The translations under genes were made by a program, and so were the position numbers. Under the pieces are notes generated by a model that was not told where the DNA came from, ran no database searches, and saw only the letters and a list, made by a program, of their open reading frames with translations. Shown here one piece after another: positions 1 through 64,000 of a stretch of DNA of 64,000 nucleotides (positions are counted from its first letter, which is position 1; each line of letters begins with the position of its first letter). Where the stretch lies: the IMG/VR virus record IMGVR_UViG_3300037420_001954, positions 9,836 to 73,835 of that record; one strand, 5' to 3'. The stretch comes from a virus.

Positions 1-1145
1 GCTGCGCCCGTGCCGGTCTCGTCCGTGAGCGCCGCCGCCAGGTTGGTGCTCGAGAACGCGCCGAGGAGCGTGGACACGCCGGTCGCGAGGCCGGTCAACG
101 ACGACAAGCCGATATTCGAGAACGTGTTCGAGGCGCCAGACAGAGTTTTGTTCGTGAGCGTCTGCGTATGCGCTTCAAAAACGAACGTGTCGTTTCCCGC
201 AAGGAGTGGGAGTGTGACGTCGCGATCCGCCGCGATATCGGACGGCACAAACCGATAGGCCTGGCCTCCGGCCGCGTCCGCCACCTTCGGCGTTACCAAA
301 GTCGGCGTGTTCGCGAATACCGCCGCGCCCGTGCCCGTCTCGTCGGTCATGGCCGCGCGGAGGTTCGCGCTCGACGGCGTTCCGAGGAAGGTCGCCACAT
401 TCGTGTCGATGCCGGAGATCGAGGCGAGCGCGATCGAACCGACGAGCACCGCTGTCGAGATCGTGCCCGTGAGCATGCTCGTCGGAATCGTTCCGGTGAG
501 CGCGGACGTGGGGACGTTCGAAAGTGTGTTCGAGCCGCCGTCGATCGTCTTACCCGAGAGCGTCTGCGTGTCCGTGGTGCCGACGAAGGCGCCAGCCGGC
601 GCGCCCACGACCGCCGCCTTCGCGACGGTGTTGGTCGCGTCGAGCGTCTTGTTCGTGAGCGACTGCGCGCCCGTGAGCGTGACGTACGCGCTGAGGTCGA
701 GCGTGGACCACCTAGCGACGCCGTCAGCGGCCACGTACGTAGGAATCTGCCCGTCGGTCGGTACCCCGAGCAGGAGCACAGTCGACGATACGGGGCTCGC
801 CGGCAGGACCGCACCCGAGCCGCCGAGGTCCGGCGTGATCGTGACGAAGTCGTAGTCCGCATTGGGCACGGTCCGCGGCGAGCCATCGGGATACGTGATT
901 TCCCACTCGACCTGGTACACGCCCGTCGTGTTCGTCTCGCCCGAGCCCCACGCGTACTCGACGATGCCCTTTGTCGCATCGACGATCGTGGCCTGGTTCT
1001 GGATCGTCGGCGAGCTCGCGCCCACGGCCGTCATCACGAACCAGACCGCGCAACCGGTCAGATCGATCGCCGACGTCGATGCACTCGACGAAGTCAGCGT
1101 GCGCCGGAATGCCGGCAAAAGATCATGCTGCTTGATAGTGAACAT
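1..1145 (-). CDS. Tail fibre/baseplate protein with BppU-like N-terminal domain (partial, runs off the left edge)
   Basis: Not in the ORF track. ATG at 1145 gives MFTIKQHDLLPAFRRTL...IDLTGCAVWFVM...IVDATKGIVEYAWGSGETNTTGVYQVEWEITYPDGSPRTVP, a BppU-like pattern, followed by two TDETGTGA fibre-type repeats. No stop in the stretches I translated. Confidence 0.75.
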   Translation of the reverse strand, partial: MFTIKQHDLLPAFRRTLTSSSASTSAIDLTGCAVWFVMTAVGASSPTIQNQATIVDATKGIVEYAWGSGETNTTGVYQVEWEITYPDGSPRTVPNADYDFVTITPDLGGSGAVLPASPVSSTVLLLGVPTDGQIPTYVAADGVARWSTLDLSAYVTLTGAQSLTNKTLDATNTVAKAAVVGAPAGAFVGTTDTQTLSGKTIDGGSNTLSNVPTSALTGTIPTSMLTGTISTAVLVGSIALASISGIDTNVATFLGTPSSANLRAAMTDETGTGAAVFANTPTLVTPKVADAAGGQAYRFVPSDIAADRDVTLPLLAGNDTFVFEAHTQTLTNKTLSGASNTFSNIGLSSLTGLATGVSTLLGAFSSTNLAAALTDETGTGA

Positions 1146-1184
1146 AAGCCGCCGGAGCCGCGCTATGAGCGGCCGGTAAGTGGG

Positions 1185-1901
1185 TTAGGCCGCGGCGGCG
1201 ACCTGCAAGAGGTCTTCGAGCGAGCCGTTGAAAAGGCAGAAGTCCGCGTCCGCGCCGTTGGGCATGCGGAGGCCGCCGTCGCCGTCGAATTGCCAGAACA
1301 GCCAGTCAGTCCACGGCGAGGGCACGAGCGGGTTTTGCGAGGGCAGCGGCCACTTGCCTTGGGTGTTGTACGAGGCCATCCAGAGCGGGTAATCACCCGC
1401 CCACGCGCCGCCATCGTCACCGCCCTTCGACACTTCGGCCCACCACCACGGATACGTGTAAAGTACCGGTTTCACACCGGTGAGCTCGTAGACCTTGGCC
1501 GCGCAGCGCCGGCACCAGTCGTTGATGAATCGCGCGTCGACACCCCAGTGCGCCCACTCGTTCGGCGGAGGCCACTCGAGGTCGAGGAAGATTGGCCGCT
1601 TCGAGAACTCGGGGTAGCGGCAAACGCGCTCGACAAAGAGCGCGGCCTGGTCCTCGGGCGAGCGGTACTTGTGAACCCCGTCGTCGGGCAGTGGAAACGC
1701 GAAGCAGTACGCGAAGGCCGAGATGCCCGCCGCGAGCGCCGCCTTGGCATTGCGCTCGAACGCTGGGTCGAACCCTTCATTACCCTCTTGGGCTTTGAGG
1801 ATCACGAACTTGATGTCGTAGCCCGAGGTCGTGAGTCGGTTGAAGTCTAGGGGGCCTTGGACGCTGGACGCGTCCATGCCCCGGATTCGCTCGCCGCTCA
1901 T
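1185..1901 (-). CDS. Endolysin, glycoside hydrolase family 25 (muramidase)
   Basis: Start re-called at ATG 1901. GMDAS, FVILKAQEG, PIFLDLEW (DxE), PVLYT, LWMASY, WLFWQF and DADFCLF are GH25 motifs. Confidence 0.9.
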   Translation of the reverse strand: MSGERIRGMDASSVQGPLDFNRLTTSGYDIKFVILKAQEGNEGFDPAFERNAKAALAAGISAFAYCFAFPLPDDGVHKYRSPEDQAALFVERVCRYPEFSKRPIFLDLEWPPPNEWAHWGVDARFINDWCRRCAAKVYELTGVKPVLYTYPWWWAEVSKGGDDGGAWAGDYPLWMASYNTQGKWPLPSQNPLVPSPWTDWLFWQFDGDGGLRMPNGADADFCLFNGSLEDLLQVAAAA

Positions 1902-1903
1902 AT

Positions 1904-2155
1904 TCAGAACAACGAGCCTTGCCCGTCGCCGGCCGGACCGAACTTGGCCAAATCGCCCGCAGCCTTCGCGAGCTTCACGCGGCGGATCGCGGCATCGGTG
2001 AGGTACGGTTGAAGCTGGTCGGCGGGCACGAAAACCAGCGCCGCGTCGAGCGCGTGTCCAACCGCCTCGATTGGTTGCTTGTTGAGCGCGGCCTGGACCG
2101 CCATCGCGGCCGAAGCCGCCGCTTGAATGATTTGTGCGGTATCGGGCGTATTCAT
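1904..2155 (-). CDS. Hypothetical protein in lysis cassette
   Basis: 83 aa, Ala-rich, tightly coupled to its neighbours. Confidence 0.6.
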   Translation of the reverse strand: MNTPDTAQIIQAAASAAMAVQAALNKQPIEAVGHALDAALVFVPADQLQPYLTDAAIRRVKLAKAAGDLAKFGPAGDGQGSLF

Positions 2156-2445
2156 TTAGTCCCCGCGTCCACGTGCCAGCGCGCATCGACTAGCGCTTCG
2201 CACGCCTTCGACTCCGCGAGCGTTTTCGACTTCGCCGTACACGCGAGCGTGTCGGCCTCGTACGTGGCCTCGGCTTTGATTTCCTGCCGGTGCTGATACG
2301 CACTCGGGTCGGTAATCGGGTCGGGATCGTGGCATCCGCTCAACGCGGCCGACGCGCCCGCAGCCAACACCCAAGACATCACGACGATCGCAATTGCAAT
2401 GAGGAAGCGGCGAACGTCCTGGAACAGCATTCCGGCAGTGCTCAC
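2152..2445 (-). CDS. Predicted lipoprotein, possibly spanin-like
   Basis: Hydrophobic N-terminus, lipobox-like LSGC, located in the lysis cassette. Confidence 0.55.
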   Translation of the reverse strand: MSTAGMLFQDVRRFLIAIAIVVMSWVLAAGASAALSGCHDPDPITDPSAYQHRQEIKAEATYEADTLACTAKSKTLAESKACEALVDARWHVDAGTK

Positions 2446-2678
2446 TGATCGTTTCCTTTCGGAGGCGCCGGCACGACAGTCGGCGCGAGCTGGCTCGGCG
2501 CGGGGTCATCCTTCACCGGCGCCGGGGATTGGAAGTTGATAAAGAGGGAGCCGAGGATCGTGCTCACGATGCCCGTGATGGTGCCCGCTGCCGGCGCGAC
2601 GAACGCGTACGAGAGCAGGATTGCCGCGAGCAAAACCGCGAGCATGGCCACCTGCGGCCACGTCGGAGAAAACTTCAT
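2442..2678 (-). CDS. Putative holin (two TM segments)
   Basis: 78 aa with two hydrophobic helices, upstream of the endolysin. Confidence 0.55.
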   Translation of the reverse strand: MKFSPTWPQVAMLAVLLAAILLSYAFVAPAAGTITGIVSTILGSLFINFQSPAPVKDDPAPSQLAPTVVPAPPKGNDQ

Positions 2679-2715
2679 TGGTAATTACCCGCCGCGCGGA
2701 CGCGGCCGTAGTGGG

Positions 2716-3276
2716 TTATCGAATTAGGGCGTGATCGGACGGCAGCGCGGGGTGGCCCATCACGGACGCGCACGCGCCGACGCGCTGGCACTCGGCCGTG
2801 TCGTCGACGGTCCAATGCGAGTCGTCACGAGTGAACGGTCGCATGATCGAGAGCGGGTCCGAGTTGTCCTTCAGGTGATCGAGTCCGATCGCGTGGAGCG
2901 TCTCGTGCTCGCTGACAACGATAGTTCGCGTCGACGGCATGCCACGCCGAATACGAATCATGTAAGGGCCGATCGGGCAGGTGATGCTTTGGACCGCGCG
3001 CTCGCGGCACGTGACACCGTCGACGTAGCCTCGCTCTTCGTGCCAGATCGCATTCGTGAACTGAACGGCCCAAAGCTCGTCCGAGTATTCGTCGTCCGCG
3101 GCTTCGTACATGCGCTCGTCAGGGAGCACTTGCTTGTTGACGAAGTCGACGGCGTCCCGAAACTCCGCGCGCTCCGTGGGAGTCACGTCAGAGGCGAAAC
3201 GAAAGGTGCGTGCCGGTGCAGCGCACCCGGTCACGAGAGCGATAAGGAAGATAAGATAAGCTAGGAGCGAGCGCAT
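2716..3276 (-). CDS. Lipoprotein zinc metalloprotease (metzincin/matrixin-like)
   Basis: Signal peptide with lipobox VTGC; HETLHAIGLDH = HExxHxxGxxH; SIMRP Met-turn. Confidence 0.8.
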   Translation of the reverse strand: MRSLLAYLIFLIALVTGCAAPARTFRFASDVTPTERAEFRDAVDFVNKQVLPDERMYEAADDEYSDELWAVQFTNAIWHEERGYVDGVTCRERAVQSITCPIGPYMIRIRRGMPSTRTIVVSEHETLHAIGLDHLKDNSDPLSIMRPFTRDDSHWTVDDTAECQRVGACASVMGHPALPSDHALIR

Positions 3277-3313
3277 GCGCCGCCACCTTTCGTCGATTGC
3301 TAGTTGAATAAGC

Positions 3314-4333
3314 TCACCACCAAGTGATGAGCGCGAACGCGGGACCGCCCTTGCCGCCGTTCCCGGAAGGGCCAGCTACTCCGGTCGGGCCGCCGCTGAC
3401 GACAACAGAGCCGCCGCCGCCACCGCCACCGCCGCCGCAGCCTGGGCCAGCTGAACCTCCGATGCCACCAGTTCCACCTGTCGCATTGCCCGTACCAGAA
3501 GCAACGGAAAGGCCGCTGCCCCCGCCAGCGCCCGCACCGCCAAGAGTGAGGGGTACAGACTTTGGAAGCCAGAGACCGCTTGTGCCTGCTCCCCCTGCGC
3601 CGCCGGTCAAGGGCGCAACCGAGGTGAGTGTTCCAGGACCGCCGGCCCCCCCAGCAAGAACGGTATTTAGCAAAGCACTCGTGCTGGTAACCGAGCCGCC
3701 TGCGACGCCAGACGCGTTGCTATTGGCCGTTCCGCCGCTCCCTCCCCCGGCGCCGCCGCAGATAAACACGCCGGACGAGACGAAGGTGATGCTGCCGCCC
3801 GCGCCCGCGCTGCCTCCAGCCGCGCCCGCGGCACCTGCGAGGAACGTAGCCGTTCCAAACGTAGAATATGCCTGACCACTGGTAGAGCCCGCGGACCCGG
3901 CAGCGCCAGCAGTCGTAGTACCGTTGCCCGCACCGCCACCGCCGCCCGCGGCTGCGAGGATCAAGTTGATCACGCTGGTGCTAGGCGAATCCGCAATATA
4001 CGAGGTCGTGCCTGAAGCACCGTTCCCGGCGACACCGCCCGCACCGCCGTCGGGCAAGTTGAAGTAGAGAATCGGAGGCAAGCAGTCGGCAGGGATCCAG
4101 ATGGTGGAGATCGCGCCCGAGCCCCCGCCGGCCCCTCCCTTGCCTCCAGCGCTCGAAGCGGCGCCAACAACGCCGGCAGCGCCCGAGCCGCCACCGCCGC
4201 CAGGGCCGACCAAAACGATCTGAATCACATTCGCCGACGCCGGCTTGACCCACGGAACCCAAATGGTCGGGCCAAGAATTCGTTGCGTGCGACCTGCCCT
4301 AGTGGGCACGCCGAGCAAACTATCGAGAGGCAT
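3314..4333 (-). CDS. Glycine-rich virion (tail fibre-associated) protein
   Basis: 339 aa with extensive GGGGG/GAGG tracts and an aromatic C-terminus (ITWW), in the tail module. Confidence 0.75.
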   Translation of the reverse strand: MPLDSLLGVPTRAGRTQRILGPTIWVPWVKPASANVIQIVLVGPGGGGGSGAAGVVGAASSAGGKGGAGGGSGAISTIWIPADCLPPILYFNLPDGGAGGVAGNGASGTTSYIADSPSTSVINLILAAAGGGGGAGNGTTTAGAAGSAGSTSGQAYSTFGTATFLAGAAGAAGGSAGAGGSITFVSSGVFICGGAGGGSGGTANSNASGVAGGSVTSTSALLNTVLAGGAGGPGTLTSVAPLTGGAGGAGTSGLWLPKSVPLTLGGAGAGGGSGLSVASGTGNATGGTGGIGGSAGPGCGGGGGGGGGSVVVSGGPTGVAGPSGNGGKGGPAFALITWW

Positions 4334-4779
4334 CAGTAGTCTCCGGCGATCACGTTCGCGCGCCAGGCAGTGTTCGCAGCTGGCGCCGCGTGATTCGTGA
4401 CGAGGATCGTGTAGCCAGCAGGGATGCGGAACCCGACCGGGATTGAATAAGGAGAGTTGGCGGCCGACGCGCTATCAGCGGTCACGCTAGGCAGTGCAAC
4501 TTCGCCGATGAGGTACGTGTTCGAGCTGGTCGTAGCGCCCGACGTAACCGAGGAGAGGTACGCACGCCCGACCGTAGCCGTAGTGCTCGTGCCGGCAGTG
4601 GTTGCCGTCGGCCAGAAGTCGACGCGATCAACGTGCGAGCCGTTGGCGCCAGCCGTGAGCGCTTTGAAGATATCCGTCGCGACCGTGCCACCGCCTTGGT
4701 TGGAGGTGTTCGCGGCCGTGATGAGGATAGAGCCAATGTTCGCGGCGCTAGTGAAGTTCGGATCGATATTCGAAGCCAT
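4333..4779 (-). CDS. Hypothetical tail/virion protein
   Basis: 148 aa, Thr/Ala/Ser-rich, start overlaps upstream context in the tail operon. Confidence 0.65.
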   Translation of the reverse strand: MASNIDPNFTSAANIGSILITAANTSNQGGGTVATDIFKALTAGANGSHVDRVDFWPTATTAGTSTTATVGRAYLSSVTSGATTSSNTYLIGEVALPSVTADSASAANSPYSIPVGFRIPAGYTILVTNHAAPAANTAWRANVIAGDY

Positions 4780-4841
4780 GAAGAGTCCTTGGCGCTCGAG
4801 CGTGGTCGAGGGCTAGTAGGGTTTTGCGGCAAGCCGGCCCT

Positions 4842-5366
4842 TCAGGGCGTAATCGGCATTCGGCAGAGGGCGACCATCTTGCCCTTGCTCGAGGAAGTGT
4901 CTCGCGCCGCCGCGTAGCGGTGCAGAATCCAGGCAGTGCCGGTGTACTTGAACTCAGCCCAAAGAATCTGGCCCTGCGTATTCAGCACGCCCAGCAGCGC
5001 AATCGTCACGGCAGAATTGTCCTTCACCGTGATATCGAAGAGCGCGCTGGAGATGATTGTGATCTTGTCTCCGGTGACCGCGCCCGTGTTCGAGAGCGTG
5101 TACACACGAGCCGAGGTCAGCGCCGTGGGCACAATCTCGTAGATGCTCGACCCGATCGTGAACGTCGTGTCCGCATCAGGGCCAGTCGTGTTCGTGTAAA
5201 CGAGACGCCCGCCGCTCGTCGCCGTAACAACGGAGCCGAGCGTGTCGGTTTGGCCGGATCGCTTATCGAGCGCACCCTCGATGTTGTGATCGATCGCGTT
5301 GATCTGCGTGGACGTCAGCTTGTCAAGGGGTACCCAGTCCGTAGCCTTGGTTCGTTGAAGAGTCAT
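4842..5366 (-). CDS. Hypothetical tail protein
   Basis: 174 aa, beta-rich composition, in the baseplate/fibre operon. Confidence 0.65.
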   Translation of the reverse strand: MTLQRTKATDWVPLDKLTSTQINAIDHNIEGALDKRSGQTDTLGSVVTATSGGRLVYTNTTGPDADTTFTIGSSIYEIVPTALTSARVYTLSNTGAVTGDKITIISSALFDITVKDNSAVTIALLGVLNTQGQILWAEFKYTGTAWILHRYAAARDTSSSKGKMVALCRMPITP

Positions 5367-5378
5367 TATCCCGCCGAA

Positions 5379-6125
5379 TCAGACGTCGAATATTTCGCCG
5401 TCGAGGTTGTGGGGTTGGTCGAGGAAGAATCCGGCGCCGCTCGGACCTTCAGGGGAGAGGTCGACGTAATTCGGGCCGTTGTTCGAGTACCAGTCGATCG
5501 TCGCCCAACAAGGCAGTACGGGATCGAGGGTCGTGTAGATTTTGCCGACCGCTTCGTAGAAGTCCTGGAGGGACCAGCCGGTCGGGAAAGTGAGTCGGAT
5601 AAGGACTCGCGAGACCGACGACGTGAACGGGTACCCCGCGAGGACGGTGCCGTCGGGGTATGTGCCGTCGGGTACGTGCACTTCATTGCGCGTAATCGCG
5701 TACGAGTAGCCAATCGAGTCGACGGCCACGAAGGCGTCGGGGATTTCCCTCGTCAGGAGCTCGGCGACGTAGGCCTTTGTTACGGCGCGTCCAAAGCGCT
5801 TGAAAAGCTTCGCTACGCGCGCTCGTCGTGCCGAGTCGGTGTCATCGACGGACGGCGTTAGCGCGAGGAATTTCTCCCACCGCGCCAACGTGACCATGTC
5901 ACATCGCAGCGGATCCCAGCAATACCCCAGGCGCTCGTTCGTCGCCCATGTGGCTGCGAGCAAGCGCGCAGTCGCAAGGGTCTCGATACCAACCGACTTC
6001 GTGAGGTCCTTCGCGTCGACGGCCGTGCCGCGATCCGCTGCAAGTCCGTTGAAGATTACTTCGACGTTAGGTCGCCCGCCCCCGAGACGAAGCGGGAATG
6101 GCGTGAAGCCACCGAATGCGGGCAT
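5379..6125 (-). CDS. Baseplate wedge protein (Mu gp48/DUF2313-like)
   Basis: LARWEKFLAL...DTDSARRARV motif; lies just downstream of baseplate J. Confidence 0.6.
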   Translation of the reverse strand: MPAFGGFTPFPLRLGGGRPNVEVIFNGLAADRGTAVDAKDLTKSVGIETLATARLLAATWATNERLGYCWDPLRCDMVTLARWEKFLALTPSVDDTDSARRARVAKLFKRFGRAVTKAYVAELLTREIPDAFVAVDSIGYSYAITRNEVHVPDGTYPDGTVLAGYPFTSSVSRVLIRLTFPTGWSLQDFYEAVGKIYTTLDPVLPCWATIDWYSNNGPNYVDLSPEGPSGAGFFLDQPHNLDGEIFDV

Positions 6126-6128
6126 GGC

Positions 6129-6617
6129 TTACACCCAAGCGACGGTGACGTTCGCGCCCGTTGGGTCCGCTGCCGCGCCGGCCGAATTCCAGACGTAGAC
6201 GCGAATCTTGTTCGCGGCGGTCACTTCGGCCGACGAGTGGTAGAGCGTCGAGCCCGTGATGTTGGGCCGAAGCGCGCGACGGATGTTGATCGTGTGCGGA
6301 TTGTCGAGGTCGTCCGAAACGGTGGTCGGCCACGTGACGTCGTAAACGCCCGCGGAAACCCTTGACGGCGTGGGCTTGTAGATATTGTTGTTGCCCCAGG
6401 CCGCGTCGTGAACGTTCGACGCCGGTTCGCTCGGAGTCGAGCCGGAGCCGCCGACGAACGTGTACCATGCACGAATCGCTCCGTGCGTCAGGCCGCCGAC
6501 TTCCGAGACGAGCTCGTTGTAGTCGGTCGCGTCCACGTCCGTCGAAGCGTCGGCAACGTCCTGGTAGTTTTGCTTGGCGCCGCCGAAGCTGTCGATATCA
6601 GAGGGCGTGAGCTTCAT
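6129..6617 (-). CDS. Hypothetical baseplate-region protein
   Basis: 162 aa, abuts baseplate J. Confidence 0.6.
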   Translation of the reverse strand: MKLTPSDIDSFGGAKQNYQDVADASTDVDATDYNELVSEVGGLTHGAIRAWYTFVGGSGSTPSEPASNVHDAAWGNNNIYKPTPSRVSAGVYDVTWPTTVSDDLDNPHTINIRRALRPNITGSTLYHSSAEVTAANKIRVYVWNSAGAAADPTGANVTVAWV

Positions 6618-8132
6618 TTAGACAGTCCGGTAAAAAGCGAGGTGTCGCGGCACGAAGATGTTGGGCGGGTCGGTGACCGTCGCCGGCACTTGCGGATTCA
6701 CGATCGAGTTCGCGCCGGTGATCGTGGTCGTCCCGTCCGTGCGATGGAGGAACGCGGCCGAGGAGACTTCCGATTGCGCGTCCGTGATTGCCTTGGGCAG
6801 ATGCCCGCCGAGCGAGTACGGCCACGAGGCGCCCGGGCGCGGGTGACGATGCGCGCGAATGAGGAGCGAGGCGTTGGTGGTTTTCTCGCCTGGGCCCATC
6901 AACTTGAACGAGCCCAAAACCGCGTCGATGTATGCCTGAGCGTTCTGGCACGCAGGCCAGATGTACGAGCCGGTCGAGATACCGACGAAGGCCGTGTCGA
7001 GCGTGATCAGGTAGGCGCCGGAGCTGCCCGACACCGCGACGACCTTTCCCGTGTAGAGCGTCCACGTCGTCGGCGAGAGCCACGAGATGCGCGTGACGAA
7101 CGGCGTCGGGGCCGTGGTCGCGTCGACGGTGAATTGCGTAGTGCTCGTGACGCCCGTGACGGTGCAGCGGAACGTTGTCACGCCATCCGGCGCCGGCCAG
7201 GGTGTACCATCGAGCCATCCACCACCGGGGCCGGGGGGACTCGCCGTGGGGGCTTCGGGGAGCGTGAGACCGAACGCGACGTCAGCGTTGACGTCGTTCA
7301 CGGTCGTGATGACCGAGTAGACGTTCGCCGGCAGGGCCGCCTGGATGTACGGCGTGACTACACTCGTGAGAATCGTCGAGTCGAGCTCGCGCGTCTTGTT
7401 CGTGTCCGTCGGCGGGCACGGGGTCGCCACGTGCACCGTGCCGGCCTCTTGGATGGCCGAGAAGACGAAAGCCTTGTGTACGGCAGGCGAAGAGGCTTCC
7501 GCGATCTCGCAAACGTGCTCGGGGTTGCCCGTCGAAGGTGGGGACTGGAGCAGCGCCTGGAGCCGAGCTCGAAGCGTCTCGATGTCCTCTTCGTCCACGC
7601 CATCGACGAGACCGCCGACGCCGACCGTGACCTTTTCGTCCGCGAACGGCGGGGTCACGACCCAGCGGAGGATGTCGCCCTCGTCGTGGTTCGTTTGCGC
7701 GCCCTTGTCGACGGCCTCGACTTGAATCGTATCGCCGTCCGAGTACGTGCCCGTGGGCGAGGTCACCTTGAACGTGAGGCCCGCGCCATCAATGAGCTTG
7801 TCGCCGAGCGTGATCGTCGTGTCCGCGCTCGTGACGAAGACGACGGGTCCGACGGAAGGGCCCGCTGCCTGGAGCTCTTGGCCGAAGTTGGCCGCGATCC
7901 GTTTCAGGTCGTCGCCCTCGGCGGAGTCGGGCATAATCTGGTCGGCCTTGATGACCGCGTTCGCCTCGGCCACGACGAGCTGGTTCGCGAACGCCTGGCC
8001 TTGGATGTACCAATCGGATCCCGGCGTCACGTTCGCATCGATGTTGATCTCGGCGTGTCCGAGACGAATCGTGCGAAGGAAGCCGTCACGAATCGTGTCC
8101 GTGTCTCGCGCGTTGAATTGAAGAGTCGCCAC
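6618..8132 (-). CDS. Baseplate J/gp47-family protein
   Basis: PDSAEGDDLKRIA, IQVEAVDKGAQTN, GGLVDGVDEEDIETLRARL, AFVF..GTVHV motifs. Confidence 0.9.
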   Translation of the reverse strand: MATLQFNARDTDTIRDGFLRTIRLGHAEINIDANVTPGSDWYIQGQAFANQLVVAEANAVIKADQIMPDSAEGDDLKRIAANFGQELQAAGPSVGPVVFVTSADTTITLGDKLIDGAGLTFKVTSPTGTYSDGDTIQVEAVDKGAQTNHDEGDILRWVVTPPFADEKVTVGVGGLVDGVDEEDIETLRARLQALLQSPPSTGNPEHVCEIAEASSPAVHKAFVFSAIQEAGTVHVATPCPPTDTNKTRELDSTILTSVVTPYIQAALPANVYSVITTVNDVNADVAFGLTLPEAPTASPPGPGGGWLDGTPWPAPDGVTTFRCTVTGVTSTTQFTVDATTAPTPFVTRISWLSPTTWTLYTGKVVAVSGSSGAYLITLDTAFVGISTGSYIWPACQNAQAYIDAVLGSFKLMGPGEKTTNASLLIRAHRHPRPGASWPYSLGGHLPKAITDAQSEVSSAAFLHRTDGTTTITGANSIVNPQVPATVTDPPNIFVPRHLAFYRTV

Positions 8133-8611
8133 TAGCCACCCACGGAAGTTTCTTGGTCGGCGAATGGCGAATTCAGGGGGACCGTCAGGTCACGCCACCG
8201 AAGTCGCGCGATAGCGCCACCGGGCCGGTTCGGGATCTTGTCGACTACGACATCGAGGACCGCGACAAGGCCAAGGTCGATAAGGTGCTGGACGGCGCCA
8301 ACGAGAGTGTCAGCAACCCGTCGAGCGAAGTTGGATGAGATACGCTGAATCAGCTTCAGTTCTTGCCCGAGCTCGCGAACCGCGCTCGAGCCCTTTTCGG
8401 TCGAAACTGCGATAAGCACGAGCTGCTGGACGTCGCCCATTCCGAGCACACGCCCGTTGGCATCGAGGAGATAGTCCTTCGTCACGGGGTGGATGAATCG
8501 AGACCCCGACGACGCGCCCGTATACGGGTTTCTGAGAAAGCCGCCGCCGCTCGAGGGAGCAGCCGACGAGGTGCCCGAGCCATAAGGCGGCCCGTAGCCA
8601 GTAATCGGCAT
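8132..8611 (-). CDS. Baseplate wedge protein (gp46/W-like)
   Basis: Position upstream of J; VADTLVGAVQHLIDLGL...VVV pattern. Confidence 0.55.
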   Translation of the reverse strand: MPITGYGPPYGSGTSSAAPSSGGGFLRNPYTGASSGSRFIHPVTKDYLLDANGRVLGMGDVQQLVLIAVSTEKGSSAVRELGQELKLIQRISSNFARRVADTLVGAVQHLIDLGLVAVLDVVVDKIPNRPGGAIARLRWRDLTVPLNSPFADQETSVGG

Positions 8612-8614
8612 TCG

Positions 8615-8944
8615 TTACTCCAACGGGCAAGGAAGTGCAGGAAGCGAAATCGGGATCGAGATCGAAGGAATGCTCGGCAGCCCAGGGATCTCAGGCAGCC
8701 CGGGCAGAGAAACCGACGGAACTGGAAATCCGATATCGGGAATTGGAATGTTGATGGGTATCGAGATCGAAGGGATGCTAGGCAACCCCGGGATGTCTGG
8801 CAGCCCGGGCAAGGACACCGACGGAACCGGAAACCCGATATCGGGCAGCGACAGGTTGATCGGTATCGAGATCGACGGGATGCTTGGCAGTCCAGGGATC
8901 TCGGGCAGCCCGGGCAGCGAGAGCGAAGGCAGGCCACAAGACAC
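8615..8944 (-). CDS. Pro/Ile/Ser-rich tandem-repeat protein
   Basis: About 2.6 copies of a 35-aa unit (SLPGLPEIPGLPSIPSISIPIN...DIGFPVPSV), with Cys near both ends. Confidence 0.7.
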   Translation of the reverse strand: MSCGLPSLSLPGLPEIPGLPSIPSISIPINLSLPDIGFPVPSVSLPGLPDIPGLPSIPSISIPINIPIPDIGFPVPSVSLPGLPEIPGLPSIPSISIPISLPALPCPLE

Positions 8945-8977
8945 GGCGTGCCCCTTTCGGCGCCGCGAGGGCGCTGG

Positions 8978-9562
8978 TTAGGAGAGAGCGCCAGTTCCGG
9001 AAACGGCGCCGCCCGCGGCCGGGTTGGTCATCGTCGGCGTGATGAGCGCGAAAGACTCGAGATGGTCTTGGAGCGCGTCACCAAATGCCGTCCAGTATTG
9101 GATGCCCGGGGCGTCCGTGATGCTGAGCGCCGTGTAGAACGTGAACGGCTGCGCGAGCGTCACACCACCGGTGCCCGAAACTGGGCCGGTCGGCGGCGGT
9201 GCGGGGCCCGCGTACGCGATCAGGCTCGAGGCATTGATGTGCCCGTAGTTCGATAGCGTATCGGCGATGTGCTGCGTGACGAGCGACATCTTGCTGATAC
9301 CGACGGGGTCGGTCATGCCGATGGCTGAAGCGATTGCGGTCGTGAGCGTGCTCGTAGAGCCGCACGTGAATCCGCCCTCGCCAATAATCGAAGTTCCTAC
9401 TGCGATAAGAGGAACGTTCTTTGTCGGGTCCGCTTGGACGTTCGAGGAGATCCACGCGATGATCGGGGCGGGCATCGCGAGGAACAACGCGGCGCCAACG
9501 GGATCGGTGACTGAGAGATCCGCGACGAGCGCGGCCCCCAGCAAGGCCGGATTCATAGGCAT
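8978..9562 (-). CDS. Hypothetical baseplate-region protein
   Basis: 194 aa, co-oriented with the operon. Confidence 0.6.
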   Translation of the reverse strand: MPMNPALLGAALVADLSVTDPVGAALFLAMPAPIIAWISSNVQADPTKNVPLIAVGTSIIGEGGFTCGSTSTLTTAIASAIGMTDPVGISKMSLVTQHIADTLSNYGHINASSLIAYAGPAPPPTGPVSGTGGVTLAQPFTFYTALSITDAPGIQYWTAFGDALQDHLESFALITPTMTNPAAGGAVSGTGALS

Positions 9563-9568
9563 GGCGAA

Positions 9569-10273
9569 TCACGCGAGCGCGCAAAGGACCTTGGACGAGG
9601 CCACCGCGACGAGGCCGGCAGGGCCCACGCACACGGCGTTCACGACGGGCGCTGCAATCGAGCCGAGGAGAACGGTCGAGCCGTCGACCTGAGCCTGGCC
9701 GGTGCCCACGAGCGAGCACTTGCCCGATTTATCGAGTGTGAGGCAGGAACCGGAGCCGCCGGCAAACGCCTTGAAGCCGTCGCCGTCGATAATGAAGCCG
9801 TACCCCTTGGAGTTTACGCAGCGAATCGTGTCGTTCTCTGCGTCCATTTGGAACAACATCCCATCGCCGTCTTCGGCATTGCCGGCGCGCGTGTAGATGT
9901 TGACGGAGCCATTCTTCTTGATGAGGACACGGCCTTGGGACTTGCCGTCCTCGCCACCCCCGAACATGCAGGTTTCGCCGTCCGCTAGCGCGCCGTAAAT
10001 GGCATTCGTTCGGTTGTCTTGCGACGCGAACGCGATCTCATAACGACCAATGCGAAGGACGAGCGCGCCCGCCGCCTCTTCCTTGTCCTTATTCGGTTTA
10101 GCCGGGCGGGACGCGAAACCGACCTGTTGCCACCACTCGACCTTGTCGGAATCCGTCTGCCCTTCGCCCGTAACGCTTCCGATCTTCGTTAGGATCTTCT
10201 TCGTCTTGTCCACGAGCTCGGTGCCGAGAACATGGACAATTTGGAACGAGTCAGGCAGGAAGGTGGCGGACAT
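9569..10273 (-). CDS. Baseplate spike (gpV/Mu gp45-like)
   Basis: EWWQQVGFASRP, GALADGETCMF and beta-helix-like repeats; follows the hub gene. Confidence 0.7.
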   Translation of the reverse strand: MSATFLPDSFQIVHVLGTELVDKTKKILTKIGSVTGEGQTDSDKVEWWQQVGFASRPAKPNKDKEEAAGALVLRIGRYEIAFASQDNRTNAIYGALADGETCMFGGGEDGKSQGRVLIKKNGSVNIYTRAGNAEDGDGMLFQMDAENDTIRCVNSKGYGFIIDGDGFKAFAGGSGSCLTLDKSGKCSLVGTGQAQVDGSTVLLGSIAAPVVNAVCVGPAGLVAVASSKVLCALA

Positions 10274-11613
10274 TAGATGGTGGGCTTCTTGCCCGTCTCG
10301 GGATCAGAGAAGACGAGCGTGCCTAGCCGAATGAGCTCGAGGCTCGTCGTGGTGCCGCCGCTGCGCGACTTGTTGAACGTGCGAGAGAGGATGTAGAGAA
10401 TCTCGTGAAGGCCGGAGACCTCGTCCTCGACCTCGACGGTCATGTCCGGAGTCCAGACTAGGAATTGCCCGTCCTTGGAGAACTGGCCGTGTCCTTCGAC
10501 GGTGAAGTTGGCAGTCAGCGACTTTCGCTGAAGCAGTGCCATTTCGCGTCGAACGAAATTCTCGAGGTGTTCTTGCGTCGCCGATTCGTCGTCGTGCAGG
10601 TAGAGGATCCGGTGCCTCGGAACCACCATGACGTTCTCGAACGGGAAGTCCTGTAGCTTGAGGACTGTCGCGCCAGCGTCGATGTACTTTTGATACGGCG
10701 GCTTGTTGTTCTTGATGAGCTCGCTGTCCTCAACACGAACGGCAGCGTTCAAGAAAATCGTCTTCACTCGGCCGGGCCCAAACTCACCGCCGCGAGAATA
10801 GGAGTCCGCGATGATGGCAGTCGGTTGCTCGGCGACAGACGCCGTCACCGTACCATCGAGCACGTTCGTTTGAGGCTTTCCGTCAAGCCCGTTCGACTTA
10901 TTTCGATAGAGCTTGAACGGGGCGTCCTTGTTGAACGTGTTCGGTGGCGAGACGATGATCTCGCTCCCGTCAGAAGACGTCCAAAGCCAGAGCCCGAAGC
11001 GCTGCGTGATGCGCGCTGCGAATTCAAACGCGGACTCGCGAGGGTACGGACGCGTCTGGTGGACCTTGTATTCTTTCAGTGCACGACGAGAGAATCCCTT
11101 ACCGTCCGACGTATTTCGTTTTGCCCGAAACGCGTTCGAGCGCACATCGAGGTCAGCGTCGTTCGAGATGACGAATTGTTCCGGCTTTTCCCAACCGAAT
11201 GGGGCGAAAATGGTTTTCAGAGCCTCAGCGAGCGTCTGGCCTTCTTTCAAAGCCATCGTCGGATCAGCGCAGGTGTCGCAAGCCTGAGCGAACGAATCTC
11301 GTCCTTCGATCCGCCATACCGAACCAGAATCCCTAGAGGCCGACGCTGCTACGGAATCGATGTAGCCCGTAGACTGCACGTTTCCGTTCAACAGAAGCTG
11401 GACACGGGCTCCGGCTTTCAACCCATCACGCTGCTCATCTGACAGCCGTTCATCGCCAATCGAGAACGAGAATCCGTCGGTCGGCGTGAGGAAGTGGGAA
11501 TTGAAGCTGTACTCGGTGAAGTTCGTAATCGTGAGGGGGCCGTTCGCTGCGTCCGGAAGTAGAAGCTGGATCTCTTCTTGTTCCGGCGCACTCGGCGAGT
11601 ACGTCGTAGGCAC
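10273..11613 (-). CDS. Baseplate hub/tail protein (Mu gp44/P-like)
   Basis: FTEYSFNSHFLTPTDGFSF, GYID.V, IEGRD, PRESAFEFAARITQRFG, WTPDMTVEVEDEVSG. Confidence 0.85.
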   Translation of the reverse strand: MPTTYSPSAPEQEEIQLLLPDAANGPLTITNFTEYSFNSHFLTPTDGFSFSIGDERLSDEQRDGLKAGARVQLLLNGNVQSTGYIDSVAASASRDSGSVWRIEGRDSFAQACDTCADPTMALKEGQTLAEALKTIFAPFGWEKPEQFVISNDADLDVRSNAFRAKRNTSDGKGFSRRALKEYKVHQTRPYPRESAFEFAARITQRFGLWLWTSSDGSEIIVSPPNTFNKDAPFKLYRNKSNGLDGKPQTNVLDGTVTASVAEQPTAIIADSYSRGGEFGPGRVKTIFLNAAVRVEDSELIKNNKPPYQKYIDAGATVLKLQDFPFENVMVVPRHRILYLHDDESATQEHLENFVRREMALLQRKSLTANFTVEGHGQFSKDGQFLVWTPDMTVEVEDEVSGLHEILYILSRTFNKSRSGGTTTSLELIRLGTLVFSDPETGKKPTI

Positions 11614-11619
11614 TTTGCT

Positions 11620-12690
11620 TTACTCGTAGAAACGAACAGTCGCGCCGGCCGCGACTTCAGGCTTTGCAATGAGCCCTGGATTGAGCTCGCGGAGCTGATT
11701 GGCGCTGTTCTTGTGGCCCTGCATTGCGAGCAAGATAGCTATTTCGGCCAGCGTGCTTCGCGTCTTGGTCTGGAAGCGCTGCACGCGACGTCCAGGCGCA
11801 ACAATGGGCGTGATGACCTGTTGACCGCCAGCAAAACTGGTTTTGGTCTCGCCGTGGAGCATCCCTTGAACAGCCCAAGCGAGCTTCTCGGCTTGCTCAC
11901 GCGCCGGGTACACCAACACGCTGCGAGCGCGCTGGAGCGAAGACTGCAAGTTCTTTACGTGGAAGGCCAGTTGGGCGGGCTTCGCTTTGAGGAGCGAGAC
12001 CGTTGACGTCACGCTATCTACGGCGCCGGTGACCTTGTCAACGAGTCCTTCGAAGCTCGTGTCCATGAACGGTGCGTCCGGCACGAGAGCCAGCAAGTCC
12101 GTCTTGGAAGCATCGAGGTCCGTCGCGGCAACCTTCGCCGCTTTGATCGGAGACGTCTGTTGGAACGGGTCCTCGACGTTGAGGTCCGCGTCGATGGTCT
12201 CGACCCAACGGGCAGTTGCGATAACGCCGTCACGCGTCTCACCGTCGTGCGTGAACTCGAACGACTCCGGCTTGCAGACGATGCCTCCGTATTCGGGGTG
12301 CTGGAAGACGCCAGACGTGTTGTCACGGAAGGCCTCGACGAGCTCGCGAAGGACGTCCGGATAAAGGGTACCGCCACCGCCGCCCGCCGATTCACCGCCC
12401 CAGACCTCGTTTTTGCCGGGCACGATGCCGTTGACGAGCGGGATCGTGGCCTCGAGCGTGAGCGGGGCACGCCCCGTCGCTTCGACACGGGCAGCGTCGA
12501 CGCCCCAGTATTTGTGCTGGACGAGGTCTTGCGTGAGCCCAAATCGGACGGACGAGACCGGGAAGACGATCCCGCGCCATGCGCACGGAAGAAGATCGTC
12601 GAAGAGCTCGCCTTGCGGCGGCGCGGCCGTGCCCGTCGGCCTCTTGAAGGTCGGGTGCGGAGGCGGGGGTGCTCCGATACGAAAAGCCAT
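11620..12690 (-). CDS. Mu gp43-like DNA circularization/tail protein
   Basis: AWRGIVFPV...QHKYWGVDAARVEATGRAP, FQHPEYG; LysM-like C-terminus LRELNPGL. Confidence 0.85.
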   Translation of the reverse strand: MAFRIGAPPPPHPTFKRPTGTAAPPQGELFDDLLPCAWRGIVFPVSSVRFGLTQDLVQHKYWGVDAARVEATGRAPLTLEATIPLVNGIVPGKNEVWGGESAGGGGGTLYPDVLRELVEAFRDNTSGVFQHPEYGGIVCKPESFEFTHDGETRDGVIATARWVETIDADLNVEDPFQQTSPIKAAKVAATDLDASKTDLLALVPDAPFMDTSFEGLVDKVTGAVDSVTSTVSLLKAKPAQLAFHVKNLQSSLQRARSVLVYPAREQAEKLAWAVQGMLHGETKTSFAGGQQVITPIVAPGRRVQRFQTKTRSTLAEIAILLAMQGHKNSANQLRELNPGLIAKPEVAAGATVRFYE

Positions 12691-12727
12691 GGCGAACCCC
12701 GAAGGGAGTGGTTACGTTCGGGGCTCG

Positions 12728-12922
12728 ATGACGAGCCCGATGATGACTACTTGTGCGGCGTGTCAGTCGCCGATGAGCACACAGGCAAACGTGTGCCCGC
12801 GATGCGGCCATCCGAACGCTCAAGCGCTGAACGCGAGCAAGAACACGAAGATCAAGATGATCGGTCTCGTGTTCTTGCTCTTGTTCGTCGCCTTGAACGT
12901 CTACAGGTGCTCTAGTTTCTAG
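12728..12922 (+). CDS. Zinc-ribbon membrane protein, antisense to the tail operon
   Basis: CAAC...CPRCG followed by one TM helix; fills the gap between tape measure and gp43-like genes. Confidence 0.65.
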   Translation: MTSPMMTTCAACQSPMSTQANVCPRCGHPNAQALNASKNTKIKMIGLVFLLLFVALNVYRCSSF

Positions 12923-15792
12923 GATCCAGGACGTCGGCCTATCGGCGCACCGCTTCGGCCAGGGCCTCCGGGAGAAGCCCCCGAGCCGTTCGTCGCCGAC
13001 GTATTCGCGTTCATCGCGTGGGTGTTGGCTTCGAGTTTTTGCCCGTGACGATCGAGCGCGTCCACCATGGCAGAGATGTCGATAGGAATGTCTCCCATCG
13101 GTCCGGCCGAGGTGTCTTCGTGCTTCGGAGTGGATCCAAACTTCTTGACGCCCGGGTCCTCCAGCAATGAGTCGGCACGGAGAGTTTCGTTTCTTTGCTC
13201 TCTGTTATGCTTCCCTGGCTTACCGTACTCGTCTTGGAGAACGGCAAAGGGGTTGATAGCCAACATCGCAATATTGCCAGCACGACTAGCGATATCTGCG
13301 TAAGACGAAGCCTTTCGGCCGCCCGTAGCTTTCGCCCGCGCGTCGTCGATCGCCTTCTGCGCGGCCTCGACTTTCGCGGGGTCTCCGGAGTCCAAGTCCC
13401 GACCCAAGGCGGCCCCGGCTTCTTTTCCTGAGCCGATGGCGCCGAAGACGTCGTCGCCGAGACGAGCCGCGAGCGTTCCGGTAGTGAGAACGCCAGCCAT
13501 GAGCGCGCCACCGGCAAGTGCTCCGTTAGGACCACCGCCTCCGGCACCCGGAACTGGCACTCCCCCGTTTGCTCCGCCGCCTCCCACACCTGGGATGGGT
13601 GGCATGCCACCGCCACCGGAGAGCATGCTCTTGATGAGCTCCCCGATCTTTGCTGTAGCGAGCTGGGCAATGATCTCCTTCGTGACGGCGGCGCCCAGTC
13701 CGAGGAAGGCCGCCTCGAACGGGTTCTTTGACGCCCAAGCCGCAAGCTCGCCCAACGAGGTAAGGACCTTCGTTATTACGGGCGTGACCTGCCGCAACAC
13801 CGGGATGAACTCCTTCATCACGGGCACGAGCTGCTCACCGACCTGCGCCTTGAGCTCTCGTACGGCCGTCTCGAACTGCTCGGCGGACGACTTCATGATC
13901 GCGCTTACGTTCGCCTGGAGTTCCTCCATGCTCATCGCAGCGTTAGTCATCTCGCCCATCTGCTTGAGGATGGCTTCTTTACCGGCGAGGTTCGCTTCCT
14001 TCTTGGATTTGCCTTCGTTCAAAGCCTCATCGCGCGCCTTGTTGAACTCCGGCGCGAGCGCCTGAAACATCTTGAACGAACGCTGGCCGAAGCCAAGGCC
14101 GCCCTGCTTCTCAGAGCGTTTGATGACACTGAGATCGCCTCCCGTCTCCTGCATAATGCGGGCAAGAAGCTCTTCAGGCGCGAGCTGCACCTGGCCGTTC
14201 TTGATAAAGTCCTGACCGATTAGGTTGCCGATCGCGTCCGCGTGCGTGATCGTATCCGTCGCGATATTGGAAATGACCGTTGCGGCTTCGCGTGGATCAC
14301 GACCAGCTGTTGCCATCGCGACCTGGCCGAGACCAAGTAGCTTGCCTTGGTTGATCGCCTGATTGCCTGCATAGGAGCTAGCAGAACGGGTGAAGTTACC
14401 TGCAACCTTTGCAAGGTCCGAGAATTCAACGCTGCCGGCTTGCCCCTGACGAATCGTATTCAGGGTGAGCTGCTTCATCTCGTCGACGCCGAGGTTCTTG
14501 TTCTGAACCTTCAGAATGCCGGCCGTCTTCGCAACATCCTGAACGGAAGCGCCAGTGGCCTTGGATACGTCGGCAAAGAACGACTGGAGCTCGAGGCCGC
14601 CCTTATAGTCGCCGGATTTTTCGCCGTAGGCTGCGGCTCCGCCGAGCAACGCGGTCTGATCCGTGTTCGTGCGAATCGACTCTTTCCGAACTTGACCAAG
14701 GATCTCGTCCTTGTCCATTCGAGTCTCGCCAGGACGATTCCTGAAAGCGGCGTTCGAAAACCGAATCGCGCTGCGCTCAAGATCGAGACGGTCGTGGAGG
14801 GCAGAGTTGACGTCGAAGCCGCCGCCTAGGTCGGTCGTCGTGGCGAAGATGTGTTGGGCCGCGCGAGAGGCGGTATTCGAAACCGTTCGCACGGCGTTAC
14901 CGCCAGTCTGAAAGACATTCTGAGCAAACTTCTCGCGGCGCTCTTCAGCCTCTTTCGCTGTCCTCTTATCTTCGCGCGCTCGTTCCTTTGCCTCTCGCTT
15001 CTGCTGTCGAGTGCGCTCCCTAAGCTCTTGGTCTTCTTGCTTCGTAATCTGTCGCTGGATGTAGAAGTGGTCGGCTTGCTCTTCAGCGAGCTGCTTCTTC
15101 CGCACTGCCCGTCGCGCGCGGTTTTCGTCGGAAAGGTCCCGAACCTTCTCAACCGCCGCCATCTGCTCCAGAGCAGACTTGTTCTTAGCGCCGCTGAGAA
15201 TCGAAAGACGCGCCTGCGGGCTCAGGTGAGGGGCCGCAGAAGTCTCACCGCGCTGAATTTCGAGCCTGACGCGATGTTGCTCGCGAGCTATCGCACGCGC
15301 GGCAGCGGTCTCTCGAGCCACCACCCTCTTGGCCTCGGCTTCTCCCTTAGTGCGCGCTTTTGCAGCCTCGCGGTCGGCAAACTTGTATGCCTCAATCTTT
15401 GCGTTCGCAACCTGCTTGGCTCGAGCGACTTCCGATGCAGCGAGCTTCTTTGCCTCGGACTCTCCAAGCGCACGAGCTTTCGCTGCCTCGCGATCTGCAA
15501 CCTTATAAGCCTCGATCTTCGCTTTCGCTCGTGCTCGGACGCCGTCGGCGACAGCCTTAGTGCCCTGACGCTCGGCAGCCTCAAGGAGCTTGGTCTGCTC
15601 CATGATGGCACGCATGTCCGCCTGACGCTGACGCTCGTTCAGCCCCGCCACGGTCGTTGCACGCGTTTTCGCGGCAGCGACGGACTTCTTCTCGGTCTTG
15701 TTGACGATGTCCTCAATGGACTTCATCGCCTTCAAAACGTGGTCGAGATCCTTGGTCAGGAATTCGACAATGACAGGATTAGGCTGAGACAT
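12919..15792 (-). CDS. Tape measure protein
   Basis: 957 aa, helical and Ala/Lys/Glu-rich, internal AKIEAYKxADREAAKAR repeat, follows the chaperone. Confidence 0.9.
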   Translation of the reverse strand: MSQPNPVIVEFLTKDLDHVLKAMKSIEDIVNKTEKKSVAAAKTRATTVAGLNERQRQADMRAIMEQTKLLEAAERQGTKAVADGVRARAKAKIEAYKVADREAAKARALGESEAKKLAASEVARAKQVANAKIEAYKFADREAAKARTKGEAEAKRVVARETAAARAIAREQHRVRLEIQRGETSAAPHLSPQARLSILSGAKNKSALEQMAAVEKVRDLSDENRARRAVRKKQLAEEQADHFYIQRQITKQEDQELRERTRQQKREAKERAREDKRTAKEAEERREKFAQNVFQTGGNAVRTVSNTASRAAQHIFATTTDLGGGFDVNSALHDRLDLERSAIRFSNAAFRNRPGETRMDKDEILGQVRKESIRTNTDQTALLGGAAAYGEKSGDYKGGLELQSFFADVSKATGASVQDVAKTAGILKVQNKNLGVDEMKQLTLNTIRQGQAGSVEFSDLAKVAGNFTRSASSYAGNQAINQGKLLGLGQVAMATAGRDPREAATVISNIATDTITHADAIGNLIGQDFIKNGQVQLAPEELLARIMQETGGDLSVIKRSEKQGGLGFGQRSFKMFQALAPEFNKARDEALNEGKSKKEANLAGKEAILKQMGEMTNAAMSMEELQANVSAIMKSSAEQFETAVRELKAQVGEQLVPVMKEFIPVLRQVTPVITKVLTSLGELAAWASKNPFEAAFLGLGAAVTKEIIAQLATAKIGELIKSMLSGGGGMPPIPGVGGGGANGGVPVPGAGGGGPNGALAGGALMAGVLTTGTLAARLGDDVFGAIGSGKEAGAALGRDLDSGDPAKVEAAQKAIDDARAKATGGRKASSYADIASRAGNIAMLAINPFAVLQDEYGKPGKHNREQRNETLRADSLLEDPGVKKFGSTPKHEDTSAGPMGDIPIDISAMVDALDRHGQKLEANTHAMNANTSATNGSGASPGGPGRSGAPIGRRPGS

Positions 15793-15967
15793 GCGTTAGA
15801 CCGTCACGAGCCGCGGCAGCCGCGGCGGCTAGCTCGCGTCGGCACTCGGCAACGAATCGCCAGGCGGCTCGGACGCAGAGACGCTGACCGTCGGTGATGG
15901 CCTCAACTGGAAAGCCATATACATCAGCAGCAGTTGCTGCTGTTCCGAGGTCAGCAAATTCAAAGGG
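15779..15967 (-). other. -1 programmed frameshift extension (gpGT-like) of tail assembly chaperone
   Basis: In-frame heptamer C CCT TTG at 15967-15961. The -1 frame is open to TAA at 15781-15779 and reads EFADLGTAATAADVYGFPVEAITDGQRLCVRAAW... Confidence 0.75.
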
Positions 15968-16446
15968 AACCCCGAGCCGCCCTCCACGAGGCGATCGATC
16001 CAGGCTTCACACTCCTCTTCGGTCATCTGGTTGGTCATCGGACCAAGCTCGAGCTGCACCGTGAGGTAGTGGTCGAAGAGCTTTGCAGCTTCCTCCGTCG
16101 TAAGATTTTCCTGCATCCAGGACGGACTCGGGAAGGACGGATACTTCGGATCTTCGAACGATCGGCACGCGCGCCAGAGAATCTCGATGCAAAGGGCGTC
16201 GGTATAGAGACGCTCGTAGCCAATATCCCCCTTCTTCCCTTCCTTCATGTGCTTGCGCGCGACTCTCTCTGCCTCGGTCGACGCGGCCATCTGGTCGCGC
16301 TGAGTCAGAATCTGGATGCGAAGCTCGCCCGGCGACTTGCCGTCGTCATCGTAACGAGGAAACTCCACCACCTTGTTCGGCCGCGTGGCCGAGGAAAGCG
16401 CGAGATAGAGTTGCGAGGCGGGGATATCAGTAGGCGGTCCGGCCAT
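15829..16446 (-). CDS. Tail assembly chaperone (gpG-like)
   Basis: Between tube and tape measure genes; start re-called at ATG 16446. Confidence 0.75.
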   Translation of the reverse strand: MAGPPTDIPASQLYLALSSATRPNKVVEFPRYDDDGKSPGELRIQILTQRDQMAASTEAERVARKHMKEGKKGDIGYERLYTDALCIEILWRACRSFEDPKYPSFPSPSWMQENLTTEEAAKLFDHYLTVQLELGPMTNQMTEEECEAWIDRLVEGGSGFPLNLLTSEQQQLLLMYMAFQLRPSPTVSVSASEPPGDSLPSADAS

Positions 16447-16458
16447 TAGAGTCATCGG

Positions 16459-16878
16459 TTATTCGAAAACCTCGAGCTGGCAGGTCGCCTTGAACGAGAG
16501 TTTTGTGTTGTCGTTAGTTGCGTGCGAGTACGTGACGTCGGTGATGAAGCCCTTGCAGATGGTCTGTCGTGCACCGAGCACCGAGCCGATCTCAATCACG
16601 TCACCTGACTTCACGAAGAAGTCGACATTGAATTCGAGATCCTTCAAGGGCACAGCGTTGTCAACCGTGAGCTCGATCAGCCCCGCCCCTTTCGATAAGC
16701 CGGCGAAGCCCTTGTGCAAAGTCGTAATCGTCTTAGCGTTGGACTTCTTTTCCAGCGTCACAGACGTCTCCTGCGTGAGCAACTGCCCGTTCAGGAAAAC
16801 GAAGACGTTCGTGTAGAGCTGAAGATCGCGACCCGAAGGAGTCAGGCCGTTTTTGATCTCGGTAAGTGAGATTCCCAT
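16459..16878 (-). CDS. Tail tube protein, paralogue 2
   Basis: Aligns by eye along its length with 16899-17273 (LQLYTNVFVFLNGQLLTQETSVT vs MQLYSNAFVYIDGRLLTQESSVT). Confidence 0.7.
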   Translation of the reverse strand: MGISLTEIKNGLTPSGRDLQLYTNVFVFLNGQLLTQETSVTLEKKSNAKTITTLHKGFAGLSKGAGLIELTVDNAVPLKDLEFNVDFFVKSGDVIEIGSVLGARQTICKGFITDVTYSHATNDNTKLSFKATCQLEVFE

Positions 16879-16898
16879 TTACGGCCTAACCTGCTTCC

Positions 16899-17273
16899 TC
16901 ACTCGAAGTCGGAGAGCCGACCAGTGAACTTGAGCGCGATCTTGGACGAATCGTTGACGGAGTGGCTGAGGTCCGACTCCATGACGAAGCACTTGAAGAT
17001 CGCCTCTCGCGAGGCCGCTTGAATCTTGACCTCGACGACCGTGCCCGTGCGCATATACGCGCCTGGATTGAAATCGAAGTCAGCCGAAGGCACTGCCTCG
17101 TCGACGCTGATTTCGACCGTAGACGCGCCCTGAGATGCGCCTGCAAGGCCTTCGACCGTGGTAAAGACGGGGTTCAATCCCGACTTCATGTTCACGGTGA
17201 CCGAGGACTCCTGCGTGAGGAGACGGCCATCGATGTACACGAAGGCGTTCGAGTAAAGCTGCATATTGGCCAT
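16899..17273 (-). CDS. Tail tube protein, paralogue 1
   Basis: 124 aa, immediately downstream of the sheath gene, beta-rich. Confidence 0.75.
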   Translation of the reverse strand: MANMQLYSNAFVYIDGRLLTQESSVTVNMKSGLNPVFTTVEGLAGASQGASTVEISVDEAVPSADFDFNPGAYMRTGTVVEVKIQAASREAIFKCFVMESDLSHSVNDSSKIALKFTGRLSDFE

Positions 17274-17386
17274 GAACGGCCCTCCACCGCGAACGCGGCG
17301 TTACAAGGTAAGAAGCTGAAAAACGGCGACGGGGCGCGCATGCACGCTCAGGGGCCACCCGTCACGGCCCTAGTTGGTTATCGACT

Positions 17387-18907
17387 CTAGGCGACCTGAT
17401 CGACAGCGATGCCGATCTGCTCGAGGTTGTCGATCGTCTGGAGGGGAATGCGTGCCGTCATGCGCGTGGTCGGATTCGTCTCGCGCTGCACGATGGTGCC
17501 GTCCTTGATTTGATCGACGTTCTGGAGCAGATCGTTGTCCGCCAGATCGTTGATCACGCCGAAGACGCAGCCCTTGAAGTTTTTGGGCGTGACGACCTCG
17601 GGGCCCGGCTGCTTCGCACCCTTCGGCGGATCGTCGGCAATGCGCTTGCCGCCGTACTGGAGTGCGGCCTTCGTCTGGAGCTTGTCCGAGAAGAAGTCAC
17701 AGATCGTCACCTTGTGCGCCGCACGGATGCGGTAGTCGGGCGTCGAACCAGACAGCGAGCGGGTCGTGATGCGGTTGACGAGGTACGTCTGACCGTTGCT
17801 CGCGACCGCGATCGGGCTGATGCCGTTGTTGAGCGCCGACTTGATCGAGGCACGGGTGGGCGCCGCCGAGTCCACGCGTGAGCGCGGGACCTTCCAGAAG
17901 GCCGACGTCACCGCGTCCGAGCCGAAGCCGCAGAAGTTCGTACGGGGGTTGTCCTCGTTCGACTCGAACAGCGAGTAGATAGCCGCGGCATTGGCCGCGA
18001 GCTCGGCGGGCGTCCAGGGCGACTTCTCGCTCCAGATGAGCTCTGCGCGGGCAGCGTTGATGCCGGTCGCGAGCGTGATCGCGTTCGCGAGCGTGTCGAC
18101 CGAGCCGGTGAACGCGCGCTGACGGATGCCCGTCGTCGGCGCAGCCTGCGTGTTGACCTGGCTGACGAGCGCGCCGAACTGCGTCGCGTCCTCGGCCTCG
18201 GAGACGAGGTAGTAGTAGCGCTTGGGCAGAATCGTCGCGAGCGCGGTCGTGTTCGAATCGGCGGTCGCACCCGACGTAAGGAAGCCGTCGGTCGTCGCGG
18301 TCGTGGTCGTCGCAATTCCGGATGTGATCGCCGCCTGGAACCGGATCCAGTTGCCGCGCAGGCCCGCGACCTTGGCCGTGAGCGTAACGACACCTGCCAC
18401 GTTGCCGGCCGTGACCGGCCAATGGGTCTTGGCGTTGATGTTTGCAACCATCGCGGTCGCAATCGCGGTTGGGTTGTCGCCGGTCGCGATCGACGTGTCT
18501 ACGAATTCGTCACCGACCCAGATACGGTGAACACCGCTGCCGGTCGCGTTCGTCGCAATCGTCACCGTTCCGGTCGCCGCCGTGCCCGCGGAGGCGGTCA
18601 CGAAGAGGACGTAGACGGCCGTGTCCTTGTTGACCGCCGTGATTCGACGGAACATCCGGTGCGCCGGGGAACCCGGGCCACCGAGCGTGATCATGTCAGC
18701 TTCGGTCTGGAGCGGCACCTGCGTGTCGGGGCCGTAGATGACCGTGTCCGGCGTAGCCGAACCTGCGCTCGACTTGTTCGCGAGGACGAGGATAGGGCGC
18801 TGAACGCCGCTGCCGGCCGCGAGACCCTGAGCGAAATTGGTTTCAATGTAAACGCCGGGAACAGGATCGTTCGACGCGAACCCGGTAAGGACGATAGAAG
18901 CGCCCAT
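17387..18907 (-). CDS. Tail sheath protein
   Basis: 506 aa; VPGVYIETNF, VTLTAKVAGLRGNWI, LNNGISPI, YLVNRITT motifs typical of Mu gpL-like sheaths. Confidence 0.92.
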   Translation of the reverse strand: MGASIVLTGFASNDPVPGVYIETNFAQGLAAGSGVQRPILVLANKSSAGSATPDTVIYGPDTQVPLQTEADMITLGGPGSPAHRMFRRITAVNKDTAVYVLFVTASAGTAATGTVTIATNATGSGVHRIWVGDEFVDTSIATGDNPTAIATAMVANINAKTHWPVTAGNVAGVVTLTAKVAGLRGNWIRFQAAITSGIATTTTATTDGFLTSGATADSNTTALATILPKRYYYLVSEAEDATQFGALVSQVNTQAAPTTGIRQRAFTGSVDTLANAITLATGINAARAELIWSEKSPWTPAELAANAAAIYSLFESNEDNPRTNFCGFGSDAVTSAFWKVPRSRVDSAAPTRASIKSALNNGISPIAVASNGQTYLVNRITTRSLSGSTPDYRIRAAHKVTICDFFSDKLQTKAALQYGGKRIADDPPKGAKQPGPEVVTPKNFKGCVFGVINDLADNDLLQNVDQIKDGTIVQRETNPTTRMTARIPLQTIDNLEQIGIAVDQVA

Positions 18908-18947
18908 AAGTAAGCTCCGTTTTCAGCCGCCGACTCTGGGCGGATAA

Positions 18948-18978
18948 GCAAAGTAAGAAGGCCGCCCGAAGAGGCGGC
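18948..18978 (-). terminator. Putative intrinsic terminator upstream of sheath gene
   Basis: On the minus strand: GCCGCC-tcttcg-GGCGGC followed by CTTCTTACTTT. Confidence 0.45.
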
Positions 18979-18998
18979 GGTGAGTGCGAGTCAGCAGC

Positions 18999-19331
18999 TC
19001 ACGTAGAGGTCTTAGCGTCGTGCCACTCGGGCGCGGGCTCTCCGAACGATGGGTCGAATTCGACTCCGCACGCCTTCGCGGTTTCCGCATCAGCCGCGTA
19101 CAAATCGCCGTCCTTGCACGCCTTCACGTACTCGGCGCGAAAAGGCACAACGGCAACTTCGTCGGTCGGCACGAATGCCCACTGTCCGATGTCTTCCTGG
19201 TCCTTCGGGTTTGCTGGAGGTGCAAGTTGGACATACTTGCGACCGAGGAAGGACTTGATACCGGCTTCGAGGCGCTCGAAATTCTGGACGAGCGAGGTCC
19301 CCCGCGCCTTGAAACGCAGCGTGTTGGGCAT
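18999..19331 (-). CDS. Hypothetical protein
   Basis: 110 aa, plausible composition, upstream purine-rich leader. Confidence 0.65.
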   Translation of the reverse strand: MPNTLRFKARGTSLVQNFERLEAGIKSFLGRKYVQLAPPANPKDQEDIGQWAFVPTDEVAVVPFRAEYVKACKDGDLYAADAETAKACGVEFDPSFGEPAPEWHDAKTST

Positions 19332-19348
19332 TGAAAGAAAGGCTCCGA

Positions 19349-20098
19349 TTATTGAGTGGTGTCGACGTCAATTTGGACAACGTCAGACACGGTCGTATCA
19401 GTGAAGGGGTCCGCAACATCGATATTGACGTCGGCCGCTTCCATGATTTCGAATTCGTTTACGACAAGATCGCTCTCTTCGGTAATCTCTAGTTTGAGGA
19501 CCACCGAAGGAAAAAAGAGTTTCTCAGTCGGGGCATATCCGCCGTACTCAACGGACTTCACCTCGATCTTCGTAATGCCGGTGAGCCCCCAAACAGGATA
19601 CCCGCGCACCGCGCCCGTAGGCGTGTACGACGGTTCCATGCCGAGTTCCGTGCGATTGTCGAGCAGCATCGCGACCGCCCGTAGAATGGGCAATAGGCGC
19701 TCGGCCTCACCTGGGCCGAGTGGAGGCAACACGTAAGCAACCTCGACCTCGCCAATCGAATTCTTGTGCTGCCCAATGTTTTCGAACTTCGACTCCTTGC
19801 GGTATGCACAAAGAAGAGGGAATCTAAAATGTGTATCGACGAGAAAGTCTTCTGGATTCACCGGCGCTGTGTCGGCTACGGCGCTCGTGATGACATCATC
19901 TGCGCCAACCGAAGCGACTTCAGACAACAGCCTTGAGCCGATGTGGTGTTTGATACACGCCGCGTAAAACTCAAGGAGATAGAAGAGCGCCGGATCCGCG
20001 TCCTGAAGTAGGGTCGCGCCAGCACCCCCGATGCCGCTGCCTTGAGCGGGAAGCGGGAATTCTACAGCGCCATATTTCGCGCCTTGATAGTCGGTCAT
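19349..20098 (-). CDS. Putative tail completion/neck protein
   Basis: 249 aa, between the HK97 gp10-like gene and the sheath. Confidence 0.55.
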   Translation of the reverse strand: MTDYQGAKYGAVEFPLPAQGSGIGGAGATLLQDADPALFYLLEFYAACIKHHIGSRLLSEVASVGADDVITSAVADTAPVNPEDFLVDTHFRFPLLCAYRKESKFENIGQHKNSIGEVEVAYVLPPLGPGEAERLLPILRAVAMLLDNRTELGMEPSYTPTGAVRGYPVWGLTGITKIEVKSVEYGGYAPTEKLFFPSVVLKLEITEESDLVVNEFEIMEAADVNIDVADPFTDTTVSDVVQIDVDTTQ

Positions 20099-20104
20099 AC
20101 GTTG

Positions 20105-20545
20105 TCACGTGAACATGTTGCTCACGGCCTCTTGGCACATCACGATGAACGCCGGCTCTGCGAACTTGCCCGCCTCGTCCATGAATGGGCGTGGCTGGGT
20201 CGTGCGGACCTTCTTTGCGAAAATCGTCCGATTGCCTACTTTGAAAATGAGGAAGGGAGAGCGCTTTGGGTAGATGTATCTTGCGTTGCCACGGAACCCG
20301 TTACCTCGCTCGACCCACTCTGCATGTCGCGACGTCGCAACCGCTTGAGCGTGTGAGTTATTGATGTACTTCGGCTTGATGCTGCGCCGAAGATCGCCAG
20401 TGTTGTCTTTGAACAACGTCGTCTTGCGTGCATGATCCGCCGCGAGCTTCGCGGCACGCCGAACAGCGGCGTAGACGGCCTTCGAAAGCTTCTTGCGCGC
20501 CTCTCTCATAGACTTGAGAAAAGCGTCGGCGTTGATGCGAATCAC
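20105..20545 (-). CDS. HK97 gp10-like neck protein
   Basis: Start re-called at GTG 20545. DNTGDLRRSI, HAEWVERG and TQPRPFM motifs. Confidence 0.8.
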   Translation of the reverse strand: MIRINADAFLKSMREARKKLSKAVYAAVRRAAKLAADHARKTTLFKDNTGDLRRSIKPKYINNSHAQAVATSRHAEWVERGNGFRGNARYIYPKRSPFLIFKVGNRTIFAKKVRTTQPRPFMDEAGKFAEPAFIVMCQEAVSNMFT

Positions 20546-21015
20546 GTCGTCACACCGGCTCGACGTCCAATCGCTCGGACACGAACCATGAGTCTCAGCG
20601 ATCGATCGACATGGTCGGCGACCCGCTCGCAAAGGAGGCCGTCGTCGGGCATGCCAGCGCCTTTGATGACGAAGTGCACCTCTGTCGACTCCACGCCGGT
20701 TCGCGGCGGATTGATGAGGTCTTCGGAGACGCCACCACCTGCATACTCTGGAGTAAGCGGCCCGATGTCGTACTCAGCGTCGACTAGCTCTTTGGTGCCA
20801 GCCGCCACGTCCTTGCGATGTACTTCGCGAACCTTAGGGTCCTGGCCATTGCCTACGAGCAGCCGAGTATCCGTAACGGTTTTGGACCCTCGCCCAGGAC
20901 GATCTCCTGTCCAGCCCGAGACTCGGACCCAGACCTGATACGGTCTAAATCCGAGCTCGCCGGGCAGGCCACGTAGTTCGTCGATGAGCGGGAGCAGATC
21001 GTCCCGCAGCGCCAT
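20542..21015 (-). CDS. Putative head-closure/neck protein
   Basis: Start re-called at ATG 21015 (TAATG overlap); MALRDDLLPLIDELRG... Confidence 0.6.
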   Translation of the reverse strand: MALRDDLLPLIDELRGLPGELGFRPYQVWVRVSGWTGDRPGRGSKTVTDTRLLVGNGQDPKVREVHRKDVAAGTKELVDAEYDIGPLTPEYAGGGVSEDLINPPRTGVESTEVHFVIKGAGMPDDGLLCERVADHVDRSLRLMVRVRAIGRRAGVTT

Positions 21016-21638
21016 TAGTACACCGAGATGGAGGACCCGCCGCCGGAGCTCTCTCCGTTCAAGCGAGTAACCCCGAGTGCTGACGCCAGCTCGTCGCGCC
21101 AGTGCTCGAGGAGGGACATCACCTGAGTGAGCGCGTCGATACCCTGCGAGGCCAGCGTCGCTCCGCCGCCGAAGAATTCGATGTCTTCGGCCTTCTTGAT
21201 GCCGACACGCGAGCGGATCGATGCAATCGTCGTTTTGACGTCCGCGATCTTCTGCAAGATGTCGCGGACGATCGTGACGCCGGATTCGACAGCAACGGGG
21301 TATGTGCCCGAGTGCTCTTTCGAGAGTAGGCACGTGATGTCGTTTCCAGACTTGCTTTGGACCGTTGCTCGCTCTTGGCGAGTGTCGATATCGACGATGA
21401 CCGTATCGCCGGCAGCCACGCCGGATGCGTCGCCCAGAGTGAGCGTGCGCGGCGTGGGCGTAGTCGATGCTGCAACGGGCGTGGCGCAGGTGGTGGAGTC
21501 TGCCTCGTCGATGTAGGGCTGAATTACCTGTTCGAACATAAACAGGTAGCCGCCGACGTACTGCTGCGAGGCCGTCGCGAGTACATTGAATCCGAGTTCG
21601 CTTTTGATGCGAGTGACCTCGGAATTAGTGAGGCCCAT
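21015..21638 (-). CDS. Putative head-tail adaptor
   Basis: MGLTNSEVTRIKSELGF N-terminus; position after the capsid genes. Confidence 0.6.
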   Translation of the reverse strand: MGLTNSEVTRIKSELGFNVLATASQQYVGGYLFMFEQVIQPYIDEADSTTCATPVAASTTPTPRTLTLGDASGVAAGDTVIVDIDTRQERATVQSKSGNDITCLLSKEHSGTYPVAVESGVTIVRDILQKIADVKTTIASIRSRVGIKKAEDIEFFGGGATLASQGIDALTQVMSLLEHWRDELASALGVTRLNGESSGGGSSISVY

Positions 21639-21653
21639 CGGACTTCAGCTCAC

Positions 21654-22076
21654 TCAGTACGTGTTACGGAAGCAGTACGAAAGCTTGGTGTACGTGTCCG
21701 CCGTAGCGCCGGTCGTGCCGCCAGTGACGAGCACGTAGCGAGCCTTTCGCCAACCGTAAACCGCTTCCGGCGCGGGAATGGCGCGCGTAACGGCCGAGTC
21801 CGCACCAGCGGTGCCCGTAGCGAGCACGACCGCGGCGGCGTTCTGAGGGCCGTTCGTCATCTGGACCCAGGTAGTGCCGTCGTTCGAGCACTCCCAGCGA
21901 CCAGACCACGTGAAGGTGCTGGTCTCAGCGAGAACGGTCACGAGCGCGGAAAGGCCGTAGACCTTCTGCTGCTGGCCGTTGTTGATGTCGAGCGTGTTGC
22001 CGTTGATGGCGCTGCCCGTGGCAAGGCCGTTTGCGTTACCCGCAGCGAGCGGAGAGAAATCGTAGCGAAGAGACAT
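21654..22076 (-). CDS. Hypothetical virion protein
   Basis: Start re-called at ATG 22076; 140 aa, Gly/Ala/Thr-rich. Confidence 0.6.
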   Translation of the reverse strand: MSLRYDFSPLAAGNANGLATGSAINGNTLDINNGQQQKVYGLSALVTVLAETSTFTWSGRWECSNDGTTWVQMTNGPQNAAAVVLATGTAGADSAVTRAIPAPEAVYGWRKARYVLVTGGTTGATADTYTKLSYCFRNTY

Positions 22077-22195
22077 TTTGAAGCTCAGACCTTTTCTTGG
22101 GACTTCCAAGTTCGTTATTCGCTACTCGCTAAACGAATTAGCGAATAACGAAGACAAGGACGAGGGCGCGGCAAACGCCGTGCCCTCTAATGAAC

Positions 22196-23278
22196 TCAGG
22201 CCGAGGACCGGACCGAGTAGACCATTCGCTGATCGGCAACACCGAACGCGAGGTCGGCAAGCCAGATCGCCATCGCGGTCTCGCCGTAGTTGTTCTGGTT
22301 CGAGAGGCGCACCGACGGCGGCCGGCCCGAGCCAAGCATGTACGCACCGGGGCCGAAGGCCTGGCCGTAGTGGATCGGGACGCTCGAGGAGTTGTTCGTC
22401 ACCGTGAGCGAAACGCTCTCGAAAACGTGGAAGCCCGCGATCTCCGCGATGTACGTGCTCGAGTACAGGATGTTGAACTCGGGGTGGTACTTCGAGTTCG
22501 CCTGGTAAAGCGGATCGAGCTTGAGCTGCATCACCTGCGTCGGCGTGAGCACGCAAACGCGCTTGCCGTCCGCAAACTTCGGGATGCTCGCTTCGTTCAT
22601 CGTCTTCTCGAGACGAAGCATCTGTTCGACCGTGGCCGGGAACATGCCCGTCGACGTGGCGTCGTTCACGGCGGTCATGCTGTCGGGATAGATCGCCGTA
22701 CCGACCGAGCCGAGGCCCACGCCGACGTTGTCGAGCCACTTGTGGAAGTCGTAGGTAAGCTGCGCGCCGCCCTGCGAGTTGAGGTCGAACGCGCCCATGT
22801 TCGCGTCAAACGCCTCGATGCCGATCGGGTTGATCGCACCGCCAGAGCGCGGACCGCCGTAACGCTTGAGCGTCAGGTGGGTCTGCTCGCCACCGAACGA
22901 GGTCGGCGTGGTCCCAATGACCTGGCGCGGAGTCAGCTCACGACTATCGAGCGTATAGCTGTCCGAAGAGATCCACGCGGGGCGGTTGATCTTGACCGTG
23001 TCGCCAGACTTCTTCGAGAAGTCGACACCGAGCGCGAAGATCCCGCCAGGGAGATCGGTCGCGAGCTTGAGCATATCCTTGTCGTAGTTGGGATATGCAG
23101 CGCCGGTCTTCGGGATCTCGAAACCAGGCAAACCGAAGTTGGCCGGGATCGGAAGAGACGTCGCAAGCGCATTCAGCATCAGCCTCGTAAAGAGGAATTG
23201 CTGCTGCGGCTGACGCAGGAGCGTCGCGGACTGGAAAGGGGAATAATTCTCGGGGACGTTGTTCTGACCGGTGGTCAT
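22196..23278 (-). CDS. Major capsid protein
   Basis: 360 aa after the scaffold; GDTVKINRP and IAEIAGFHVFES resemble HK97-fold coat motifs. Confidence 0.8.
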   Translation of the reverse strand: MTTGQNNVPENYSPFQSATLLRQPQQQFLFTRLMLNALATSLPIPANFGLPGFEIPKTGAAYPNYDKDMLKLATDLPGGIFALGVDFSKKSGDTVKINRPAWISSDSYTLDSRELTPRQVIGTTPTSFGGEQTHLTLKRYGGPRSGGAINPIGIEAFDANMGAFDLNSQGGAQLTYDFHKWLDNVGVGLGSVGTAIYPDSMTAVNDATSTGMFPATVEQMLRLEKTMNEASIPKFADGKRVCVLTPTQVMQLKLDPLYQANSKYHPEFNILYSSTYIAEIAGFHVFESVSLTVTNNSSSVPIHYGQAFGPGAYMLGSGRPPSVRLSNQNNYGETAMAIWLADLAFGVADQRMVYSVRSSA

Positions 23279-23337
23279 AAGCGAATACCTACGAGCGGCC
23301 AGAAGACCGCAAAGGAGCCGGCACTAAACCGACTAGT

Positions 23338-24000
23338 TCAAGCGCGCTTGATAAGGCCTTGGCGCTCCGCGTACTGCGTTGCCGCGTACGGGTTCACCTT
23401 CATCATCTCGACGAAAATGGCCTGCGGGTCCGGTGCGCTCCCGGTATTCCCTTGTTCTCTTGGTGCGCCCTGCGCGGGCAACGTGTTTTGGACCGCGGGC
23501 GCGGCCGGGGTCGTCGGCGTCACGATGGCGGCCGGCACGAGCTTCTTGACGGTATTGGCCGCCTTGATTTGCTTGGCCGGGTCGTCTCCTGCGAGATCGA
23601 GGACGGCATTGCGCTGTTCCTCAGTCAGGCCTTCGAGCGTCGCCTTCGCGACTTCCGCCATCGTGCTGAACAACTCAGCATTCTTCGCCTGCGCGGCCTC
23701 GAGCGCGGACTTCGCACTTGCGGCCTTTTCTGCATCCGTCTTCTGGGCTTCCGCCGCGGCCTTGGCCGTTTCGATTGCCTGTTTGACGGCTTCCAGCGAA
23801 TCCACACCAAGGTCCTTCATCCAAGCAGTGCGCTCTCGCTCGAGGCGCGCGTTGAATGCCGACTTCGGCATCGAAATGCTGTCGTCGTCTCCCGCCTTGC
23901 TCTTGTTCGGAGCGGGCACGGGCTGGTTGGTGGACGGATCGATGGTGATGGTGGACTCGGACACGACAGTGCCCGCGCCACCGTTTTCGGCAGTGCTCAT
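23338..24000 (-). CDS. Capsid scaffolding protein
   Basis: AFNARLERER...LGVDSLEAVK coiled-coil pattern; precedes the capsid gene. Confidence 0.8.
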   Translation of the reverse strand: MSTAENGGAGTVVSESTITIDPSTNQPVPAPNKSKAGDDDSISMPKSAFNARLERERTAWMKDLGVDSLEAVKQAIETAKAAAEAQKTDAEKAASAKSALEAAQAKNAELFSTMAEVAKATLEGLTEEQRNAVLDLAGDDPAKQIKAANTVKKLVPAAIVTPTTPAAPAVQNTLPAQGAPREQGNTGSAPDPQAIFVEMMKVNPYAATQYAERQGLIKRA

Positions 24001-24106
24001 GTATTGGTCTTTCCTCGCCCGTTACCGTCGGCGTCACGTAAGTTGGAAGGACCGCGAGCGCGGCCTTTCGGTCTGGTCTCTAGTTTGGAAACTAGATGCC
24101 AGTCAG

Positions 24107-24179
24107 TTGCGTGAGGCCAGAATCGAACTGGCTGTCTCTTGGTTATGAGCCAAGCGGGTTTCCGGTACCCTACTCCGCA
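24107..24179 (-). tRNA. tRNA-Met(CAT), initiator-like, acceptor stem with one bulged base
   Basis: Anticodon arm CTTGG-CTCATAA-CCAAG; T arm GCCAG-TTCGATT-CTGGC; acceptor TGCGGAG/CTC(A)CGCA; no encoded CCA. Confidence 0.65.
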
Positions 24180-24212
24180 ATAGGCCCGTGATTAGAGTCG
24201 CGGCCGACTTTG

Positions 24213-24285
24213 CTGCCCAACCAGGGTTCGAACCTGGATAATCCTGATTAACAGTCAGGCGCTCTACCGATTGAGCTATCGAGCA
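24213..24285 (-). tRNA. tRNA-Asn(GTT)
   Basis: Full cloverleaf: GCTC/GAGC D arm, CCTGA-CTGTTAA-TCAGG, CCAGG-TTCGAAC-CCTGG, G73. Confidence 0.9.
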
Positions 24286-24360
24286 ATACGTACGCGTGCC
24301 GCCGGTCGTCATCCGTGCACTTTCACGCGTAAGGGCCGGGCCAACAGGCCCGGCGCTAAT

Positions 24361-24732
24361 TCAGCTTTCGTCGACCGTGACCATGAAGCGAACGCCCTTC
24401 GACGCCGTCGCGCTCGTGAGCTCGGTGCCATCCGCGCCCGAGAGGTTGAACGTCAGGTCGTCCGTCGAAACCGTGCACGCGCCGGTGTAAACGGCCTGCT
24501 TGTTCGTGTCGAAGCCCGGGCCGACACAGATCGCGCCGCGAAGCGTGTGCGTCTTGCCGTTGCGGTTCTTCGCCTTGATCGCCGCGCCGACGCCCGCGAG
24601 GGTCGCCGAGTCGCTCGCGCCGGTGTACGCGCCGAAGTCCGCGCAAACCTCGTAGGTCTTGCGCGGCGCGCTGCCGAGGCCCGCCGAATATTGAACGTTG
24701 ACGCCCGTGATCGTGCCAGAGATAGTTGCCAT
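24361..24732 (-). CDS. Hypothetical head-region protein
   Basis: 123 aa, Ala/Thr/Gly-rich. Confidence 0.65.
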   Translation of the reverse strand: MATISGTITGVNVQYSAGLGSAPRKTYEVCADFGAYTGASDSATLAGVGAAIKAKNRNGKTHTLRGAICVGPGFDTNKQAVYTGACTVSTDDLTFNLSGADGTELTSATASKGVRFMVTVDES

Positions 24733-24817
24733 TAAATGAAGCCTGTCCCGGCACGCAGCCGGCGTAAGTTATTGAGGTCGCGCCGGCTCCGCCGGCTCTG
24801 GGGGTGGGTTACGTGGG

Positions 24818-25120
24818 TTACGAATCGAGCGCGTCAGCCGCGGCAAGTAGTCGTTCGAGCTTGTCGTGCTCGACCTGCAACTTGCTCATCTCTTCGAGCT
24901 CGAGTTTCAATTCGGCGAGTCGTTCACGTGCGCGCACGAGAATGTCGTCGACCGATAGTTTTTGCGCCGGCTGCTTGGTTTTGGCCAGCTTGGCCGCGGG
25001 CACGGCGGCTGGGGGCTCGTCCGCAATGGATTGCGGCGTGACCGCCCCGGTCATGAACGTGAGCTCGTTCTCGCCGCCGCCAGGGTCGAACTGAAACGGG
25101 CCGGTCGGCGGTATCGTCAC
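24818..25120 (-). CDS. Hypothetical coiled-coil protein
   Basis: 100 aa, coupled to the upstream gene. Confidence 0.6.
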   Translation of the reverse strand: MTIPPTGPFQFDPGGGENELTFMTGAVTPQSIADEPPAAVPAAKLAKTKQPAQKLSVDDILVRARERLAELKLELEEMSKLQVEHDKLERLLAAADALDS

Positions 25121-25302
25121 TTACGACCCTTCGACTTCGGGGCCTGGGACGCCGCGGGCGCGGCCGGCGCGGGCGTGGGCTCGTGCGCCGACCACGAGGC
25201 CTCGCCATCATTCGGGCACGTCTCCGTGGCCTCGGGCGCGACGCCACCGCAAAGATCACACGACTTGTAGTTGGTCGGTTCGTTGGTTTCGGATTCGTTC
25301 AT
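25117..25302 (-). CDS. Small CxxC-containing protein
   Basis: CDLCGG...CPNDG, 61 aa, directly after the portal. Confidence 0.6.
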   Translation of the reverse strand: MNESETNEPTNYKSCDLCGGVAPEATETCPNDGEASWSAHEPTPAPAAPAASQAPKSKGRK

Positions 25303-25307
25303 GTGCT

Positions 25308-26948
25308 TTACGCCGCGAGCGCGGGTTTCGGTGGGGGTTTAGCGGCGGCCGTGGCCTTTGCCTCGGCTTCGATCTTGGCCAAATCCTTGGCGTCGTTCTC
25401 TTTGGTCTCGGCCTCGAGTTCCGCCATGTACGAATCGACGTCCTTGATGCCGAGAATGCCCTTCAGCTTCTCGATAGCCGCCTTCTTCGTGAGCAGCACA
25501 CCGACCGCGGGCAACGTGGCCTGCATGAGGGCGAGCTCCTCGTCGCCAGACATCTTGAAGTACTCGCCCCACGACGCATGAAGCGGCGGGGAGATCCAAG
25601 ACCAGGTCGATTTGCTCGCCCGCGCCTTCACGACGTCGAGGCCTTCTATATCGAGATTTGCCTTGATAGCGATTCGAAGCAACATCCCGATCGCAGGGAT
25701 GAGGTAGTGGTCGGAGAAATCGTCGCGATACGAGTTCACGCGCGCGAGCTGCGGCCGAACGAGGTCGTTCAAGGCCTTGCCGCTGAGTCGGGACTCGTTG
25801 GGGAGGCTCGACGCGTCGATGAAGACGACGCCGAGAGCCTCGGCGAGCTTGCCCTTCATGTCGCGGGCGCGGTCTTCGATGACCTTCAGCGCATCTCCAG
25901 GGAGCGAGAGGTAGTCGACCTTGACCTTCGACGCGTCTTGCACGTCGTACTGCCAAGTAACGCCAGGGCTCTTCTTGCGTGCGGGGTCGGACGAGCCGTA
26001 GCTCGCGCCCACGAACAAGCCGCCGCCCGCGGCCTCGTACTGGTCGAGAAGACCTGGGAAGAAGCCCTTGCGGCCCTTGCCGCCAGCTGGGTCGTAACCC
26101 TTCTTGACGCCGATCTCGATGATCTGCGGGTCGCCGCAGTACATCGCGGCGCGATAGCCCTGGCTCAGAAGGAAGTCGTGCGCGCGGATCTCGTCGAGCT
26201 GATGCTCGTGGAGCGCGTGACCGTCATAGTCGTTGACGATCGAGCACGAGCGCATGTGCGCGTACCAGATGACCGGACAGAATCCGAACGCGTGCGTCGT
26301 CTCGAGGTCGACTACCCAGTTGATGGGCTTGTCTGCGTCGTGCTCTTCGACCTGCGCGGGGTGGTAGATCGTGTCGAAGGTCTCGTCGATCGTGCGACGA
26401 TAGAGCTTGCAGACGACCTTCTTATTGCCGTCGCCATCGCTGATGATGTCGAGGTACGGGTACTTGATCTCGAGGAACTTGATCGACCCGTCGAGATTGA
26501 ACGTCGGCGTGCACCAGCGTGCATAGACCGACTGGATCGTGAGGCGACCGTTTTGCAGGCCGTAGATCGAGCACGCGGACTTGGCGGCCTGCGCCGAGGT
26601 AAAGACCTCGCGAGCCACGGGCTTGAGCCTTGCGTTGTCGATGACGCGCGCAACGGCTTTTTCGAAGTTGTCGGCCTCTTCGCCGTCGGCACCAGCGACC
26701 GTGAACGACGGGAATCGACCTTCGCCTAGGAGCAAGTCCGCGTTCGAGTCGATTGCCATCTTCGCGATGGGGTAAACCACGCACGGCGCGCGCTCCCAGA
26801 GCGGCTTCTTGTCAGAGAAGAAGTTGTCGAGGTGGTCGTACTGCGTCCCGGCTACGAACTGCTCCAACATCTGAAGCGCTTCGGCACGAGGCGTGAGATG
26901 CGCCTTGAGCGCCTTGAGCGCTTCTGGGTAGTTGGGGAGGTCCTTCAT
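25308..26948 (-). CDS. Portal protein
   Basis: Start re-called at ATG 26948 (546 aa); follows TerL; HAFGFCPVIWY and LSGKAL motifs of SPP1-like portals. Confidence 0.85.
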   Translation of the reverse strand: MKDLPNYPEALKALKAHLTPRAEALQMLEQFVAGTQYDHLDNFFSDKKPLWERAPCVVYPIAKMAIDSNADLLLGEGRFPSFTVAGADGEEADNFEKAVARVIDNARLKPVAREVFTSAQAAKSACSIYGLQNGRLTIQSVYARWCTPTFNLDGSIKFLEIKYPYLDIISDGDGNKKVVCKLYRRTIDETFDTIYHPAQVEEHDADKPINWVVDLETTHAFGFCPVIWYAHMRSCSIVNDYDGHALHEHQLDEIRAHDFLLSQGYRAAMYCGDPQIIEIGVKKGYDPAGGKGRKGFFPGLLDQYEAAGGGLFVGASYGSSDPARKKSPGVTWQYDVQDASKVKVDYLSLPGDALKVIEDRARDMKGKLAEALGVVFIDASSLPNESRLSGKALNDLVRPQLARVNSYRDDFSDHYLIPAIGMLLRIAIKANLDIEGLDVVKARASKSTWSWISPPLHASWGEYFKMSGDEELALMQATLPAVGVLLTKKAAIEKLKGILGIKDVDSYMAELEAETKENDAKDLAKIEAEAKATAAAKPPPKPALAA

Positions 26949-27154
26949 CGGGGTCGGATCGCGGGCACGGCCTTGGGCCGGTCGAAGAGCTCCACATCGC
27001 GACGTCGGCGCCGACGTCCGCGTTGGCCGATTTCGAATCGGGCAACAGGCCAAGTGGGTGACCTCGCGGGCTATCCCTCAAACCGTCAGTAATAGCCGGT
27101 CGAATAGGTGCTCACCGCGGGCGGCCGGCATGTAGCGCGGGCCGCGTCGTTTCG

Positions 27155-29005
27155 TTACGCCGCTCGGGCGTAATAGTTGTCGTGTTCGTTGTCGTGGAGT
27201 TCCACGCGTTCAGCGGCCGTCAGTGTTGGCGACATATCGAGATATCCGCCAAGGTCGGCGCGCATGGCAATCAGCAGCGCGAGTGCGTGGTCTCCGTGAC
27301 CTACGCCGCCAGCGACTTGATACGTGATGCCGCCATTCGGAGTGAGCTTCGACGTGAATCGGAGCAACTCCGTGCGCAAACGTTCGGCCTCGTTTGGCGA
27401 GCCGTCTTTGTTCTTGGGCATCGCCGGTAGTTCGATGCGGCCCTCGACGAAGAGCGTTCGCAGGTGATCGACCGAAGGTGTTTTCGAGTTCGAGCCCGCC
27501 GAGCCGCCCCATTTGTGCGGGATGGGTCGTAGGCCAATCTCTTGAAGCAGCGTCGAGAGTGAAAACTCTTCGTAGCCGTCCCAGTGAAAATCCTCTGCCT
27601 GATAGCGTCGCGCGAGTGCGCTTACTCCACGAACAAGATCGAGCCCTCGAACGCCGTCTTTAGACGACCAGGACTTGATCTCGAATACCTTGAAGTAGGG
27701 TTTGTTTGCTGGGGGCTTATCCTTTTTAGGGATCGGCGCGCCGTTCTCGTCTTCAAGCACGCGAACCCAGCCACCGCCATTGCGCGCAGGGATGATGTAG
27801 CCTGCCTTGTACGAGGAGTCGGGGCCAACGGCCTCGGTCTCGTAGAGGTCCTCTACGTGGACAACTTTCGAGGGGATGACCCACGCGCCCACCATGCACG
27901 CCCAAAAGTCACGGCGTAGTGCAGAGGGGTCTGCAAAGATCGCGGGTCTACCGACGACACAATCGTTGAAATCGCCTGAACGAGCAAAGGCAGCATCGAT
28001 GTCACTTGGAGAGAAAACAACTTCTGCGCCATCGACGAATTGCGCGAGGTAGTCGGTCTGGTACGTGCGATAAGCGGTCCGTCTCGTGTACTCTACGAGT
28101 TTCGACGTCCACTGAATGCCAGGCAGGTCTAGAAACGACTCCGCGCTAGTGCGCAGAACCAGGAGGTCTACGCTCCCCGATTCCGGTTCGATCGATGGTT
28201 TGCCGAAATACTTCTCTACGAGGTCGAAGGCGTGCCCAGTCGGCTGCCACGGCGAGCCCGTGTAGATGCCCACGGCTTTTGGCACCACGCGTGCGACAAC
28301 TGCGTCGCGGAAGTGCTCGACGTTCTTGACGGCACCGCCTTCACCGCTGGCCATGCGCGGGTACTCGTCGACGACGAACCCTGCACAATATACCGAGATG
28401 GCACTGCCGCCGCCCTTATCGAGTGGGATGCACTTGACCTCGATAATGCGGCCGTCGTGCGGTCTGCGGATCTTGAGACCTCGCGAGAACGCGGTATCTA
28501 CCGTGATATCCTCAGGCGGATCGACGAGAAATGGTCGGAGGAGAGGCTTCGTCGTCAGCGGCGTGACGAGGTGCTTGAGGACGGCCTTGCAACCCTCCAT
28601 CTTCAACGCAACGATGAAGATGTTGACGATATCGGAGTCCCTCGTGTGAGAGATGTCCGCCGTCTGGGACATGAAAAACAGCGAGCACGCGCCCCAAAGG
28701 GACTTGCCGATGCGGGTGGCGCTGACGTCGAGAAGCTCTCGCGGGGGCGATGTAAGATCGGGCGCGGGGATGCCGCCGCACATCTTCACCACGTCGGGGT
28801 GGTTCTTGAGATCGCCAACGGGCCGACCCTCAAGGATTCGGCACTTCGCGCGCTGAACCGGCGTGGCCTTGGTCACGCCCCAGAACGCCTCGTTCGTGAA
28901 GAGCGTCTCGAGCGTTAGCGGGAACTTCGTACCCTCGACGCGCGGGTCGGGCTTATTCGGTTTAGGCGCCGGTCGCTGGCTTTTGGCAATTACGGTCGAC
29001 GGCAC
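27155..29005 (-). CDS. terL: Terminase large subunit
   Basis: ATRIGKS (Walker A variant), FVVDE (Walker B), TGSPW, YLAQF, C-terminal GHGDHALAL nuclease motif. Confidence 0.88.
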   Translation of the reverse strand: MPSTVIAKSQRPAPKPNKPDPRVEGTKFPLTLETLFTNEAFWGVTKATPVQRAKCRILEGRPVGDLKNHPDVVKMCGGIPAPDLTSPPRELLDVSATRIGKSLWGACSLFFMSQTADISHTRDSDIVNIFIVALKMEGCKAVLKHLVTPLTTKPLLRPFLVDPPEDITVDTAFSRGLKIRRPHDGRIIEVKCIPLDKGGGSAISVYCAGFVVDEYPRMASGEGGAVKNVEHFRDAVVARVVPKAVGIYTGSPWQPTGHAFDLVEKYFGKPSIEPESGSVDLLVLRTSAESFLDLPGIQWTSKLVEYTRRTAYRTYQTDYLAQFVDGAEVVFSPSDIDAAFARSGDFNDCVVGRPAIFADPSALRRDFWACMVGAWVIPSKVVHVEDLYETEAVGPDSSYKAGYIIPARNGGGWVRVLEDENGAPIPKKDKPPANKPYFKVFEIKSWSSKDGVRGLDLVRGVSALARRYQAEDFHWDGYEEFSLSTLLQEIGLRPIPHKWGGSAGSNSKTPSVDHLRTLFVEGRIELPAMPKNKDGSPNEAERLRTELLRFTSKLTPNGGITYQVAGGVGHGDHALALLIAMRADLGGYLDMSPTLTAAERVELHDNEHDNYYARAA

Positions 29006-29039
29006 TGGCTAATTTGCTAAGTGACGCCCCGATTGTCGA

Positions 29040-29699
29040 CTAGTCTTCGGCGACGGGCTCGGCTACGACGTCAATGATTTGCTGCTGGGCGATCTTCGCG
29101 ATGATGGCGTAGGGGTCGACCGGCGGGGCGTTCGTTTGCGCACCAAGTTTGTTCGCGAGCTCGTACGCGGTCAGGCAGGCTTGCCGAAAGCGATCATCGA
29201 ACTTCGAGGCCGTGATGCCGTATTCGATCTTTTTCTTGATGTCGGTCGCTTCCGCCGCCTGGGCATGGAAGAACCGACTGAGCGAGAGCAGGTGCGCGGC
29301 CGAGCCGAGGATTGCGGAGGGCACGGGACCCATCACGCCACCGCACGCGGCTGCGAACTCGTCGCGACCGAACTTCAGCCACTCGTCGCAGGCCTTCCAG
29401 TACGCGTGGTACTCGTGGTCGTCGGCGAGCTTGACCATGCCGACGCCCGCGAGCGCCGCGCGCTTGGCCGCTTTCGCCAGGCCGCCTTTCGCGCCGAGCG
29501 CCTTGGCCGTGGCCTTGTCCGCGACGGTGCCGTCGGGGCGTCTTGCAAGCGGTGCCGGCAGGGCCGCCGGGTTGACCGGTAGGGCGTCAGGCTGCTCGTC
29601 AGGCGGCAGGGTCTCGACGCAGAGCAAGTTGTTCGACCTTGCGCCGTGCGAGGTTCGGAGTCCCATGGGTCTGTGCGTGTGGGTCAAAAAGCCCGTCAA
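29040..29699 (-). CDS. Candidate terminase small subunit
   Basis: Positional call only (directly upstream of terL); helical; start uncertain. Confidence 0.45.
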   Translation of the reverse strand: MTGFLTHTHRPMGLRTSHGARSNNLLCVETLPPDEQPDALPVNPAALPAPLARRPDGTVADKATAKALGAKGGLAKAAKRAALAGVGMVKLADDHEYHAYWKACDEWLKFGRDEFAAACGGVMGPVPSAILGSAAHLLSLSRFFHAQAAEATDIKKKIEYGITASKFDDRFRQACLTAYELANKLGAQTNAPPVDPYAIIAKIAQQQIIDVVAEPVAED

Positions 29700-30336
29700 A
29701 ACGCGTACTTGGCGATTGCTGGGCCGTGGCGGGGTCTAGGAACGCTTTTTGCTTCCGACCCATATCGGTGGGTGGTTTTTGACCGAAAACCGTTTTACGG
29801 GCCGGTTCTGTTCGATTGCGAGGGGGTCTTGAGGGCGACCGCCAGGTCGTAGCCGGCCTGGAAGGTCTCGGCCACGACCGGCTCGTCGAGCCACCAGGCC
29901 ATGATCACGTACTTTTCGTCGATAATTTCGACGTCCATGTCCAAGGAATGCAGCAATTCGGCTCGTTTTCGTGAGATCGAGGCGATTCGGCGCGGTTTTT
30001 CGCGGCTTTTACGAGTTCGGAGCAGGGACGACGCCGGTTTTCGTAAGTACCGCGCAGTTGGCGACCCCGTGGGGACGTCGTCGGAAACCTTGGCTCCTAC
30101 CGGTATCTAAGCCGAGGCAGCAAGAATCGTAAAACGTGAGCGATTACGAGCAGTTAGAGGCGCGCCGGACGGAGATATGTGCGAAAAACACGGGGTTTTT
30201 GGGTCGGTCGGCGGCGCGGGCGGTCGGCGAAAGGTGAGACCTTGTATTACATAGTACAGCCATGTAAGTATTTGTATTGAATCTAGTATCGTTCGATCCT
30301 AGTCACGATCACAAGGCACTCGGCTCTGTCACTCCA

Positions 30337-30368
30337 CACCCCCTAGGTACTCTGTACCTAAGGGGGTG
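30337..30368. repeat. Inverted repeat CACCCCCTAGGTAC-tct-GTACCTAAGGGGGTG
   Basis: 14-bp arms with one bulge and a 3-nt loop, read directly. Confidence 0.85.
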
Positions 30369-30725
30369 GTCATGAGAGTGTGACCCGGGAACGGGAACGA
30401 AGGCGCGTCAAATGCAGTTTTGGCGGCGTTTTTTGGTGTTGTATAATACAAGCACACACGTACCCATGTAGACTGCAACCGGGAACGAAAAATCGCGGCC
30501 GATTCGTAGATCGACGCACTGCGGCTACGAGACGATCTGGCTGTGTTTGTATCGTTCCCGTATCGGGAACGCGGGTACGATACCGTTTTACGAGAGATCG
30601 ACAGGTCACGATTTCCACGAACAGGCCCAAATTTCAAAATTCCTGGGCTCGCACGGGCGTTCCCGCACCGTACCATAGGTTTTCGGCCTCCGTTCTGATC
30701 GGCGCCGACGGCCCCCAGAACGCCA

Positions 30726-30781
30726 AACTATCCCGACTGTAATTATCGAGGGCCACGCCAATAATTACAGTCGGGATAGTT
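30726..30781. repeat. Perfect 21-bp inverted repeat with 14-nt spacer
   Basis: AACTATCCCGACTGTAATTAT (30726-30746) and ATAATTACAGTCGGGATAGTT (30761-30781). Confidence 0.95.
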
Positions 30782-30801
30782 ACGTGTAGGCGTACGTAGG
30801 T

Positions 30802-31635
30802 CTAGGTAGACGCTGGCGGGAGGTTCGAGGGCGTCCTGCGCACGACACCTTGCGGCAGCTCTCCGCGTTTAGCTTGACCCGTCGCCAAATCGAATTTGCC
30901 CGCCTCGATGGCGTGGAGGATGCGCTGGACCGAATCGAGGTTCCATTTGCTCGACCCGCGCGGCGTAAGCAGACCCGAGGCGTTCAAGCGCTCCACCGTG
31001 CGGCGCTGCGAGAGCTTGTCCTTGAAAATGGCCTCGTGCACGGCCAAGACGACCTCTGGCGCCACGATGTCCTCGACGCGGCGCTGGCCGAGGTACTTGA
31101 CCGGCTCGCGACCTGCCGCGCGCTCGGCGGTGATGCGCCTTTTCACGTGGCTCAGGGCGTCTTTCGTGCGCTCACAGGTCATCTCGCGGTTGAACTCGTT
31201 GATCGCCGCGAGCATGGTGCGCATCAGCCTGCCCGACGGCGTGGAGACGTCGAAGGACTCCTTCACGGTCGAGAGCAAAAGCCCGCCGCGGTTAGGGTCG
31301 ACGAGCTCGAGGAGATCGGTCACTGAGCGCGACACGCGCGAAAAGTCGTAGGTGATGACCACGACCTCGTAGCCCTGCACCTCGAGTTCGGCCCGACGGT
31401 CGAGCAGGGCGGCCATCTGAGGGCGCGCGGCCGGCGGCAACGACCCCGACAGCCCCTCGTCGCGGAAAACGCGGTCTACGGCCAATCCTGTGCGCTCGGC
31501 GAGGAACCGGCACTGGGCCTCCTGCGAGTCGAGCGAGACGCCTTCCTCTGCCTGCTGGCCGGTCGATACGCGGGTGTACACCAAGGCCACGCGCGGGCGG
31601 TTGGCAGGGGGCGGGACTGGGGTTTTACGAGCCAT
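30802..31635 (-). CDS. Serine recombinase (resolvase-type catalytic domain plus short C-terminal DNA-binding domain)
   Basis: YTRVSTGQQ (catalytic Ser), DEGLSG, ARPQM, FSRVSRS, TPSGRLM; start re-called at ATG 31635. Confidence 0.92.
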   Translation of the reverse strand: MARKTPVPPPANRPRVALVYTRVSTGQQAEEGVSLDSQEAQCRFLAERTGLAVDRVFRDEGLSGSLPPAARPQMAALLDRRAELEVQGYEVVVITYDFSRVSRSVTDLLELVDPNRGGLLLSTVKESFDVSTPSGRLMRTMLAAINEFNREMTCERTKDALSHVKRRITAERAAGREPVKYLGQRRVEDIVAPEVVLAVHEAIFKDKLSQRRTVERLNASGLLTPRGSSKWNLDSVQRILHAIEAGKFDLATGQAKRGELPQGVVRRTPSNLPPAST

Positions 31636-31797
31636 CTGGAGGCACAATGGCATCTGCCGGTCGACAGGTCAAGGCCTCGACCTGAAGCCAGGTCAGTTAC
31701 AGCGTGCCTGTACTCGGATCTTTTTAGCCTCTGGGGCAATTTTCGGGGGGCCTCTCTCCACCCCGCGCGCGCGACCCCCCGCACCGGCCTCGAGCTC

Positions 31798-32038
31798 GGC
31801 ACGGACCGTGCAATGAGACGGAATCACGACGCGATGGCACGGACAATGATCGTGCCAACGGCCGAGCGACCGGCCTAACGAACGTCTGACAGGTCAGCCC
31901 TATCTACATCCCGCGCGAGCGTCGCCTCGATGGCACGGACAATGATCGTGCCAAACTCGCACGCGATACTCTCAGGCGTCTCCTGGCGGCGCGCTTATCT
32001 ACTCTTCGCGCGTGCGCTCACTAGGCACGGTACGTGCA
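31798..32038. repeat. Four GCACG...CGTGC dyads, including a perfect 27-bp direct repeat
   Basis: GGCACGGACCGTGCA 31798-31812; CGATGGCACGGACAATGATCGTGCCAA at 31832-31858 and 31928-31954; GGCACGGTACGTGCA 32024-32038. Confidence 0.85.
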
Positions 32039-32102
32039 TGACCTCGAGCTAGCGCGCTAAGTCTATGATATCATTCACTAGACAGTGTCAAGTCGTCCGG
32101 GC

Positions 32103-32221
32103 GTGTCAAAACGGACACAATGCGTGTCAAAAACAGACACAACAGATAACCATAGGTAATCACAAGTCAAAGATCGCGTAGTCGAGCTACTATCCCGATT
32201 GTGCCGTGTCTAGTTTGACAC
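32103..32221. promoter_or_regulatory. Three operator-like dyads GTGTC-N6/7-GACAC
   Basis: At 32103-32118, 32124-32140 and 32206-32221, in an AT-richer divergent intergenic region. Confidence 0.7.
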
Positions 32222-32228
32222 GCATGGC

Positions 32229-32475
32229 GACCGGCCGACCTGGCGAAGCCAGCGAAACTACGTGACCGGCCGACCTGGCATCGACCGTGCTTAGGCCCTA
32301 GTCCACGATGCCCACCGCGAACCTCTACACGGCTACCCCGGCCCTCTCTGACGTCCGCACGGCCGCGGCGAACCGCGTGCTCGCGGCGATCGAAGCGCTC
32401 CGCGCCTCGAAAAAGACCGCGTCGAAGTGAAAAGCGACCGGCCTAGTCGATTCTGACTTGACCGGCCGACCTGGC
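32229..32475. repeat. Three identical 16-mers GACCGGCCGACCTGGC
   Basis: At 32229-32244, 32264-32279 and 32460-32475. Confidence 0.85.
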
Positions 32476-32514
32476 GGAACCAAGATACCCGAACCGAACG
32501 AACGGAGCACGAAC

Positions 32515-32730
32515 ATGAATCTCGACCTCGACAGCCTCTCTGCAGAGATCACCACGCACTTTGTGTGGGCCGCCCCGGCTAACACGATCCAGAAAGTCAC
32601 CTACGAAGCGTACTCGAATCTCCTCGGTATGCGTGCCATCGAGCACACCGACTATCCCGAGCTGGCGAGCGAGGACGTCGCGCTCAAAGCCGCGCTCCTG
32701 GAAGCGGACCCGAGCGCGACCGAGTGGTGA
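32515..32730 (+). CDS. Hypothetical early protein
   Basis: GGAG upstream of ATG 32515; 71 aa. Confidence 0.65.
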   Translation: MNLDLDSLSAEITTHFVWAAPANTIQKVTYEAYSNLLGMRAIEHTDYPELASEDVALKAALLEADPSATEW

Positions 32731-32999
32731 CCCGCCGAGACCAGGACGAAACGCGCGAAAGCGCGTCCGCACGTAAGGCGTGCGCTGACGAGTCCAAGCG
32801 AACGAGGCGAAAGATGAACACGATCCGAGTGGTTACGAACCCGAGCCGTCACTCGTGCAAGCACACGAGTGACGGCGCTCTCAAGTCTGCCCTGCAACAC
32901 AATGACCCGAACAGCTATGCCTGGTCGTGTGTGCAAACTACCCGCGAGGGCGGTACGCCTCGCTTCGCTCAATATATGGGTATCGGAGGCTTCGCGTGA
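32724..32999 (+). CDS. Hypothetical early protein
   Basis: 91 aa, overlaps both neighbours. Confidence 0.45.
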   Translation: MVTRRDQDETRESASARKACADESKRTRRKMNTIRVVTNPSRHSCKHTSDGALKSALQHNDPNSYAWSCVQTTREGGTPRFAQYMGIGGFA

Positions 33000-33319
33000 A
33001 GTCGTCCACGGTGCATATCCTGGCCTCGGCCGCGGCCATTATCGGGGCGTTGCTCACGATGGCATCGGACGCCGACGCGAAACCGAAACACGACGGCCGA
33101 CTGGTCGAGAAAGACTGGCCCATCGTGTACCGCACCGACGTGGCCCGCGCGGACGGCGCGAAGGGTACTTGCCCCGTGCGTATCAGCACCGACGGGAAGG
33201 AATGGCCTAGGCCCCAAACTAATTACGTGTGGGTTGGCCTAGATGCGAATTGCGAGGCCTCGGGTTTGGCAGTGCACGAGAACGTGACGCGGAATAACGC
33301 GGACCCGAACCAGCGCTAG
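32996..33319 (+). CDS. Putative secreted/periplasmic protein
   Basis: GTG start; signal peptide ending ADA-KPK. Confidence 0.6.
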   Translation: MKSSTVHILASAAAIIGALLTMASDADAKPKHDGRLVEKDWPIVYRTDVARADGAKGTCPVRISTDGKEWPRPQTNYVWVGLDANCEASGLAVHENVTRNNADPNQR

Positions 33320-33374
33320 TTAGTTAGCGGCCCTTGGCCGCTAGCGAGCCACCGCGCCTTCACTAATAACTATA

Positions 33375-33430
33375 TATAGCCCGTAACGGCCGCGCCTCGA
33401 GAGGGGTTTGCGGCCTGGGGCACTGTAACC
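33375..33430 (+). promoter_or_regulatory. Start-associated hairpin H1 ending CTGTAACC-ATG
   Basis: TATAG/CTGTA, CCC/GGG and GGCCGC/GCGGCC pairings; apical CCTC-GAGA-GGGG. Confidence 0.65.
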
Positions 33431-34036
33431 ATGCCCACTACCAACGATACCCGTGCGTCCCTTGCCCTCATACTCGCCGCGGCGACTGACCTCGATTCGG
33501 TGGACTTCTTTCTGTCGGATTCGGATCGGCCGCTAACGCTAATCAACGAGGCGGGATCGTTGTCCGATACTTCGGCCTTTTTCCTCGCCGGTTTCGAGTT
33601 TGGCCCATCGTGGATTATCCACGTGGACGCGTACCGAGGCGCTGGTTTTGAGCCTGCGTATGAGGCTTGGGTGGATGCGTTGCCCGAGATCGATGCGGAG
33701 GACTTGCCCGAGGCGTATACCGATCCGCGCGACGAGGAAAACCGCACTTTCGATGATATCGCCCGCGAGCGAATGCACACCGCAAAGCCTTGCCCGCAAT
33801 ACCATGAACGGGAGGCTTGGGAATCGTACCAGGCAGAGCGAAAGGCGCTAGCGAAACGCTTGCTCGAGGAGTGCGTGGAAGCCGCGCGAGCGAATTGTGA
33901 GGACTGGCCTGAAGTGGCCGAGGGCTATCGCGAGGACAGCAACGGCCGGGTGAAAGACCTTGGCCACTACGAAAACTTCTATGAGGCCGACTTGGCCGAG
34001 ATCGAAGTGCGCCCGAAAGCCAAAAAGGAGGGATGA
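33431..34036 (+). CDS. Acidic hypothetical early protein
   Basis: 201 aa, Asp/Glu-rich. Confidence 0.8.
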   Translation: MPTTNDTRASLALILAAATDLDSVDFFLSDSDRPLTLINEAGSLSDTSAFFLAGFEFGPSWIIHVDAYRGAGFEPAYEAWVDALPEIDAEDLPEAYTDPRDEENRTFDDIARERMHTAKPCPQYHEREAWESYQAERKALAKRLLEECVEAARANCEDWPEVAEGYREDSNGRVKDLGHYENFYEADLAEIEVRPKAKKEG

Positions 34037-34063
34037 ACAACGACTAGCCACTAAACCAAAAAC

Positions 34064-34122
34064 GGTTACACCCAGCGCGCCTTGGCCTTTATCGGTCGAT
34101 GCGCGCTTAGGGTGCTGTAACC
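34064..34122 (+). promoter_or_regulatory. Start-associated hairpin H2 ending CTGTAACC-ATG
   Basis: GGTTAC/GTAACC, ACCC/GGGT and AGCGCGC/GCGCGCT pairings. Confidence 0.7.
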
Positions 34123-34851
34123 ATGGACATCAAGTGCGTAGTGTGTGGGGAGCCTTGGGATGCGTACGGCGTGAATCACGGCGATATGCTGCCTTGGGAG
34201 GCCAAGTTATTCAAAGCTGGTGCGGGTTGTCCGTCGTGTGAAGGCGTACCCAATGGGTATGAGCCGGCGACGATGGATGACATCGAGAACGGAGACGAGG
34301 ACCCGATCGAGCGCATCCACGCTCGCCTTGATCATGAATCTGGCAACGCGCCTAAGTGGAAGCGTCCCGAGGACCCGGTCTTGTGGGAGTGCGCCGGATG
34401 CGGCGTGCAAGCTATCAAAGACATCGATACTGGAGACTTGGCTTACCGAGTCCCGTACAAGTCGAAGGCACGTAGCTGGTACAGCAGCCATCCGTTTTCG
34501 TGCAACGAGCCGGATGAGGAGCCGGCGCACGTTTTCGACGATGAAACGGCCGTGTGCGAGTTTTGCCTCTCGCACTGCGATCATTGCGGCGAAGCCATGT
34601 GCACGTACGTGGAAGGCTTGGACGGGTTCTACCTGCAGAACCATGACGTGACGTTGTGCGGTGAAGATTGCCTGTGCGCATGGGAGGATGAAGAAGCCCA
34701 AGAGCTTTGGCGTACAGGTTTCACCGACGCGGAGCGACTAGAAGCCATTCGCGATGGCCTATACGACGTCGAATACTACGATTGGAAAGACCTCTTGGCC
34801 CAAGTGCGCGGGCGTTACTTCCGCGGCTGTGCAAGTGAGCTAATCGGCTAA
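34123..34851 (+). CDS. Acidic, Cys-rich (multiple CxxC) early protein
   Basis: CVVCGEPWD, CPSC, CAGC, CEFCLSHCDHC; 242 aa. Confidence 0.8.
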   Translation: MDIKCVVCGEPWDAYGVNHGDMLPWEAKLFKAGAGCPSCEGVPNGYEPATMDDIENGDEDPIERIHARLDHESGNAPKWKRPEDPVLWECAGCGVQAIKDIDTGDLAYRVPYKSKARSWYSSHPFSCNEPDEEPAHVFDDETAVCEFCLSHCDHCGEAMCTYVEGLDGFYLQNHDVTLCGEDCLCAWEDEEAQELWRTGFTDAERLEAIRDGLYDVEYYDWKDLLAQVRGRYFRGCASELIG

Positions 34852-34873
34852 AGGCAAAGGCGGCAAACTACAA

Positions 34874-34934
34874 TTACAGCCCCACAAGAGCTCGGTTTGG
34901 CCATGCGTCGAACCGGGCTAGGGGCGCTGTAACC
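34874..34934 (+). promoter_or_regulatory. Start-associated hairpin H3 ending CTGTAACC-ATG
   Basis: TTACAGC/GCTGTAA, CCC/GGG and GCTCGGTT/AACCGGGC pairings. Confidence 0.7.
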
Positions 34935-35378
34935 ATGCAAAAACTGACCAACCGAGAAGTGCCTTGTGACTGGCGCGTTATCCGAGTGAATTGGACTCGT
35001 GAATGCGGCGAGGCGTTTACTAAGGAGCGCCAGATCAAAGAGTTAGGTATCTACTACCTAGTGGACGTGAACCTTCATGTTCATATCTGCTCTTTTACGC
35101 CGGTCTATGAAGCTTGGCCTATGTGCGCCTACGTCGTTTTCGAAAGCGACGACGCCGCAGACAGAGACGAGGGGGAAACGGAATTGGAATTGCTCAATTC
35201 AGAGGAGGCCTGCTCGTACTTTGGTACGGAGATCGGCCTCGCGCCTGGCTCTAGCAGGCCCTTGTCCGATTACATGCTTGCGGATGAGCAAGAGCCTGAG
35301 GAGTCAGACGAGGACTACCGACGCCGCGTGGCGGATCAGGCTCGCGAATACTTTGCAGGCAACCCCTGCGAATTCTAG
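34935..35378 (+). CDS. Acidic hypothetical early protein
   Basis: 147 aa with an E/D-rich C-terminal half. Confidence 0.8.
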   Translation: MQKLTNREVPCDWRVIRVNWTRECGEAFTKERQIKELGIYYLVDVNLHVHICSFTPVYEAWPMCAYVVFESDDAADRDEGETELELLNSEEACSYFGTEIGLAPGSSRPLSDYMLADEQEPEESDEDYRRRVADQAREYFAGNPCEF

Positions 35379-35385
35379 GAGCGAC

Positions 35386-35565
35386 GTGAAAACCACCTAC
35401 CGATCATTTGGCCGCGGGGTCGCGGTCCGTTGGGATAACGCCAAACAGCAATACGAGGTCTTGGTCCGCGGCTCGAAGGTGTACCGGACCGCGGAGAAGC
35501 GTAACGCATACGACTATGCCGAATCGCTGCTAGGCGGGTCTCACGATAACGATGGAGGCGAGTAA
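35386..35565 (+). CDS. Hypothetical early protein
   Basis: GTG start after AGGAG; 59 aa. Confidence 0.55.
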   Translation: MKTTYRSFGRGVAVRWDNAKQQYEVLVRGSKVYRTAEKRNAYDYAESLLGGSHDNDGGE

Positions 35566-35759
35566 TGGTCGAGGTCTTTCAGCACCCACAAGACTACCAA
35601 CTAGAGCCCTACGAGGACGGCACGCCCCGCGAACCGGGTTGGTATTACTGGTACTTGGAGCCAGGGTGTTTGCCGGATACCGAACCGCTCGGCCCTTTCG
35701 ATTCGGAGGAAGAGGCCTTGGCTAATGCAGAAGCTGAAGCGGACGATCACTACCCGTAG
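35565..35759 (+). CDS. Acidic hypothetical protein
   Basis: 64 aa; GWYYW...PLGPFDSEEEA. Confidence 0.7.
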   Translation: MVEVFQHPQDYQLEPYEDGTPREPGWYYWYLEPGCLPDTEPLGPFDSEEEALANAEAEADDHYP

Positions 35760-35816
35760 TGGCCAATTAGCCCGCGTGTGCCCTAACCGGCGCCGCGGGC
35801 TTGGCCGGCTGTAACC
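35757..35816 (+). promoter_or_regulatory. Start-associated hairpin H4 ending CTGTAACC-ATG
   Basis: GGCCAA/TTGGCC and AGCCCGCG/CGCGGGCT pairings. Confidence 0.7.
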
Positions 35817-36395
35817 ATGACCATTTTACGCCAAGGGTTTGGGGGATACGTTTCCGCGGGCGACTGCCTTAGCGCCGAGCACGAGGGTTTCACGATCGTC
35901 GCCACGCTGCACGCCGACGATGACCAAGACCCGCCGTGGGAGCGCGAGGACGGCCACGGGCCCGTGTACACGACGAAGCACCCTAAAGCGGGCTGGCGTC
36001 GGCTGACCTACGAGGCCGATCCCACCTACTACTACGATTACGAAGGCGCCTTGGCCTTGGCCATGCGCGACCATTGGGGGCCGCGAGGCGGGGATAGGCC
36101 GGGGCTCTCCCGTGAGGACAACGCCAAGCTGGCGGTAGAAGAGGATTACGAGGCCTTGCGCGCGTGGTGCGAGGACGAATGGCGCTACTACGGCGTGGCC
36201 GTGACCGTGTCCAAGGCCGGCGTCCAATTGACGGGCGAATACGATCACGCGGTTTGGGGGATCGAGGGCAATTACCCCGGCGGCGATAACTCTTACTTCC
36301 CGGAAGTAGCGAATCAGCTCGCCGAAGAGGCTTTGGACGCGGCGAAAGAGACCCTGAAAACGTTGTGCGAGTGCGAAGGAGTCGACCATGTCTGA
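35817..36395 (+). CDS. Acidic phage early protein
   Basis: 192 aa; PPWEREDGHGPV...LRAWCEDEWRYYGV...VWGIE. Confidence 0.8.
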   Translation: MTILRQGFGGYVSAGDCLSAEHEGFTIVATLHADDDQDPPWEREDGHGPVYTTKHPKAGWRRLTYEADPTYYYDYEGALALAMRDHWGPRGGDRPGLSREDNAKLAVEEDYEALRAWCEDEWRYYGVAVTVSKAGVQLTGEYDHAVWGIEGNYPGGDNSYFPEVANQLAEEALDAAKETLKTLCECEGVDHV

Positions 36396-36888
36396 TAGGA
36401 AACTTGCGAGCTACTTCACGACGGTCGAGCGCGTCACGCCGAATACCAGGCTGCAGGTCTGGTGCTTGACCGACGCCGCGCCGCAATGGCTCCGTGATGC
36501 CGTGTACGCGGCCCACTACGACGGTAAGGACCTCCCGAACGACTGGATCTACTCCGAGGTCCGCGACGTGTGCCTTGCCATCGACGATGAGCAATTCGAC
36601 GCCAATGAGGACTACCGCCAAGACCACGGCCAGATTCACGAGTACGCGGACGCGGCCGTCGATATCTACACGCGCGGCTTGTACCAGTGGCAAGCGGACA
36701 TGTGCCAAACGGACACCTACGCGTACGCCGAGGAGCGCTTGGCCGATATGGGCAGTGACGACGCGAAGGGTGAGAAGCGCGTGGCCATGCTCCAATACTG
36801 CGCGATCGAGTACATCGCGGAAACCGTCGTGAACGCTTGGGCGGAATCGCTCGACGCGGACGACGACCAAGAAGAAAACGACGAGTGA
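36388..36888 (+). CDS. Ocr-like DNA-mimic anti-restriction protein
   Basis: HGQIHEYADAAVDIYTRGLY resembles T7 gp0.3 [20 protein letters not shown] (compared from memory); highly acidic with an acidic tail. Confidence 0.65.
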   Translation: MSDRKLASYFTTVERVTPNTRLQVWCLTDAAPQWLRDAVYAAHYDGKDLPNDWIYSEVRDVCLAIDDEQFDANEDYRQDHGQIHEYADAAVDIYTRGLYQWQADMCQTDTYAYAEERLADMGSDDAKGEKRVAMLQYCAIEYIAETVVNAWAESLDADDDQEENDE

Positions 36889-36965
36889 CCCGCACGGCCG
36901 ACTCGAGGCCGCTCGGCCCCTTACCAAACGCGCGGGTGACGCCCGCCCCCACTAAAAACCCCATA

Positions 36966-37024
36966 GCCCGCTTGGCAGTCGCCCGCCCCAAGGCGCGCGG
37001 TCGGTTCGATTCCGACGACGGGCC
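36966..37024 (+). ncRNA. D-armless tRNA-like element
   Basis: T arm GTCGG-TTCGATT-CCGAC; acceptor GCCCGcT/GaCGGGC; no D stem and no clear anticodon loop. Confidence 0.35.
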
Positions 37025-37059
37025 CTACGTCCAGCGAATTACCCCACTAACGAGTACCC

Positions 37060-37293
37060 ATGCGCATCGACCCCAAAGACGTACAGGACGCACGCCTCGA
37101 CGCACACGCGATCAAGGTCTTGGCCGAGCTGCTGATTCAGCGCATCCAGGAAGATGGGAGCGTGCTCGGCGCCGAGGGGTTTTGGCTCGATCTGAACGCG
37201 ATCGAGGCGATGGTGCGGTCGTTGCGCAATTACCCCGTAATCGAAACCAACGAGCCGAGCGACGTGCCGGCCCCTGCTACCGACGAGGACTAG
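37060..37293 (+). CDS. Hypothetical protein
   Basis: 77 aa, co-oriented in the early operon. Confidence 0.65.
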   Translation: MRIDPKDVQDARLDAHAIKVLAELLIQRIQEDGSVLGAEGFWLDLNAIEAMVRSLRNYPVIETNEPSDVPAPATDED

Positions 37294-37297
37294 GCGA

Positions 37298-37537
37298 ATG
37301 AAACTCGTAGACGAAGCACTGTGCGTGGAAGTGCATATCGGTAGCGTCGAAGACTTGGCCAAAGCGGTCGAGCGCTTGCGCGAGCACGCCATCTTCAATT
37401 CGCCTAGTGACGAGGTCGACTCCGAGCCTTTTGCGGAGCAATTCTTTCTTGCCGCCGTGGCCTTGCTCGATCAGGCGCACCGAAACCTGATGTTGGCCGA
37501 GCTGCATCTGCGACGCGCGCGGAGGCCTGTGCCGTGA
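37298..37537 (+). CDS. Hypothetical protein
   Basis: 79 aa. Confidence 0.65.
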   Translation: MKLVDEALCVEVHIGSVEDLAKAVERLREHAIFNSPSDEVDSEPFAEQFFLAAVALLDQAHRNLMLAELHLRRARRPVP

Positions 37538-37779
37538 GAACGAAACGGAAGCAAAAACGAAAGGCGCGTTTACCCGCTCGCCCTAAGCCCGCTACGCGAG
37601 CCACGAGGCCAGACCCGTTTGGACGCTCGATGCCTGATCTAGTGGAGGGAGAGGAGCGCGATCAGCTTTGGTTTGAGGACATGTGCCCTTGTTGCCTCGA
37701 TCGTCTTTACGAGATTGAGGAAAGCAAACGCGCGAAAGCCTACGTGGATTTGTATCCACATTTGAACGGAGTGCTCTAA
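37534..37779 (+). CDS. Hypothetical protein
   Basis: 81 aa, GTGA coupling. Confidence 0.55.
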   Translation: MRTKRKQKRKARLPARPKPATRATRPDPFGRSMPDLVEGEERDQLWFEDMCPCCLDRLYEIEESKRAKAYVDLYPHLNGVL

Positions 37780-38045
37780 TGACCGACGTAACCGCAAAAG
37801 ACTACCGCATCGTCCTTATCGCCTTGGCCGTGCGCGGCCCGATGGACGAGGCCTTGGGCCAGTTGGACGCCATCCTCGACGCGGGCGCGATCCAAGACGA
37901 CCTGGACAACTACGCAGGCTGCGAGGTCTTGGCCTCGGGCGTGGGCGTCTACTCGAGCGAAGATGGCACGGGCGACTTGGTCACCGAGGTCGCGCAAGCG
38001 GCGGATGACTGGGCCGGTGACGAGCTGGCGAAGGTGGGCGAATGA
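37779..38045 (+). CDS. Hypothetical acidic protein
   Basis: 88 aa, TAATG coupling. Confidence 0.65.
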   Translation: MTDVTAKDYRIVLIALAVRGPMDEALGQLDAILDAGAIQDDLDNYAGCEVLASGVGVYSSEDGTGDLVTEVAQAADDWAGDELAKVGE

Positions 38046-38233
38046 AAACGTGGGAAGAAACGGTGGCGGCGATGCCGCTCGACGAGGCCAAGATCCAGAC
38101 CGCAATCGCCGCCTACAAGGCCATGTGCGGGAGTCTCGACAATGACGTCCATATCGCTTGGACAGATGCCGCCGAGGCTTTGAACGAGCGCGAGAAGATC
38201 GAGCTGAATGCGCGTTTGGTGGCTTTGCCGTGA
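38042..38233 (+). CDS. Hypothetical protein
   Basis: 63 aa, ATGA coupling. Confidence 0.65.
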   Translation: MKTWEETVAAMPLDEAKIQTAIAAYKAMCGSLDNDVHIAWTDAAEALNEREKIELNARLVALP

Positions 38234-38973
38234 GCGCTCCGGTCGAACAACTCATCCGAAACTTCGGCCGTAGGCCCCGTGCACTGGACTTGTTCTGTTG
38301 CGCGGGTGGGGCGTCGCGGGGCTTGGCCGACGCCGGCTTCGAGGTGCACGGTATCGATATCGAGGACCAGCCCGAGTACCCCTACCCGACGCGTTTCACG
38401 CGGGGTTCGGCCTTGGCCGTCGACGTCGAGTACTTGCAGACGTTCGATCTGATCTGGGCATCGCCCCCTTGCCAGAAATTCACCGCGTACAAGCGACGGC
38501 CGGGCCATGTGCTCCCCAGGCTCAATTTCATTCCAGCCACACGAGAGCTCCTCAAAAAGGCAGGCGCGCCTTACATCATCGAGAACGTGACCGGCGCACG
38601 AGCCGAGCTATCGCCCGACGCGGTGACGCTTTGCGGGAGTATGTTTGGCCTCGACGTACGACGCCACCGGTTGTTCGAGTGCTCTTGGCCGATCCACAAG
38701 TCCGAGCGCCCCAAGTGCCGGCACGCGCTCCAAAAGCCGGGCCGATTTCCAGGCGCCACGAACCGCGCGCCGAACAGCCGTGCCACGGTCGAGGTGGGCG
38801 TTTGGCGGATCCCGCTCGACGTCCAGCGGAAGGCCATGGGTATCGATTGGATGAGCCTGGAGAAGCTTTCGCAGGCGATCCCTCCCGCGTACTCGGAGTG
38901 GCTCGGCAAGAGCGCCTTGGCCTATATCCAGCGAACAAGTACCGAGCAACAGGTTGCTGGCCGAGTCACATAA
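38230..38973 (+). CDS. Short DNA (cytosine-5)-methyltransferase
   Basis: LDLFCCAGG (motif I), ASPPCQ (catalytic PC), IIENV (motif VI), RRHRLF; start GTG 38230. Confidence 0.88.
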   Translation: MSAPVEQLIRNFGRRPRALDLFCCAGGASRGLADAGFEVHGIDIEDQPEYPYPTRFTRGSALAVDVEYLQTFDLIWASPPCQKFTAYKRRPGHVLPRLNFIPATRELLKKAGAPYIIENVTGARAELSPDAVTLCGSMFGLDVRRHRLFECSWPIHKSERPKCRHALQKPGRFPGATNRAPNSRATVEVGVWRIPLDVQRKAMGIDWMSLEKLSQAIPPAYSEWLGKSALAYIQRTSTEQQVAGRVT

Positions 38974-39006
38974 ACGCACCGAAGCGGAGTAAGGGAGAAC
39001 GATAAC

Positions 39007-39324
39007 ATGGGTTTTTGTAGCGGCGACAATGACGAGGACGACAAGGTTTGGCACGCGGCCTGGGATCACGCGCCCGCCGAGCTGACCGATAGCGGCAAGG
39101 ACTTGTTCGCGGACGGCGCGAAGTGGGGCGCCGAGTATGCGCTCAAGGCCGTGCTGGGGCTGTTCTCCAAGCACGGCCAGGCGGAGAGCATCTTCCTCAC
39201 GCCCCAGCCGGAGCACTACGTCTACACGTTCACGATCCTGGACGCGTTGGCGGAACAAGGTATCGCCACGAAGGACGAGCTAGGGGCTTGGTTCAACGCG
39301 GCGCAAGAGGCAAACGGGCGATGA
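39007..39324 (+). CDS. Hypothetical protein
   Basis: 105 aa, GGAGA upstream. Confidence 0.65.
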   Translation: MGFCSGDNDEDDKVWHAAWDHAPAELTDSGKDLFADGAKWGAEYALKAVLGLFSKHGQAESIFLTPQPEHYVYTFTILDALAEQGIATKDELGAWFNAAQEANGR

Positions 39325-39512
39325 GCAACAACGTAAAGATTTCAGTGAACGCGACTCCGCACAGAGACACGGCCAACAGCTACCCGATACCGGTGACGTT
39401 CGAAGCGTCGCCAGATGGCGAGTGGGTGGTCTTGGACGTGCGCGAGCCGGAACGAACCTTGACGTTCACCCGCGCCGCTTGGGACCGCATCGTAGCGGCA
39501 TTGAAGCTATGA
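39321..39512 (+). CDS. Hypothetical protein
   Basis: ATGA coupling; 63 aa. Confidence 0.6.
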   Translation: MSNNVKISVNATPHRDTANSYPIPVTFEASPDGEWVVLDVREPERTLTFTRAAWDRIVAALKL

Positions 39513-39817
39513 GCTACCTAGTCAGCGAGCGAGGGCACCCACTCTTGCTCCAACGCCTACCGCGCTCAGGTGAGCGACCCGTCGTCACGGTCGAGTGCTA
39601 CGAGAAGTGGTACCACCTCTACCTCGTCTACAAGATCCACGACGAACTTGCCGTCGAAGCAACGCCGTTCCCCGAGCACGACACCCTTACTCCGTACATC
39701 GACCACGTGCCTAACCCGGCGGTCGTGAAGGCGTGGGCTGAGTCCAAGGGGTACTACCTCGACGAGCTGGCCTACCAGATGATGATCGGGCGCTGGGAAT
39801 TGGCTAGGGAGGAATGA
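39509..39817 (+). CDS. Hypothetical protein
   Basis: ATGA coupling; 102 aa. Confidence 0.6.
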   Translation: MSYLVSERGHPLLLQRLPRSGERPVVTVECYEKWYHLYLVYKIHDELAVEATPFPEHDTLTPYIDHVPNPAVVKAWAESKGYYLDELAYQMMIGRWELAREE

Positions 39818-40218
39818 CGGAAGACACGCCCGAGTGGCTTGAGTTGATCGAACTCGCCCGGCAGGCTTCGGTACGACCGGTTTACGAGCCGGCCTTGGAC
39901 GTGCTCACGGATCGGCTGCTCGAGTTGGGCCTCATCAAGCCGCTCTTCCACAGCCCCAAAAACAAGAAACGCGTCCAGCGACAACTACGTCGGGACGCGC
40001 TCAAGTGGGCCGATGCGGTTCACCCGCCTCGGCTTCAGTGGGGGATCTACGTCAATGGCGTGCTGTTGGAGTTGGGCTACGACACTGAGACCGCGGTGTT
40101 GGGCTACTACACTGAGACCGCCGCGTTGAGCCCTGGCCGACTCCGTGTGTCGCAAATAGACGAGCCGTCGCGCACTCGAGCCTATCGGGGTGAAAGGTCA
40201 ACTCTTCGATGGCCGTGA
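39814..40218 (+). CDS. Hypothetical protein
   Basis: 134 aa; GGAGG RBS; last gene of the + block. Confidence 0.55.
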   Translation: MTEDTPEWLELIELARQASVRPVYEPALDVLTDRLLELGLIKPLFHSPKNKKRVQRQLRRDALKWADAVHPPRLQWGIYVNGVLLELGYDTETAVLGYYTETAALSPGRLRVSQIDEPSRTRAYRGERSTLRWP

Positions 40219-40341
40219 CCTTGAAGCCTGCCTGGGCGTAGCGCCTGGCGTCGCGCTCGTCGAGTAGCAGCCGCACGCCCAGGCTGGAGCAAGGCAGACC
40301 GTAAACCAGCCACTTGGGCGTGTTCTCGGGCGTGGCGTCGT

Positions 40342-40638
40342 TCAAGGCTCGAACTCGACTCGGATCTTGGTGCCGTAGGGGTTGTCTTGGAGGTGCTTAG
40401 ACAACCGAAGGGCCATCTCCCCATACGCTCGAAACGTGAAAACGCCCTCCCAAGGAGTCATAGCCAAAACTTGCCCGCTCCAATCACGCATCAAGGGCTC
40501 GCGGTCGATTCGCCAATCGGTGAATTGGGCCACGGCCTCGACCGCAATCGGCTCGGGCTTGGGTGGCGACCACAGGCCCAGGGACTTGGCCCTAGTCTCG
40601 TCGCGCCAACGGTCTTCGGGTGCTTGGTACGTCATCAC
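40342..40638 (-). CDS. Hypothetical protein
   Basis: 98 aa, coupled minus-strand block. Confidence 0.6.
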   Translation of the reverse strand: MMTYQAPEDRWRDETRAKSLGLWSPPKPEPIAVEAVAQFTDWRIDREPLMRDWSGQVLAMTPWEGVFTFRAYGEMALRLSKHLQDNPYGTKIRVEFEP

Positions 40639-40892
40639 GCCGCCTCCGACTGACCAATCAGGTGGTCGTAACGACGCCGAAGGTCGTCTACTGGCATCGT
40701 GTTGGCGACTACGCGCGTTTCGATGAAGTGGTGCTTACACAGGTACTCCGCTGCGAATCGCTCCGCGTCCCGAAGGACGTCAAAGTGTCCTCGCTCGATT
40801 GCATGCCACGGCCCAGGCGGGTGGTACATACCCTCGCCGACTGTGCGGTACTCGGCGGTGAATAGCATTGTTCGTGTTTCCGTCCACATCAC
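40635..40892 (-). CDS. Hypothetical protein
   Basis: 85 aa, coupled. Confidence 0.6.
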   Translation of the reverse strand: MMWTETRTMLFTAEYRTVGEGMYHPPGPWHAIERGHFDVLRDAERFAAEYLCKHHFIETRVVANTMPVDDLRRRYDHLIGQSEAA

Positions 40893-41086
40893 GCCGCCTT
40901 GCCTGGGGCAAAAACGATCTCGGTGATGATTCGACCGAGCCCAAGGTCTTCGAACTCGTTATTCACGCTGGTCACGATCGTCCTCCCGTCCGGCAAACTC
41001 TGAGTCATCGAGCGGATACCGGGCTTAGGCATAGGCTCGCGGTCGTCCCACCCGTGGATGTCAAGCATTTGTAGGAGGCACATCAC
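40889..41086 (-). CDS. Hypothetical protein
   Basis: 65 aa, coupled. Confidence 0.55.
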   Translation of the reverse strand: MMCLLQMLDIHGWDDREPMPKPGIRSMTQSLPDGRTIVTSVNNEFEDLGLGRIITEIVFAPGKAA

Positions 41087-41670
41087 GCCGCCTCCAGTTG
41101 CCCGCTCGTGCCCGCATCCCGCGTCGACGCCCGTGCGAGCTTGTCCAGATGCGCCCGTGCGCGGTCGAAGGCCGATTTGACCTTCACGTCTAGCGTCGCC
41201 TTCTTTTCGTGAGTCGCCACAAGAGCGCTCGGGTTCAAGAGCTCGGCCCAGGCCTGGTTACGGAGTTCCCACTCGCCGTGTTTGGCGACCGTCCGACGGC
41301 AAATCGCCACCAAGCGGTCGATGCCCCCTTGGGCCTCGTTCAACGACGCCTCAGAAAGCGACCGGCGAACTCGACGACGGGACTTGGCCTCTTTCTGCGC
41401 GGCCTTGGCTTTCGCTTGGGCTTTGGCGAGAGGCTTGAGGGGGCCAAACGGCCTCGGCTTTAGCTCGAGGGGCTCGACACGCTCGGCGCCCGTGCCGTAG
41501 CACTCGGCCAGCCACTCCGACTGCTGATCGATTTGCGGGTTCGACTCGTTGACTCGCTTGAGGTGGCGGCGCTCGATCTCGAGTTCGATCATCGGCCCGC
41601 ACTCGGGGCACTCGCGCCAGCCGCAGCCGTAGTTGTAAACGGGAGTCCAGGGGATATACGTAATGGCCAT
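41083..41670 (-). CDS. Hypothetical protein with CxxC
   Basis: Start re-called at ATG 41670; ECPECG; basic central region. Confidence 0.6.
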   Translation of the reverse strand: MAITYIPWTPVYNYGCGWRECPECGPMIELEIERRHLKRVNESNPQIDQQSEWLAECYGTGAERVEPLELKPRPFGPLKPLAKAQAKAKAAQKEAKSRRRVRRSLSEASLNEAQGGIDRLVAICRRTVAKHGEWELRNQAWAELLNPSALVATHEKKATLDVKVKSAFDRARAHLDKLARASTRDAGTSGQLEAA

Positions 41671-41676
41671 TATCTT

Positions 41677-41905
41677 TTCAGCAGTGACAGTCGCCGCGCG
41701 CGGGGTTGTGAAATACGCAGCCCGGCGAGCACGCGTGGTATTCGTCACCGAGCGTGATGCGTTCGAGGAACGCGGCCATGAGGCTTTCGATGGTGAACGG
41801 CAACGTCGGCAGTTTGAGTTCCGGATTGAAGTCGTCCGGCGTTTCGATGCTGATGGGCGGCAAGGTAGGAAGTTCCATTCAGCAGCGACAGTCGCCGCGC
41901 GCGGG
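41677..41905. repeat. 28-bp direct repeat (1 mismatch) at two successive gene junctions
   Basis: TTCAGCAGYGACAGTCGCCGCGCGCGGG at 41677-41704 and 41878-41905. Confidence 0.85.
41678..41878 (-). CDS. Hypothetical protein
   Basis: 66 aa; ends PARGDCHC. Confidence 0.5.
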   Translation of the reverse strand: MELPTLPPISIETPDDFNPELKLPTLPFTIESLMAAFLERITLGDEYHACSPGCVFHNPARGDCHC

Positions 41906-42220
41906 TAGCTGAATGATCGCGCTGAAATCGGTGTGCGGATACGCGGCCCGGAGCACGTCACATAAGCGATTCGTGATTCCAACCAGCGTCGGGTCGTTGG
42001 CTTGGCGCGTTATGGGTGCGTGTTGGTATTCGGCGTAGATAAGCCGCATCGCCGCCAGCGCAAACTCGTTATTCACCCGTAGCCAGTCGCGGTCCGCCGC
42101 TCGGCGCGGGTGCACGTTGAGCGTGTGTCGCGTGTGATCGAACGAGACGTCGAAGATGACCCGCGGCTTCTCCCCGTAGGTAGTGAATACCGGCATCACG
42201 TAATGCACGTCACCCATCAA
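41879..42220 (-). CDS. Hypothetical protein
   Basis: 113 aa; ends PARGDCRC. Confidence 0.6.
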   Translation of the reverse strand: MMGDVHYVMPVFTTYGEKPRVIFDVSFDHTRHTLNVHPRRAADRDWLRVNNEFALAAMRLIYAEYQHAPITRQANDPTLVGITNRLCDVLRAAYPHTDFSAIIQLPARGDCRC

Positions 42221-42546
42221 GCCGCCAGCTCCACGACGATCGCGTCGCCAGGGAAGTTATCCCGCAAGCGGTCTCTAAAATACGACGCCACGGACTCGGC
42301 CGTGTGCTCGTGGTCGGCGAGTTCGCGCTCCCAGGTCTCGAGGGCACGACCTCGGTAAATCGGCCGATCGTTGATATAGGCCTCGAGCAGGTCGACGATA
42401 AAGCCAAGCGCGTGCTGGCGGCCGGGTTTCGATCGGGCCCAGACCTGCGTGTCGTGGTCGGCGTTGAGGTCGAGCCTCGGCGGGGCGCTAACGGGCATAT
42501 CGTGCGGTCGATATTCGACGGTGAATTTACGCTCGGTGCTGGTCAT
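42217..42546 (-). CDS. Hypothetical protein
   Basis: 109 aa, coupled. Confidence 0.65.
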   Translation of the reverse strand: MTSTERKFTVEYRPHDMPVSAPPRLDLNADHDTQVWARSKPGRQHALGFIVDLLEAYINDRPIYRGRALETWERELADHEHTAESVASYFRDRLRDNFPGDAIVVELAA

Positions 42547-42552
42547 AGAACC

Positions 42553-42840
42553 TCAGGCTGGGCACGTGTCGGGCTGCCCGTCGTAGTCGCCCATGCACAA
42601 GCACGGGCCTTTATGTGTCGGCGGCAAGTAGCAAGTCGAGCCGCAGTCCATCGGCTTCTCGCAAACAGGCGTCGTGTGCCGGAAAGGGGCCTTGAGGCGC
42701 GCCTTCAGGTAATCAAAGAACTGCCCACGAGCCTGGATGACCTCGCCGGCAGACATGCCATAGAACGCACCCAGGTCAGGGAACGGGTCCCAAGGGTCGG
42801 TCACGTGCGGGTGCTGGGCGGGCATCAAGTGCCCCCACAA
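42553..42840 (-). CDS. Hypothetical Cys-rich protein
   Basis: 95 aa with C-terminal Cys/His cluster; start uncertain. Confidence 0.5.
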   Translation of the reverse strand: MWGHLMPAQHPHVTDPWDPFPDLGAFYGMSAGEVIQARGQFFDYLKARLKAPFRHTTPVCEKPMDCGSTCYLPPTHKGPCLCMGDYDGQPDTCPA

Positions 42841-43373
42841 CGCGTGCGGCCAAGCGCGAATAGGCCAATGCCGATCGCGTCCATCATGTTGTGTCGCTTC
42901 GATGGCGCCATGCCCGCGGCGACCTCGGCCACGAGTGCGCGCTCGTTCGGCCCTAGGTGCCCCCAGATGCGCTGGTGGTGGACGTTCTTAACGACCGAGC
43001 CCTTCCACTCCCAAGGCTCGTAGTACGTGACCTTCGCGGCCGGGGTGTTCGGGTCCGCGGGGTATCGGTACGGGCCGACGGCCTCACCCGCACGGATCGC
43101 CAGGGTGATGATGTCGCTCGTCGGGACCTTCGAGTGCGGGTAGATTTTCGGGCGCTCGCCGAAGACCTCGACGATGTGCTCGTCGCCGGCCGGAACGGGG
43201 GCTGGGAGCGGGGCACGCTTCGACCGCACGCCGCACGCCACGAGGGCGCCGTGGCCTCGCTTGGGGGCGCTGGGGGCCGCTGCTAGGCCCTTCGGTACGA
43301 CGAAGGCCTCGGCCTCGGGGTCGAATAGTGCCCAGCCCGTATCGGCGCCTGGGTCGAGTCCAAGAATCCTCAC
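42825..43373 (-). CDS. RuvC-like Holliday junction resolvase
   Basis: ILGLDPGADTGW, VFGERP and HNMMDAIGIG acidic catalytic motifs; GTG 43373. Confidence 0.82.
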   Translation of the reverse strand: MRILGLDPGADTGWALFDPEAEAFVVPKGLAAAPSAPKRGHGALVACGVRSKRAPLPAPVPAGDEHIVEVFGERPKIYPHSKVPTSDIITLAIRAGEAVGPYRYPADPNTPAAKVTYYEPWEWKGSVVKNVHHQRIWGHLGPNERALVAEVAAGMAPSKRHNMMDAIGIGLFALGRTRCGGT

Positions 43374-43508
43374 CCACAATATATCCGCCGCGGCCAGGCT
43401 CAGTGCTTTGTGGCCGAGCACGGCGGCCGTCTGGCGTCAAGGCCTAGTGCGCCAACCTCCTATGACGCACCGACTAGTGTCACTCAACGAATGCCACTAG
43501 CTACACGT

Positions 43509-43698
43509 ACGCGGGCGCCCCCTATAAGGGGGCCCGCGTGTACTAGTCTCGGGTACGAAAAGTCACTGTAATTGTGTAACTGCCCGTAATGATTCAGATA
43601 TACCCGTTCCCGTACCCGTACCCGAGGTCGGGTACGGCGGGTACGATCGGGTACGATCCCTATTTTGCTATGGTACGGTGCGGGTACGAACGGGTACG
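43509..43698. other. Putative phage replication origin (hairpin plus iterons)
   Basis: Six CGGGTACG copies (43550, 43629, 43638, 43648, 43681, 43691), two inverted copies (43611, 43617), a CCCCCT-ATA-AGGGGG hairpin and an AT-richer spacer; lies at the 3' end of the primase-helicase gene. Confidence 0.65.
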
Positions 43699-43737
43699 GC
43701 CTATGTCCATGGGGTTTCATGCAATTGACGCGTGGTG

Positions 43738-45972
43738 TCAATTGGCCCTCGGAAGGTAGCCGCCAGGCGCTGTAGGGCCGGACGAAATGCGGGGCACGAT
43801 CACACCTTCACGGACCATCTGCTCGACCCACTGGGTCGTCACGGACGCGGCGGCGGCGAGCTGTGCCGGAGACTTCCAACGGTCGAAACGGGTCACCTGC
43901 TCAAGCACGCGGGCGTTCCGGCGCTCTGGCGACTCCAGCACGTAGCCGACGTCCTTGATCTTGACGACCTGGCCAGCCTCTTTCAAAGCGTCGAGTTCTG
44001 CGCAGACCGTAGCCCGACGGCCGCCCGTGCGCGCGAGCACCTTATCCTTGGTCAAGATCGGCCCGTCCTGAAGCGCCGCCAAGATACGCCGACGCACCTC
44101 GGCCTCGTGCAAGTCTTCGCCGCCTGCGCCCGCGGCCCCGCCGTCGTTGGCTGACCCCGATTCGCCACGAGCGAACTCGGCCTCGACGATTTCCGCCAGC
44201 TTCGCTACGTCGTCGAACCGGACCTCAGCCGCAAACGGCAGTGGCAGCACCATGTCGCCTGGCTTGTGGCACTTCACTTCGACGCGCTTGAGCTGAGGCG
44301 AGGCCTCGTCTTTATCCACCTGGCGCACCGCATACGCGAAGTCGCACTGGTCGATGATGGCCTGGGCGCCGCGAGGGGTCGGCCAGCCGTCGCCGTCCGT
44401 GGACTTCTTCGTGTGGTGGATAAACACCACGGTCGGGTTCACCCTGCCGTTCGACACGCGAAGGCACGTCTCCGTGAACGCGGACGCGTGCTCGAGGGGC
44501 CGGATCGCTTCCGAGTTGTCGTTCTCGTTCGCGCCAGGGTTCGCCATACGCAGCGAGTCCACGACCACGAAGTCCACGTCGTCTTCGGCGAGCTTCGCCC
44601 AGAACTCGGCCTCGTTGGGCTTCTCACACCGGGGGAACGCCACCGCGCCTAGATTCCGGAGCGAGCCAGCGCGGAGCATATAAAGCCGGCGACGCAAGTT
44701 CGTCGAGCCAGTCTCGTAGTCGACGATCGCGACCTTGAGCCGTCTTCCTTCGGCGTCCACTTTGACGCGCCGCCCGAGCCAGTGCTCACCCCGCGCGACG
44801 GCAATCGCCAACGAGAACATAAGCCACGTCTTGAGCGAATCGGCCTCGCCGTAGAACATCCCGACGGCGCCGACAGGCACGAGACCATCGACCACGAACT
44901 CGACGGGCGGCGGCTCGCTATCCCAACCGCCGAACTGGAGGCCGATACCGCCCGCGGCACCTAGCGCCGCGCCGGCTGGGAGTGCCGCCTCGATGGCCTC
45001 GAGATCGAGCTCGTGAGGGTCCTGCGCAGGGCCGGTGCCGAGCAACTCGGCCAAGCGGGCACCAGCGGGTCGTGCGGGGTTCGGTGGCGGCTCGATGCGC
45101 GGTCGGATGGACGTGGTCTTCGCGCTGGTGGCCTTATGCACGACGCGCTCGAAAAGGGCCTCGCCCCACGGCGGTTGGCACCTCGGGTCGAAGTGCTCTT
45201 CGACGAGTTCGAGTACGTCGTCGACGGGGAGCGCCAAGTCGTACGCGCCGCGCTGGACCGCCTTGAACAAGGCCTCGTCGCCTCCGTGATAAGCGATGGA
45301 AGGCTCGGCCTCGTTGGCGAGGTAGTCGGCGTATAGTTCGCGACGGTACTCGAGTTCGTCGGGGTCGGTGACGTCGCCGTCGTAGCGCTGGGTCGTGTCC
45401 GGCCGTTCGGAGGCTCGCGCCTCGAACCAAGTGACCAGCCACCTCGGCATCGGCGCGGGCGGGGTGTCCTCATCGCTCAAGAGCACGTAGCGCGCGTCGG
45501 GCGACGACTTGTGTGGCGACCCCTCGACGACGGCCAAGCCGTTGTGCCCGCGGATGTCGATGTGTGGGCCTAGTTTCGATCGTGAGTTACGGACGTCGAG
45601 GCCGGGCTCGCACTGGAAGTAGAGCTGGTATCGGTCCGTGCCGCCACCTGTGCCCACCATGCGGGTGTCCAGCTCGGGCTCGCCGCTCGCCGCGTGCATC
45701 GCATCCCACGCTTCGACCGCTTCGGTCCCGTCCAGGTCCACGACGATGACGTCGGAGCCGAGCGGGTGTGGGCCCGTTTTGATGGCGACACCTGCACCGG
45801 GTACGGGCTCGGGTACCTCGTCGCCGTACTTTAGATCGCGAAACTCCGGCACCGCGGCGTGTTTCCCGATCCGGACGCAGTCGACGCCGCGAGGGCAGCC
45901 GCAGCGGGGCGTGTTCGTCAGCGGGTCGAAGTGGATCGGGTAGAGAGGGACGGGTACCGGACGAGAGATCAC
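43738..45972 (-). CDS. Bifunctional primase-polymerase (Prim-Pol) fused to AAA_25/RepA-type helicase
   Basis: CGC...C...GKH, VIVVDLDG, QLYF, IDIRG; GEADSLKT (Walker A), VVVDSLR (Walker B), FIHHTKK, RGAQA; start re-called at GTG 45972. Confidence 0.9.
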   Translation of the reverse strand: MISRPVPVPLYPIHFDPLTNTPRCGCPRGVDCVRIGKHAAVPEFRDLKYGDEVPEPVPGAGVAIKTGPHPLGSDVIVVDLDGTEAVEAWDAMHAASGEPELDTRMVGTGGGTDRYQLYFQCEPGLDVRNSRSKLGPHIDIRGHNGLAVVEGSPHKSSPDARYVLLSDEDTPPAPMPRWLVTWFEARASERPDTTQRYDGDVTDPDELEYRRELYADYLANEAEPSIAYHGGDEALFKAVQRGAYDLALPVDDVLELVEEHFDPRCQPPWGEALFERVVHKATSAKTTSIRPRIEPPPNPARPAGARLAELLGTGPAQDPHELDLEAIEAALPAGAALGAAGGIGLQFGGWDSEPPPVEFVVDGLVPVGAVGMFYGEADSLKTWLMFSLAIAVARGEHWLGRRVKVDAEGRRLKVAIVDYETGSTNLRRRLYMLRAGSLRNLGAVAFPRCEKPNEAEFWAKLAEDDVDFVVVDSLRMANPGANENDNSEAIRPLEHASAFTETCLRVSNGRVNPTVVFIHHTKKSTDGDGWPTPRGAQAIIDQCDFAYAVRQVDKDEASPQLKRVEVKCHKPGDMVLPLPFAAEVRFDDVAKLAEIVEAEFARGESGSANDGGAAGAGGEDLHEAEVRRRILAALQDGPILTKDKVLARTGGRRATVCAELDALKEAGQVVKIKDVGYVLESPERRNARVLEQVTRFDRWKSPAQLAAAASVTTQWVEQMVREGVIVPRISSGPTAPGGYLPRAN

Positions 45973-46047
45973 GTTCGTATATCCGCCGTATCGAGAACGA
46001 GTGCCAGGCGCCAAGCACGACTCGAAGACACGGCGGATATACGAGAC
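45973..46047. promoter_or_regulatory. Divergent pair of GCA-N16-CGGATATAC promoter-like motifs
   Basis: One copy on each strand, each ending 4-5 nt before a start codon (45972 and 46048). Confidence 0.7.
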
Positions 46048-46317
46048 ATGAACGATTCGATCTTCTCCACGGTCTCGACCAACACCAACACGACCAAGCG
46101 CACCAGCAAGCCGCGCGCCCCGAAGACGCTCTTCGCGCTCGTCGATGAGTACGGTATCTGCGATACCGCCCCGAAGAAGGCGGACCTGGTTCGGTACGCG
46201 GGTGACGGCGACAAGATCGTCAAGTACACGCTCGCGCCCGTCGTCGCGAAGGCCAAGAAGGCGTCGGCGAAGACCGCGCGCAAGTCCACGCGTAAGGGTA
46301 CGAAGCAGGGCCAGTGA
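46048..46317 (+). CDS. Small basic (Lys-rich) protein
   Basis: 89 aa; AKAKKASAKTARK histone-like tail. Confidence 0.7.
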   Translation: MNDSIFSTVSTNTNTTKRTSKPRAPKTLFALVDEYGICDTAPKKADLVRYAGDGDKIVKYTLAPVVAKAKKASAKTARKSTRKGTKQGQ

Positions 46318-47897
46318 CCGCACGCGCCCCGGTCGAGGCGCCCTACCCCGTCATCAGCGCATCACAGATCACGACGTTCGATGTTGAGTCGAGCGGATGC
46401 CCAGCCAAGTGGGGGCTAAAGTCCCTACTGAAGCTAGAGACGGAACAAGGCGCCGCGGCGGCCCTCGGTGACGATATCGACACTGGACAGCTCCAGCCGT
46501 ATCTCACCGAGGGCCGCCCGATCGACTTCACTCGCAAGTCGGGCAACATCGCGCAAGCCGCGCTCAAGCACCTACCGCCCGCAGGCTCTATGGTCGCGGG
46601 GGAGAACTGTCAGCGGCACTTCGTCATGCCCACGCACTCGGCGCCGCCCGAGTGGCTCGGCATCAAGGACACGCCGCACTTCGGGTATCAGGGCTATCTA
46701 GACCTGCACCACCGCTCGTCGAGCGTGCTCCCGCTGGTCCCCGTCGAGTGGGGTGACGAGCGCTTCGTCCTCGTAGGCGACTTCAAGTCTACGGGTGCGT
46801 GGGCATGGAAGAAGACCGCCGACGACCTCAAGACCGATGTGCAGTCGACGCTCTACGCGAAGTGGGCATCGACGCACTACCGCACAGACACGGTCGATCT
46901 CGCGTGGATCTATGTCCGCACGAAGGAAGCCCCTAAGTGCGAGGTCACGTATCTGCGCACGACGAGCGATACGTTCGACGCGCGGTTCGAGCAGATCGAA
47001 CGCATCGCGAATGACATGTTCGTGTTGCGGTGGGCTGCGCCGAAACGCGTGAAGGTCGCCGGTATCGACGACCTGACGGAAGACCAGCTCAAGAAAGCAG
47101 ACCCGAGCGCGTTCGCCATCCGCAATCGGAACCTGGCGCGCATTCGTGCGAACCCAGAGCTGCACGCGTACGTGAACTCGCTGCCGAAGATGCTCACCAC
47201 GTGCGGCGCGTACGGGAACTGCCCGTTTTCTGACTCGGAAATCTGCCACCTGAACGTGAAGCAGGTGACTGAGCGAATGAAGATTCAAGCCATGGGCCGA
47301 GACGTCCACAAAGACGTCGAGTTCATGGCCAAGCAAATTGACGCCAACAAGCGCGCCCTGGCCGCGCGCATCGAAGAGATCAAGGACAACAGCATGGGTA
47401 TTCGAGATCGACTCGCCGCGAAGAAGGCGGCTGCTGAAGGCACCGCGCCGACCCCGGCCCCCGCGCCGATCAACCCGCCCGAGAGCGCGCTCCCGCCGAA
47501 GGAAGAAGCCCCGATCCCCGACCCGCCCGCGACGGTCGAAGCGGCCCCCAAGGCCAAGGTCGGACGTCCCAAGAAGGCCGCCGCGAACAAGGCCGCGCCG
47601 ACCGAGCAAGCCACCGAGTCGTCTACCACGACGGCCGAGGACACGTACGCCGCGCCGTCGGGCTCGCCCGCGACGAAGCTCTACGAGGGCCGCGCGGTCC
47701 GTGTCACGTACCCCTCCATGAAGTTCTCCGAGAACTTCAACACGTGGGGCACGCCGGAGCTGATGATCGAGTCGGCCGTGGCCGAAGGCGAGACGCCGGG
47801 CCAGGCGATCAAGCGCATCCACCTCGAGCTCAAGGCGTTGATCAACGACCTCGTGCCTGAGCACAAGGCCACGTTCGATCGACAGAAGGCGGCGTGA
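46314..47897 (+). CDS. PD-(D/E)XK (RecB/Cas4-like) nuclease with long C-terminal extension
   Basis: ISASQI...CPAKW, GYLDL, GDFKS, QSTLY, C-terminal CGAYGNCPF..C; then a Pro/Ala linker and an extra domain. Confidence 0.85.
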   Translation: MTARAPVEAPYPVISASQITTFDVESSGCPAKWGLKSLLKLETEQGAAAALGDDIDTGQLQPYLTEGRPIDFTRKSGNIAQAALKHLPPAGSMVAGENCQRHFVMPTHSAPPEWLGIKDTPHFGYQGYLDLHHRSSSVLPLVPVEWGDERFVLVGDFKSTGAWAWKKTADDLKTDVQSTLYAKWASTHYRTDTVDLAWIYVRTKEAPKCEVTYLRTTSDTFDARFEQIERIANDMFVLRWAAPKRVKVAGIDDLTEDQLKKADPSAFAIRNRNLARIRANPELHAYVNSLPKMLTTCGAYGNCPFSDSEICHLNVKQVTERMKIQAMGRDVHKDVEFMAKQIDANKRALAARIEEIKDNSMGIRDRLAAKKAAAEGTAPTPAPAPINPPESALPPKEEAPIPDPPATVEAAPKAKVGRPKKAAANKAAPTEQATESSTTTAEDTYAAPSGSPATKLYEGRAVRVTYPSMKFSENFNTWGTPELMIESAVAEGETPGQAIKRIHLELKALINDLVPEHKATFDRQKAA

Positions 47898-48151
47898 TGG
47901 CGAAAGCAACCAGGCACAAGCCCCAGCCGACACCGCCGCCCGTCGAGATCATGCTCGTGATGAACGAACTCGAAGCAACCGCGCTTCGCGTCCTGCTTGG
48001 CGGTCAGCGCTGCGGTCAAGATTCGGAAATCGGAAGAGCGTTGGGCAACGTGTGGGAGGAACTGAAGAAGGTGACTGTCACCGACAAGTATTCGAACCAC
48101 GTGTTCGATTTCGATTTCGGATTCAAGGTGAAGGACGGGGCGACGATCTGA
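47897..48151 (+). CDS. Tandem paralogue family member 1
   Basis: MAKAT...PPP.EIMLVMNELEATALRVLLGG. Confidence 0.75.
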   Translation: MAKATRHKPQPTPPPVEIMLVMNELEATALRVLLGGQRCGQDSEIGRALGNVWEELKKVTVTDKYSNHVFDFDFGFKVKDGATI

Positions 48152-48399
48152 TGGCGACCTGCACGGTCAAACGCAAAACCCCGCCGCCCGCGCCGCCACC
48201 CGAGATCGAGTCGGTGACGCTGGTGCTCTCTAAGAACGAGGCGCTTGCGCTGCAAGCGGTCCTCTACAACGTCGGCGGCGCGGCTCCGATGCGGAACTAC
48301 GTTGAAGGGATTAGCAATCTGCTCGTAGAAGTAGGCGTCGAGTACGTGAAAGGAAAACTAACCGGCGCGCTCTACTTCAAGGAGGGAGCGACACTCTAA
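48151..48399 (+). CDS. Tandem paralogue family member 2
   Basis: ...PPPEIESVTLVLSKNEALALQAVL. Confidence 0.75.
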   Translation: MATCTVKRKTPPPAPPPEIESVTLVLSKNEALALQAVLYNVGGAAPMRNYVEGISNLLVEVGVEYVKGKLTGALYFKEGATL

Positions 48400-48695
48400 T
48401 GGCTAAAGCGACCACCAAGACCCAGACCAAAACCAAGACGAAGCTCAAGATCATGCTCTCTGACAAAGAGGCGTGCGCGCTCAAGTTGCTGCTCGAAGGG
48501 GTGATCAAAGATTACGACGACGAGACTGGCGAGGCTGAATTGTCTCCGCTGCACGATGCCCTTGACAAGATTCACTTTGCGCTGATCGAGGCCAAAGTTC
48601 GCGTGGACGAGTGCTTCGATGACGGGTTCCGGTGGGACGAAACCGGACTGCTCGTCGCCAAAGCCGGCGCGACGGCGACGAGGTCCGCGTCGTGA
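48399..48695 (+). CDS. Tandem paralogue family member 3
   Basis: MAKAT...KIMLSDKEACALKLLLEG. Confidence 0.75.
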   Translation: MAKATTKTQTKTKTKLKIMLSDKEACALKLLLEGVIKDYDDETGEAELSPLHDALDKIHFALIEAKVRVDECFDDGFRWDETGLLVAKAGATATRSAS

Positions 48696-48922
48696 AGGCC
48701 ACCGTCAGCCACCCGCCGCCCGTCGTGCAGCCGCCCGCGGTCGTGACGCTCGAGATGAGCGAGCAAGAGGCCAAGCTGCTTCAGGAGCTCGTCAGCGTCT
48801 ACGTCTCATGGACGGAAAGCGCGGCCGGGAAAATGGCCCAAAACCTCTCCAACGCCCTAGAGGACGCCGGGTTCGAGCCGTTCGAGCACCATCACTCGTT
48901 TCATCTGGATCGGGCGAAGTGA
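48692..48922 (+). CDS. Tandem paralogue family member 4
   Basis: MKAT...PPAVVTLEMSEQEAKLLQELV. Confidence 0.75.
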   Translation: MKATVSHPPPVVQPPAVVTLEMSEQEAKLLQELVSVYVSWTESAAGKMAQNLSNALEDAGFEPFEHHHSFHLDRAK

Positions 48923-49188
48923 AGGCCTTCGTCGATTACGTGACCGGTGGATGGGGCGGATGGTCCGAGCCGGTCACGCTCGAGTGCTCGACCGAAGAAG
49001 CCATCGTGCTCAAGGCGCTGCTCGGCGGCGTGGTCGTTGATGCCGACGTGCCCAATCGATGGTCCCAGACCGTAGTGACGGCGCGCCAAACTATCGGCGA
49101 CGCGCTCAACCGACTCGGCGTCGAGCACGACGACCTTCGATTCGAAACTTTCTTCCGCATCAACGACGGGTCGCTCGCGGCCCTTTAG
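48919..49188 (+). CDS. Tandem paralogue family member 5
   Basis: MKA...EPVTLECSTEEAIVLKALLGG...IGDALNRLGV. Confidence 0.75.
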   Translation: MKAFVDYVTGGWGGWSEPVTLECSTEEAIVLKALLGGVVVDADVPNRWSQTVVTARQTIGDALNRLGVEHDDLRFETFFRINDGSLAAL

Positions 49189-49197
49189 GCCCGACCC

Positions 49198-49314
49198 ATG
49201 TTCGATCTCGAAAAAGAGTTCAAGTTCCTAGTTCTGGTGTGCATGTTCGCGTTCGTGGTGTGGGTGATGACCACGCCGCGCCCGCCCGGCCCTACCGTTT
49301 TGGTGGTCTCGTGA
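49198..49314 (+). CDS. Small membrane protein
   Basis: 38 aa with one TM helix. Confidence 0.45.
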   Translation: MFDLEKEFKFLVLVCMFAFVVWVMTTPRPPGPTVLVVS

Positions 49315-49550
49315 CGCACTCTGAAGAAGTACTCACGCGGCTCCACGAACAAGTAGCCGAGATGTGTCGCTACTTGGAAGTGCCGGAGGACGAGATGCAC
49401 GACACCTGGGCGCTACGCGACGCCATTGTAGCCCTGAAGCGCTCGGCTCGCCTGGCCGAGGTGGAACTGGATTTCGAATACGGCTGCGCAAGCGTTGCGG
49501 ATCTAGACGCAGCCAAAAGGCCAGACACGTTCAAGTGGGAGTCGTTCTAA
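49311..49550 (+). CDS. Hypothetical protein
   Basis: GTGA coupling; 79 aa. Confidence 0.55.
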   Translation: MTHSEEVLTRLHEQVAEMCRYLEVPEDEMHDTWALRDAIVALKRSARLAEVELDFEYGCASVADLDAAKRPDTFKWESF

Positions 49551-49759
49551 TGGCAGTATCTCACGAACGCATTCGAGAACTAGTGCTCGGCGGCACGCCT
49601 TCGGACGAAGAGATCATCGACATGGCGCACGAGCTTCGGGAACTCCGGCGTGTTTATCGGGCCGCCCGTAAACACTACGACCAAGGCTATGAGTGCAGCG
49701 AACATCTATCGGCAATTATAGAGATGGTCGAAGACTTCACCCTGCCGGTGGCGACGTGA
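49550..49759 (+). CDS. Hypothetical protein
   Basis: TAATG coupling; 69 aa. Confidence 0.6.
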   Translation: MAVSHERIRELVLGGTPSDEEIIDMAHELRELRRVYRAARKHYDQGYECSEHLSAIIEMVEDFTLPVAT

Positions 49760-51138
49760 CGGCCACGTGGGGCGAGCACGAGATCGTCCGCGGCGACGTG
49801 CTCGAGGTACTCCGCACGTTGCCGGACGACTCGTTCGATGCGGTGCTTTCTGATCCCCCCTACGGCCTGAAGTTCATGGCCAAGGCATGGGACTACGACG
49901 TGCCGAGTGTCGAGGTCTGGCGAGAGTGCCTTCGCGTGCTCAAGCCCGGCGGCCTCCTGCTCTCTTTCGGAGGCTCGCGCACGTATCACCGCATCGCTAC
50001 CGCGATCGAGGACGCTGGATTCGAACTACGCGATCAGCTTTTGTGGCTTTACGCAAAAGGTTTTCCAAAAAGTTTCAACATCTCCAAGGCGCTCGACAAG
50101 TCTGCCGGTGCCGAGCGCAAGGTCATCGGCAAGCGCAAGCTCACGGGCAATGCGGCCGTCTCGACCAAAGACAAGGGCGGCACCTACGGTGTTCAAGTCG
50201 GCTCGGCTCCAGCCAAGGAAGTCGACGTCACGGCCCCGGCCACGCCAGAAGCTATTCAGTGGCACGGGTATGGGACGGCCCTCAAGCCCGCGTTCGAGCC
50301 GATCTGTCTCGCTCGCAAACCGCTCGAGGGAACCATCATCGAGAACGTGCGCAAGTGGGGCACTGGCGGCCTCGCGATCGGTGCGTGCCGCATCGGCGAC
50401 GAAGGCGGTACCAAGAAGCGGCCAGCGAAAGAAGGTACGACCGATAGCAAATGCGCGTACTCGGACGGCCTTAACGGCGGCGGTCCGGAACCCATCGACG
50501 AAGGCCGATGGCCAGCGAACGTGCTCTTCGACGAGGGCGCGGCCGAGTATCTCGACGAGGTCGTAGGCAACCGACCGTCACGCAAGTCGGTCACTCGCAA
50601 CGGCGGCGGCAACGCAGGCGGCGCGGTGTTCGATAAGCGTGTCCCGGGCCAAGCCAAGCCAGACTCGGGGCGCAACGAAAACGGCGGCCCGTCGCGGTTC
50701 TTTTTCTGCGCCAAGGTCTCGACCAAAGAGAGGGAGTTCGGGTGTGAAGAGCTGGTTCAAAAGAGCGCTGGGGAGGCTACGGGCGGTCGCCGTGAAGGTT
50801 CTGATGGCCTCAATTCTCCTAGGGCAGGAGCCGGCCGGACGTCGGGAGCCCGAAACCATCACCCAACACTCAAGCCAATCGCTCTGAACGAGTACCTGGC
50901 GAAACTCATCAAACCACCCACGGCCGACGCCACGTTGCTAGTGCCTTATTCGGGCGCGGGTAGCGAGATGATCGGGGCGCTACGTGCGGGCTGGCCCAAT
51001 GTCCTCGGCATCGAGCGAGACCTCGACGACGAAGGCCAGGTCGCAGGCTACATCGAAATCGCCGAGGCGCGCATCGCGGCCTGGATGTGGGACGCGTACG
51101 TGTGCGCGGCCGAAGCGAAAGTGAAAGAGGCAGCGTGA
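49756..51138 (+). CDS. DNA amino-methyltransferase (N6-A/N4-C, beta-class order)
   Basis: GDVLEVL, SDPPY, RVLKPGG, HPTLKP, VPYSGAGS. Confidence 0.92.
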   Translation: MTATWGEHEIVRGDVLEVLRTLPDDSFDAVLSDPPYGLKFMAKAWDYDVPSVEVWRECLRVLKPGGLLLSFGGSRTYHRIATAIEDAGFELRDQLLWLYAKGFPKSFNISKALDKSAGAERKVIGKRKLTGNAAVSTKDKGGTYGVQVGSAPAKEVDVTAPATPEAIQWHGYGTALKPAFEPICLARKPLEGTIIENVRKWGTGGLAIGACRIGDEGGTKKRPAKEGTTDSKCAYSDGLNGGGPEPIDEGRWPANVLFDEGAAEYLDEVVGNRPSRKSVTRNGGGNAGGAVFDKRVPGQAKPDSGRNENGGPSRFFFCAKVSTKEREFGCEELVQKSAGEATGGRREGSDGLNSPRAGAGRTSGARNHHPTLKPIALNEYLAKLIKPPTADATLLVPYSGAGSEMIGALRAGWPNVLGIERDLDDEGQVAGYIEIAEARIAAWMWDAYVCAAEAKVKEAA

Positions 51139-51374
51139 GTCGAATCTACTGTGTTTTCAAGGAAGGCATCTACAACCAAGGTTTCTACGGCACGTTCGAC
51201 ACGCAAGAGAAGGCAATCGAACAGGCCGACAAAATCGCCGCGGAGGATCGAGACGACTACCACAGATATGAGGTCGTCTCTTTCGGGCTGAACGACCCCG
51301 ACAGCTTTGGTGACTGGCACTACGAGGTCAGGCGATCTGAGGCGCTGTCCAAGATTGAAAGAGGCGGCGCGTGA
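51135..51374 (+). CDS. Hypothetical protein
   Basis: GTGA coupling; 79 aa. Confidence 0.6.
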   Translation: MSRIYCVFKEGIYNQGFYGTFDTQEKAIEQADKIAAEDRDDYHRYEVVSFGLNDPDSFGDWHYEVRRSEALSKIERGGA

Positions 51375-51547
51375 AAGAGCACGAAGACCAACTCACCGTG
51401 GGCATGCTCATCGACATGCTCAAGCAGTACCCCGAAGAAGCGGTCGTGTTTTTCTCGGACAGCCTCATGCAATGTGACACGCCTGTGTGCTCGGTGTACG
51501 CCGGGTTCGAGAACGAGGTCGTTATCTCGAACGAGGCGACCAATTAG
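51371..51547 (+). CDS. Hypothetical protein
   Basis: LTVGMLIDMLKQYPEEAVV; 58 aa. Confidence 0.6.
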   Translation: MKEHEDQLTVGMLIDMLKQYPEEAVVFFSDSLMQCDTPVCSVYAGFENEVVISNEATN

Positions 51548-51549
51548 TG

Positions 51550-51885
51550 CCACAAAGACTCTTGGTCAGCGGTGCGTTCGTGGCTAGCCCACGATCGAGG
51601 ACCATCGAAACGGGAATAGAGCATCTGCAAACCCGTTAGCGCGACGAGCCCGCGTAGATGACCCAACGTCAGGGGACTAGGCTCGCGACGAGACAGCCGG
51701 AGAGACGGCGCTAATCCAACAAGACTTTCACCGCCGGCCCGTCAGGGCTCAGGGACTCGTGCCCGGTGCGGTGTGACAGCCGGAAAGACGGCGCGCTTCC
51801 ACGCGGAGCCACCTGGGGCATTGACCTGGGCCGAAAGGAGCGTTTACGGGGATGAGCTGAGATGGAAGGACCCGCCCAGTTTCGC
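51550..51885 (+). ncRNA. Candidate structured non-coding RNA upstream of tRNA cluster
   Basis: No convincing ORF; duplicated GACAGCCGGA(G/A)AGACGGCGC hairpin (51692-51711 and 51775-51794); nested stems CGAGCC/GGCTCG and CACCGC/GCGGTG. Confidence 0.5.
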
Positions 51886-51887
51886 GA

Positions 51888-51967
51888 AGGGGGCAGTCCG
51901 CGAGCCGAAAGGCCGTACAGCGCCGGGTTGAAAGCCGGAGTACGTGGTTCGATTCCACGGTCCCCGA
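51888..51967 (+). tRNA. Atypical tRNA-Phe(GAA)-like gene
   Basis: GGGGGC/GTCCCC acceptor, CGTGG-TTCGATT-CCACG T arm, TT-GAA-AG loop; irregular anticodon stem and enlarged D region. Confidence 0.45.
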
Positions 51968-52000
51968 CAAACGATAGTACGAGCGCTCGTACTTCGTCAG

Positions 52001-52065
52001 TCCTAGGTCTTCTAAAGGCAGGATGCCGCGATTCGGCGACGTCGGTTCGAATCCGGCCCTAGGCA
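52001..52065 (+). tRNA. tRNA-like gene with 5-nt anticodon loop (no canonical anticodon)
   Basis: CCTAGG/CCTAGG acceptor, TTCT/AGGA D arm, GCCG-CGATT-CGGC, GTCGG-TTCGAAT-CCGGC. Confidence 0.55.
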
Positions 52066-52069
52066 ATTA

Positions 52070-52154
52070 GCCAGTCTGACGGAATAGCAGACGTAGCGGC
52101 CTTAGAAGCCGCCGGCCGATTGTGGTCGTGCAGGTGCAAGTCCTGCGACTGGCA
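52070..52154 (+). tRNA. tRNA-Leu(TAG)
   Basis: GCCAGTC/GACTGGC acceptor, GCGGC-CTTAGAA-GCCGC, long variable arm, GCAGG-TGCAAGT-CCTGC, A73. Confidence 0.92.
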
Positions 52155-52234
52155 CGAGGGTGTTGTCCAAGGTTCGAGTCCTTGGCGTCGGGCCGAAAGT
52201 CCGGCGTGGCGGAAGGGGATACGCGCACCCGTTA
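52155..52234 (+). ncRNA. Circularly permuted tRNA-like RNA (3' half precedes 5' half)
   Basis: GGGTG-TTGTC-CAAGG TTCGAGT CCTTG-GCGTCGGGC-CGAAA-GTCCGGCGT-GGCG GAAGGGGATA CGC-G-CACCC. Confidence 0.7.
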
Positions 52235-52328
52235 GGGCGAGAGCTTGAAGGAAGCGACCCGATTCCAAGTCGGGAGAGCGTGGAAGAAAAGCCCACGTGA
52301 CGAGGACGTTCGATTCGTCCCTGGCCCG
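52235..52328 (+). tRNA. tRNA-Trp(CCA)-like gene with long variable arm
   Basis: GGGCGAG/CTGGCCC (one mismatch), GCTT/AAGC D stem, CCCGA-TTCCAAG-TCGGG, CGTGG/CCACG variable arm, GGACG-TTCGATT-CGTCC. Confidence 0.65.
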
Positions 52329-52331
52329 CGA

Positions 52332-52649
52332 ATGTTTGGACCGACCCCGTTTAGTCCCCTGAACACGCCCAATTCGTACGCCGGCTCGCTCGGCGCGCGC
52401 TCGACCAAAAAGGACCCCGAGGACGATATCGAGCACCCCGAACCGCCGCCGATCTGGAAGCAGGTCGCGACCATCGTGGCGCTTCATGGACTTATCGCGA
52501 CGGTCGAGACGCTTGGTCGTCGACTGATTCATCGGCTCTTTGACGGGCCCGAGGGGCCGAAGGCCGAGGGGTCGCAGCCCATGATCATGATGCTCGCGCC
52601 GGACGAAGAGCACAAAGACGAGAAAGAGGACAAGGAAGAAAGCGAATGA
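52332..52649 (+). CDS. Hypothetical protein
   Basis: ATG just after the tRNA; 105 aa with an acidic tail. Confidence 0.55.
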   Translation: MFGPTPFSPLNTPNSYAGSLGARSTKKDPEDDIEHPEPPPIWKQVATIVALHGLIATVETLGRRLIHRLFDGPEGPKAEGSQPMIMMLAPDEEHKDEKEDKEESE

Positions 52650-52840
52650 GCGACATGAAAATGGAAGAGATCACTGAAGTGACTATGACCTTGGTATTCG
52701 ACGTGAACCACAACACGTCAATTCGCGAACTCCAGGAGATCATGGAGACGTTCAAGAAAGCGGATCTCGACGTCGACTGCCAGTTCCGTACTGATGCGTG
52801 CTCTATCGAAGTATCTTCCGTACCGACTGAGGTGTGCTAG
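52646..52840 (+). CDS. Hypothetical acidic protein
   Basis: 64 aa, coupled. Confidence 0.6.
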   Translation: MSDMKMEEITEVTMTLVFDVNHNTSIRELQEIMETFKKADLDVDCQFRTDACSIEVSSVPTEVC

Positions 52841-54081
52841 TGACCGAGTTCCACGTCGAGGCCGTTCGCATCGGTGCAGTCTACAAGCACCCGAACGCCG
52901 ACTCGCTCTCCATCACGAACGTCTACGCGTCGCCGGACGGCTCGGGCGGGTATCCGGTCATCTTCAAGACCGGCGACTATGCGGAGGGGTCACTCGCGGT
53001 TTATGTGCCGGTCGATGCCGTCGTCCCCGAGACGCCCGAGTGGTCGTTCCTTTGGGGCAACGAGCAGAACCCGCCGCCACGTAAGCGCCGCATCAAGGCC
53101 AAGAAGCTTCGTGGCGTGTTCTCGATGGGCGTCCTGACCGCCGCGCCTGCCGGCGTGACCGAAGGCCAAGACGTCGCCGAGCTGCTCGGTATTACGCGCT
53201 ACGAGGACGAGGCCGAAGTCGCCGAGCGCAGCGCGGTGATCAAGCGCGGACGACAGCCGAAGCTCGGTTGGTGGGGCCGTCTCAAGCGGTCGGTGCTCAA
53301 TCTGCTCGGTCTTTACCGCGAGCCTGGCACGCCCCAGCACGGCCTCCCCGCGCCCAAGCTGAAGCACCTCCCAGGCTACTACGACATCGAGCCGTTCCGA
53401 AAGTACGCGGGCTCGTGGTTCGAGGACGGCGAAGAGATCGTCATCACGGAAAAGATCCACGGTCAGAACGCGTCGTTCGTGGTCGATTACGACGGCAAGT
53501 TCCACCTCAAGTCGCGTACCCGCTGGCGTGAGTTCACGCCTGACGAGCCGTCGAACGCGTGGGCGCGCGTCGCGGCGAACTACGGCCTGCCTACGAAGCT
53601 AGCGCCGTGGCCTGGGTACATCCTTTACGGCGAGGCGTACGGCAACTTCTCCGACTGCCCATACGGCGCCACGAACGAGGCCCCAGGCTTCGTCGCCTTC
53701 GACGTGTTCGACTCGAACAAGGGCCGTTGGCTGAGCTGGGACGAGTTCGTCGAGTTCTGCCGGATCACGCGCATCGACCACGTGCCGGTGCTCGCGAAGA
53801 CGACGTGGCTCGAGGCCGACGGGGCCGCGACCTACGCGCCGCTTGCGGAAGGCAAGACCACGCTCAACGACGCGGGCCACGTCCGCGAAGGATTCGTGAT
53901 CAAGCCGCGCTCGGGCCGATGCCTGCGATCGGGGCAACGCATCGTGCTCAAGATGCACGGCGAGGGATTCCTCACTCGAGACGAATCCAAGACCAAGGCG
54001 CCGAAGCCCCAAAAGGCGAAGGCGCCGCGGGTCGCGCCGCTGCCCGACCCGAACACGACCGAGTTCGCACTGGCGGCGTGA
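52834..54081 (+). CDS. ATP-dependent RNA ligase (Rnl2/DRB0094-like, N-terminal OB-fold)
   Basis: HPNADSL N-terminus; ITEKIHGQN (motif I), LYGEAYG, FVAFDV, REGFVIK, LKMHGEGFL. Confidence 0.92.
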   Translation: MLVTEFHVEAVRIGAVYKHPNADSLSITNVYASPDGSGGYPVIFKTGDYAEGSLAVYVPVDAVVPETPEWSFLWGNEQNPPPRKRRIKAKKLRGVFSMGVLTAAPAGVTEGQDVAELLGITRYEDEAEVAERSAVIKRGRQPKLGWWGRLKRSVLNLLGLYREPGTPQHGLPAPKLKHLPGYYDIEPFRKYAGSWFEDGEEIVITEKIHGQNASFVVDYDGKFHLKSRTRWREFTPDEPSNAWARVAANYGLPTKLAPWPGYILYGEAYGNFSDCPYGATNEAPGFVAFDVFDSNKGRWLSWDEFVEFCRITRIDHVPVLAKTTWLEADGAATYAPLAEGKTTLNDAGHVREGFVIKPRSGRCLRSGQRIVLKMHGEGFLTRDESKTKAPKPQKAKAPRVAPLPDPNTTEFALAA

Positions 54082-54350
54082 TGGGCCCGTACCGCGAACA
54101 AGCCAAACGAGACGAGTACAAGGACGAGGACGAGCAAGTGAAAAAGGAAATTCGTTGCCCTGCGTGGGTGTCAGGGTTTTTGGCGGTTGCGGTGGGTCTT
54201 CCTCTGATCGGGCTCGGCATCGATCTGCAAAACAAGGTCTCGTCGTACGGGCACACGCTGTGGGCAGGGATCGTTGCGGCTGCCCTGATCAGCCTCACGA
54301 TGCTGATTCGCTCGATGGATCGCTGGGCTCGCGGAGACGTGGGCTTCTGA
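54081..54350 (+). CDS. Two-TM membrane protein
   Basis: 89 aa with two hydrophobic helices. Confidence 0.65.
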   Translation: MGPYREQAKRDEYKDEDEQVKKEIRCPAWVSGFLAVAVGLPLIGLGIDLQNKVSSYGHTLWAGIVAAALISLTMLIRSMDRWARGDVGF

Positions 54351-54652
54351 TGTCGAAGTACATCCACGCACCAGGCACGTTGAAAGAGACGTGCCGGTGC
54401 GGTCACCACAAGTCCACGCACCATCTCGAGACCGGCGCGTGCCTCGGCGTGCACTGCGACGATTGTTTCGAGTACGACGACGCGTCCAAGCCGAAGCTAC
54501 CGCCCGCGCCGCCGTCGACCGACCCGATCCCGGCCGTGTTGCCGGACCTCGATGACGACGTGTCCGTGGCCCCGGTCGCGCCGTACTACTACCCCTGGGC
54601 CTATCCGCCCGCGCCCACGTACCCGCCGTACTCACCTACAGGTACGCCGTAA
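54350..54652 (+). CDS. Cys/His-rich, Pro-rich small protein
   Basis: CRCGHHKSTH...C...HCDDC; 100 aa. Confidence 0.65.
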   Translation: MSKYIHAPGTLKETCRCGHHKSTHHLETGACLGVHCDDCFEYDDASKPKLPPAPPSTDPIPAVLPDLDDDVSVAPVAPYYYPWAYPPAPTYPPYSPTGTP

Positions 54653-56577
54653 TGGCCACGCCGTCCTTTCTCAGGGGCGGCAAGGTCACCAAGTCCGACG
54701 ACCTCGATCGCATCCTCGCGCTTCCGAAAAGGGACGTGTCCGTGGAGGCGACCGAAGCCCTCGCGGCTGAGATGACCGAGCTGCTACGTACGCCGCCAGG
54801 CACCTGTCGCGGTTGCAAGGCGTGCAAGGGCACGGGCGAGATGCACCTGCGTCCGCTTCAAGCCCTCGCGCTGCTCGAGGCTGGCGACCTCGGCGGTGGG
54901 TTCTTCCCGCTCAGAGTCGGATACGGCAAGTCGATCATCGCGCTCATCTCCTCTTACGTGCTCGACGCCAAACGCCCGTTGCTGCTCAACCCTGCTGGCC
55001 TCATCACGAAGACCGAAAAGGAACGCAGCGAGACGTATGGGCCGCACTTCATCGTTCCGAAACACGTGCGCGTGTTCTCGTACGAGAAACTAGGCAGAGC
55101 TGACTACGCGAACGAGCTCGAAGACTACCCGCCCGACCTTATAGTCGCCGACGAGGCGCACAAGCTCAAAAACCCCGACGCGGCCGTGACGAAGCGTCTG
55201 CTTCGGTACATGGAGAACCACCCCGAGACCATGTTCATCGCCCTTAGCGGCACGATCATGGACCACTCGCTCCTCGAGTTCGCGCACATTCTCCGGTGGT
55301 GTCTCAAGGGCCGCGCGCCGGTGCCGCTCAGCGACCACGAGTTGGCAGAGTGGGCCAGCGCCCTCGACGTGAAGGCGCCGCGCGGTAACGAGTACGCGCG
55401 CTACGACGTGGGCGCGCTTACGCGCTTGGCCGACGGCGTGCCCGGTATCGCCGCGAACGACGACACGACCCGAGCGCGCCTCGGGTTTCGCCATCGACTC
55501 ATCTCTACGCCAGGCATCGTGGCCACGGCCGCGGACAAGGACGACGTGAAAGCGTCGATTCGAATCCGAGGCATCGTTTACGCGCCGACGTCCGAGTCGA
55601 AGGACCCGGGCCAGGAGGACTTCCAGCGCCTTCGAGGCGAGATGAAGCTCACCGACGACTGGGAGCTCACGACGCCGATGGAGGTGTGGGCACACGCTAG
55701 GCAGGTGGCCCTCGACTTGACCTATATCTGGTCGCCGCGCCCGCCGGACGCGTGGATCGATACTCGTAAGGCGTGGACCAAGTTCATTCGCGACGCGCTC
55801 AAGGAATCGACACGTAACGGAGGCGAGCTCGACTCACCGCTGCAAGTTCGACAAGCGGTCGAGTCGGGCCACTTGCCCGGCGGCCAGAAACTACTCGAGG
55901 CGTGGCTCGCTGAACGTGACCGGCTCATGCCCGATACCGGCAAGCCGTTTACTCCCAACGTGGTCCCGGTGTGGCACGGGGACCTAGCGCTCAAGGCGTG
56001 CGCCAAGTGGGCACGTACGTCGGGCCCGGGGATTATCTGGACCGAGCACACGCTTTTCGCGCGGCGACTGGCCGAGAAGACCGGTCTCAAATACTACGGC
56101 CAAGGCGGATACTCCGACGACGGCGAGTTCATCGACGACGCCGACCCCAAGAGGTCCGTCATCGCATCCGCCGACGCGAACAAAGAAGGGCGCAACCTTC
56201 AGCACAACTGGTCGAAGAACTTGATCACGTGCCTCGAAGAGCGCCCCGGCAAGTTCGAGCAGATGATCGGCCGCACGCATCGCAGCGGCCAGCAAGCCGA
56301 CGAGGTCACGGTCGACGTGCTCATCGGGTGCATGGAGCACTTGAACGCATGGCGACGCTTGGTCCCAGCCGCGCAAGCGGTCAAGGACACGACGGGTGCC
56401 GAGCAGAAGGTGTTGCTCGCGTATCCCGACGCCGAGTGGCCGAGTGAATCAGAGATAGCGACGTGGACGGGGGCCCGCTGGGTGCCACCGGACGACGATA
56501 ACGAGCCGTTCGACGTGCTCGCCGCGCATGAAGAGGACCTAGCTAAGGCCGAAGGCCAGTGGATGGAGGCAGCGTGA
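54652..56577 (+). CDS. Superfamily 2 (SNF2-like) helicase
   Basis: LRPLQ, VGYGKS, VADEAH, ALSGT, QMIGRTHRSGQ. Confidence 0.92.
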   Translation: MATPSFLRGGKVTKSDDLDRILALPKRDVSVEATEALAAEMTELLRTPPGTCRGCKACKGTGEMHLRPLQALALLEAGDLGGGFFPLRVGYGKSIIALISSYVLDAKRPLLLNPAGLITKTEKERSETYGPHFIVPKHVRVFSYEKLGRADYANELEDYPPDLIVADEAHKLKNPDAAVTKRLLRYMENHPETMFIALSGTIMDHSLLEFAHILRWCLKGRAPVPLSDHELAEWASALDVKAPRGNEYARYDVGALTRLADGVPGIAANDDTTRARLGFRHRLISTPGIVATAADKDDVKASIRIRGIVYAPTSESKDPGQEDFQRLRGEMKLTDDWELTTPMEVWAHARQVALDLTYIWSPRPPDAWIDTRKAWTKFIRDALKESTRNGGELDSPLQVRQAVESGHLPGGQKLLEAWLAERDRLMPDTGKPFTPNVVPVWHGDLALKACAKWARTSGPGIIWTEHTLFARRLAEKTGLKYYGQGGYSDDGEFIDDADPKRSVIASADANKEGRNLQHNWSKNLITCLEERPGKFEQMIGRTHRSGQQADEVTVDVLIGCMEHLNAWRRLVPAAQAVKDTTGAEQKVLLAYPDAEWPSESEIATWTGARWVPPDDDNEPFDVLAAHEEDLAKAEGQWMEAA

Positions 56578-56858
56578 ACAACGACCAAGCGTACGAGCGT
56601 GAGATGGAAGAGCAGATTCAGGAGAACCTCAAGAAGTGGGCAGAACAACTCCGGCTCAGTGAAGAGACGATGGCCAAACAAGCCAAGCGCGACGAGACGC
56701 AAGAACGCATCGCCGACGCGCTCGAGGAGATCGCCGCGGTGCTGCACGACATCGCGTGCACGTACGAGGGGCGCGGCACGTGGGATAGCCCGCTCTTCGC
56801 TGAGATCAAAGAGATCAATGGGCTCGTCGGTGTGACCAAACACGAGGAGCGGTCGTGA
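56574..56858 (+). CDS. Hypothetical coiled-coil protein
   Basis: GTGA coupling; 94 aa. Confidence 0.6.
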   Translation: MNNDQAYEREMEEQIQENLKKWAEQLRLSEETMAKQAKRDETQERIADALEEIAAVLHDIACTYEGRGTWDSPLFAEIKEINGLVGVTKHEERS

Positions 56859-57112
56859 TGGGCGTCCCGACGCCGGCAGAGATCCAGCGCTTCGTCGACG
56901 AAGCGGCCAATGATGGTCGGGACGAAGCCGACGACGCCGTAGCCAAGGCCGCGCAGGACTCCGCGATCAAGTGCAAGGCCGCGCACGACGCGATCATGGA
57001 TCGAGTGGCCGCGCTCGCACCGAACGCCGCGAGTGGGTTCGAGTTGAAGGCGGTGGCAGAGGCGTTCGAGCACGCGCTCACGGTTTTCAAGCCGAAGGTC
57101 GTGTGGGAGTGA
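56858..57112 (+). CDS. Hypothetical protein
   Basis: 84 aa, Ala-rich. Confidence 0.6.
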   Translation: MGVPTPAEIQRFVDEAANDGRDEADDAVAKAAQDSAIKCKAAHDAIMDRVAALAPNAASGFELKAVAEAFEHALTVFKPKVVWE

Positions 57113-57501
57113 ACGCCGAGCATCCGATCGGCACGAGTAGCAGCCTGAGAATCTACGGCGAAGGCGACCGGTCCTTCTTCGCTGACGACGTCTCGGTCGG
57201 ATACGTACACAAGGGGGATGTCCGAATTGCCGGGCAGGTCGCAGGGGACGTTGTCAGGATTGCGCGGGCAATCGCGAACGCACGCTCGGACGGGTGGCGA
57301 GCGCATGCAGCTCGCCCAAGCGAAGCGGCGTGCGTTCACCCAATCCTGAACGATGCAGATGCAACGTGCGGCGCGCTTCTCGCTGCCGTTACCGCGCGCA
57401 AAGTCGAGTGCGAGCGGGAGCGCAATCACGATGGCCATCACGAGTCGGGCGGATATCGCTGGCCGCAGAGCGCGCTCTCAAAGCAAGAGCAGCGCGCCAC
57501 C

Positions 57502-57999
57502 ATGACCGAGCCGGACACGAACGATGCACCGTCCGACGAGAAACAACCAGCGATCATCCGGCACGACGGCGAGCGGATCCATTTCCTCAAGACGTGGCCT
57601 TTCCCGTTCGAGGACATGAAGGCGGGCAGGAAGCCGTTCGAATACCGGCGTTGGGACCGAGACTTTCGCGTCAACGACATCCTTGTCCTCGAAAAGTGGA
57701 GTGCGGATGGTGAGAAACGGCTCGATGGAACCGAGCACCGGCGCGTGACCTATCTCCTCCCCGGTGGCTCGTTCGGCGTCCCGAACGGCTATTGCGTGAT
57801 GGGCCTCGTCCGAGTCGACGATCCGCGGGTGGACAATCCCAACGTCGAAGACGACGAATACGTGGAGCGGTGCCTGGCGGCCTGGCTGGGACGCCGATAC
57901 CAGGGACCGAACGAGCTTCGTCTGCTTCTGCGCCAGGTCCACGACGATGGGAAGTTTAGCGCCGCGCGCACGGACTATCCAAAGGCCGGTGGCAAGTGA
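57502..57999 (+). CDS. DUF3850/ASCH-like domain protein
   Basis: IHFLKTWPFPFEDMKAGRKPFEYRRWDRDFRVNDILVLEKW. The frame is also open upstream, so the start is uncertain. Confidence 0.75.
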   Translation: MTEPDTNDAPSDEKQPAIIRHDGERIHFLKTWPFPFEDMKAGRKPFEYRRWDRDFRVNDILVLEKWSADGEKRLDGTEHRRVTYLLPGGSFGVPNGYCVMGLVRVDDPRVDNPNVEDDEYVERCLAAWLGRRYQGPNELRLLLRQVHDDGKFSAARTDYPKAGGK

Positions 58000-58373
58000 G
58001 CGACTACACACCGAGAGGGGACGGAAAGGCGGGCGGTTGGGTCCGCGTTGGCCGCTACGATCCGCCCGCTCGCCGTCGCGCACTCTGGGCTCGCATGACC
58101 GAGCACGAGGGGCCGTGCGGCGATTGGGAGCGGCCTGGCATCGAGGCCGTCGAGCTTTGCGCTGGACGTGAAGGGGATGACGCCTTTGTTCGCGTGACAC
58201 CAGAGAATCCGATATTCGAAGACCTGCTCGATTGCATCAACCGCGCGATTGGTGCAGCGGTCCTGGCCGACGAGCACGAAGAGGGCGAGGATCGAGACCG
58301 TTACTGCGACGCGTGCAATGACAACAAGGTGAATGGCGCGTGCACTGCAAGAGTATTGCCCACTAACACTTGA
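57996..58373 (+). CDS. Hypothetical protein
   Basis: GTGA coupling; 125 aa. Confidence 0.55.
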   Translation: MSDYTPRGDGKAGGWVRVGRYDPPARRRALWARMTEHEGPCGDWERPGIEAVELCAGREGDDAFVRVTPENPIFEDLLDCINRAIGAAVLADEHEEGEDRDRYCDACNDNKVNGACTARVLPTNT

Positions 58374-58431
58374 CTTATCGCACTAGAAACGAAAACCAAG
58401 TACGAAAGTACGGATATACGGAGATAGATAG

Positions 58432-58989
58432 TTGAATATTCGAGATCAGTTCAAAGGAATGAAGACGGTGAAGCTCAATGGCAAGGGCGTCTACTTGCCG
58501 GGGAACTTCAAGGGCCGCGTGAAGTTCAAGCCGGTGCAGTACAAGGAAGAGGGCTTCAAGGGCCGCTCGGTCATCTGGGAGTTCGAGCTCCTCGAGTCGA
58601 ACCTCGGTGCCGAGCACCCCGTTGGCTGCACGCGTTCGCAGGTCGTGAACCTCGACAAGTCGCCGTACGCGCACGCGGACAACACGCAGATCACGATGGC
58701 TCTGATGGGCATCGATCCGAAGACTGCGCCGTCGTCCGTGGCCAACCCTGCGCTCTATGAAGAGGTGACCGACACGTTCTGTGAGATGCTCGAGGCCGCT
58801 CGAAACTCGGCCGCGGGCGTGGAGTCGCTCACCGACGGGCTAGAGGCCATCCTCGAGACGCAGACGTACTTCACCAAGCCGACGCCGCAGGCACCGAATG
58901 GCGAGGCACGCGCACGTTACGTGTGGCACCCCACGCCCGAGGCCAAGGCCGAGCGCGACGCCGAAGTGGCGGGCAAGCAGGCCGCGTGA
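58432..58989 (+). CDS. Putative ssDNA-binding/replication accessory protein
   Basis: 185 aa, beta-rich N-terminal half, directly upstream of polA; function is a positional inference. Confidence 0.5.
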   Translation: MNIRDQFKGMKTVKLNGKGVYLPGNFKGRVKFKPVQYKEEGFKGRSVIWEFELLESNLGAEHPVGCTRSQVVNLDKSPYAHADNTQITMALMGIDPKTAPSSVANPALYEEVTDTFCEMLEAARNSAAGVESLTDGLEAILETQTYFTKPTPQAPNGEARARYVWHPTPEAKAERDAEVAGKQAA

Positions 58990-59000
58990 CCTAGGGCCGA

Positions 59001-59031
59001 ACCCCACCCGGCCGCTAACGCCGGGTGGGGT
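59001..59031 (+). terminator. Strong hairpin after the putative SSB gene
   Basis: ACCCCACCCGGC-cgctaac-GCCGGGTGGGGT, 12-bp stem, no U tract. Confidence 0.55.
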
Positions 59032-59805
59032 CGGGCGGCCTTGCAAAGTGCATCCAATTCCGTGTTGCATTTCTGCAAGTTGCGAAAAGCCTCTGGCGCC
59101 TGCTCACGCGTTCAGTCATCGTGACCGCCCCACATGACGCTGAGCCCTAGACAGCATGACGCACCGCGATACGAACTACTTGGAGGTCAAAGTATCACGA
59201 CCGTCACAAGTACAGGAGACCGCTGTATTTTTTGTCGTGGCTCCTCCGTTTCCTGTTGCGGTGCCTGGGGCGCTGTGAGACATAGGGACATCGTTCCACA
59301 CTCGCCGGCAAGCACCGCGGCACAGGATCGAGTCTCCGGATATCCCCGGTGTACAAAAGCGGAAGAGGACCCCGTTAGCAGCGAGGCCCTCTTCCTAGGA
59401 CATGAACCCCTTCTTCCCAGAGGTCCAAGCCATGATTGTCACACTAGACGAATACCGCCCGTGGGCGAGTGCCAGTCGAGATACGACTGGTACTTACACT
59501 GTCCAGGTCTTGGCGAAGATTTCGTAAAAGGGAATAAAATCCGGCGTGTAGACCGCACGTCGGTCAGGGAGGTCGTCTCGTGAATCGAGCCTGACCTACA
59601 CGTATCACTCAGCTCATGCGAACGCAACTGTGCGTGTTCATTGAGCGACGTGACGTGTCTCTGACCGACGTGCGGCACGGACGCGCCGTTTAGCCCGATT
59701 TACCCGACCGCCCTCGATGGCTGGTTGGGTGAAGGCGGGCCGGGAGGCGCGCGCGTGGATACGTCTAATTCGTGTAAATCGCATCAACCCCAATCGCACG
59801 AGGCC

Positions 59806-62160
59806 GTGCCCGTTACGGGTTGGGACACCGAGACCGATCGCTTCCGGCCCGGGCGCATGGCGCCGCCGTTGGTCGTCGTCACGTGGCATCACTCGACCGA
59901 AGCTAAGCCCGACATCGTCCATCACTCGGACCCGGCGTGCTTCCGCATGCTGCGCGAGTGGCACGAGGACGCGGCGGCAGGTAAGCGCACCCTGGTCGGG
60001 CAAAACATCGCGTTCGACGCGTGCGTGATCATCGAGCGCTACCCCGACCTGCGTGAGTGCGTCTTCGCGGCCTACGACGCGAACGGCGTCACCGACACGA
60101 TGATCCGGCAGTGGCTCATCGACAACGCGCAAGGCGGCTACCGCGGCTACATGGACGAGCGCGGTAAGTATCACCCGCGCAACTACGCGCTCGAGGACCT
60201 GTGCAAGCGACACCTCAACGTGCGTTTGCAGAAGGACGCATGGCGCACGAGCTACGGCCTCTTCCACGACTACGCGCTCGAGAAGTGGCCCGAACGCGCG
60301 GTAGAGGTCCAGCAGATGGCCGCCGTCGAGCGCGCCACCCTCGCCGAGAAGTACACGGCGCATATCTCCGTCCGTCCGGTAAAGAACCAAGACAAAGAGA
60401 CGATCAAGCGCTTGAAGGAGCGACTCGAGGCGCTCGACGAGATGCTGGCCGGTGTGCCCGAGCGCGCGACGCAGTATCCGCTCGACGACGCCACCGGCAC
60501 GCTGCGCGTGTTCGAGGCCCAGCAACCGTTCGACGTGTTGCTCAAGAATCAGTTCGCTCAGGCCCAGGCGTACTTCGCACTCAACCTCGGCTCGGTCTGG
60601 GGGCTGCGCACCGACGGCCCTGGCGTCGCGTTGCTCGAGTCGGCGATCCGCGACGACATCGAGGACATCCGCGAAGGCCTCGTCGAAGTCGGCCTCGTGC
60701 GCGAGAACGGCGTCAAGGACAAGAAGGCCGCCATCGAGCGCATGATCAAGACGTGCCGCGAGAACGGCTTGCAAGTCATCCGCACGGACGCGCACTTCGG
60801 TACCGACAAGAAGCCCCCCTGCCCGTCGCAGTGCTCGTGCGGGAAACCCGGATTCGGCAACGGCAAGTGCCGCGACATGGGCCGCAAGGCCGGGCACAAG
60901 GACATCTACGAGGACTACAACCACCCGCAGTTTTGCCGCGAGCACGTCGGCCTCGACAAGGACGCGTGTGAAGCGGTCGCCGAGTTCGATGACGTCTGGG
61001 AGGACTACTCGAACTACGTCACGTGGGGGAAAGTGCTCTCGAACGACGTGCAGATGTTGAAGGGGGCGACCGAGTACCCGGTCCACACGCGCTACGGCTT
61101 TGCCCAGACCGGCCGTACAACGAGCTCGCGTCCGCCGATACAGAACCAATCGAACCGAGAGGGCATTCGCGAGGCGTTCGTGGCTCGGCCCGGGTACGCG
61201 TTCATTCAGTGCGACTACCCGCAACTCGAGCTCTATACGCTCGCACAGTGTTGTGTGTCTTGGTTCGGGTACTCCAAGCTCGCCGAAGTTCTGCTCGCTG
61301 ACCAGGACCCGCACCTCATGGTGGCGGCGAAGATCCTGCGCATCGATTACTCGGTCGCGCACCAGGCGCTGTACGACTCAAGCCACCCGCTTCACGGCCA
61401 GGTGAAGAAGATTCGTAAGCAGGCGAAGCCGTTCAACTTCGGCAAGCCCGGCGGCATGGGCGTGAAGACACTGCTCAAGACCACGCGCAAGCAGATGGGC
61501 CGGAAGGCCTTCGCCAAGCTCGAACTAACCGAGGCCAAGGCCGTGACGCTGTCTCAGGACTGGGAGAGCACGTGGCCCGAGATGCGTCCATATTTCCGAC
61601 GCATCGAGGAGATGATCAACGACTCGCCGACGGGCCGCGTCACGGTAGAGACCCTCTTCACTGGCCGTATTCGTGGCAACTCGACGTACTGCGCCGCGCT
61701 CAACAACGGCTTCCAAGCTTTGGGGTCGGACTGCGCCAAATCCGGTGTCTGGGAGATCGCCAAGGCCTGCTACGTGCCGCGAAAAGACGGCACGTACTCG
61801 CCGCTCTACAACACGCGCGTCCCGATTTTCGTACACGACGAGAACATTGGCGAGTCGCCGTATGAGCCCGATGAGTTCGGTATCGACGAGCGCACGCACG
61901 CCGCCGCTTACGAGATCGGCTACCTGATGGTCGATGGCGCGAACAAGCACCTGCCCGATGTGCCGATCGCGCGCTCTCGCATGAAGCCGCAGATCATGCT
62001 GCGTTGGTACAAAGCAACCGAGCCGGTGTTCGCGACGCGCCCGAGTGAAGGCCCCAGCGCTAAGAAGTGGCTGGTCCCGTCGAAGGTCGTGAAGCAGCCC
62101 GACGGCGAGTACAAGTCGTCCTACGACGATAGCCGCGTGGTCTTGGCGGCCGCCGCGTAA
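59806..62160 (+). CDS. polA: Family A DNA polymerase with 3'-5' exonuclease
   Basis: WDTET, GQNIAFD, YPLDDA; GRTTSSRPPIQN, CDYPQLE, AKPFNFG, VHDE; start re-called at GTG 59806. Confidence 0.95.
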   Translation: MPVTGWDTETDRFRPGRMAPPLVVVTWHHSTEAKPDIVHHSDPACFRMLREWHEDAAAGKRTLVGQNIAFDACVIIERYPDLRECVFAAYDANGVTDTMIRQWLIDNAQGGYRGYMDERGKYHPRNYALEDLCKRHLNVRLQKDAWRTSYGLFHDYALEKWPERAVEVQQMAAVERATLAEKYTAHISVRPVKNQDKETIKRLKERLEALDEMLAGVPERATQYPLDDATGTLRVFEAQQPFDVLLKNQFAQAQAYFALNLGSVWGLRTDGPGVALLESAIRDDIEDIREGLVEVGLVRENGVKDKKAAIERMIKTCRENGLQVIRTDAHFGTDKKPPCPSQCSCGKPGFGNGKCRDMGRKAGHKDIYEDYNHPQFCREHVGLDKDACEAVAEFDDVWEDYSNYVTWGKVLSNDVQMLKGATEYPVHTRYGFAQTGRTTSSRPPIQNQSNREGIREAFVARPGYAFIQCDYPQLELYTLAQCCVSWFGYSKLAEVLLADQDPHLMVAAKILRIDYSVAHQALYDSSHPLHGQVKKIRKQAKPFNFGKPGGMGVKTLLKTTRKQMGRKAFAKLELTEAKAVTLSQDWESTWPEMRPYFRRIEEMINDSPTGRVTVETLFTGRIRGNSTYCAALNNGFQALGSDCAKSGVWEIAKACYVPRKDGTYSPLYNTRVPIFVHDENIGESPYEPDEFGIDERTHAAAYEIGYLMVDGANKHLPDVPIARSRMKPQIMLRWYKATEPVFATRPSEGPSAKKWLVPSKVVKQPDGEYKSSYDDSRVVLAAAA

Positions 62161-62311
62161 TCGTCCGAGCGCGCGATCAGAAACTCATCGCGCGGAGCAT
62201 CCCCCTAGCGGTCGAGCGCGACGTTCGATGACGCGGCGCATGAGCGATACGTGTACTTTGCATGTGTACAGAGACGCGAAACGAACAAAAAAGAATCTGT
62301 AATTAGGGCAA

Positions 62312-62344
62312 GCAGCGCCTGATCACGCGGCGGATATACGAACC
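62312..62344 (+). promoter_or_regulatory. GCA-N16-CGGATATAC motif upstream of sigma gene
   Basis: caaGCA-gcgcctgatcacgcgg-CGGATATAC-gaacc-ATG; same spacing as the two copies at 45973-46047. Confidence 0.7.
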
Positions 62345-63043
62345 ATGACGGCAAATGCGGAAACGATCAAAACGAGGAAGTCGGGTAAGGCGGACGTGTT
62401 GCCTCTTACTCGCGACGAACAAGCCAAGGTGAACGCCGCGTGCCTAAAGTACGCGCCCCTCGTGAAGTCGATTGCGACCGAGTACGTGCGGCCTGGGTCG
62501 AGCCTCGATCTCGAGGACCTGATGCAGCTCGGCTACGAGGCGCTGATCAAGGCCGTTCGAGATTGGCGAGAAGACGGCGGCGCCACGTTCGCCACTATCG
62601 CGAACGGCGATATCCGCAACGCGCTTTGCACCGCGGTCGGTGTGAAAAGGGAAAAGCGAGAGAGAGCGCACTTCGTCGCGCTTATGAATGCGGTCGACAT
62701 CGACGAGCGTCTCTCTAAAAAAGTCTTCAAGCGGGACTTCCTCCGCTCCGCTGAATCACTCGATGAGCCCTATGACGATGGTGAGACCTTGCGCGATCTC
62801 ATCGGCACACCTGCGACGCAGGAAGAAGACCTCGCAAACAAGGAATTGCACGAGAAGGTCATCCGCAAGCTGAGCGAGGATGACTTGAGACTGATCCGTC
62901 TCCACGACTCCGGCGCCACGGACGCGGACATGGCGGAGGCCTGCGGCATCGGTCGCTCGACAATGCAGGCGCGCAGAAGTCGAGCGACCAAACGCGCGTA
63001 CGATGTAGTTCAACAAATCGAGCCCCTGGCGCTGGTCGCGTGA
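62345..63043 (+). CDS. Phage sigma-70 family sigma factor
   Basis: Region 2: LVKSIATEY...DLEDLMQLGYEALIKAVRDW....ATFAT; region 4 HTH: TDADMAEACGIGRSTMQARRSRA. Confidence 0.88.
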   Translation: MTANAETIKTRKSGKADVLPLTRDEQAKVNAACLKYAPLVKSIATEYVRPGSSLDLEDLMQLGYEALIKAVRDWREDGGATFATIANGDIRNALCTAVGVKREKRERAHFVALMNAVDIDERLSKKVFKRDFLRSAESLDEPYDDGETLRDLIGTPATQEEDLANKELHEKVIRKLSEDDLRLIRLHDSGATDADMAEACGIGRSTMQARRSRATKRAYDVVQQIEPLALVA

Positions 63044-63378
63044 TCCTCAAGACGCCGACCGCCATCTACGGCGCCAACGACCACGACACGGCCCTGCTCG
63101 AATACGTGCTCACGTCGCTAGCTTGGCTGACGGGGCACGGGCGAGTCGACGTCTCTATCGATAACGAGTCGCACTTCTCCAAGGTCGCCGTCCCCACGCA
63201 CCAGGCCGTGTTCATCAACGGCCGACAGGTACTCGCGAAGTCAATCGCGTGGCACCCCGTCGATGAGGATTACCCGACCGACCCAGGCGACGGCCCACAC
63301 GACGATGGGCCCAAGCCCACGAACCCGCCGGCCGGCGCCGGCGCCATCGACCCCTACTACGAAGCGAAGGCCGCGTGA
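63040..63378 (+). CDS. Hypothetical protein
   Basis: 112 aa, coupled. Confidence 0.6.
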   Translation: MILKTPTAIYGANDHDTALLEYVLTSLAWLTGHGRVDVSIDNESHFSKVAVPTHQAVFINGRQVLAKSIAWHPVDEDYPTDPGDGPHDDGPKPTNPPAGAGAIDPYYEAKAA

Positions 63379-63548
63379 TGTACCCCGTAAACGAACTGCG
63401 TGAATTGCGGCGCCACGCCGACGAAGTGCCGGACACCGAGCTGGTGTTCACGGACCCGACCGAGGGCGCGGACATTACCGACTACGAGCTAGGTCGCGTG
63501 ACCGAAGGCCCGGTGAGCGTGCTCGGCACGAGTTTGGAGACCCGATGA
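63378..63548 (+). CDS. Hypothetical protein
   Basis: 56 aa, coupled at both ends. Confidence 0.5.
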   Translation: MYPVNELRELRRHADEVPDTELVFTDPTEGADITDYELGRVTEGPVSVLGTSLETR

Positions 63549-64000
63549 GCATCGAGCCCTTCATCGAGACGTACACGGGCAAGCGCTTCTACCCGCTCAA
63601 CGCGCGCAAAGAAGACATCTGCATCACGGACATCGCCCACGCACTTTCTAACCAGTGTCGATTCTCCGGGCACACGCGCCGGTTCTACTCCGTGGCCGAG
63701 CACTCCGTTCACGTCTCGCTCGTCGTCGCTGATCGCGGCGGCTCGTTCGAAGACCAGCTCTGGGGCCTTCTGCACGACGCATCCGAGGCCTACCTCGTCG
63801 ACCTGCCGACACCGCTGAAAAAGGACCCCGTCTTCGGGTTCGTGTATCGCGCCGCCGAGCGTGCACTCACCAAGGCGATTGCGGAGGCTTTCGACCTCGA
63901 AGGGCACGAGCCGCCGGGCATCGTGCACAACGCCGACCTGGCGATGCTTGCGACCGAGGCTCGTGACCTGATGCCGTGCAAGCCAGAGCACTGGGGCGAG
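63545..64000 (+). CDS. HD-domain phosphohydrolase (YfbR-like), partial
   Basis: IETYTGKRF...DIAHALSNQCRFSGH...YSVAEHS...LLHDASEAYLVD; runs off the right edge. Confidence 0.88.
   Translation, partial: MSIEPFIETYTGKRFYPLNARKEDICITDIAHALSNQCRFSGHTRRFYSVAEHSVHVSLVVADRGGSFEDQLWGLLHDASEAYLVDLPTPLKKDPVFGFVYRAAERALTKAIAEAFDLEGHEPPGIVHNADLAMLATEARDLMPCKPEHWGE

What the first reader, a model, noticed from the sequence alone, without database searches (positions are those of the whole stretch)
33375..35819. Four early genes each preceded by a ~60-nt hairpin ending in CTGTAACC-ATG, divergent from a serine recombinase
Seen: the starts at 33431, 34123, 34935 and 35817 all carry CTGTAACC directly before ATG. 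In each case it is the 3' foot of an imperfect, bulged inverted repeat of 56-61 nt whose interior differs between copies, so structure and core are conserved but sequence is not. The same CTGTAA core occurs in the 21-bp inverted repeat beside the recombinase. Known: T7 early genes, including ocr, are separated by RNase III hairpins; integron attC sites are ~60-nt bulged hairpins in arrays divergent from their recombinase, but have AAC...GTT polarity (here it is GTT...AAC) and use a tyrosine integrase (none seen). Inference: (a) RNase III-type processing or translational-control sites giving short-leader mRNAs, or (b) a cassette-shuffling array of anti-defence genes served by the serine recombinase or another enzyme.
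Basis: partly seen in the sequence, partly recalled or inferred. Interest (0 to 1): 0.85.

Follow-up and report, generated by a model that had tools for sequence, protein, structure and literature searches.

The report
Repeated RNA hairpins masking early-gene starts
Four early genes of an uncultured soil phage each begin right at the foot of a copy of a repeated RNA hairpin, probably an mRNA-processing or translation-gating signal like those between phage T7's early genes, and here it has lost its ribosome-binding site.

Summary
CTGTAACCATG occurs four times (0.25 expected). These are the only CTGTAACC in the 81.9-kb phage genome, and each opens a real ORF. Each lies at the 3' foot of a 55-59-nt hairpin of 19-23 bp that folds far better than shuffles or the genome's own windows.

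The hairpins are copies of a stop-to-start intercistronic module. The sense strand folds better than the antisense strand, with G·U pairs and compensatory changes, which points to RNA rather than DNA.

The module belongs to an undescribed family. A syntenic relative (L006) and otherwise unrelated GC-rich phage contigs carry the same 3' box, GGCTTGGGGCG. There it continues as TTGGAGG (Shine-Dalgarno), a short spacer and ATG. In this phage TTGGAGG is replaced by CTG in all four copies, so these genes start without a Shine-Dalgarno while most neighbouring early genes have one.

The anatomy (lower stem, 2-nt 3' bulge, 11-13-bp upper stem) matches T7-type RNase III sites. That is my best reading (0.45); cleavage is inferred, not shown.

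The integron-like or serine-recombinase cassette reading is not supported. Four soil metagenomes hold the array unchanged, there are no joints at the cores, and the shared CTGTAA is an unremarkable 6-mer.

Earlier notes of this scan describe similar modules in other soil phages.

The parts
33373..33427 (+). Hairpin copy 1. Helices: TATA/TGTA 4 bp, GCCC/GGGC 4 bp, GGCCGC/GCGGCC 6 bp, GCCTC/GGGGT 5 bp. Loop GAGA. The foot lies 53 nt after the upstream stop.
   Evidence: -27.9 kcal/mol, z -2.2, 3 G·U pairs, antisense -20.6
33423..33433 (+). Box CTGTAACC plus ATG of the 201-aa gene (33431-34036). No Shine-Dalgarno.
   Evidence: Homologues of this gene in L006, L007 and L009 are also hairpin-led.
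34064..34122 (+). Hairpin copy 2. Helices: GGTTAC/GTAACC 6 bp, ACCC/GGGT 4 bp, AGCGCGC/GCGCGCT 7 bp, TTGGCC/GGTCGA 6 bp. The box is fully paired up to the ATG.
   Evidence: -33.9 kcal/mol (63 nt; -35.1 for the 73-nt stretch), z -5.3
34115..34125 (+). Box CTGTAACC plus ATG of the 242-aa, 16-Cys zinc-finger-like gene (34123-34851).
   Evidence: The start is fixed by homologues. Relatives have GGAGG before the same start.
34874..34932 (+). Hairpin copy 3. Helices: TTACAGC/GCTGTAA 7 bp, CCC/GGG 3 bp, then a 13-bp upper stem. Loop CATGC.
   Evidence: -35.2 kcal/mol, z -5.1, antisense -25.7
34927..34937 (+). Box CTGTAACC plus ATG of the 147-aa gene (34935-35378). Two small genes with Shine-Dalgarno sites follow, at 35386-35565 and 35565-35759.
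35757..35811 (+). Hairpin copy 4. Helices: TAGT/GCTG 4 bp, GGCCA/TGGCC 5 bp, AGCCCGCG/CGCGGGCT 8 bp, GTGCC/GGCGC 5 bp. The 5' foot starts with the upstream stop codon TAG.
   Evidence: -37.3 kcal/mol, z -3.7
35809..35819 (+). Box CTGTAACC plus ATG of the 192-aa gene (35817-36395, phrog_11104). The next gene, 36388-36888, is coupled to it with a Shine-Dalgarno.
   Evidence: In L006 the 36388-like gene has its own hairpin.
33317..33345 (+). Boundary before the array: TAGTTAGTTAG (stops in three frames) followed by a perfect short hairpin.
30802..31653 (-). Serine recombinase, 283 aa, divergently oriented. Context only; no link to the hairpins was found.
30726..30781 (.). Perfect 21-bp inverted repeat with a 14-nt spacer just past the recombinase stop. 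It contains CTGTAA. Context only.
   Evidence: (I1)

Best explanation
The four sites are copies of a repeated stop-to-start RNA module in the phage's rightward early operon.

Anatomy. Each copy is a two-part hairpin: a lower stem of 8-10 bp, a small asymmetric internal loop with a 2-nt bulge on the 3' side, an upper stem of 11-13 bp, and a 4-6-nt loop. Its 3' strand is a conserved box, GGCTWGGGGCR-CTGTAACC, that runs straight into the start codon.

Family. The module is a member of a wider, undescribed family in GC-rich uncultured phages. There the same box continues as TTGGAGG (Shine-Dalgarno), 2-13 nt and ATG. In this phage TTGGAGG has been replaced by CTG in all four copies, so these genes initiate without a Shine-Dalgarno.

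Proposed mechanism. The hairpin hides the translation-initiation region. Most likely a host RNase III-type double-strand endonuclease cuts it at the bulge about one helical turn below the loop, as at the T7 early R sites. The upstream message would keep a protective 3' hairpin. The downstream message would begin with a 14-15-nt Shine-Dalgarno-less leader (GGGGCRCUGUAACC-AUG). That leader would be translated in a system that, judging from this phage's own leaderless-type promoters, does not depend on Shine-Dalgarno pairing.

Shown: the motif, the fold, the strand bias, the family relationship, and the absence of a Shine-Dalgarno.
Inferred: co-transcription of the four genes, the cut, and the mode of translation.
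For: - Motif and fold statistics.
- The sense strand is more stable than the antisense strand in 4 of 4 copies here and in 22 of 24 copies in the group, with 2-6 G·U pairs per sense fold.
- Compensatory changes between copies. In the upper stem, position 4 is G-C, U·G or C-G and position 7 is C-G, G-C or C-G. The middle helix is GCCC/GGGC in most copies but GGCCA/TGGCC in copy 4.
- Each hairpin has 19-23 bp, with a bulge 11-13 bp from the loop. E. coli RNase III substrates typically show two helical turns, and internal loops or bulges restrict cutting to one strand and leave a protective 3' hairpin (PMC1540722).
- No sigma-70-like promoter and no hairpin-plus-T-run terminator lies in 33300-36400 on the + strand.
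- The syntenic relative L006 (same gene pair, same PrimPol/PD-(D/E)XK divergent pair) has five such hairpins ending GGCTTGGGGCR-TTGGAGG-N-ATG.
- The same box plus hairpin plus ATG occurs in L013, L015 (x3), L016, L018, L020/L022 (there ...TTGGAGG-TAACC-ATG), L021 and L025.
- L007 and L009 have arrays of hairpins whose 5' foot is CUCC-like and whose 3' foot is the Shine-Dalgarno.
- Ten of 14 other early starts have a Shine-Dalgarno 4-mer, against 0 of 4 hairpin-led starts.
- The GCA-N16-CGGATATAC promoters place GATATA at -12 to -7 of the A of two ATGs (a third copy lies before a minus-strand start), which predicts leaderless mRNAs in this phage.
Against: - There are no RNA data: every listed run holding the sequence is DNA, so co-transcription and cleavage are untested.
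- The host is unknown, so its RNase III rules cannot be applied.
- The phage encodes no RNase III of its own.
- Stable predicted hairpins are common in this 62% GC genome. A loose scan gave 790 of them, so energy alone would not single these out.
- A 14-15-nt leader without a Shine-Dalgarno is neither leaderless nor canonical, and nothing shows how it would recruit ribosomes.
- Exact conservation of a 20-27-nt box across unrelated phages is more than RNase III is known to require. It hints at another sequence-specific partner or at horizontal spread.
Confidence: 0.45

Rival explanations
1. Translation gate without cleavage. The hairpin masks the start region. It is opened by the ribosome finishing the upstream gene (translational coupling by unmasking), or by a trans-acting protein or RNA that recognises the conserved box.
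For: In L007, L009 and most L006 copies the 5' foot starts 0-9 nt after the upstream stop, and the Shine-Dalgarno is paired in the 3' foot. In copy 4 here the stop TAG is itself the first pair of the foot. The box is conserved far beyond what a helix needs.
Against: In copies 1-3 the foot lies 53, 27 and 22 nt after the stop. That is beyond the reach of a terminating ribosome. No candidate RNA-binding protein was recognised among the early genes.
Confidence: 0.2
2. A mobile or recombinogenic regulatory cassette, like the PeSLs of T4-type phages. On this view the repeated box mainly matters as a substrate for recombination that shuffles early genes.
For: Gene content between hairpins differs from L006: two hairpin-led modules are inserted between the zinc-finger gene and the 36388-like gene. 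Between otherwise unrelated contigs the element is the only shared DNA. Homology between L016 and L021 breaks at the element. All four copies here share the same CTG-for-TTGGAGG replacement, which needs spread from one copy or gene conversion.
Against: There is no promoter in the cassette, although PeSLs are defined by one (PMC4122927). Copies here share only 12 identical bases. Four metagenomes show no rearrangement or joint at the cores. Breaks at gene boundaries are the general rule in mosaic phages.
Confidence: 0.1
3. Transcription terminators or attenuators after each early gene, of the U-tract-less kind proposed for GC-rich bacteria, producing a gradient of early expression.
For: The upper stems resemble the GC-rich intergenic hairpins of Streptomyces phages. 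Each follows a stop codon.
Against: No T-run follows any copy. There is no promoter to restart transcription before the next gene. Pairing extends into the start region, which a terminator does not need.
Confidence: 0.08
4. An integron-like cassette array. The hairpins would be attC-like single-strand recombination sites used by the neighbouring serine recombinase or by another enzyme.
For: The sites are ~60-nt imperfect hairpins in an array, divergent from a recombinase. The 6-mer CTGTAA also lies in the inverted repeat next to that recombinase.
Against: The sense (top) strand folds better. The ends do not match the attC cores. The conserved end is a ribosome-binding region in relatives. Serine recombinases act on double-stranded sites (established knowledge). 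The only tyrosine recombinase is more than 35 kb away and reaches 27.5 bits against a 220-bit cut-off on the XerA/integron-integrase model. No joints were seen in four metagenomes. CTGTAA is not enriched.
Confidence: 0.02

Closest known systems
RNase III processing sites between the early genes of coliphage T7/T3 (R0.3, R0.5, R1, R1.1, R1.3); similar sites in Bacillus phage SP82 early mRNA (recalled from memory)
   Same: About 60-nt imperfect hairpins between early cistrons. Roughly two helical turns interrupted by an internal loop or bulge. Copies share sequence around the bulge. Each lies just upstream of the next gene's start region.
   Different: T7 sites are followed by a normal leader with a Shine-Dalgarno. 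Here the hairpin foot abuts the ATG and there is no Shine-Dalgarno. Cleavage is not shown, and there is no sequence similarity.
[quoted passage not shown]
   Same: A short conserved asymmetric box lies immediately before the start codons of a subset of non-structural genes. About half of these are preceded by imperfect inverted repeats with a variable spacer. All copies have one orientation.
   Different: The SAS (GGGATAGGAGCCC) contains the Shine-Dalgarno, whereas the box here does not. ESAS arms are 17 bp with a 4-13-bp spacer. The sequences are unrelated.
PeSL (promoter-early stem-loop) cassettes of T4-type phages (PMC2839356, PMC4122927)
   Same: Small repeated regulatory cassettes lie between non-essential early genes of unknown function. 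Gene content between cassettes varies among relatives.
   Different: PeSLs carry a sigma-70-type promoter and a short terminator stem-loop. No promoter is present here, the stem is long, and no rearrangement was seen.
Integron attC sites
   Same: Arrays of ~60-nt imperfect hairpins in which structure is better conserved than sequence.
   Different: There are no RYYYAAC/GTTRRRY ends, no adjacent IntI, the opposite strand preference, and the conserved end is a translation start region.
Hairpins that sequester a phage gene's start region until processed or bypassed (lambda N leader with RNase III; T4 lysozyme gene e on early transcripts); recalled from memory, not checked here
   Same: The start region is paired in a stable hairpin, and expression requires removal of the 5' strand.
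   Different: Those are single sites with a Shine-Dalgarno, not a repeated family.

Membership tests
T7-type RNase III processing site | Hairpin of about two helical turns (about 20-22 bp) | tested here: met
   19, 23, 23 and 22 bp. Criterion taken from PMC1540722.
T7-type RNase III processing site | Internal loop or bulge that limits cutting to one strand, about one turn below the loop | tested here: met
   A 2-nt 3' interruption (CU, TA, AG) lies 11-13 bp from the loop in copies 1-3; copy 4 has only a 3-nt 5' bulge there. A UU bulge is present in most family members.
T7-type RNase III processing site | Lies within a polycistronic early transcript | tested here: inconclusive
   No promoter-like or terminator-like site lies between the genes, but no RNA run holds the sequence.
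T7-type RNase III processing site | Cleaved by RNase III | not testable with these tools
   This needs an enzyme assay or end mapping.
Integron attC | Conserved R''/R' ends (RYYYAAC ... GTTRRRY) | tested here: not met
   The 5' feet are TATA, GGTTAC, TTACAG and TAGT. The 3' end is CTGTAACC.
Integron attC | Adjacent integron-type tyrosine integrase | tested here: not met
   The only PF00589 hit is at genome 6740-7351, more than 35 kb away. It scores 27.5 bits against a 220-bit cut-off on the XerA/integron-integrase model.
Integron attC | The recombinogenic fold is on the bottom strand relative to the cassette genes | tested here: not met
   The sense strand folds better in 4 of 4 copies.
PeSL | Sigma-70-type early promoter inside the cassette | tested here: not met
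   No promoter-like site at or near the four sites.
PeSL | Insertions and deletions between close relatives with breakpoints in the cassette | tested here: inconclusive
   There is no close relative: the best homologue has 56% protein identity. The population copies are identical. Distant relatives differ in gene content.
SAS/ESAS (cluster K) | 13-bp box GGGATAGGAGCCC with at most 2 mismatches before starts | tested here: not met
   The box here is CTGTAACC. This is an analogue, not a member.
Intrinsic terminator | GC-rich hairpin followed by a T-run | tested here: not met
   None is predicted at the four sites. The hairpins are followed by ATG.
Any Rfam family | Covariance-model match | tested here: not met
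   In 29500-38000 there are only two chance-level rows (E about 3) and nothing near gathering score.
GGCTTGGGGCG-box hairpin family (defined here) | Hairpin whose 3' strand ends in NGGGCTWGGGGCR and runs on to a start codon within 25 nt | tested here: met
   The alignment of 18 elements from 9 contigs has its invariant or nearly invariant columns in this box. Copy 4 deviates (TTGGCCGG), with a compensating 5' strand.

The most novel reading that the evidence does not exclude
The hairpin is a device for Shine-Dalgarno-independent initiation. One possibility is that a nuclease trims the message to a very short or absent leader at UAACC-AUG, making leaderless-type mRNAs by processing rather than by promoter placement. 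The other is that the helix, by bringing the upstream stop and the next AUG together, hands terminating ribosomes across its base, a shunt-like re-initiation in a bacterial system. The concerted loss of TTGGAGG in all four copies would then mark a lineage that switched its early genes from Shine-Dalgarno-led to Shine-Dalgarno-free initiation.
Probability: 0.1. Interest if true: 0.8.

Novelty: new variant of a known kind. Interest (0 to 1): 0.5.

Why it matters
Repeated hairpins between phage early genes have been known since T7, and similar 'start-associated' repeats in mycobacteriophages remain unexplained after 15 years. This case adds three things.

1. It defines a new, uncatalogued element family. 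Its 20-27-nt box is the only DNA shared by otherwise unrelated GC-rich phages, which implies a conserved partner or horizontal spread.
2. It offers a natural experiment. The same module occurs with a Shine-Dalgarno in relatives and without one here, in front of the same gene.
3. The module sits in a phage that also seems to make leaderless mRNAs.

Together these give a compact, testable system for asking how structured intercistronic RNA sets the timing and level of early, probably host-takeover, genes. They also allow a test of whether translation can start at the foot of a hairpin without a ribosome-binding site.

Tried and rejected
Searches for close relatives, all unsuccessful:
- blastn and tblastn against GenBank phages.
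- IMG/VR searches with three early or structural proteins.
- Bacterial genomes searched with a profile of the zinc-finger protein.
- The box GGGGCNCTGTAACCATG in IMG/VR gave two chance hits with no hairpin.
- The best protein homologue has 56% identity, so breakpoint analysis in near relatives was impossible.

Structure-based alignment:
- MAFFT plus RNAalifold on 9 copies gave no useful consensus, because the 5' halves do not align column by column.
- The lower-stem register differs between copies. I therefore built no covariance model and read compensatory changes directly from the helices.

Ideas tested and dropped:
- An upstream ORF ending at the TAA of the box. The frames are open, but only copy 3 has an ATG (in its loop), and frames relative to the upstream gene are inconsistent.
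- A promoter or leaderless start at the box. No -10-like element lies at the right distance.
- An extended anti-Shine-Dalgarno pairing of the box. It does not fit the usual 16S 3' end (from memory, not tested).

Energy-only scan: it gave 790 hairpin-like folds, which is too permissive for a GC-rich genome. I replaced it with the window-background percentiles.

Protein function: Pfam and PHROGs gave no named function, only two unnamed PHROG families for the 35817 protein and a weak endonuclease hit for the zinc-finger protein; the Atlas gave only unnamed viral clusters. An AlphaFold model of the zinc-finger protein (pLDDT 80) has no PDB fold match.

Literature: a search for the box as a text string found nothing.


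Full report
WHAT THE WINDOW IS. The window is bases 9836-73835 of a single 81,895-bp virus contig with 62% GC. IMG/VR classes it as linear and CheckV estimates about 80% completeness. Leftward genes up to about 31650 are large ORFs without Pfam matches, presumably structural. A 283-aa serine recombinase lies at 30802-31653 on the minus strand. An 850-bp repeat-rich gap follows. Rightward genes begin at 32515. Further right lie a PrimPol-AAA helicase, a PD-(D/E)XK nuclease, a family A polymerase and a sigma-70-like protein. The DNA occurs in soil and rhizosphere metagenomes from several studies. No cultured phage or prophage relative was found, so the host is unknown.

THE OBSERVATION. CTGTAACCATG is exact at 33423, 34115, 34927 and 35809, where 0.25 are expected and no shuffle reaches four. 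No other CTGTAACC exists in the window or the genome. Each ATG is the first start of an ORF of 201, 242, 147 or 192 aa. For the second gene the start is certain, because more than 100 homologues begin with the same residues, MDIKCVVCGEPW.

The stretches upstream fold into single long hairpins of 55-59 nt and 19-23 bp. Z-scores against dinucleotide shuffles are -2.2, -5.3, -5.1 and -3.7. This genome is GC-rich and predicted hairpins are common in it; a loose scan found 790. I therefore also compared the four with all 64-nt windows of the genome (mean -19.1, sd 5.1 kcal/mol). They fall in the 4.2%, 0.43%, 0.22% and 0.09% tails. Since the windows are fixed by the motif, the joint result is far beyond chance.

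ANATOMY. All four copies share one plan:
- a lower stem in two short helices, 8-10 bp in total;
- an asymmetric interruption, 0-5 nt on the 5' side and mostly 2 nt (CU, TA, AG) on the 3' side;
- an upper stem of 11-13 bp;
- a loop of 4-6 nt.

The 3' strand is conserved: GGCTWGGGGCR, then CTGTAACC, then ATG. The base of the upper stem is AGCNCG...CGNGCT in copies 2-4. The apical helices differ between copies: TTGGCC/GGTCGA, TTTGGC/GTCGAA, GTGCC/GGCGC and GCCTC/GGGGT. Pairs are kept through changes on both sides. Upper-stem position 4 is G-C, U·G or C-G, and position 7 is C-G, G-C or C-G. Copy 4 has TGGCC where the others have GGGGC, and its 5' strand has changed to match.

The distal part behaves that way, but about 20 nt of the 3' strand are conserved as sequence.

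RNA OR DNA. Folded as RNA, the sense strand is more stable than its complement in all four copies: -27.9 vs -20.6, -33.9 vs -29.6, -35.2 vs -25.7, and -37.3 vs -35.4 kcal/mol. The sense folds hold 2-3 G·U pairs each, which become C-A mismatches on the other strand. Over 24 elements of this phage and its relatives the sense strand wins 22 times. This asymmetry is what selection on the transcript would produce. It is not expected for a double-stranded protein site or a bottom-strand recombination hairpin. No Rfam family matches.

RELATIVES. The zinc-finger-like protein (34123-34851) led to several metagenomic contigs. One of them, L006 (60% GC), is a true relative:
- it has the 33431-like gene, the zinc-finger gene and the 36388-like gene in the same order;
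- further on it has the same divergent PrimPol/PD-(D/E)XK pair.

In L006 each of five early genes is preceded by a hairpin of the same plan. The 3' strand reads GGCTTGGGGCR and then TTGGAGG, 4-7 nt and ATG. Two further copies belong to a second sequence class, in which the pairing runs from GGGAGGA through the spacer to the ATG.

L007 and L009 (about 50% GC) carry arrays of small early genes separated by 52-62-nt hairpins. These start 0-4 nt after the upstream stop. Their 5' foot is CUCC-like and their 3' foot is the Shine-Dalgarno. More distant relatives (L001, L002/3, L004, L005) pack the genes tightly with plain Shine-Dalgarno sites and no hairpins.

Scanning IMG/VR and bacterial assemblies for the L006 box found it in the same setting (hairpin, box, ATG) in L013, L015 (three copies), L016, L018, L020/L022, L021 and L025, at 65-70% GC. 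L021 and L025 are binned as Myxococcota, which is no more than a weak hint about hosts. These contigs share no recognisable proteins with the window in the stretches fetched, apart from one weak L016 hit. Between most of them the element is the only blastn similarity, 38-64 nt at 82-100% identity. An alignment of 18 elements shows the common 3' box.

In L020 the box continues as TTGGAGG-TAACC-ATG. The window's version is therefore the family box with TTGGAGG replaced by CTG, while the TAACC-ATG end is kept.

NO SHINE-DALGARNO. Of 14 other hand-checked early starts, ten have a GGAG/GAGG/AGGA 4-mer at -17 to -5. None of the four hairpin-led starts does. The same gene has a strong Shine-Dalgarno in every relative.

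Shine-Dalgarno use is low across this genome as a whole: 29 of 116 first starts against a 9% background. Three copies of GCA-N16-CGGATATAC place GATATA at -12 to -7 of the A of the ATGs at 46048 and 62345; the third lies before a minus-strand start. That is the geometry of promoters for leaderless mRNAs. This is inference from standard promoter spacing. It suggests that Shine-Dalgarno-free initiation is normal in this phage-host system.

MECHANISM. The evidence shows that the module is an RNA structure that buries the start region of the next gene. How the start region is exposed is inference.

I favour RNase III-type cleavage (0.45), for four reasons:
- the helix has about two turns;
- it is interrupted about one turn below the loop, the arrangement that in E. 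coli substrates confines the cut to one strand and leaves a protective 3' hairpin (PMC1540722);
- the sites lie between early cistrons with no promoter-like or terminator-like signal between them;
- T7 sets the precedent.

A cut at the bulge would leave a 14-15-nt leader, GGGGCRCUGUAACC, before the AUG.

Opening by the upstream ribosome is a fair rival (0.2). It fits L007, L009 and copy 4. It does not fit copies 1-3, whose feet lie 22-53 nt past the stop.

Termination is unlikely (0.08), because no T-run and no restart promoter are present.

THE CASSETTE HYPOTHESIS. Contigs from four further soil metagenomes that lie on 29000-41000 are letter-identical to the window. Between them they span all four sites, although coverage is fragmentary. 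None shows a joint at a core. Contigs hide rare variants, so this is weak negative evidence.

The following points all argue against an integron-like system run by the serine recombinase:
- the attC end motifs are absent;
- the strand preference is the wrong one;
- in relatives the conserved end is a ribosome-binding site;
- the only tyrosine recombinase is more than 35 kb away and generic;
- the recombinase next door is short and lacks a recognisable C-terminal part;
- CTGTAA is not enriched.

What remains possible is a PeSL-like side effect (PMC2839356, PMC4122927). Gene content between the hairpins differs from L006. Homology between L016 and L021 ends at the element. The identical CTG replacement in four copies needs spread from one copy or gene conversion. 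The copies here share only 12 identical bases, and there is no promoter in the module.

KNOWN OR NEW. The kind of feature is known: T7 R sites, the SAS/ESAS of cluster K mycobacteriophages (still of untested function; PMC3203893, PMC12699233) and PeSLs. This element belongs to none of them by sequence or by defining features, and it is not in Rfam.

Earlier notes of this scan describe comparable stop-to-start hairpin modules in other uncultured soil phages. The scan has therefore met this class before on other DNA.

Three things are particular here: the cross-phage GGCTTGGGGCG box, the concerted loss of the Shine-Dalgarno, and the co-occurrence with leaderless-type promoters. I rate it a new variant of a known kind, of moderate interest.

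Noticed in passing
45977-46004 (-), 46015-46042 (+), 62312-62339 (+): Three copies of GCA-N16-CGGATATAC. GATATA sits at -12 to -7 of the A of the ATGs at 46048 and 62345 (the sigma-like gene). This is the spacing expected for promoters that make leaderless mRNAs.
   Followed up: partly
33317-33345: TAGTTAGTTAG (stop codons in all three frames) followed by a perfect 9-bp hairpin with loop CTT, then an AT-rich patch. It looks like a module boundary just before hairpin copy 1.
   Followed up: partly
genome 6179-7708 (left of the window; locus L026:940-2466): A 509-aa ORF with a Phage_integrase (tyrosine recombinase) domain at 41 bits. It is far from the hairpin array and is not integron-type.
   Followed up: partly
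window 64146-64155 (146 nt beyond the window end; genome 73981): A fifth TGTAACCATG. Here TAA is the stop of gene 63545-64150 and the ATG opens an 87-aa ORF. There is no strong hairpin. It is a plain stop-restart junction with the same AACC-ATG context.
   Followed up: partly
34123-34851: An acidic protein with 16 cysteines (pI 4.3) and more than 100 unnamed homologues in phage contigs, often near pentapeptide-repeat genes (L001, L002). The AlphaFold model has pLDDT 80 and no PDB fold match.
   Followed up: partly
32515-37537: Nine of the first twelve rightward early proteins are acidic (pI 4.05-4.5), including all four hairpin-led ones. No named function came from Pfam, PHROGs or the Atlas.
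   Followed up: partly
31660-32510: The divergent control region is full of repeats: GACCGGCCGACCTGGCG three times (32229, 32264, 32460), a 32-nt repeat twice (31827, 31923), and GTGTCAAAA / TTTGACAC pieces. These are likely early promoters and operators. No sigma-70 consensus site was found on the + strand.
   Followed up: no
L013, L015, L016, L018, L021, L025: Between most of these GC-rich viral or MAG contigs the only nucleotide similarity is the 38-64-nt hairpin/box element, at 82-100% identity. Only L016 and L021 share more, and their homology breaks at the element.
   Followed up: partly
L006:437-707: The relative carries a second sequence class of the same architecture, with pairing from GGGAGGA through the spacer right up to the ATG (-39 kcal/mol, z -5.5). 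One phage can therefore hold two families of start-masking hairpins.
   Followed up: partly

Follow-up and report, generated by a model that had tools for sequence, protein, structure and literature searches.

The last of six clustered acidic genes in the window (the whole stretch of 64,000 nucleotides that was analyzed) very probably encodes a remote homologue of Ocr. Ocr is the model DNA mimic and is, to our knowledge, known almost only from T7-like coliphages. Here the carrier is an uncultured tailed phage, not a T7-like podophage but an 82-kb myovirus, possibly temperate, with its own sigma factor and serine recombinase. In the model that we favor, with reasonable though far from full confidence, the cluster is located at the head of the early gene arm and its last product acts as a putative DNA mimic against type I restriction-modification or BREX, by which the unmodified phage genome would be protected.

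Composition and timing of the acidic cluster

Six ORFs of 201, 242, 147, 64, 192 and 166 amino acids make up the cluster (positions 33431 to 36888), and the same ORFs were called independently in other assemblies of this phage. Their net charges are -24, -31, -18, -16, -21 and -25, respectively, and their pooled content of Asp and Glu amounts to 21% compared to 13.5% genome-wide. The acidic cluster is real: among the 80 proteins of at least 100 amino acids, five of the six most acidic are encoded in it (permutation P = 5e-5), and acidic clustering is also observed among non-structural genes (permutation P 2.4e-4). The excess becomes weaker once all small genes are counted (P 0.009 to 0.07), as this phage has many small non-structural genes with acidic products. 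The first-pass annotation had described at least six consecutive acidic ORFs. All six exist and are acidic, but they are not consecutive, since a basic gene of 59 amino acids (net charge +2; 35386-35565, forward strand) breaks the run between the 147- and 64-residue genes.

The cluster is the probable head of the early gene arm, which is probably the first part of the genome to enter the host cell. That the arm is early, as had been proposed, is supported by its position next to terS and the recombinase, by synteny and by an early-transcribed homologue in phage PAK_P3, which agree with each other. The divergent arm starts at the serine recombinase gene (30802-31653, reverse strand), both here and in the relatives L146, L147 and L150. 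L147 retains the order portal-terL-terS-recombinase, followed by an early arm that contains the Ocr-like gene, and other relatives likewise carry the Ocr-like gene beside terminase and serine recombinase; terL, terS and portal were assigned from motif inspection, position and synteny only, with no library matches. A scan of viral contigs with the portal and 192-residue proteins found no relatives. In PAK_P3 (Nankokuvirus), the early block defined by RNA-seq spans gp74-112 and includes gp99 (PMC4933390), a homologue of the 192-residue protein. Like the present arm, this block is a series of small early genes that encode hypothetical proteins and are separated by intergenic gaps, whereas homologues of the Ocr-like, 201- and 242-residue proteins were not found in PAK_P3-type phages. 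Another homologue of the 192-residue protein, gp08 of Xylella phage Sano, is encoded 2 kb from cos.

Four intergenic hairpins on the forward strand punctuate the arm, each with a stem of about two helical turns and an internal loop. They precede the genes for the 201-residue protein (33373-33427, z -2.2), the 242-residue protein (34064-34122, z -5.9) and the 147-residue protein (34874-34932, z -3.8), and the pair of the 192-residue and Ocr-like genes (35757-35811, z -3.6). These scores of -2.2 to -5.9 compare to a genome median of -0.2. In L147-L150, L001 and L025, the inner stems vary but the structure is conserved; it has no Rfam match. It resembles the RNase III sites R0.3, R0.5 and R1 of T7: these hairpins, too, are intergenic, measure about 20-25 bp, contain an internal loop or bulge, are located immediately before early genes and fold alike in the same folding test. 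The sequence differs, however, and here the stem reaches the start codon without a Shine-Dalgarno sequence. By this analogy, the hairpins are putative processing sites. The first hairpin ends in CTGTAACC, which abuts the ATG start codon of the 201-residue gene. A leaderless -10 element formed by CTGTAACC-ATG was rejected, as there is no spacing to the start codon and no sigma-70 site, and relatives retain the hairpin but end it with a Shine-Dalgarno sequence.

The Ocr-like protein and its added domain

The Ocr-like gene (36388-36888, forward strand) overlaps the 192-residue gene by 8 nt, and both are probably translationally coupled. Its product of 166 amino acids was modeled confidently by AF2 (pLDDT 92). 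Compared against 48,161 chains, the model finds T7 Ocr (1S7Z) at rank 1 with a Z of 7.5, the next match having a Z of 5.0, and the alignment covers essentially the whole Ocr chain (103 of 106 residues, rmsd 3.7 A, 15% identity). A Z of 7.5 falls in the range where the tool warns that a shared helical arrangement can suffice; the Ocr fold is therefore supported rather than proven. The first-pass annotation had made the resemblance to T7 Ocr depend on a predicted Ocr fold, and it is indeed this fold that is the top match. By the route that it suggested, structure prediction followed by Foldseek, Ocr was not recovered among PDB structures, nor was it on re-alignment. A search of the ESM Atlas missed Ocr as well, with a poor model there (pLDDT 0.55), while in BFVD a Streptomyces phage 'OCR-like' protein matches the model (TM 0.64 by target).

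At the sequence level, the resemblance is remote. Neither the 166-residue protein nor its 131 relatives match PF08684, so that they are placed outside the family as Pfam defines it and belong at most to a wider superfamily. The protein itself has no direct match to phrog_2568, the family that includes T7 Ocr; phmmer and hmmsearch of PDB sequences and searches of Pfam and NCBIfam missed Ocr, and a search of the genome for members of PF08684 and phrog_2568 gave no Ocr match. Across the family, phrog_2568 is matched by 7 of 132 members, weakly but specifically (best E 8.7e-6), and an Ocr HMM scores above 10 bits for 12 of the 132, whereas no control sequence (reversed, shuffled or acidic) reaches this score. 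Pairwise hhalign of the family against Ocr gives a collinear global alignment with an E of 7e-4 and a probability of 27%, compared to an E of 0.67 for the acidic 242-residue family used as a control. The family and Ocr have the motif H-E-x-A-D-x-x-V-x-x-Y in common (H-E/M-x-A-D-x-x-V-x-x-Y when M is allowed at the second position), which aligns with Ocr 37-88. In the predicted Ocr-fold domain (residues 51-166), 32 acidic and 7 basic residues in 116 amino acids correspond to 34 and 6 in Ocr, a near-identical charge, and both proteins have an acidic C-terminal tail. The early position and the long hairpin in front of the gene unit are further points of likeness to T7. Fold, family-profile and charge evidence, together with synteny, hence uphold the proposed likeness to T7 Ocr, albeit as a distant one below Pfam detection.

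We propose the following mechanism. Just after entry, the arm would be transcribed by the host RNA polymerase, and the conserved hairpins before four genes may serve as processing or stabilizing sites in the manner of the RNase III sites of T7. The Ocr-like protein would dimerize via a helix equivalent to Ocr 52-60, and its rows of carboxylates would fill the groove by which a type I restriction-modification or BREX methyltransferase of the host binds DNA; with this groove occupied, the unmodified phage genome would be protected. F54 of Ocr, which is required for dimerization (PMC9122126), aligns with Y99 in a variable column (F 27%, L 24%, Y 18%, A 13%), and A58 aligns with A103 (column 72% A). 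The homodimer prediction scored 0.31 against a mark of 0.42, which speaks neither for nor against a dimer.

The feature that sets the family apart from Ocr is a neutral beta-hairpin plus helix of 50 residues (1-50) that precedes the Ocr-fold domain. Every one of the 132 aligned members carries this N-terminal domain, in which seven of the ten most conserved positions are located (F10, P32, W34, H43, P50, D52 and W53). The N-termini of Ocr meet at the dimer interface (PMC4872106); an extension of 50 residues at this site implies that shape and partner could differ. A true Ocr homologue in which this domain redirects the mimic to another DNA-binding machine of the host, be it RNA polymerase, a nucleoid protein or a different defense sensor, instead of type I restriction-modification or BREX, is an alternative that we regard as unlikely. 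It would account for the strong conservation of the domain, T7 Ocr also binds RNA polymerase (PMC7064336), and the family is less acidic than Ocr (median Asp plus Glu 20% versus 29%; median net charge -20). Yet Ocr homologues that retain only about 15 acidic positions are still functional (PMC3439906), and 25 alignment columns of the present family are at least half acidic. In addition, the marine T7-like phage MedDCM-OCT-S28-C3 encodes a homologue (BAQ94013; 36% identity, Foldseek E 7e-7, TM 0.72) as the third ORF past the terminase, ahead of the RNA polymerase gene; this gene-0.3 position suggests the same job as Ocr.

The Ocr likeness might also be convergent, in the form of a small acidic helical bundle in a cluster of ordinary acidic early accessory genes that share no counter-defense role. 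The middling Z and the lack of a Pfam match would fit this explanation, as would the fact that acidic small ORFs are common both in the present genome and in early arms elsewhere (e.g., L029 and L104). It is nevertheless quite improbable, since fold, profile, motif and synteny independently indicate Ocr, whereas composition-matched controls fail.

Acidic neighbors and methyltransferases

Under the favored model of an Ocr-like mimic, the five acidic neighbors would be conserved early host-interaction proteins with unrelated folds. All are encoded on the forward strand. The 201-residue protein (33431-34036) belongs to no known family and has homologues with 33-80% identity in related early arms. 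The 242-residue protein (34123-34851) contains 16 Cys and five CxxC motifs and has about 100 homologues, all acidic; its sequence points to a probable zinc-binding, multi-zinc-finger protein. No fold in PDB, BFVD or Atlas matches its model (pLDDT 95; best Z 3.3), and a weak PHROG match to an endonuclease (E 1e-3) and a match to the Cas12g zinc finger (E 0.13) were both taken as noise of the Cys pattern. The 147-residue protein (34935-35378), again without known family, has one remote homologue in the early arm L029. The very acidic 64-residue protein (35565-35759) has homologues in L149, close to the Ocr-like gene, and in L024, close to the 242-residue gene. The 192-residue protein (35817-36395) is a member of PHROG family 11104 (E 7e-25), whose function is not annotated. 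Its homologues comprise, besides Sano gp08, gp99 of PAK_P3 and PAK_P5 and others in arms of small ORFs, and its structure search returned unnamed viral clusters only. Homologues of the 192-residue and Ocr-like proteins were not found on plasmids, hence an origin from a plasmid leading region is not supported.

The genes for the 201-residue, 242-residue and Ocr-like proteins adjoin in L018, L148 and L025/L026, with the 192-residue gene inserted in L026; L148 was chosen as likely to hold both genes, so this is not an unbiased count of co-occurrence. Among 91 loci fetched via the 242-residue family, many of them short, three contain the Ocr-like gene. Neighbors and Ocr-like gene are therefore found together in a minority of loci, largely from related phages. 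Charge, position and company are what suggests that some neighbors may counter host defense, and as anti-defense proteins they are plausible. The first-pass annotation proposed an anti-defense island with candidates for new inhibitors. In the strong form of this reading, the whole block is dedicated to anti-defense and most of the five neighbors would inhibit distinct systems in new ways, some possibly as DNA mimics; charge clustering beyond chance, acidity kept in every neighbor family, the adjoining genes and the shared hairpin element speak for it, but we give this reading the least probability of all, as none of the five has a Pfam, NCBIfam or PDB-sequence link to known anti-defense proteins (ArdA, Acr, Gam and others), the two that were structure-searched (242 and 192 residues) have no fold link to a known inhibitor, acidity is common in early arms and co-occurrence is mostly limited to related phages. 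A broader idea, which we likewise consider unlikely, is that of a large Ocr branch whose added N-terminal domain lengthens or retargets the mimic, encoded in a hairpin-punctuated early cassette with unrelated acidic inhibitors of other defenses, including the zinc-finger protein.

Two DNA methyltransferases had been put forward as a further layer. Both exist, but outside the cluster: a C5-cytosine enzyme of 247 amino acids with motifs I, IV and VI (38230-38973, forward strand) is encoded 1.3 kb downstream in the same arm, and an N4/N6 enzyme of 460 amino acids with a DPPY motif (49756-51138, forward strand) 13 kb away among middle genes. They are ordinary orphan phage enzymes and would form a layer of their own that comes later. 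That the phage has been under restriction pressure is suggested by the avoidance of TTAA, AGATCT, ATGCAT, CTGCAG and AGTACT in its genome, in line with the favored model of an Ocr-like mimic.

Related systems and implications

Remote Ocr relatives are already recognized in actinophages, though not the present family. The 'Ocr-like antirestriction' proteins of Streptomyces cluster BD (e.g., Paedore), of Rhodococcus phage ChewyVIII (gp86) and of Urza (gp75) owe their annotation to homology and have a remote Ocr fold, although these phages do not belong to the T7 group (PMC13313380). The Paedore model matches the 166-residue protein (TM 0.64), yet these proteins share 16% identity with it, give no tblastn match and are 131 amino acids long versus about 155 here. 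The present family comprises about 1,900 unannotated clusters at 50% identity from phages of several lineages in soil, freshwater and marine habitats.

The origin of Ocr is an open question (PMC3439906), and the family would offer an outgroup for its evolution. It would also supply naturally occurring variants with which the targets of Ocr and the trigger of PARIS could be examined. The acidic neighbors provide a short ranked list for anti-defense screens, and the 192-residue family is open to immediate tests in phages that are in culture, via PAK_P3 gp99 and Sano gp08. Thousands of remote relatives missed by standard annotation would widen the known range of Ocr-type counter-defense.

Probable homology of the 166-aa protein to Ocr

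The 166-aa protein encoded at 36388-36888 on the plus strand has no direct sequence match in Pfam, in the PHROG family of Ocr or in the PDB. It has 32 close homologues, and a profile search extends the family to 1,923 clusters at 50% identity. Its AlphaFold2 model is confident (pLDDT 92). The combination of structure prediction and Foldseek proposed in the first-pass annotation had a mixed outcome: Foldseek did not retrieve Ocr with this model, but T7 Ocr (1S7Z) ranks first among 48,161 solved chains (Z 7.5, rmsd 3.7 Å), with 103 of 106 residues aligned to model residues 51-161 and the runner-up chain at Z 5.0. Since Z values below 8 may stem from a common helical arrangement and Foldseek missed Ocr, independent support was sought.

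The T7 Ocr family itself, phrog_2568, is matched by 7 of the 132 aligned members (best 8.7e-6). An HMM built from 28 Ocr sequences scores above 10 bits for 12/132 members, a level that no reversed, shuffled or acidic control exceeds. Profile-profile alignment of the family with Ocr is global and collinear (E 7e-4, at a probability of only 27%), compared with E 0.67 for the acidic 242-aa family used as control. The aligned block has H-E-x-A-D-x-x-V-x-x-Y in common, and A103 is aligned to the interface residue A58 of Ocr. Likewise, Y99 is aligned to F54, which is needed for Ocr dimerisation (PMC9122126). Residues 51-166 comprise 32 acidic and 7 basic residues versus 34 and 6 in Ocr. A homologue with 36% identity occurs in the marine T7-like phage MedDCM-OCT-S28-C3, where its ORF comes third after the terminase and ahead of the RNA polymerase, in the position that gene 0.3 has in T7, and a Streptomyces phage protein annotated as OCR-like matches the model with TM 0.64. 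Fold, profile, motif, charge and gene-0.3 synteny thus agree with the resemblance to Ocr noted at first pass, and we consider homology highly probable. Weak, uncertain Ocr-like matches (E 2e-4) also occur at 8001-8246 in L010 and L011, two viral contigs of 38% GC, next to a long charged protein.

Unlike Ocr, the protein starts with a neutral beta-hairpin and helix (residues 1-50). All 132 aligned members have this domain, and most of the positions that are conserved best lie in it. Because the N-termini of Ocr come together where the subunits of the dimer join (PMC4872106), the domain could lengthen the mimic, change its shape or direct it to another target. In actinophages, distant relatives have already been annotated as Ocr-like (PMC13313380); the sole test found, on Urza gp75, was negative for the system tried (PMC12646305). 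Our literature search found no paper on the family described here, which we would class as a new branch within the Ocr superfamily and outside Pfam PF08684.

The acidic cluster and its neighbours

The six ORFs of the cluster are present with their reported lengths, and other assemblies of the same phage yield the same gene calls. The 201-, 242-, 147-, 64- and 192-aa proteins (33431-36395) and the Ocr-like protein carry net charges of -24, -31, -18, -16, -21 and -25, respectively. Among proteins of at least 100 aa in the genome, five of the top six by acidity belong to the cluster (permutation P 5e-5; 2.4e-4 among non-structural genes), which bears out its acidic character; when all small genes are counted the excess is modest (P 0.009-0.07). 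The run is not consecutive as first described, being broken by a basic 59-aa gene at 35386-35565.

An island of new inhibitors is plausible at most: sequence searches link none of the five neighbours to a known inhibitor, and neither do structure searches with the 242- and 192-aa proteins. The 192-aa protein belongs to PHROG 11104 (no assigned function), has homologues in 52 phage records and structurally matches unnamed viral clusters only. Its homologues include Sano gp08, 2 kb from cos, and PAK_P3 gp99, located in the block gp74-gp112 that is early by RNA-seq (PMC4933390). The 242-aa protein (about 100 homologues, all acidic) has 16 cysteines with five CxxC and a confident model (pLDDT 95); its fold search gave no match (best Z 3.3), and it is probably a multi-zinc-finger protein. 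The 201-, 147- and 64-aa proteins have few homologues, all acidic and in other small-ORF arms. We regard the neighbours as early proteins that interact with the host, some of which may counter its defences.

Among relatives, the 201-, 242- and Ocr-like genes adjoin in loci L018, L148 and L025/L026; L026 has the 192-aa gene inserted as well, and in L149 the 64-aa gene lies near the Ocr-like gene. Because the Ocr-like gene occurs in only 3 of the 91 loci fetched via the 242-aa family (many of them short) and mostly has other neighbours, often acidic, the cluster is a reshuffled gene pool common to related phages and not an obligate module. An acidic family with an S/N-L-D-(V/M)-W-G motif, not seen in the present cluster, repeatedly flanks the Ocr-like gene (L026 5046-5462, L147 10525-10875, L148 2694-2954, L016 9620-10090).

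Genome setting and expression signals

Genes for a tail sheath and a major head protein mark the 81,895-bp record, of which the window is a part, as a myovirus; DNA polymerase A, primase-helicase, RNA ligase, a sigma factor and a serine recombinase are also encoded. Structural genes run leftward from about 29,700. Motif, position and synteny with the relative L147 suggest that the first three are terS, terL and portal. These presumed terminase subunits (27155-29005, 29040-29666) and portal (25308-26948) match no Pfam, PHROG or NCBIfam model and have relatives in L147 at about 50% identity; the putative packaging module, common to both phages, appears deeply divergent. Then follow non-coding DNA and the recombinase (30802-31653, minus strand); from about 32,300 onwards the plus strand carries a block of small genes, headed by the cluster. 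Between recombinase and first early genes lie a 32-nt direct repeat (31827-31858, 31923-31954) and three copies of GACCGGCCGACCTGGC (32229-32286, 32460-32482), which may serve as early promoters or operator sites. A perfect 21-bp inverted repeat (30726-30781) follows directly after the recombinase stop; its arms hold CTGTAATT, which is similar to the CTGTAACC found in the early hairpins. The sigma factor gene (62345-63043) is one of three with GGCGGATATACGA directly before the start codon (45987, 46032, 62329).

There are five copies of TGTAACCATG in 82 kb, each at a plus-strand start codon and four of them in the cluster; the fifth (window 64153, genome 73988), just outside the window and distant from the cluster, precedes a gene of 87 aa. 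Each cluster copy forms the end of a hairpin of 55-60 nt (z -2.2 to -5.9 versus a genome median of -0.2) with a GC-rich stem, a GGGCT-T(A/G)-GGG 3' arm and a variable inner stem. The element precedes early genes, the Ocr-like gene included, in loci L147, L148, L149, L150, L001 and L025; in most relatives a Shine-Dalgarno sequence comes next, in L150 again CTGTAACC. The hairpins could conceivably be structure-dependent promoters. We prefer to read them as putative processing sites of an early transcript, because the hairpins before T7 genes 0.3, 0.5 and 1 fold alike in the same test, the element is conserved and RNase III binds stems of about 22 bp (PMC6212723). A 13-mer, TTCACTAATAACT, at 33359-33371 upstream of the 201-aa gene equals T7 895-907 in the leader before gene 0.3, probably by coincidence.

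Restriction pressure and proposed role

Two methyltransferases had been counted as a further layer of the island. Both are present, one a C5 enzyme of 247 aa whose motifs are intact, 1.3 kb downstream, the other an N4/N6 enzyme at a distance of 13 kb, but they do not mark the cluster; orphan methyltransferases are common in phages. Several palindromes are strongly avoided genome-wide (observed/expected: TTAA 8/69, AGATCT 2/35, ATGCAT 0/10, CTGCAG 6/26, AGTACT 8/27), which shows restriction pressure in general and points to host type II sites.

Position, synteny and homologues such as PAK_P3 gp99 indicate that the early timing first proposed is probably right: most likely, the arm would enter the cell and be transcribed early by the host polymerase. 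Judging from its homology, the Ocr-like protein would then, with somewhat better than even chances, act as a DNA mimic that blocks a host type I restriction-modification or BREX enzyme.

Follow-up and report, generated by a model that had tools for sequence, protein, structure and literature searches.

A putative bipartite promoter abutting start codons in an uncultured soil phage, and a phage-encoded two-domain sigma factor as its candidate reader

Introduction

That phages encode sigma factors with promoters of their own is textbook knowledge, and the gene for such a factor usually lies in the temporal class preceding the one that it directs. The ECF (group 4) sigmas are of an autoregulated two-domain type, in which a cognate promoter with an AAC -35 and CGT -10 signature stands before the factor's own gene. 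In phage phiEco32, early genes are read by sigma-70 and middle and late genes by gp36, a divergent two-domain sigma (sigma-2-like plus sigma-4-like) that uses the host core polymerase, recognizes a private -10 with the sequence AATGTA and its centre at -11.5, and in addition contacts the DNA sequence-specifically near -35 (PMC12276001). Sigma-28 promoters carry the -35 TCTAAAG and the -10 GCCGATAA at -15 to -8, with A-11 flipped out (PMC12784957). In the Thermus phages YS40 and Lalka27a, most phage transcripts start with the A or G of the initiator codon (bioRxiv 10.64898/2026.04.20.719267).

We show here that an uncultured soil phage (82 kb; the record is about 80% complete) carries a bipartite motif directly before the start codons of replication and recombination genes and of its sigma gene. 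The analysis centred on a stretch of 64,000 nucleotides of this record, referred to as the window. As in phiEco32, the phage encodes a divergent two-domain sigma, here predicted to bind the host core polymerase, and the -10 and -35 elements are likewise private; the factor has no detectable sequence relationship to gp36, however, and the consensus is another one. The two systems differ further in that the sigma gene here bears its own copy of the putative promoter, that the targets known here are replication and recombination genes rather than virion genes, and that the transcripts are predicted to be leaderless. With YS40 and Lalka27a the locus shares a -10 at a fixed short distance upstream of the start, although leaderless transcripts are a prediction here and the Thermus phages rely on host sigma-A type promoters (TTGACA / TAxxxT) or on a host polymerase modified by phage factors, not on a phage-encoded sigma. 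The abutment of promoter and start codon is well supported as a new example of a known phage strategy.

Results

The first-pass annotation had reported three copies of GCA-N16-CGGATATA with the identical spacing GCA-N13-CGG-CGGATATACGA, ending 4-5 nt before GTG 45972 (minus strand), ATG 46048 and ATG 62345. All three are present as described, but a fourth full copy, before the gene for a RuvC-like protein, had been overlooked (Table 1). Against these four copies only 0.01 are expected in the window; GGATATAC occurs five times (0.31 expected) and GATATA-N6-RTG three times (0.08 expected). All six genome-wide copies of CGGATATA are intergenic, while intergenic DNA makes up 20% of the genome, and the same sequence is the top enriched intergenic 8-mer in a genome-wide k-mer analysis. 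The four full copies, all intergenic and oriented with the downstream gene, share one geometry, namely a hexamer (A/T)(A/G)GCA(C/G) at the -35 position, a spacer of exactly 17 bp, GATATA, 5-6 nt, and then ATG or GTG. Those of the primase-helicase gene and the divergent operon stand back to back, with GGCGCC between their -35 hexamers. A relaxed scan of GCA cores, with spacers of 16-18 and one GATATA mismatch, gave 13 matches against 10.5 expected and added no members to the four full sites.

The lack of a Shine-Dalgarno sequence before these starts was also borne out, the 5-6 nt between the -10 hexamer and the start being too short for one; a GGAG/GAGG/AGGA core lies upstream of 31% of predicted genes against a background of 10%. 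The start codons of the motif genes are fixed through N-terminal conservation. In the primase-helicase the N-terminus is set by the invariant P5 and V6 of 10 homologues, and its opening codons GTG ATC TCT CG are kept in two of the related contigs described below (L016 and L017).

Table 1. Features of the window, with positions counted from its first nucleotide
Feature	Position	Strand	Details
Putative primase-helicase promoter	45973..46006	-	-35 TGGCAC 46001-46006, 17-bp spacer, GATATA 45978-45983, 5 nt, GTG 45970-45972
Putative divergent-operon promoter	46013..46047	+	-35 AAGCAC 46013-46018, GATATA 46036-46041, 6 nt, ATG 46048
Putative RuvC-like gene promoter (fourth copy, motif 43380-43406)	43374..43408	-	-35 AAGCAC 43403-43408, GATATA 43380-43385, 6 nt, GTG 43373
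Putative sigma gene promoter	62310..62344	+	-35 AAGCAG 62310-62315, GATATA 62333-62338, 6 nt, ATG 62345
Primase-helicase gene, 744 aa, start GTG 45972	43738..45972	-	Prim-Pol plus AAA_25 (Pfam)
Divergent operon, first two genes	46048..47897	+	89-aa basic protein 46048-46317; 527-aa PD-(D/E)XK-like protein 46314-47897
RuvC-like gene, 182 aa	42825..43373	-	N-terminal DPGADTGW motif; orthologue alignment; weak PHROG match to Holliday junction resolvase
Conserved A-rich block upstream of sigma promoter	62252..62303	+	about -93 to -42 relative to ATG; alignments with relatives
Phage sigma factor, 232 aa	62345..63043	+	sigma-2, long linker, sigma-4; no sigma-3

Two further occurrences fall outside the class. 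The fifth GGATATAC (41652-41659, plus strand) lies within the 5' end of a minus-strand gene and has no -35 partner; it is probably a chance occurrence. The partial copy CGGATATACG that had been noted at 58411-58420 (plus strand) is indeed there, but it is limited to a -10: a corresponding -35 is lacking, and no start codon follows at 5-6 nt. It is either a weak promoter of a leadered transcript or a chance match. The product of 58459-58989 had been labelled a putative SSB, for which Pfam, NCBIfam and PHROGs gave no support.

Twelve further instances were found in seven related metagenomic contigs, bringing the set to 16 instances in eight contigs, and all 12 precede orthologues of the primase-helicase, divergent-operon, RuvC-like and sigma genes. 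The primase-helicase and divergent-operon sites have orthologous copies in L016, L017 and L023 (the last being part of an 88.9-kb contig), and the RuvC-like site in L017 (5614) and L023 (12275). The sigma-gene site is kept before the sigma orthologues in L001, L002, L024 and L025, so that every one of the five sigma loci examined has the motif upstream of its sigma gene. GATATA-N5/6-ATG/GTG is kept in 16/16 instances, and the base before the start codon (-1) is C in 15 of them; with the A or G of the start codon this makes a pyrimidine(-1)/purine(+1) context, which is typical of start sites. The seven contigs of the relatives contain 14 GATATA hexamers, 12 of which belong to these sites.

The upstream element is conserved in another manner. 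A lineage-consistent hexamer lies exactly 17 bp from GATATA in 15/16 sites; in L001 the spacing is ambiguous, as the contig offers no other site against which to check GCACGA at 17 bp, and GAGCAC, which is like the hexamers of the window, occurs at 19 bp. Within contigs with several sites the -35 hexamer is uniform, and it differs between contigs: WRGCAS in the window (four sites), GAACWG in L017 (three), GGCCTG in L023 (three) and GGGCCA in L016 (two). In the divergent pairs, the gap between the back-to-back upstream hexamers is 4, 6, 15 or 32 bp.

A nucleotide search of 45000-49000 against deposited phages gave no match, and single-protein IMG/VR scans with the sigma and with the primase-helicase gave no relatives. 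Alignment-based sigma scans of IMG/VR and metagenomes returned only distant sigmas of 28-45% identity (L003-L015), whose GATATAC copies are uninformative given the AT-richer DNA around them, and a scan of IMG/VR for the pattern GATATA-N5-GTGATCTCTCG returned two chance matches in contigs of 40% GC (L021, L022). Three primase-helicase relatives (L018-L020) are integrase-bearing elements with neither the motif nor the divergent layout. Two more (L026, L027), integrated in Myxococcota MAGs, lack the GATATA motif; their location may be taken as a weak hint at Myxococcota as the host.

The product of 62345-63043 belongs to the sigma-70 family as a divergent member with two domains, FliA (sigma-28) being its nearest relative. 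Its sigma-2 domain scores 30.9 bits with PF04542 (cut-off 24), TIGR02937 covers residues 35-217 with 51.8 bits (cut-off 42.9), and the protein falls in PHROG 351. Its best solved-structure matches are all FliA. The AlphaFold2 model (mean pLDDT 84) has a confident helical domain at 159-225, corresponding to the C-terminal sigma-4 helix-turn-helix, with one low-confidence helix and a disordered linker but no sigma-3 domain in residues 100-158, and its top Foldseek matches are all sigma factors. The relative P0042 matches PF04545 and PF08281, and the linkers of relatives are shorter still. In a tblastn search of 50,697 phage records, the sigma found no match at E <= 1e-3, to gp36 or to other phage sigmas. 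It is the only sigma gene found in the record, which is about 80% complete.

The -10 also resembles that of FliA/WhiG/SigD promoters. A (C/G)GATA(A/T) core with a G/C-rich extension is common to both, and 6-7 of the 8 positions of GCCGATAA are matched by GCGGATAT in the window and by GCCGATAT in L002 and L025. If the A is placed at -11 as in sigma-28 promoters, the N6 sites have their +1 at the initial nucleotide of the start codon. In contrast, the -35 is unrelated to that of sigma-28 and lineage-specific, matching it in no lineage; the model has no sigma-3; and the protein misses the family cut-offs widely (NF005413, 42.3 against 201 bits; TIGR02479, 36.4 against 189.6). In the HMMER alignment, the aromatic residues conserved for melting are missing from the window sigma, which also has Asp in place of the group-3 arginine through which sigma-28 contacts -12G. 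The analogy with sigma-28 is therefore a loose one. ECF sigmas are also two-domain factors with a promoter before their own gene, and a small conserved gene (63040-63378) is translationally coupled downstream of the phage sigma; however, that gene has no recognisable anti-sigma domain, the AAC / CGT signature is absent, and the sigma-2 sequence is closer to group 3.

Comparison of three sigma orthologues revealed that the domains and the promoter elements vary together. In sigma-2, the window and L001 factors agree at 65/71 residues, ANGDIRN among them, and G is found at -13 in the two lineages, whereas only 6/24 residues of region 4.1 and 10/32 of region 4.2 are shared and the -35 hexamers differ. 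The opposite holds for L002, in which sigma-2 differs (ANLRIRD, with C at -13) while the region 4.2 recognition helix QARRSRA and the -35 AAGCA are common to it and the window. Among these orthologues, a shared sigma-2 thus goes with a shared -13 base, and a shared 4.2 helix with a shared -35; the comparison rests on three to five sequences.

Discussion

We infer from these data that the sites form a class of middle promoters under autoregulation, which the phage sigma reads and which give leaderless mRNAs, and put the probability of this reading at roughly 0.6. The phage-private promoter would consist of the -35 (A/T)(A/G)GCA(C/G), the 17-bp spacer and an extended -10, CGGCG-GATATA, with the transcript predicted to start 6-7 nt downstream of the -10, on the A or G of the start codon. 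A start at that position would make four mRNAs leaderless, those of the primase-helicase, the divergent nuclease operon, the RuvC-like block and the sigma operon. The predicted mRNA 5' ends are unpaired in minimum-free-energy folds. A search for RNA data sets with a 5-kb stretch returned none; small shares occur in three root metatranscriptome runs, as short Logan contigs of 90-99% likeness that carry no start or strand information.

The reader would be the two-domain sigma bound to host core RNA polymerase, its FliA-like sigma-2 recognizing the sigma-28-like -10 and its sigma-4 the lineage-specific -35. Since the sigma gene bears the same promoter, the factor would amplify its own synthesis. 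If all four promoters, that of the sigma gene included, form one class, the first sigma molecules need another source, which may be read-through transcription, a weak promoter used by the host polymerase, or the conserved block that precedes the sigma promoter. A consensus scan for sigma-70-type promoters near the four sites gave nothing above shuffles; the A-rich block has no second copy within the window, and the sigma upstream region has no Rfam match.

This need for a first source would disappear if the same leaderless bipartite promoter were read by a host holoenzyme, whose sigma could be the primary one or an alternative one (FliA/WhiG or SigB/F type), and the phage sigma directed another, late class. 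Such an arrangement would leave the sigma gene to be expressed by the preceding temporal class, as is usual for phage sigma genes (e.g. phiEco32 gp36; PMC12276001), and the -10 does resemble cellular group-3 consensus sequences. We nevertheless consider it unlikely, as the -35 hexamers vary between related phages and none is like the sigma-28 TCTAAAG or TTGACA, GATATA is without the -7 T of primary-sigma promoters, and the phage's own sigma-2 and sigma-4 co-vary with -13 and -35. Moreover, neither k-mer enrichment nor inspection by eye found another repeated motif before the structural operons that the sigma could read as a late signal. Less probable still is an appropriated host sigma that recognizes GATATA, the -35 hexamer being bound by a phage activator specific to the lineage, in the manner of the T4 MotA box with AsiA. 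T4 middle promoters do combine an element of this kind at the -35 position with a conserved -10 (PMC7403470), and many genes of the present phage are without an assigned function. However, this explanation requires an additional activator, accounts neither for the constant promoter before the sigma gene nor for region 4.2 tracking the -35, and has to accept GATATA as the -10 of a primary sigma, for which it is a poor one.

A repressor or RNA-binding protein acting on CGGATATACG beside the start codon seems very improbable; an operator role was the alternative that the first-pass annotation had itself offered. The 10-mer is palindromic at 8 of 10 positions and the 75 bp between the primase and divergent genes form an imperfect palindrome, as an operator might; yet the asymmetric form and its orientation are preserved in 16/16 sites, the sigma and RuvC-like genes have single, unpaired copies, and a range of 4 to 32 bp between paired hexamers misfits a dimeric operator. 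A fixed partner at 17 bp and a fixed distance of 5-6 nt to the start are properties of promoters. Together with the conserved GATATA and the lineage-specific hexamer, this argues for the bipartite promoter that had originally been proposed. Its assignment to the phage sigma, also part of that proposal, is inferred from the motif at 5/5 sigma loci, from the FliA-like character of both sigma-2 and the -10, and from the co-variation of domains and elements.

To the established picture of phage sigma factors, the autoregulated class proposed here would add a regulon in which the sigma gene is joined by genes of replication and recombination, instead of virion genes. It would also add a promoter fused to the start codon, such that transcription and translation start on one nucleotide if the mRNAs are indeed leaderless, and a set of related phages among which sigma domains and promoter elements change together. 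We regard it as an evenly balanced question whether all of this amounts to a modular soil-phage system, in which a two-domain sigma without melting aromatics would use a sigma-28-like -10 and a lineage-specific -35, start transcription exactly on the start codon, and express a leaderless, positively autoregulated replication regulon together with its own gene, with domain swaps between lineages yielding orthogonal pairs. The co-varying lineages are natural candidates for orthogonal sigma/promoter pairs and a test bed for the evolution of sigma-2 and sigma-4 specificity; if the reading is true, the natural swaps of sigma-2 with the -13 base and of sigma-4 with the -35 hexamer would provide such pairs ready-made.

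The motif is also of use for gene prediction, as it corrects gene starts, and the four promoters can serve as annotation anchors for this uncultured phage group. Public gene calls had stretched the L001 sigma gene and the L016 primase gene upstream across the promoter.

Results

The first-pass annotation had reported three full copies of a bipartite motif, before the primase-helicase, the divergent operon and the sigma gene, and one partial copy. All of these are present exactly as it described, and only the count of full copies needed revision, as a genome-wide scan gives a fourth, before a RuvC-like gene (table below). GCA-N16-CGGATATA was observed 4 times against 0.01 expected and GGATATAC 5 times against 0.31; CGGATATA is the top-ranked intergenic 8-mer by enrichment, with 6/6 copies in non-coding DNA, which makes up 20% of the genome. 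A relaxed motif scan added no members beyond the four full copies. The fifth exact GGATATAC precedes an 81-aa plus-strand ORF antisense to minus-strand genes and overlaps the first codons of the minus-strand gene starting at 41670; it probably reflects chance because it has no -35 partner, and it lies 4 nt, not 5-6 nt, from its ATG.

Features of the window; gene blocks follow a map of the record built from codon usage
Feature	Position	Strand	Remark
Virion module		-
Early block	32308-40218	+
Primase-helicase block	40342-45972	-	Prim-Pol/AAA_25 primase-helicase at its end
Long block	46048 onward	+	PD-(D/E)XK-like protein, methylase, RNA ligase, SNF2-type helicase, family A DNA polymerase, sigma-70 family protein
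Fourth full motif copy	43380-43406	-	ends 6 nt before GTG 43373 of a 182-aa ORF
Partial motif copy	58411-58420
Fifth GGATATAC	41652-41659	+	3 nt (GATATA 4 nt) before ATG
TTGACAC, three copies within 40 nt	32091-32130	-	upstream of recombinase side
TTGACAC, one copy	32215	+
A-rich block, ~50 nt	62252-62303		upstream of sigma promoter; holds TACAGAGACGCGAAACGAAC, A-run, GAATCT, CTGTAA
112-aa protein	63040-63378		translationally coupled to sigma gene

When the four copies are lined up on the -10-like hexamer GATATA, each carries an upstream hexamer at a distance of exactly 17 bp (TGGCAC, AAGCAC, AAGCAC and AAGCAG), a conserved CGGCG immediately 5' of GATATA, and 5 or 6 nt between GATATA and the GTG or ATG. 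To judge from the sequence, the copies are laid out like sigma-dependent promoters whose predicted +1 coincides with the initial base of the start codon. The primase-helicase and divergent promoters stand back to back within an imperfect palindrome of 75 bp, with GGCGCC between their -35 hexamers.

The arrangement is kept in related metagenomic contigs. A primase-helicase protein search found L016, L017 and L023 (52%, 51% and 41% identity to the window; L023 comes from an 88.9-kb contig), all with the same divergent layout. A sigma search, complemented by a profile search across 1.84 billion representatives, found sigma orthologues in L001 (63% identity by BLASTP, 67% in alignments), L002 (51% and 57%), L024 (profile E-value 1e-38) and L025 (6e-22). 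All seven contigs have GATATA 5-6 nt ahead of the start of a gene orthologous to that of the window: L016, L017 and L023 before the primase-helicase and the divergent operon, L017 and L023 also before the RuvC-like gene, and the other four before the sigma gene. The GATATA-N5/6-ATG/GTG pattern is thus kept in 16/16 instances from the window and its relatives, with C at -1 in 15, and 12 of the 14 GATATA hexamers in the relatives' contigs belong to these instances. L025 has two tandem sigma-like genes (581-1204 and 1336-1980), and the GATATA promoter precedes just the second one, which is orthologous to the window sigma.

Orthology and start codons are both supported by the protein alignments (A1 and A4, sigma; A3, RuvC-like; A5, primase-helicase, with invariant P5 and V6; A9, divergent operon), in which conservation starts at the proposed start codons. 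The public calls for the sigma gene of L001 (654-1412) and the primase-helicase gene of L016 (1445-3661) begin upstream of the conserved start, across the promoter; public gene calls would thus mis-annotate leaderless starts.

The hexamer 17 bp upstream of GATATA is uniform within each multi-site contig and differs between contigs: WRGCAS at the four window sites, AAGCAT in L002, GAACWG in L017 (three sites), GGCCTG in L023 (three sites) and L025, GGGCCA in L016 (two sites), CGCCAG in L024, and in L001 either GCACGA at 17 bp or GAGCAC at 19 bp. An operator role had been offered as the alternative to a promoter. In divergent pairs, however, the gap between the two hexamers is 4, 6, 15 or 32 bp, and this variation ties each hexamer to its own -10 rather than to its partner, which argues against a dimeric operator.

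The promoter reading draws further on the co-variation of sigma and promoter. The window and L001 sigmas have 65/71 sigma-2 residues in common and G at -13 in both, yet only 6/24 residues of region 4.1 and 10/32 of region 4.2, and their -35 hexamers are unlike. L002 is less alike in sigma-2 (53/71) and has C at -13, whereas it has the recognition helix QARRSRA of region 4.2 and AAGCA at 17 bp in common with the window. C at -13 also occurs in L024 (sigma-2 motif ANLDIRD) and L025 (AALRIRD). This double dissociation, in a small sample, is the pattern expected of a phage sigma that reads both elements.

The phage sigma is encoded at 62345-63043 by the record's single sigma gene. Over residues 35-217 it exceeds the curated threshold for the sigma-70 superfamily model, and it matches PHROG 351. 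Its AlphaFold2 model (mean pLDDT 84) places sigma-2 at residues 23-98 and sigma-4 at 159-225, joined by a poorly ordered linker, and contains no sigma-3 domain; the top Foldseek matches are all sigma factors, and the four best solved-structure relatives are all FliA. The wider family matches SigB/F/G and FliA/WhiG models, far below family cut-offs. Residues 82-94 (region 2.3/2.4) show the family pattern F-x-T-I-A-N-(G/L)-(D/R)-I-R, and in the HMMER alignment to FliA the conserved -10 melting aromatics of sigma-70 (Y430, W433, W434) are absent from the family.

In published sigma-28 promoters the -10 element, GCCGATAA, spans -15 to -8, and A-11 is flipped out (PMC12784957); the equivalent element is GCCGATAT in L002 and L025 and GCGGATAT in the window. 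With A placed at -11 as in sigma-28, +1 coincides with the initial base of the start codon at N6 sites and is one base off at N5 sites. In the HMMER alignment, however, the tyrosine of sigma-28 that stacks on A-11 is Ile in the phage family, and the group-3 arginine contacting -12G is Arg in L002 and L025 but Asp in L024, the window and L001. We infer from these substitutions that the resemblance is functional and not one of family membership.

Discussion

We propose that the phage sigma joins the host core polymerase and recognises the -35 and extended -10 elements, and that transcription would then begin on the start codon, yielding leaderless mRNAs for the primase-helicase, the divergent nuclease operon, the RuvC-like block and the sigma operon. 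The predicted mRNA 5' ends are unpaired in minimum-free-energy folds, and the other genes of the phage make moderate use of Shine-Dalgarno sequences (31% vs 10% background). Thermus phages have documented leaderless transcripts (bioRxiv 10.64898/2026.04.20.719267), whereas those of this phage are predicted. Likewise, phiEco32 gp36 is a documented two-domain phage sigma with a private -10 and a -35 contact (PMC12276001); the window sigma is also two-domain, and its promoter reading is proposed.

Given that all four promoters belong to one class, the initial supply of sigma must come from elsewhere. It may arise by read-through from the polymerase gene (the 184-nt gap has no predicted plus-strand terminator), by weak host recognition or from the A-rich block. 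Among the window, L001 and L002 this block shows stronger conservation than the promoter spacer next to it, and part of it persists in L025; it may act as an UP-like element, as a site for a regulator or as an entry point independent of sigma. The 112-aa protein has a proline-rich C-terminus and no family matches, and is kept downstream of sigma in L002, L024 and L025; it may be an anti-sigma or a partner that binds the polymerase.

The window corresponds to positions 9836-73835 of the virus record. The record (81,895 bp, 62.5% GC, linear, ~80% complete by CheckV) was found repeatedly in soil and rhizosphere metagenomes, and a nucleotide search of deposited phages with window 45000-49000 gave no relative. 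Primase-helicase relatives lie inside Myxococcota MAG contigs, L026 (Labilithrix sp. MAG, 36% identity, within a 276-kb contig) and L027 (Myxococcales MAG, 29%), both of which lack the GATATA motif; these integrated relatives are only a weak hint at Myxococcota as the host phylum. Short contigs in three root metatranscriptome runs match many parts of the replication module (43300-63299) at 90-99% similarity, so relatives of the phage are present in these RNA libraries, either as RNA or as carried-over DNA.

A promoter class for the virion genes was looked for and none was found. Two other motifs are strongly intergenic genome-wide: CTGTAA(C/T) in 11/11 copies (e.g. 33420, 35806 and 62297) and CGTTCCCG in 9/11, with clusters near 43600 and 30550. 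Within the TTGACAC cluster a TG-n-TATCAT-like -10 comes after one of the copies, and the cluster may serve as a host-type early promoter or as a group of operators.

Follow-up and report, generated by a model that had tools for sequence, protein, structure and literature searches.

The analysed window is a 64,000-nt stretch of DNA (positions 9,836 to 73,835 of IMG/VR record IMGVR_UViG_3300037420_001954) from an 81.9-kb phage record that is estimated to be 80% complete and whose phage has been detected in soil and rhizosphere runs. Its run of rightward genes is interrupted by a 784-nt gap (51548-52331), which has small ORFs on either side, those upstream following a DNA methyltransferase gene and those downstream preceding an RNA ligase gene, and which houses the candidate RNA region (Table 1). 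Related phages have tRNA arrays of varying contents at the same place, also immediately 5′ of the RNA ligase gene. Unit 1 starts within about 10 nt of the stop codon of the 58-aa ORF and is therefore probably co-transcribed with it; no sigma70-like promoter was found near unit 1, and the first terminator-like site on the + strand of the window is at 61246.

Table 1 Features in and around the 784-nt gap (window coordinates; structures are predicted)
Feature	Position	Strand	Remarks
58-aa ORF	51371..51547	+	Directly upstream of unit 1; unrelated ORF in its place in L430
Unit 1	51556..51709	+	Conserved structured candidate small RNA of ~155 nt heading the tRNA array
5′ part of unit 1	51563..51637	+	Found in close relatives only; stem 51563-67/51600-04 with inner hairpin 51578-94, then hairpin 51609-37
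Pseudoknot domain of unit 1	51645..51691	+	Outer helix 51645-50/51680-85; P1 51662-64/51672-74 (3 bp); 7-nt loop 51665-71; loop bases 51667-70 pair with 51687-90
End-module copy 1	51692..51709	+	GACA + 3-bp stem + loop; G at R position
Unit 2	51729..51792	+	~65 nt; multibranch stem 51729-34/51768-73, then end-module copy 2
End-module copy 2	51775-51792	+	A at R position
Unit 3 or spacer	51797..51888	+	Weakly folded (z = +0.96); no homologue found
tRNA array	51889..52330	+	Contents differ between relatives
Phe-like gene	51889-51968	+	First member of tRNA array
Palindrome and cloverleaf-like unit		+	In tRNA array, between Phe-like gene and tRNA-Leu
tRNA-Leu(TAG)	52070-52155	+	Sole standard tRNA called in the cluster
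T-arm fragment		+	3′ part of tRNA array
Long tRNA-like unit	52190-52330	+	3′ part of tRNA array, after the T-arm fragment
RNA ligase gene	52840..54081	+	PF09414, TIGR02306-type; downstream of array

The array contains five T-arm-like hairpins against one callable tRNA, and its odd tRNA-like genes are conserved, because the Phe-like unit is identical at 53/54 positions in L429 and the last 140-nt unit at 87/109 in L430. A perfect palindrome (51978-51995) separates the Phe-like unit from the next cloverleaf and has a terminator-like score on the minus strand. Three similar GAAA-capped small hairpins (51829-51838, 51903-51912, and 52190-52202) lie in or before tRNA-like units, and one such hairpin is also present in L425. 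The TIGR02306-type ligase gene stands 3′ of the array here and in the related phages L123 and L125, and this placement suggests a role in tRNA repair. In L120, the closest ligase relative, an MT-A70 family methyltransferase gene immediately precedes the ligase gene (L120:2974-3699); in the close relative L425, the genes from the array to the end of the RNA ligase gene are apparently deleted, the start of the first ORF being fused to the ligase tail (L425:796-936).

The original prediction proposed the stretch from 51550 to 51885 as a candidate large structured RNA with internal hairpin modules. Its account of the letters was partly borne out: the region runs directly into the tRNA-like run, the + strand has no ATG-started ORF of more than 20 codons, and no reading frame is kept across relatives, a conserved ORF having been named as evidence against an RNA. 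The two repeats are real as well, each an exact copy of the motif (2 matches against 0.27 expected with up to three mismatches allowed; 3/100 shuffles reach that number), and the GNRA-like loop is found as GARA within their loop. A single, unusually stable RNA of about 335 nt was not confirmed, since its folding energy (343 nt, MFE z = +1.22) was equalled by 87 of 100 shuffles; unit by unit, z ranged from -0.5 to +1.0, and single-sequence folding energy was set aside as uninformative here. The conserved RNA is about 155 nt long, not 335, because relatives keep only 51556-51709 and units 2 and 3 are unmatched. Judged by this comparison, the 335-nt stretch is a mosaic of two or three separable units heading the tRNA array, and each hairpin, previously taken for an internal domain, is the 3′-terminal module of a separate small unit. 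What stands of the earlier interpretation is a conserved structured non-coding RNA linked to a tRNA array and outside Rfam, no family there having matched at E up to 10; its size and class do not.

Unit 1 is identical at 157/161 positions in L425 and at 141/155 (91%) in L430, where the ORF upstream is unrelated and the ORF downstream 71% identical. Six pairs of the 5′ stems are changed on both sides between unit 1 and L430, a count that comes from three sequences, most of the inner hairpin having been replaced. In run X7, contigs of related strains retain 51558-51710 and then jump to tRNA-Leu, and in other X7 contigs the whole stretch is replaced but the 21-nt module is retained; the boundaries of unit 1 are the same in contigs of runs X7 and X23. 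In L425, tRNA-Ser begins 5 nt after the module of unit 1, and cassette swaps among relatives fall exactly after the module. IMG/VR yielded exact relatives of neither unit 1 nor unit 2, the body of unit 2 was found nowhere else and is absent from the relatives searched, and unit 3 is absent from five related loci and may be the leader of the Phe-like gene. A 202-nt contig from the X23 RNA library (over 51558-51693, depth 3.2) was not accepted as evidence of transcription, because the library may contain DNA. A long-range helix between 51669-79 and 52352-62 (an 11-bp complement) was also rejected: it overlaps codons of the ORF that follows, and in L430 it is disrupted without compensation.

The outer helix around a pseudoknot of the unit 1 type is fully exchanged in L401, L380, and L436. 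In five aligned sequences, 8/17 pairs change on both sides, which 0/500 shuffles reach, although the set is small and the structure was derived from the same five sequences. A tandem G.A in this domain would make a kink-turn-like element possible. Covariation, which had been proposed as a check on the whole stretch, is thus found for the module hairpin (see below), the pseudoknot, and unit 1, and the 335-nt whole is not conserved as a unit.

The end-module common to the 3′ ends of units 1 and 2 consists of GACA, a stem of 3-4 bp, and the loop GGARAGAC, and has only two copies in the 81.9-kb genome, both in the region studied. Elsewhere it is widespread. The exact 18-mer was found in at least 118 IMG/VR stretches, with unrelated flanks, and at least 120 times in GTDB genomes of many phyla, and the module itself, in phages and in genomes from many phyla, at no fewer than 370 distinct sites; these and the following counts are samples among the matches listed, with related loci included. 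When nothing but the loop, the linker, and the first base of the stem was prescribed in the search, all three free pairs were paired in 91/109 of the loop-only matches listed, compared with 24.6 +/- 3.7 for shuffled partners. Among the matches listed there were 20 different stems, and G-U outnumbered A-C by 11 to 2, which points to a module that acts as RNA on this strand; the matches listed also lie mostly outside long ORFs. The module is present in N4-like, phi29-like, and crAss-like phages, near the ends of transcription units in FoX1 and Alexa, unannotated between trnI and ban in P1, repeatedly in the pL leader of an N-less E. coli prophage (about 40 nt after the apparent pL), and once inside a lambdoid late operon. 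No phage protein family recurs beside it (at most 9/339 loci), so any partner would be host-made. Rfam searches of 20 module loci, the E. coli leader, and the related phages gave no family over the module, and string searches of the literature, with some supplementary alignments outside their reach, returned no description of the motif. To judge from these searches, the module class is uncatalogued; the analysis itself covered its cross-phylum range, its link to tRNA 5′ ends, and its covarying pseudoknot class.

Three other readings of the motif were discarded: a promoter with GACA as part of a -35 box (no -10 box follows), a CsrA site (there is no conserved A two bases before GGA), and a tRNA-like CCA end after the hairpin (12 against 6.7 expected, not clearly enriched). 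Individual loci show further arrangements. Five end-module copies, four of them at 78-nt spacing, occur in a 322-kb phage contig (L144:4129-4512), and two tandem complete pseudoknot-plus-module units lie between two genes in L119:11170-11311. A subfamily (L062, L282, L342, L361, and L376) has differing elements about 70 nt before the module, with a conserved purine word, a variable hairpin, and a stem with a T-loop-like cap replacing the pseudoknot. In the window itself, a second tRNA pair (Asn and Met; 23950-24290, minus strand) is followed by a hairpin-rich spacer that carries the 8-nt loop word of the module, stemless, 6 nt before a start codon.

Many sites with G at the R position have a pseudoknot upstream of the module, in which a hairpin loop of 7-8 nt, beginning AA or GA, pairs through four of its bases with the bases just 5′ of the linker. 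Among the matches listed, this form precedes 58/165 G-form modules (4.3 in shuffles) and just 6/103 A-form modules. With near-duplicates removed, the G-form count was 49/147, against 10.8 +/- 3.0 when the 3′ strands were swapped among loci; the set comprises 21 different helices with spacers of 4-72 nt. Similar hairpin-loop pairing before the linker is visible by eye in the P1 and E. coli copies. At sites that have no pseudoknot, a plain helix running up to the module shows only weak enrichment. The link between the loop letter and the presence of the pseudoknot suggests that the module loop docks on the pseudoknot domain.

The position of the module bears on its function. A tRNA is near the module at 43 of the at least 370 sites, most of which are without one, and among the matches listed the next tRNA begins 1-13 nt downstream in 27/43 cases and a preceding tRNA lies within 30 nt in just 2/34. 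Opposite-strand tRNAs were found at none of the at least 370 sites, and neighbouring module copies were on the same strand in 51 listed cases and on opposite strands in none. Because RNA bodies of varying sequence finish with the module immediately ahead of the following cassette, and do so at transcription-unit ends too, we tentatively favour the module's being a 3′-terminal handle that defines or protects small RNAs cut from tRNA precursors. The region would then open an array of cassettes, made up of small RNA and tRNA genes, within a long rightward operon, with unit 1 (~155 nt) and unit 2 (~65 nt) as separate RNAs. Host nucleases would cut the precursor, RNase P at the next tRNA and RNase E-type enzymes in G-poor linkers, so that every small RNA would finish at its 3′ end with the module, which would fold with the upstream helix and offer a handle to a conserved host factor setting and protecting that end. 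Against this, proximity to tRNAs may simply reflect tight packing; moreover, a stable hairpin of whatever sequence could stop 3′ exonucleases, and the invariance of GACA and the loop would make sense only with an additional partner. Comparison shows the structure, strand, and modularity of these RNAs, including the shared end-module and the put-like pseudoknot of unit 1; their transcription, processing, partner, and function we infer.

We rank the handle ahead of three other functions. A nascent pseudoknot-plus-hairpin might bind host RNA polymerase as the put antiterminators do and carry it across the ~780 nt of untranslated array and past later terminators. The pseudoknot enrichment is in line with this, as are the copies soon after pL in the N-less prophage and before ban in P1, and no NusG-family gene is present in this 80%-complete genome. 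The first half is also shared with putL and putR, namely a hairpin, a 7-nt loop starting AAC, a variable spacer, and a pairing strand ending CG, followed by one residue and a second helix (PMC9378689). Antitermination is nevertheless unlikely: the position of the essential put residue G35 is never G in the 58 listed sites, an 18-nt element replaces the 37-nt stem II, and about two-thirds of the G-type-loop sites and nearly all A-type-loop sites are without the pseudoknot. Several copies per leader, the copies that face convergent genes (57/245 among the matches listed), and the lambdoid late-operon copy fit it poorly as well. We give no more credence to a trans-acting decoy, in which released small RNAs would sponge a conserved host RNA-binding protein or a defence nuclease through the module, with several copies raising the dose. 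Multiple copies (45/435 loci among the matches listed), invariance across phyla, the placement among tRNA-like units beside an RNA ligase, and the identity of the 8-nt loop with the 23S rRNA stretch around A2058 (PMC12116650) would suit a decoy, but the match to rRNA extends over just 8 nt, which have another pairing there, no target was identified, and no Ro60/TROVE gene is present in the 80%-complete genome.

Still less probable is a new small self-cleaving ribozyme cutting the precursor near tRNA 5′ leaders, a mirror image of the theta ribozymes, which are a precedent adjoining phage tRNAs (PMC10879173). Host-independent invariant bases, the pseudoknot, a size of 50-75 nt, the phage tRNA context, and the want of a partner gene accord with catalysis, and one pseudoknot-plus-module copy lies 55 nt upstream of a pistol ribozyme (L029:2236-2374). 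No known ribozyme was matched at E up to 10, however, and the shared core is about 20 nt and frequently has no detectable pseudoknot. A broader proposal, that the module is the active core of uncatalogued cross-phylum phage RNA devices that work without a phage protein, would make it either a generalised put-type element acting on host RNA polymerase or a new self-cleaving ribozyme opening tRNA/small-RNA precursors; taken jointly, this is somewhat doubtful. One large GOLLD/ROOL-type RNA, or a fragment of one, is largely refuted and most improbable: the region adjoins phage tRNA genes as those RNAs do, but it has no Rfam match to them, either at the gathering cut-off or with E allowed to reach 10, is too short, is not conserved as a unit, and folds no better than shuffles.

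Phages and prophages of several phyla, among them Proteobacteria, Firmicutes, Bacteroidota, and Planctomycetota, retain a module of about 20 nt with an invariant loop, yet Rfam has no family for it and even the annotation of phage P1 passes it over. Its cross-phylum retention implies that it must act on a near-universal bacterial target, or alone. The pseudoknot form suggests that the put stem I fold, hitherto recognised in a handful of enterobacterial phages, is in wide use as a building block, and the copies in P1 and in E. coli prophages make the function experimentally accessible in laboratory strains.

Among known systems, Y RNA/Ro60 finds no counterpart here, there being no TROVE-domain gene in the 80%-complete record and no recurring neighbour protein. 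The Cyano-1/Yfr2 and Zeta-pan motifs share with the module a short purine-rich word, identical or similar, but pair it otherwise and occur in other hosts (the Zeta-pan model scored 17 bits against a cut-off of 56.7). GOLLD (RF02032) and ROOL (RF03087) are like unit 1 phage non-coding RNAs beside tRNA genes. Many GOLLD members exceed 800 nt (PMC12286853). Unit 1, in contrast, measures 155 nt rather than many hundreds, matches neither model, and is without a conserved large multi-domain fold. Theta ribozymes are HDV-like and occur on the 3′ side of the tRNA, whereas the module occurs on the 5′ side of tRNAs and lacks an HDV core, its cleavage being putative; no family model for the catalytic cores of theta/HDV, hammerhead, twister, pistol, or hatchet ribozymes matched over the module. 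What the two have in common is small size, a pseudoknot, and a link with phage tRNA genes (PMC10879173).

The closest comparison is with put, an RNA that is encoded close to an early promoter, ahead of terminators, and that suppresses pausing and termination by binding the beta′ zinc domain. The cryo-EM structure of HK022 put has a 5′ duplex and an A9-G35 pair, with G35 and A64 required; all changes of G35 abolish anti-pausing in vitro, and G35U keeps about 70% in vivo (PMC9378689). We read the stem I pairings reported there as a pseudoknot, which is our own interpretation, and on that reading the module class has the stem I layout, with a P1 of just 3 bp in unit 1. Both are phage-encoded and have no phage protein partner, and N-less pL leaders contain relatives of the module. 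At the G35 position, however, the module class has A in the window and U in L430 (U 38, A 16, and C 4 among the matches listed), and stem II with the internal loop carrying A64 is absent here, GACA and the 18-nt hairpin standing in its place. The model R1 used here found nothing in the HK022 locus, and the module class differs further in its spread over many phyla, its multiple copies, and its presence both in tRNA arrays and at transcription-unit ends. Because the G35 position is never G and the second domain is different, the module class is not a member of put, but by analogy it may work like put.
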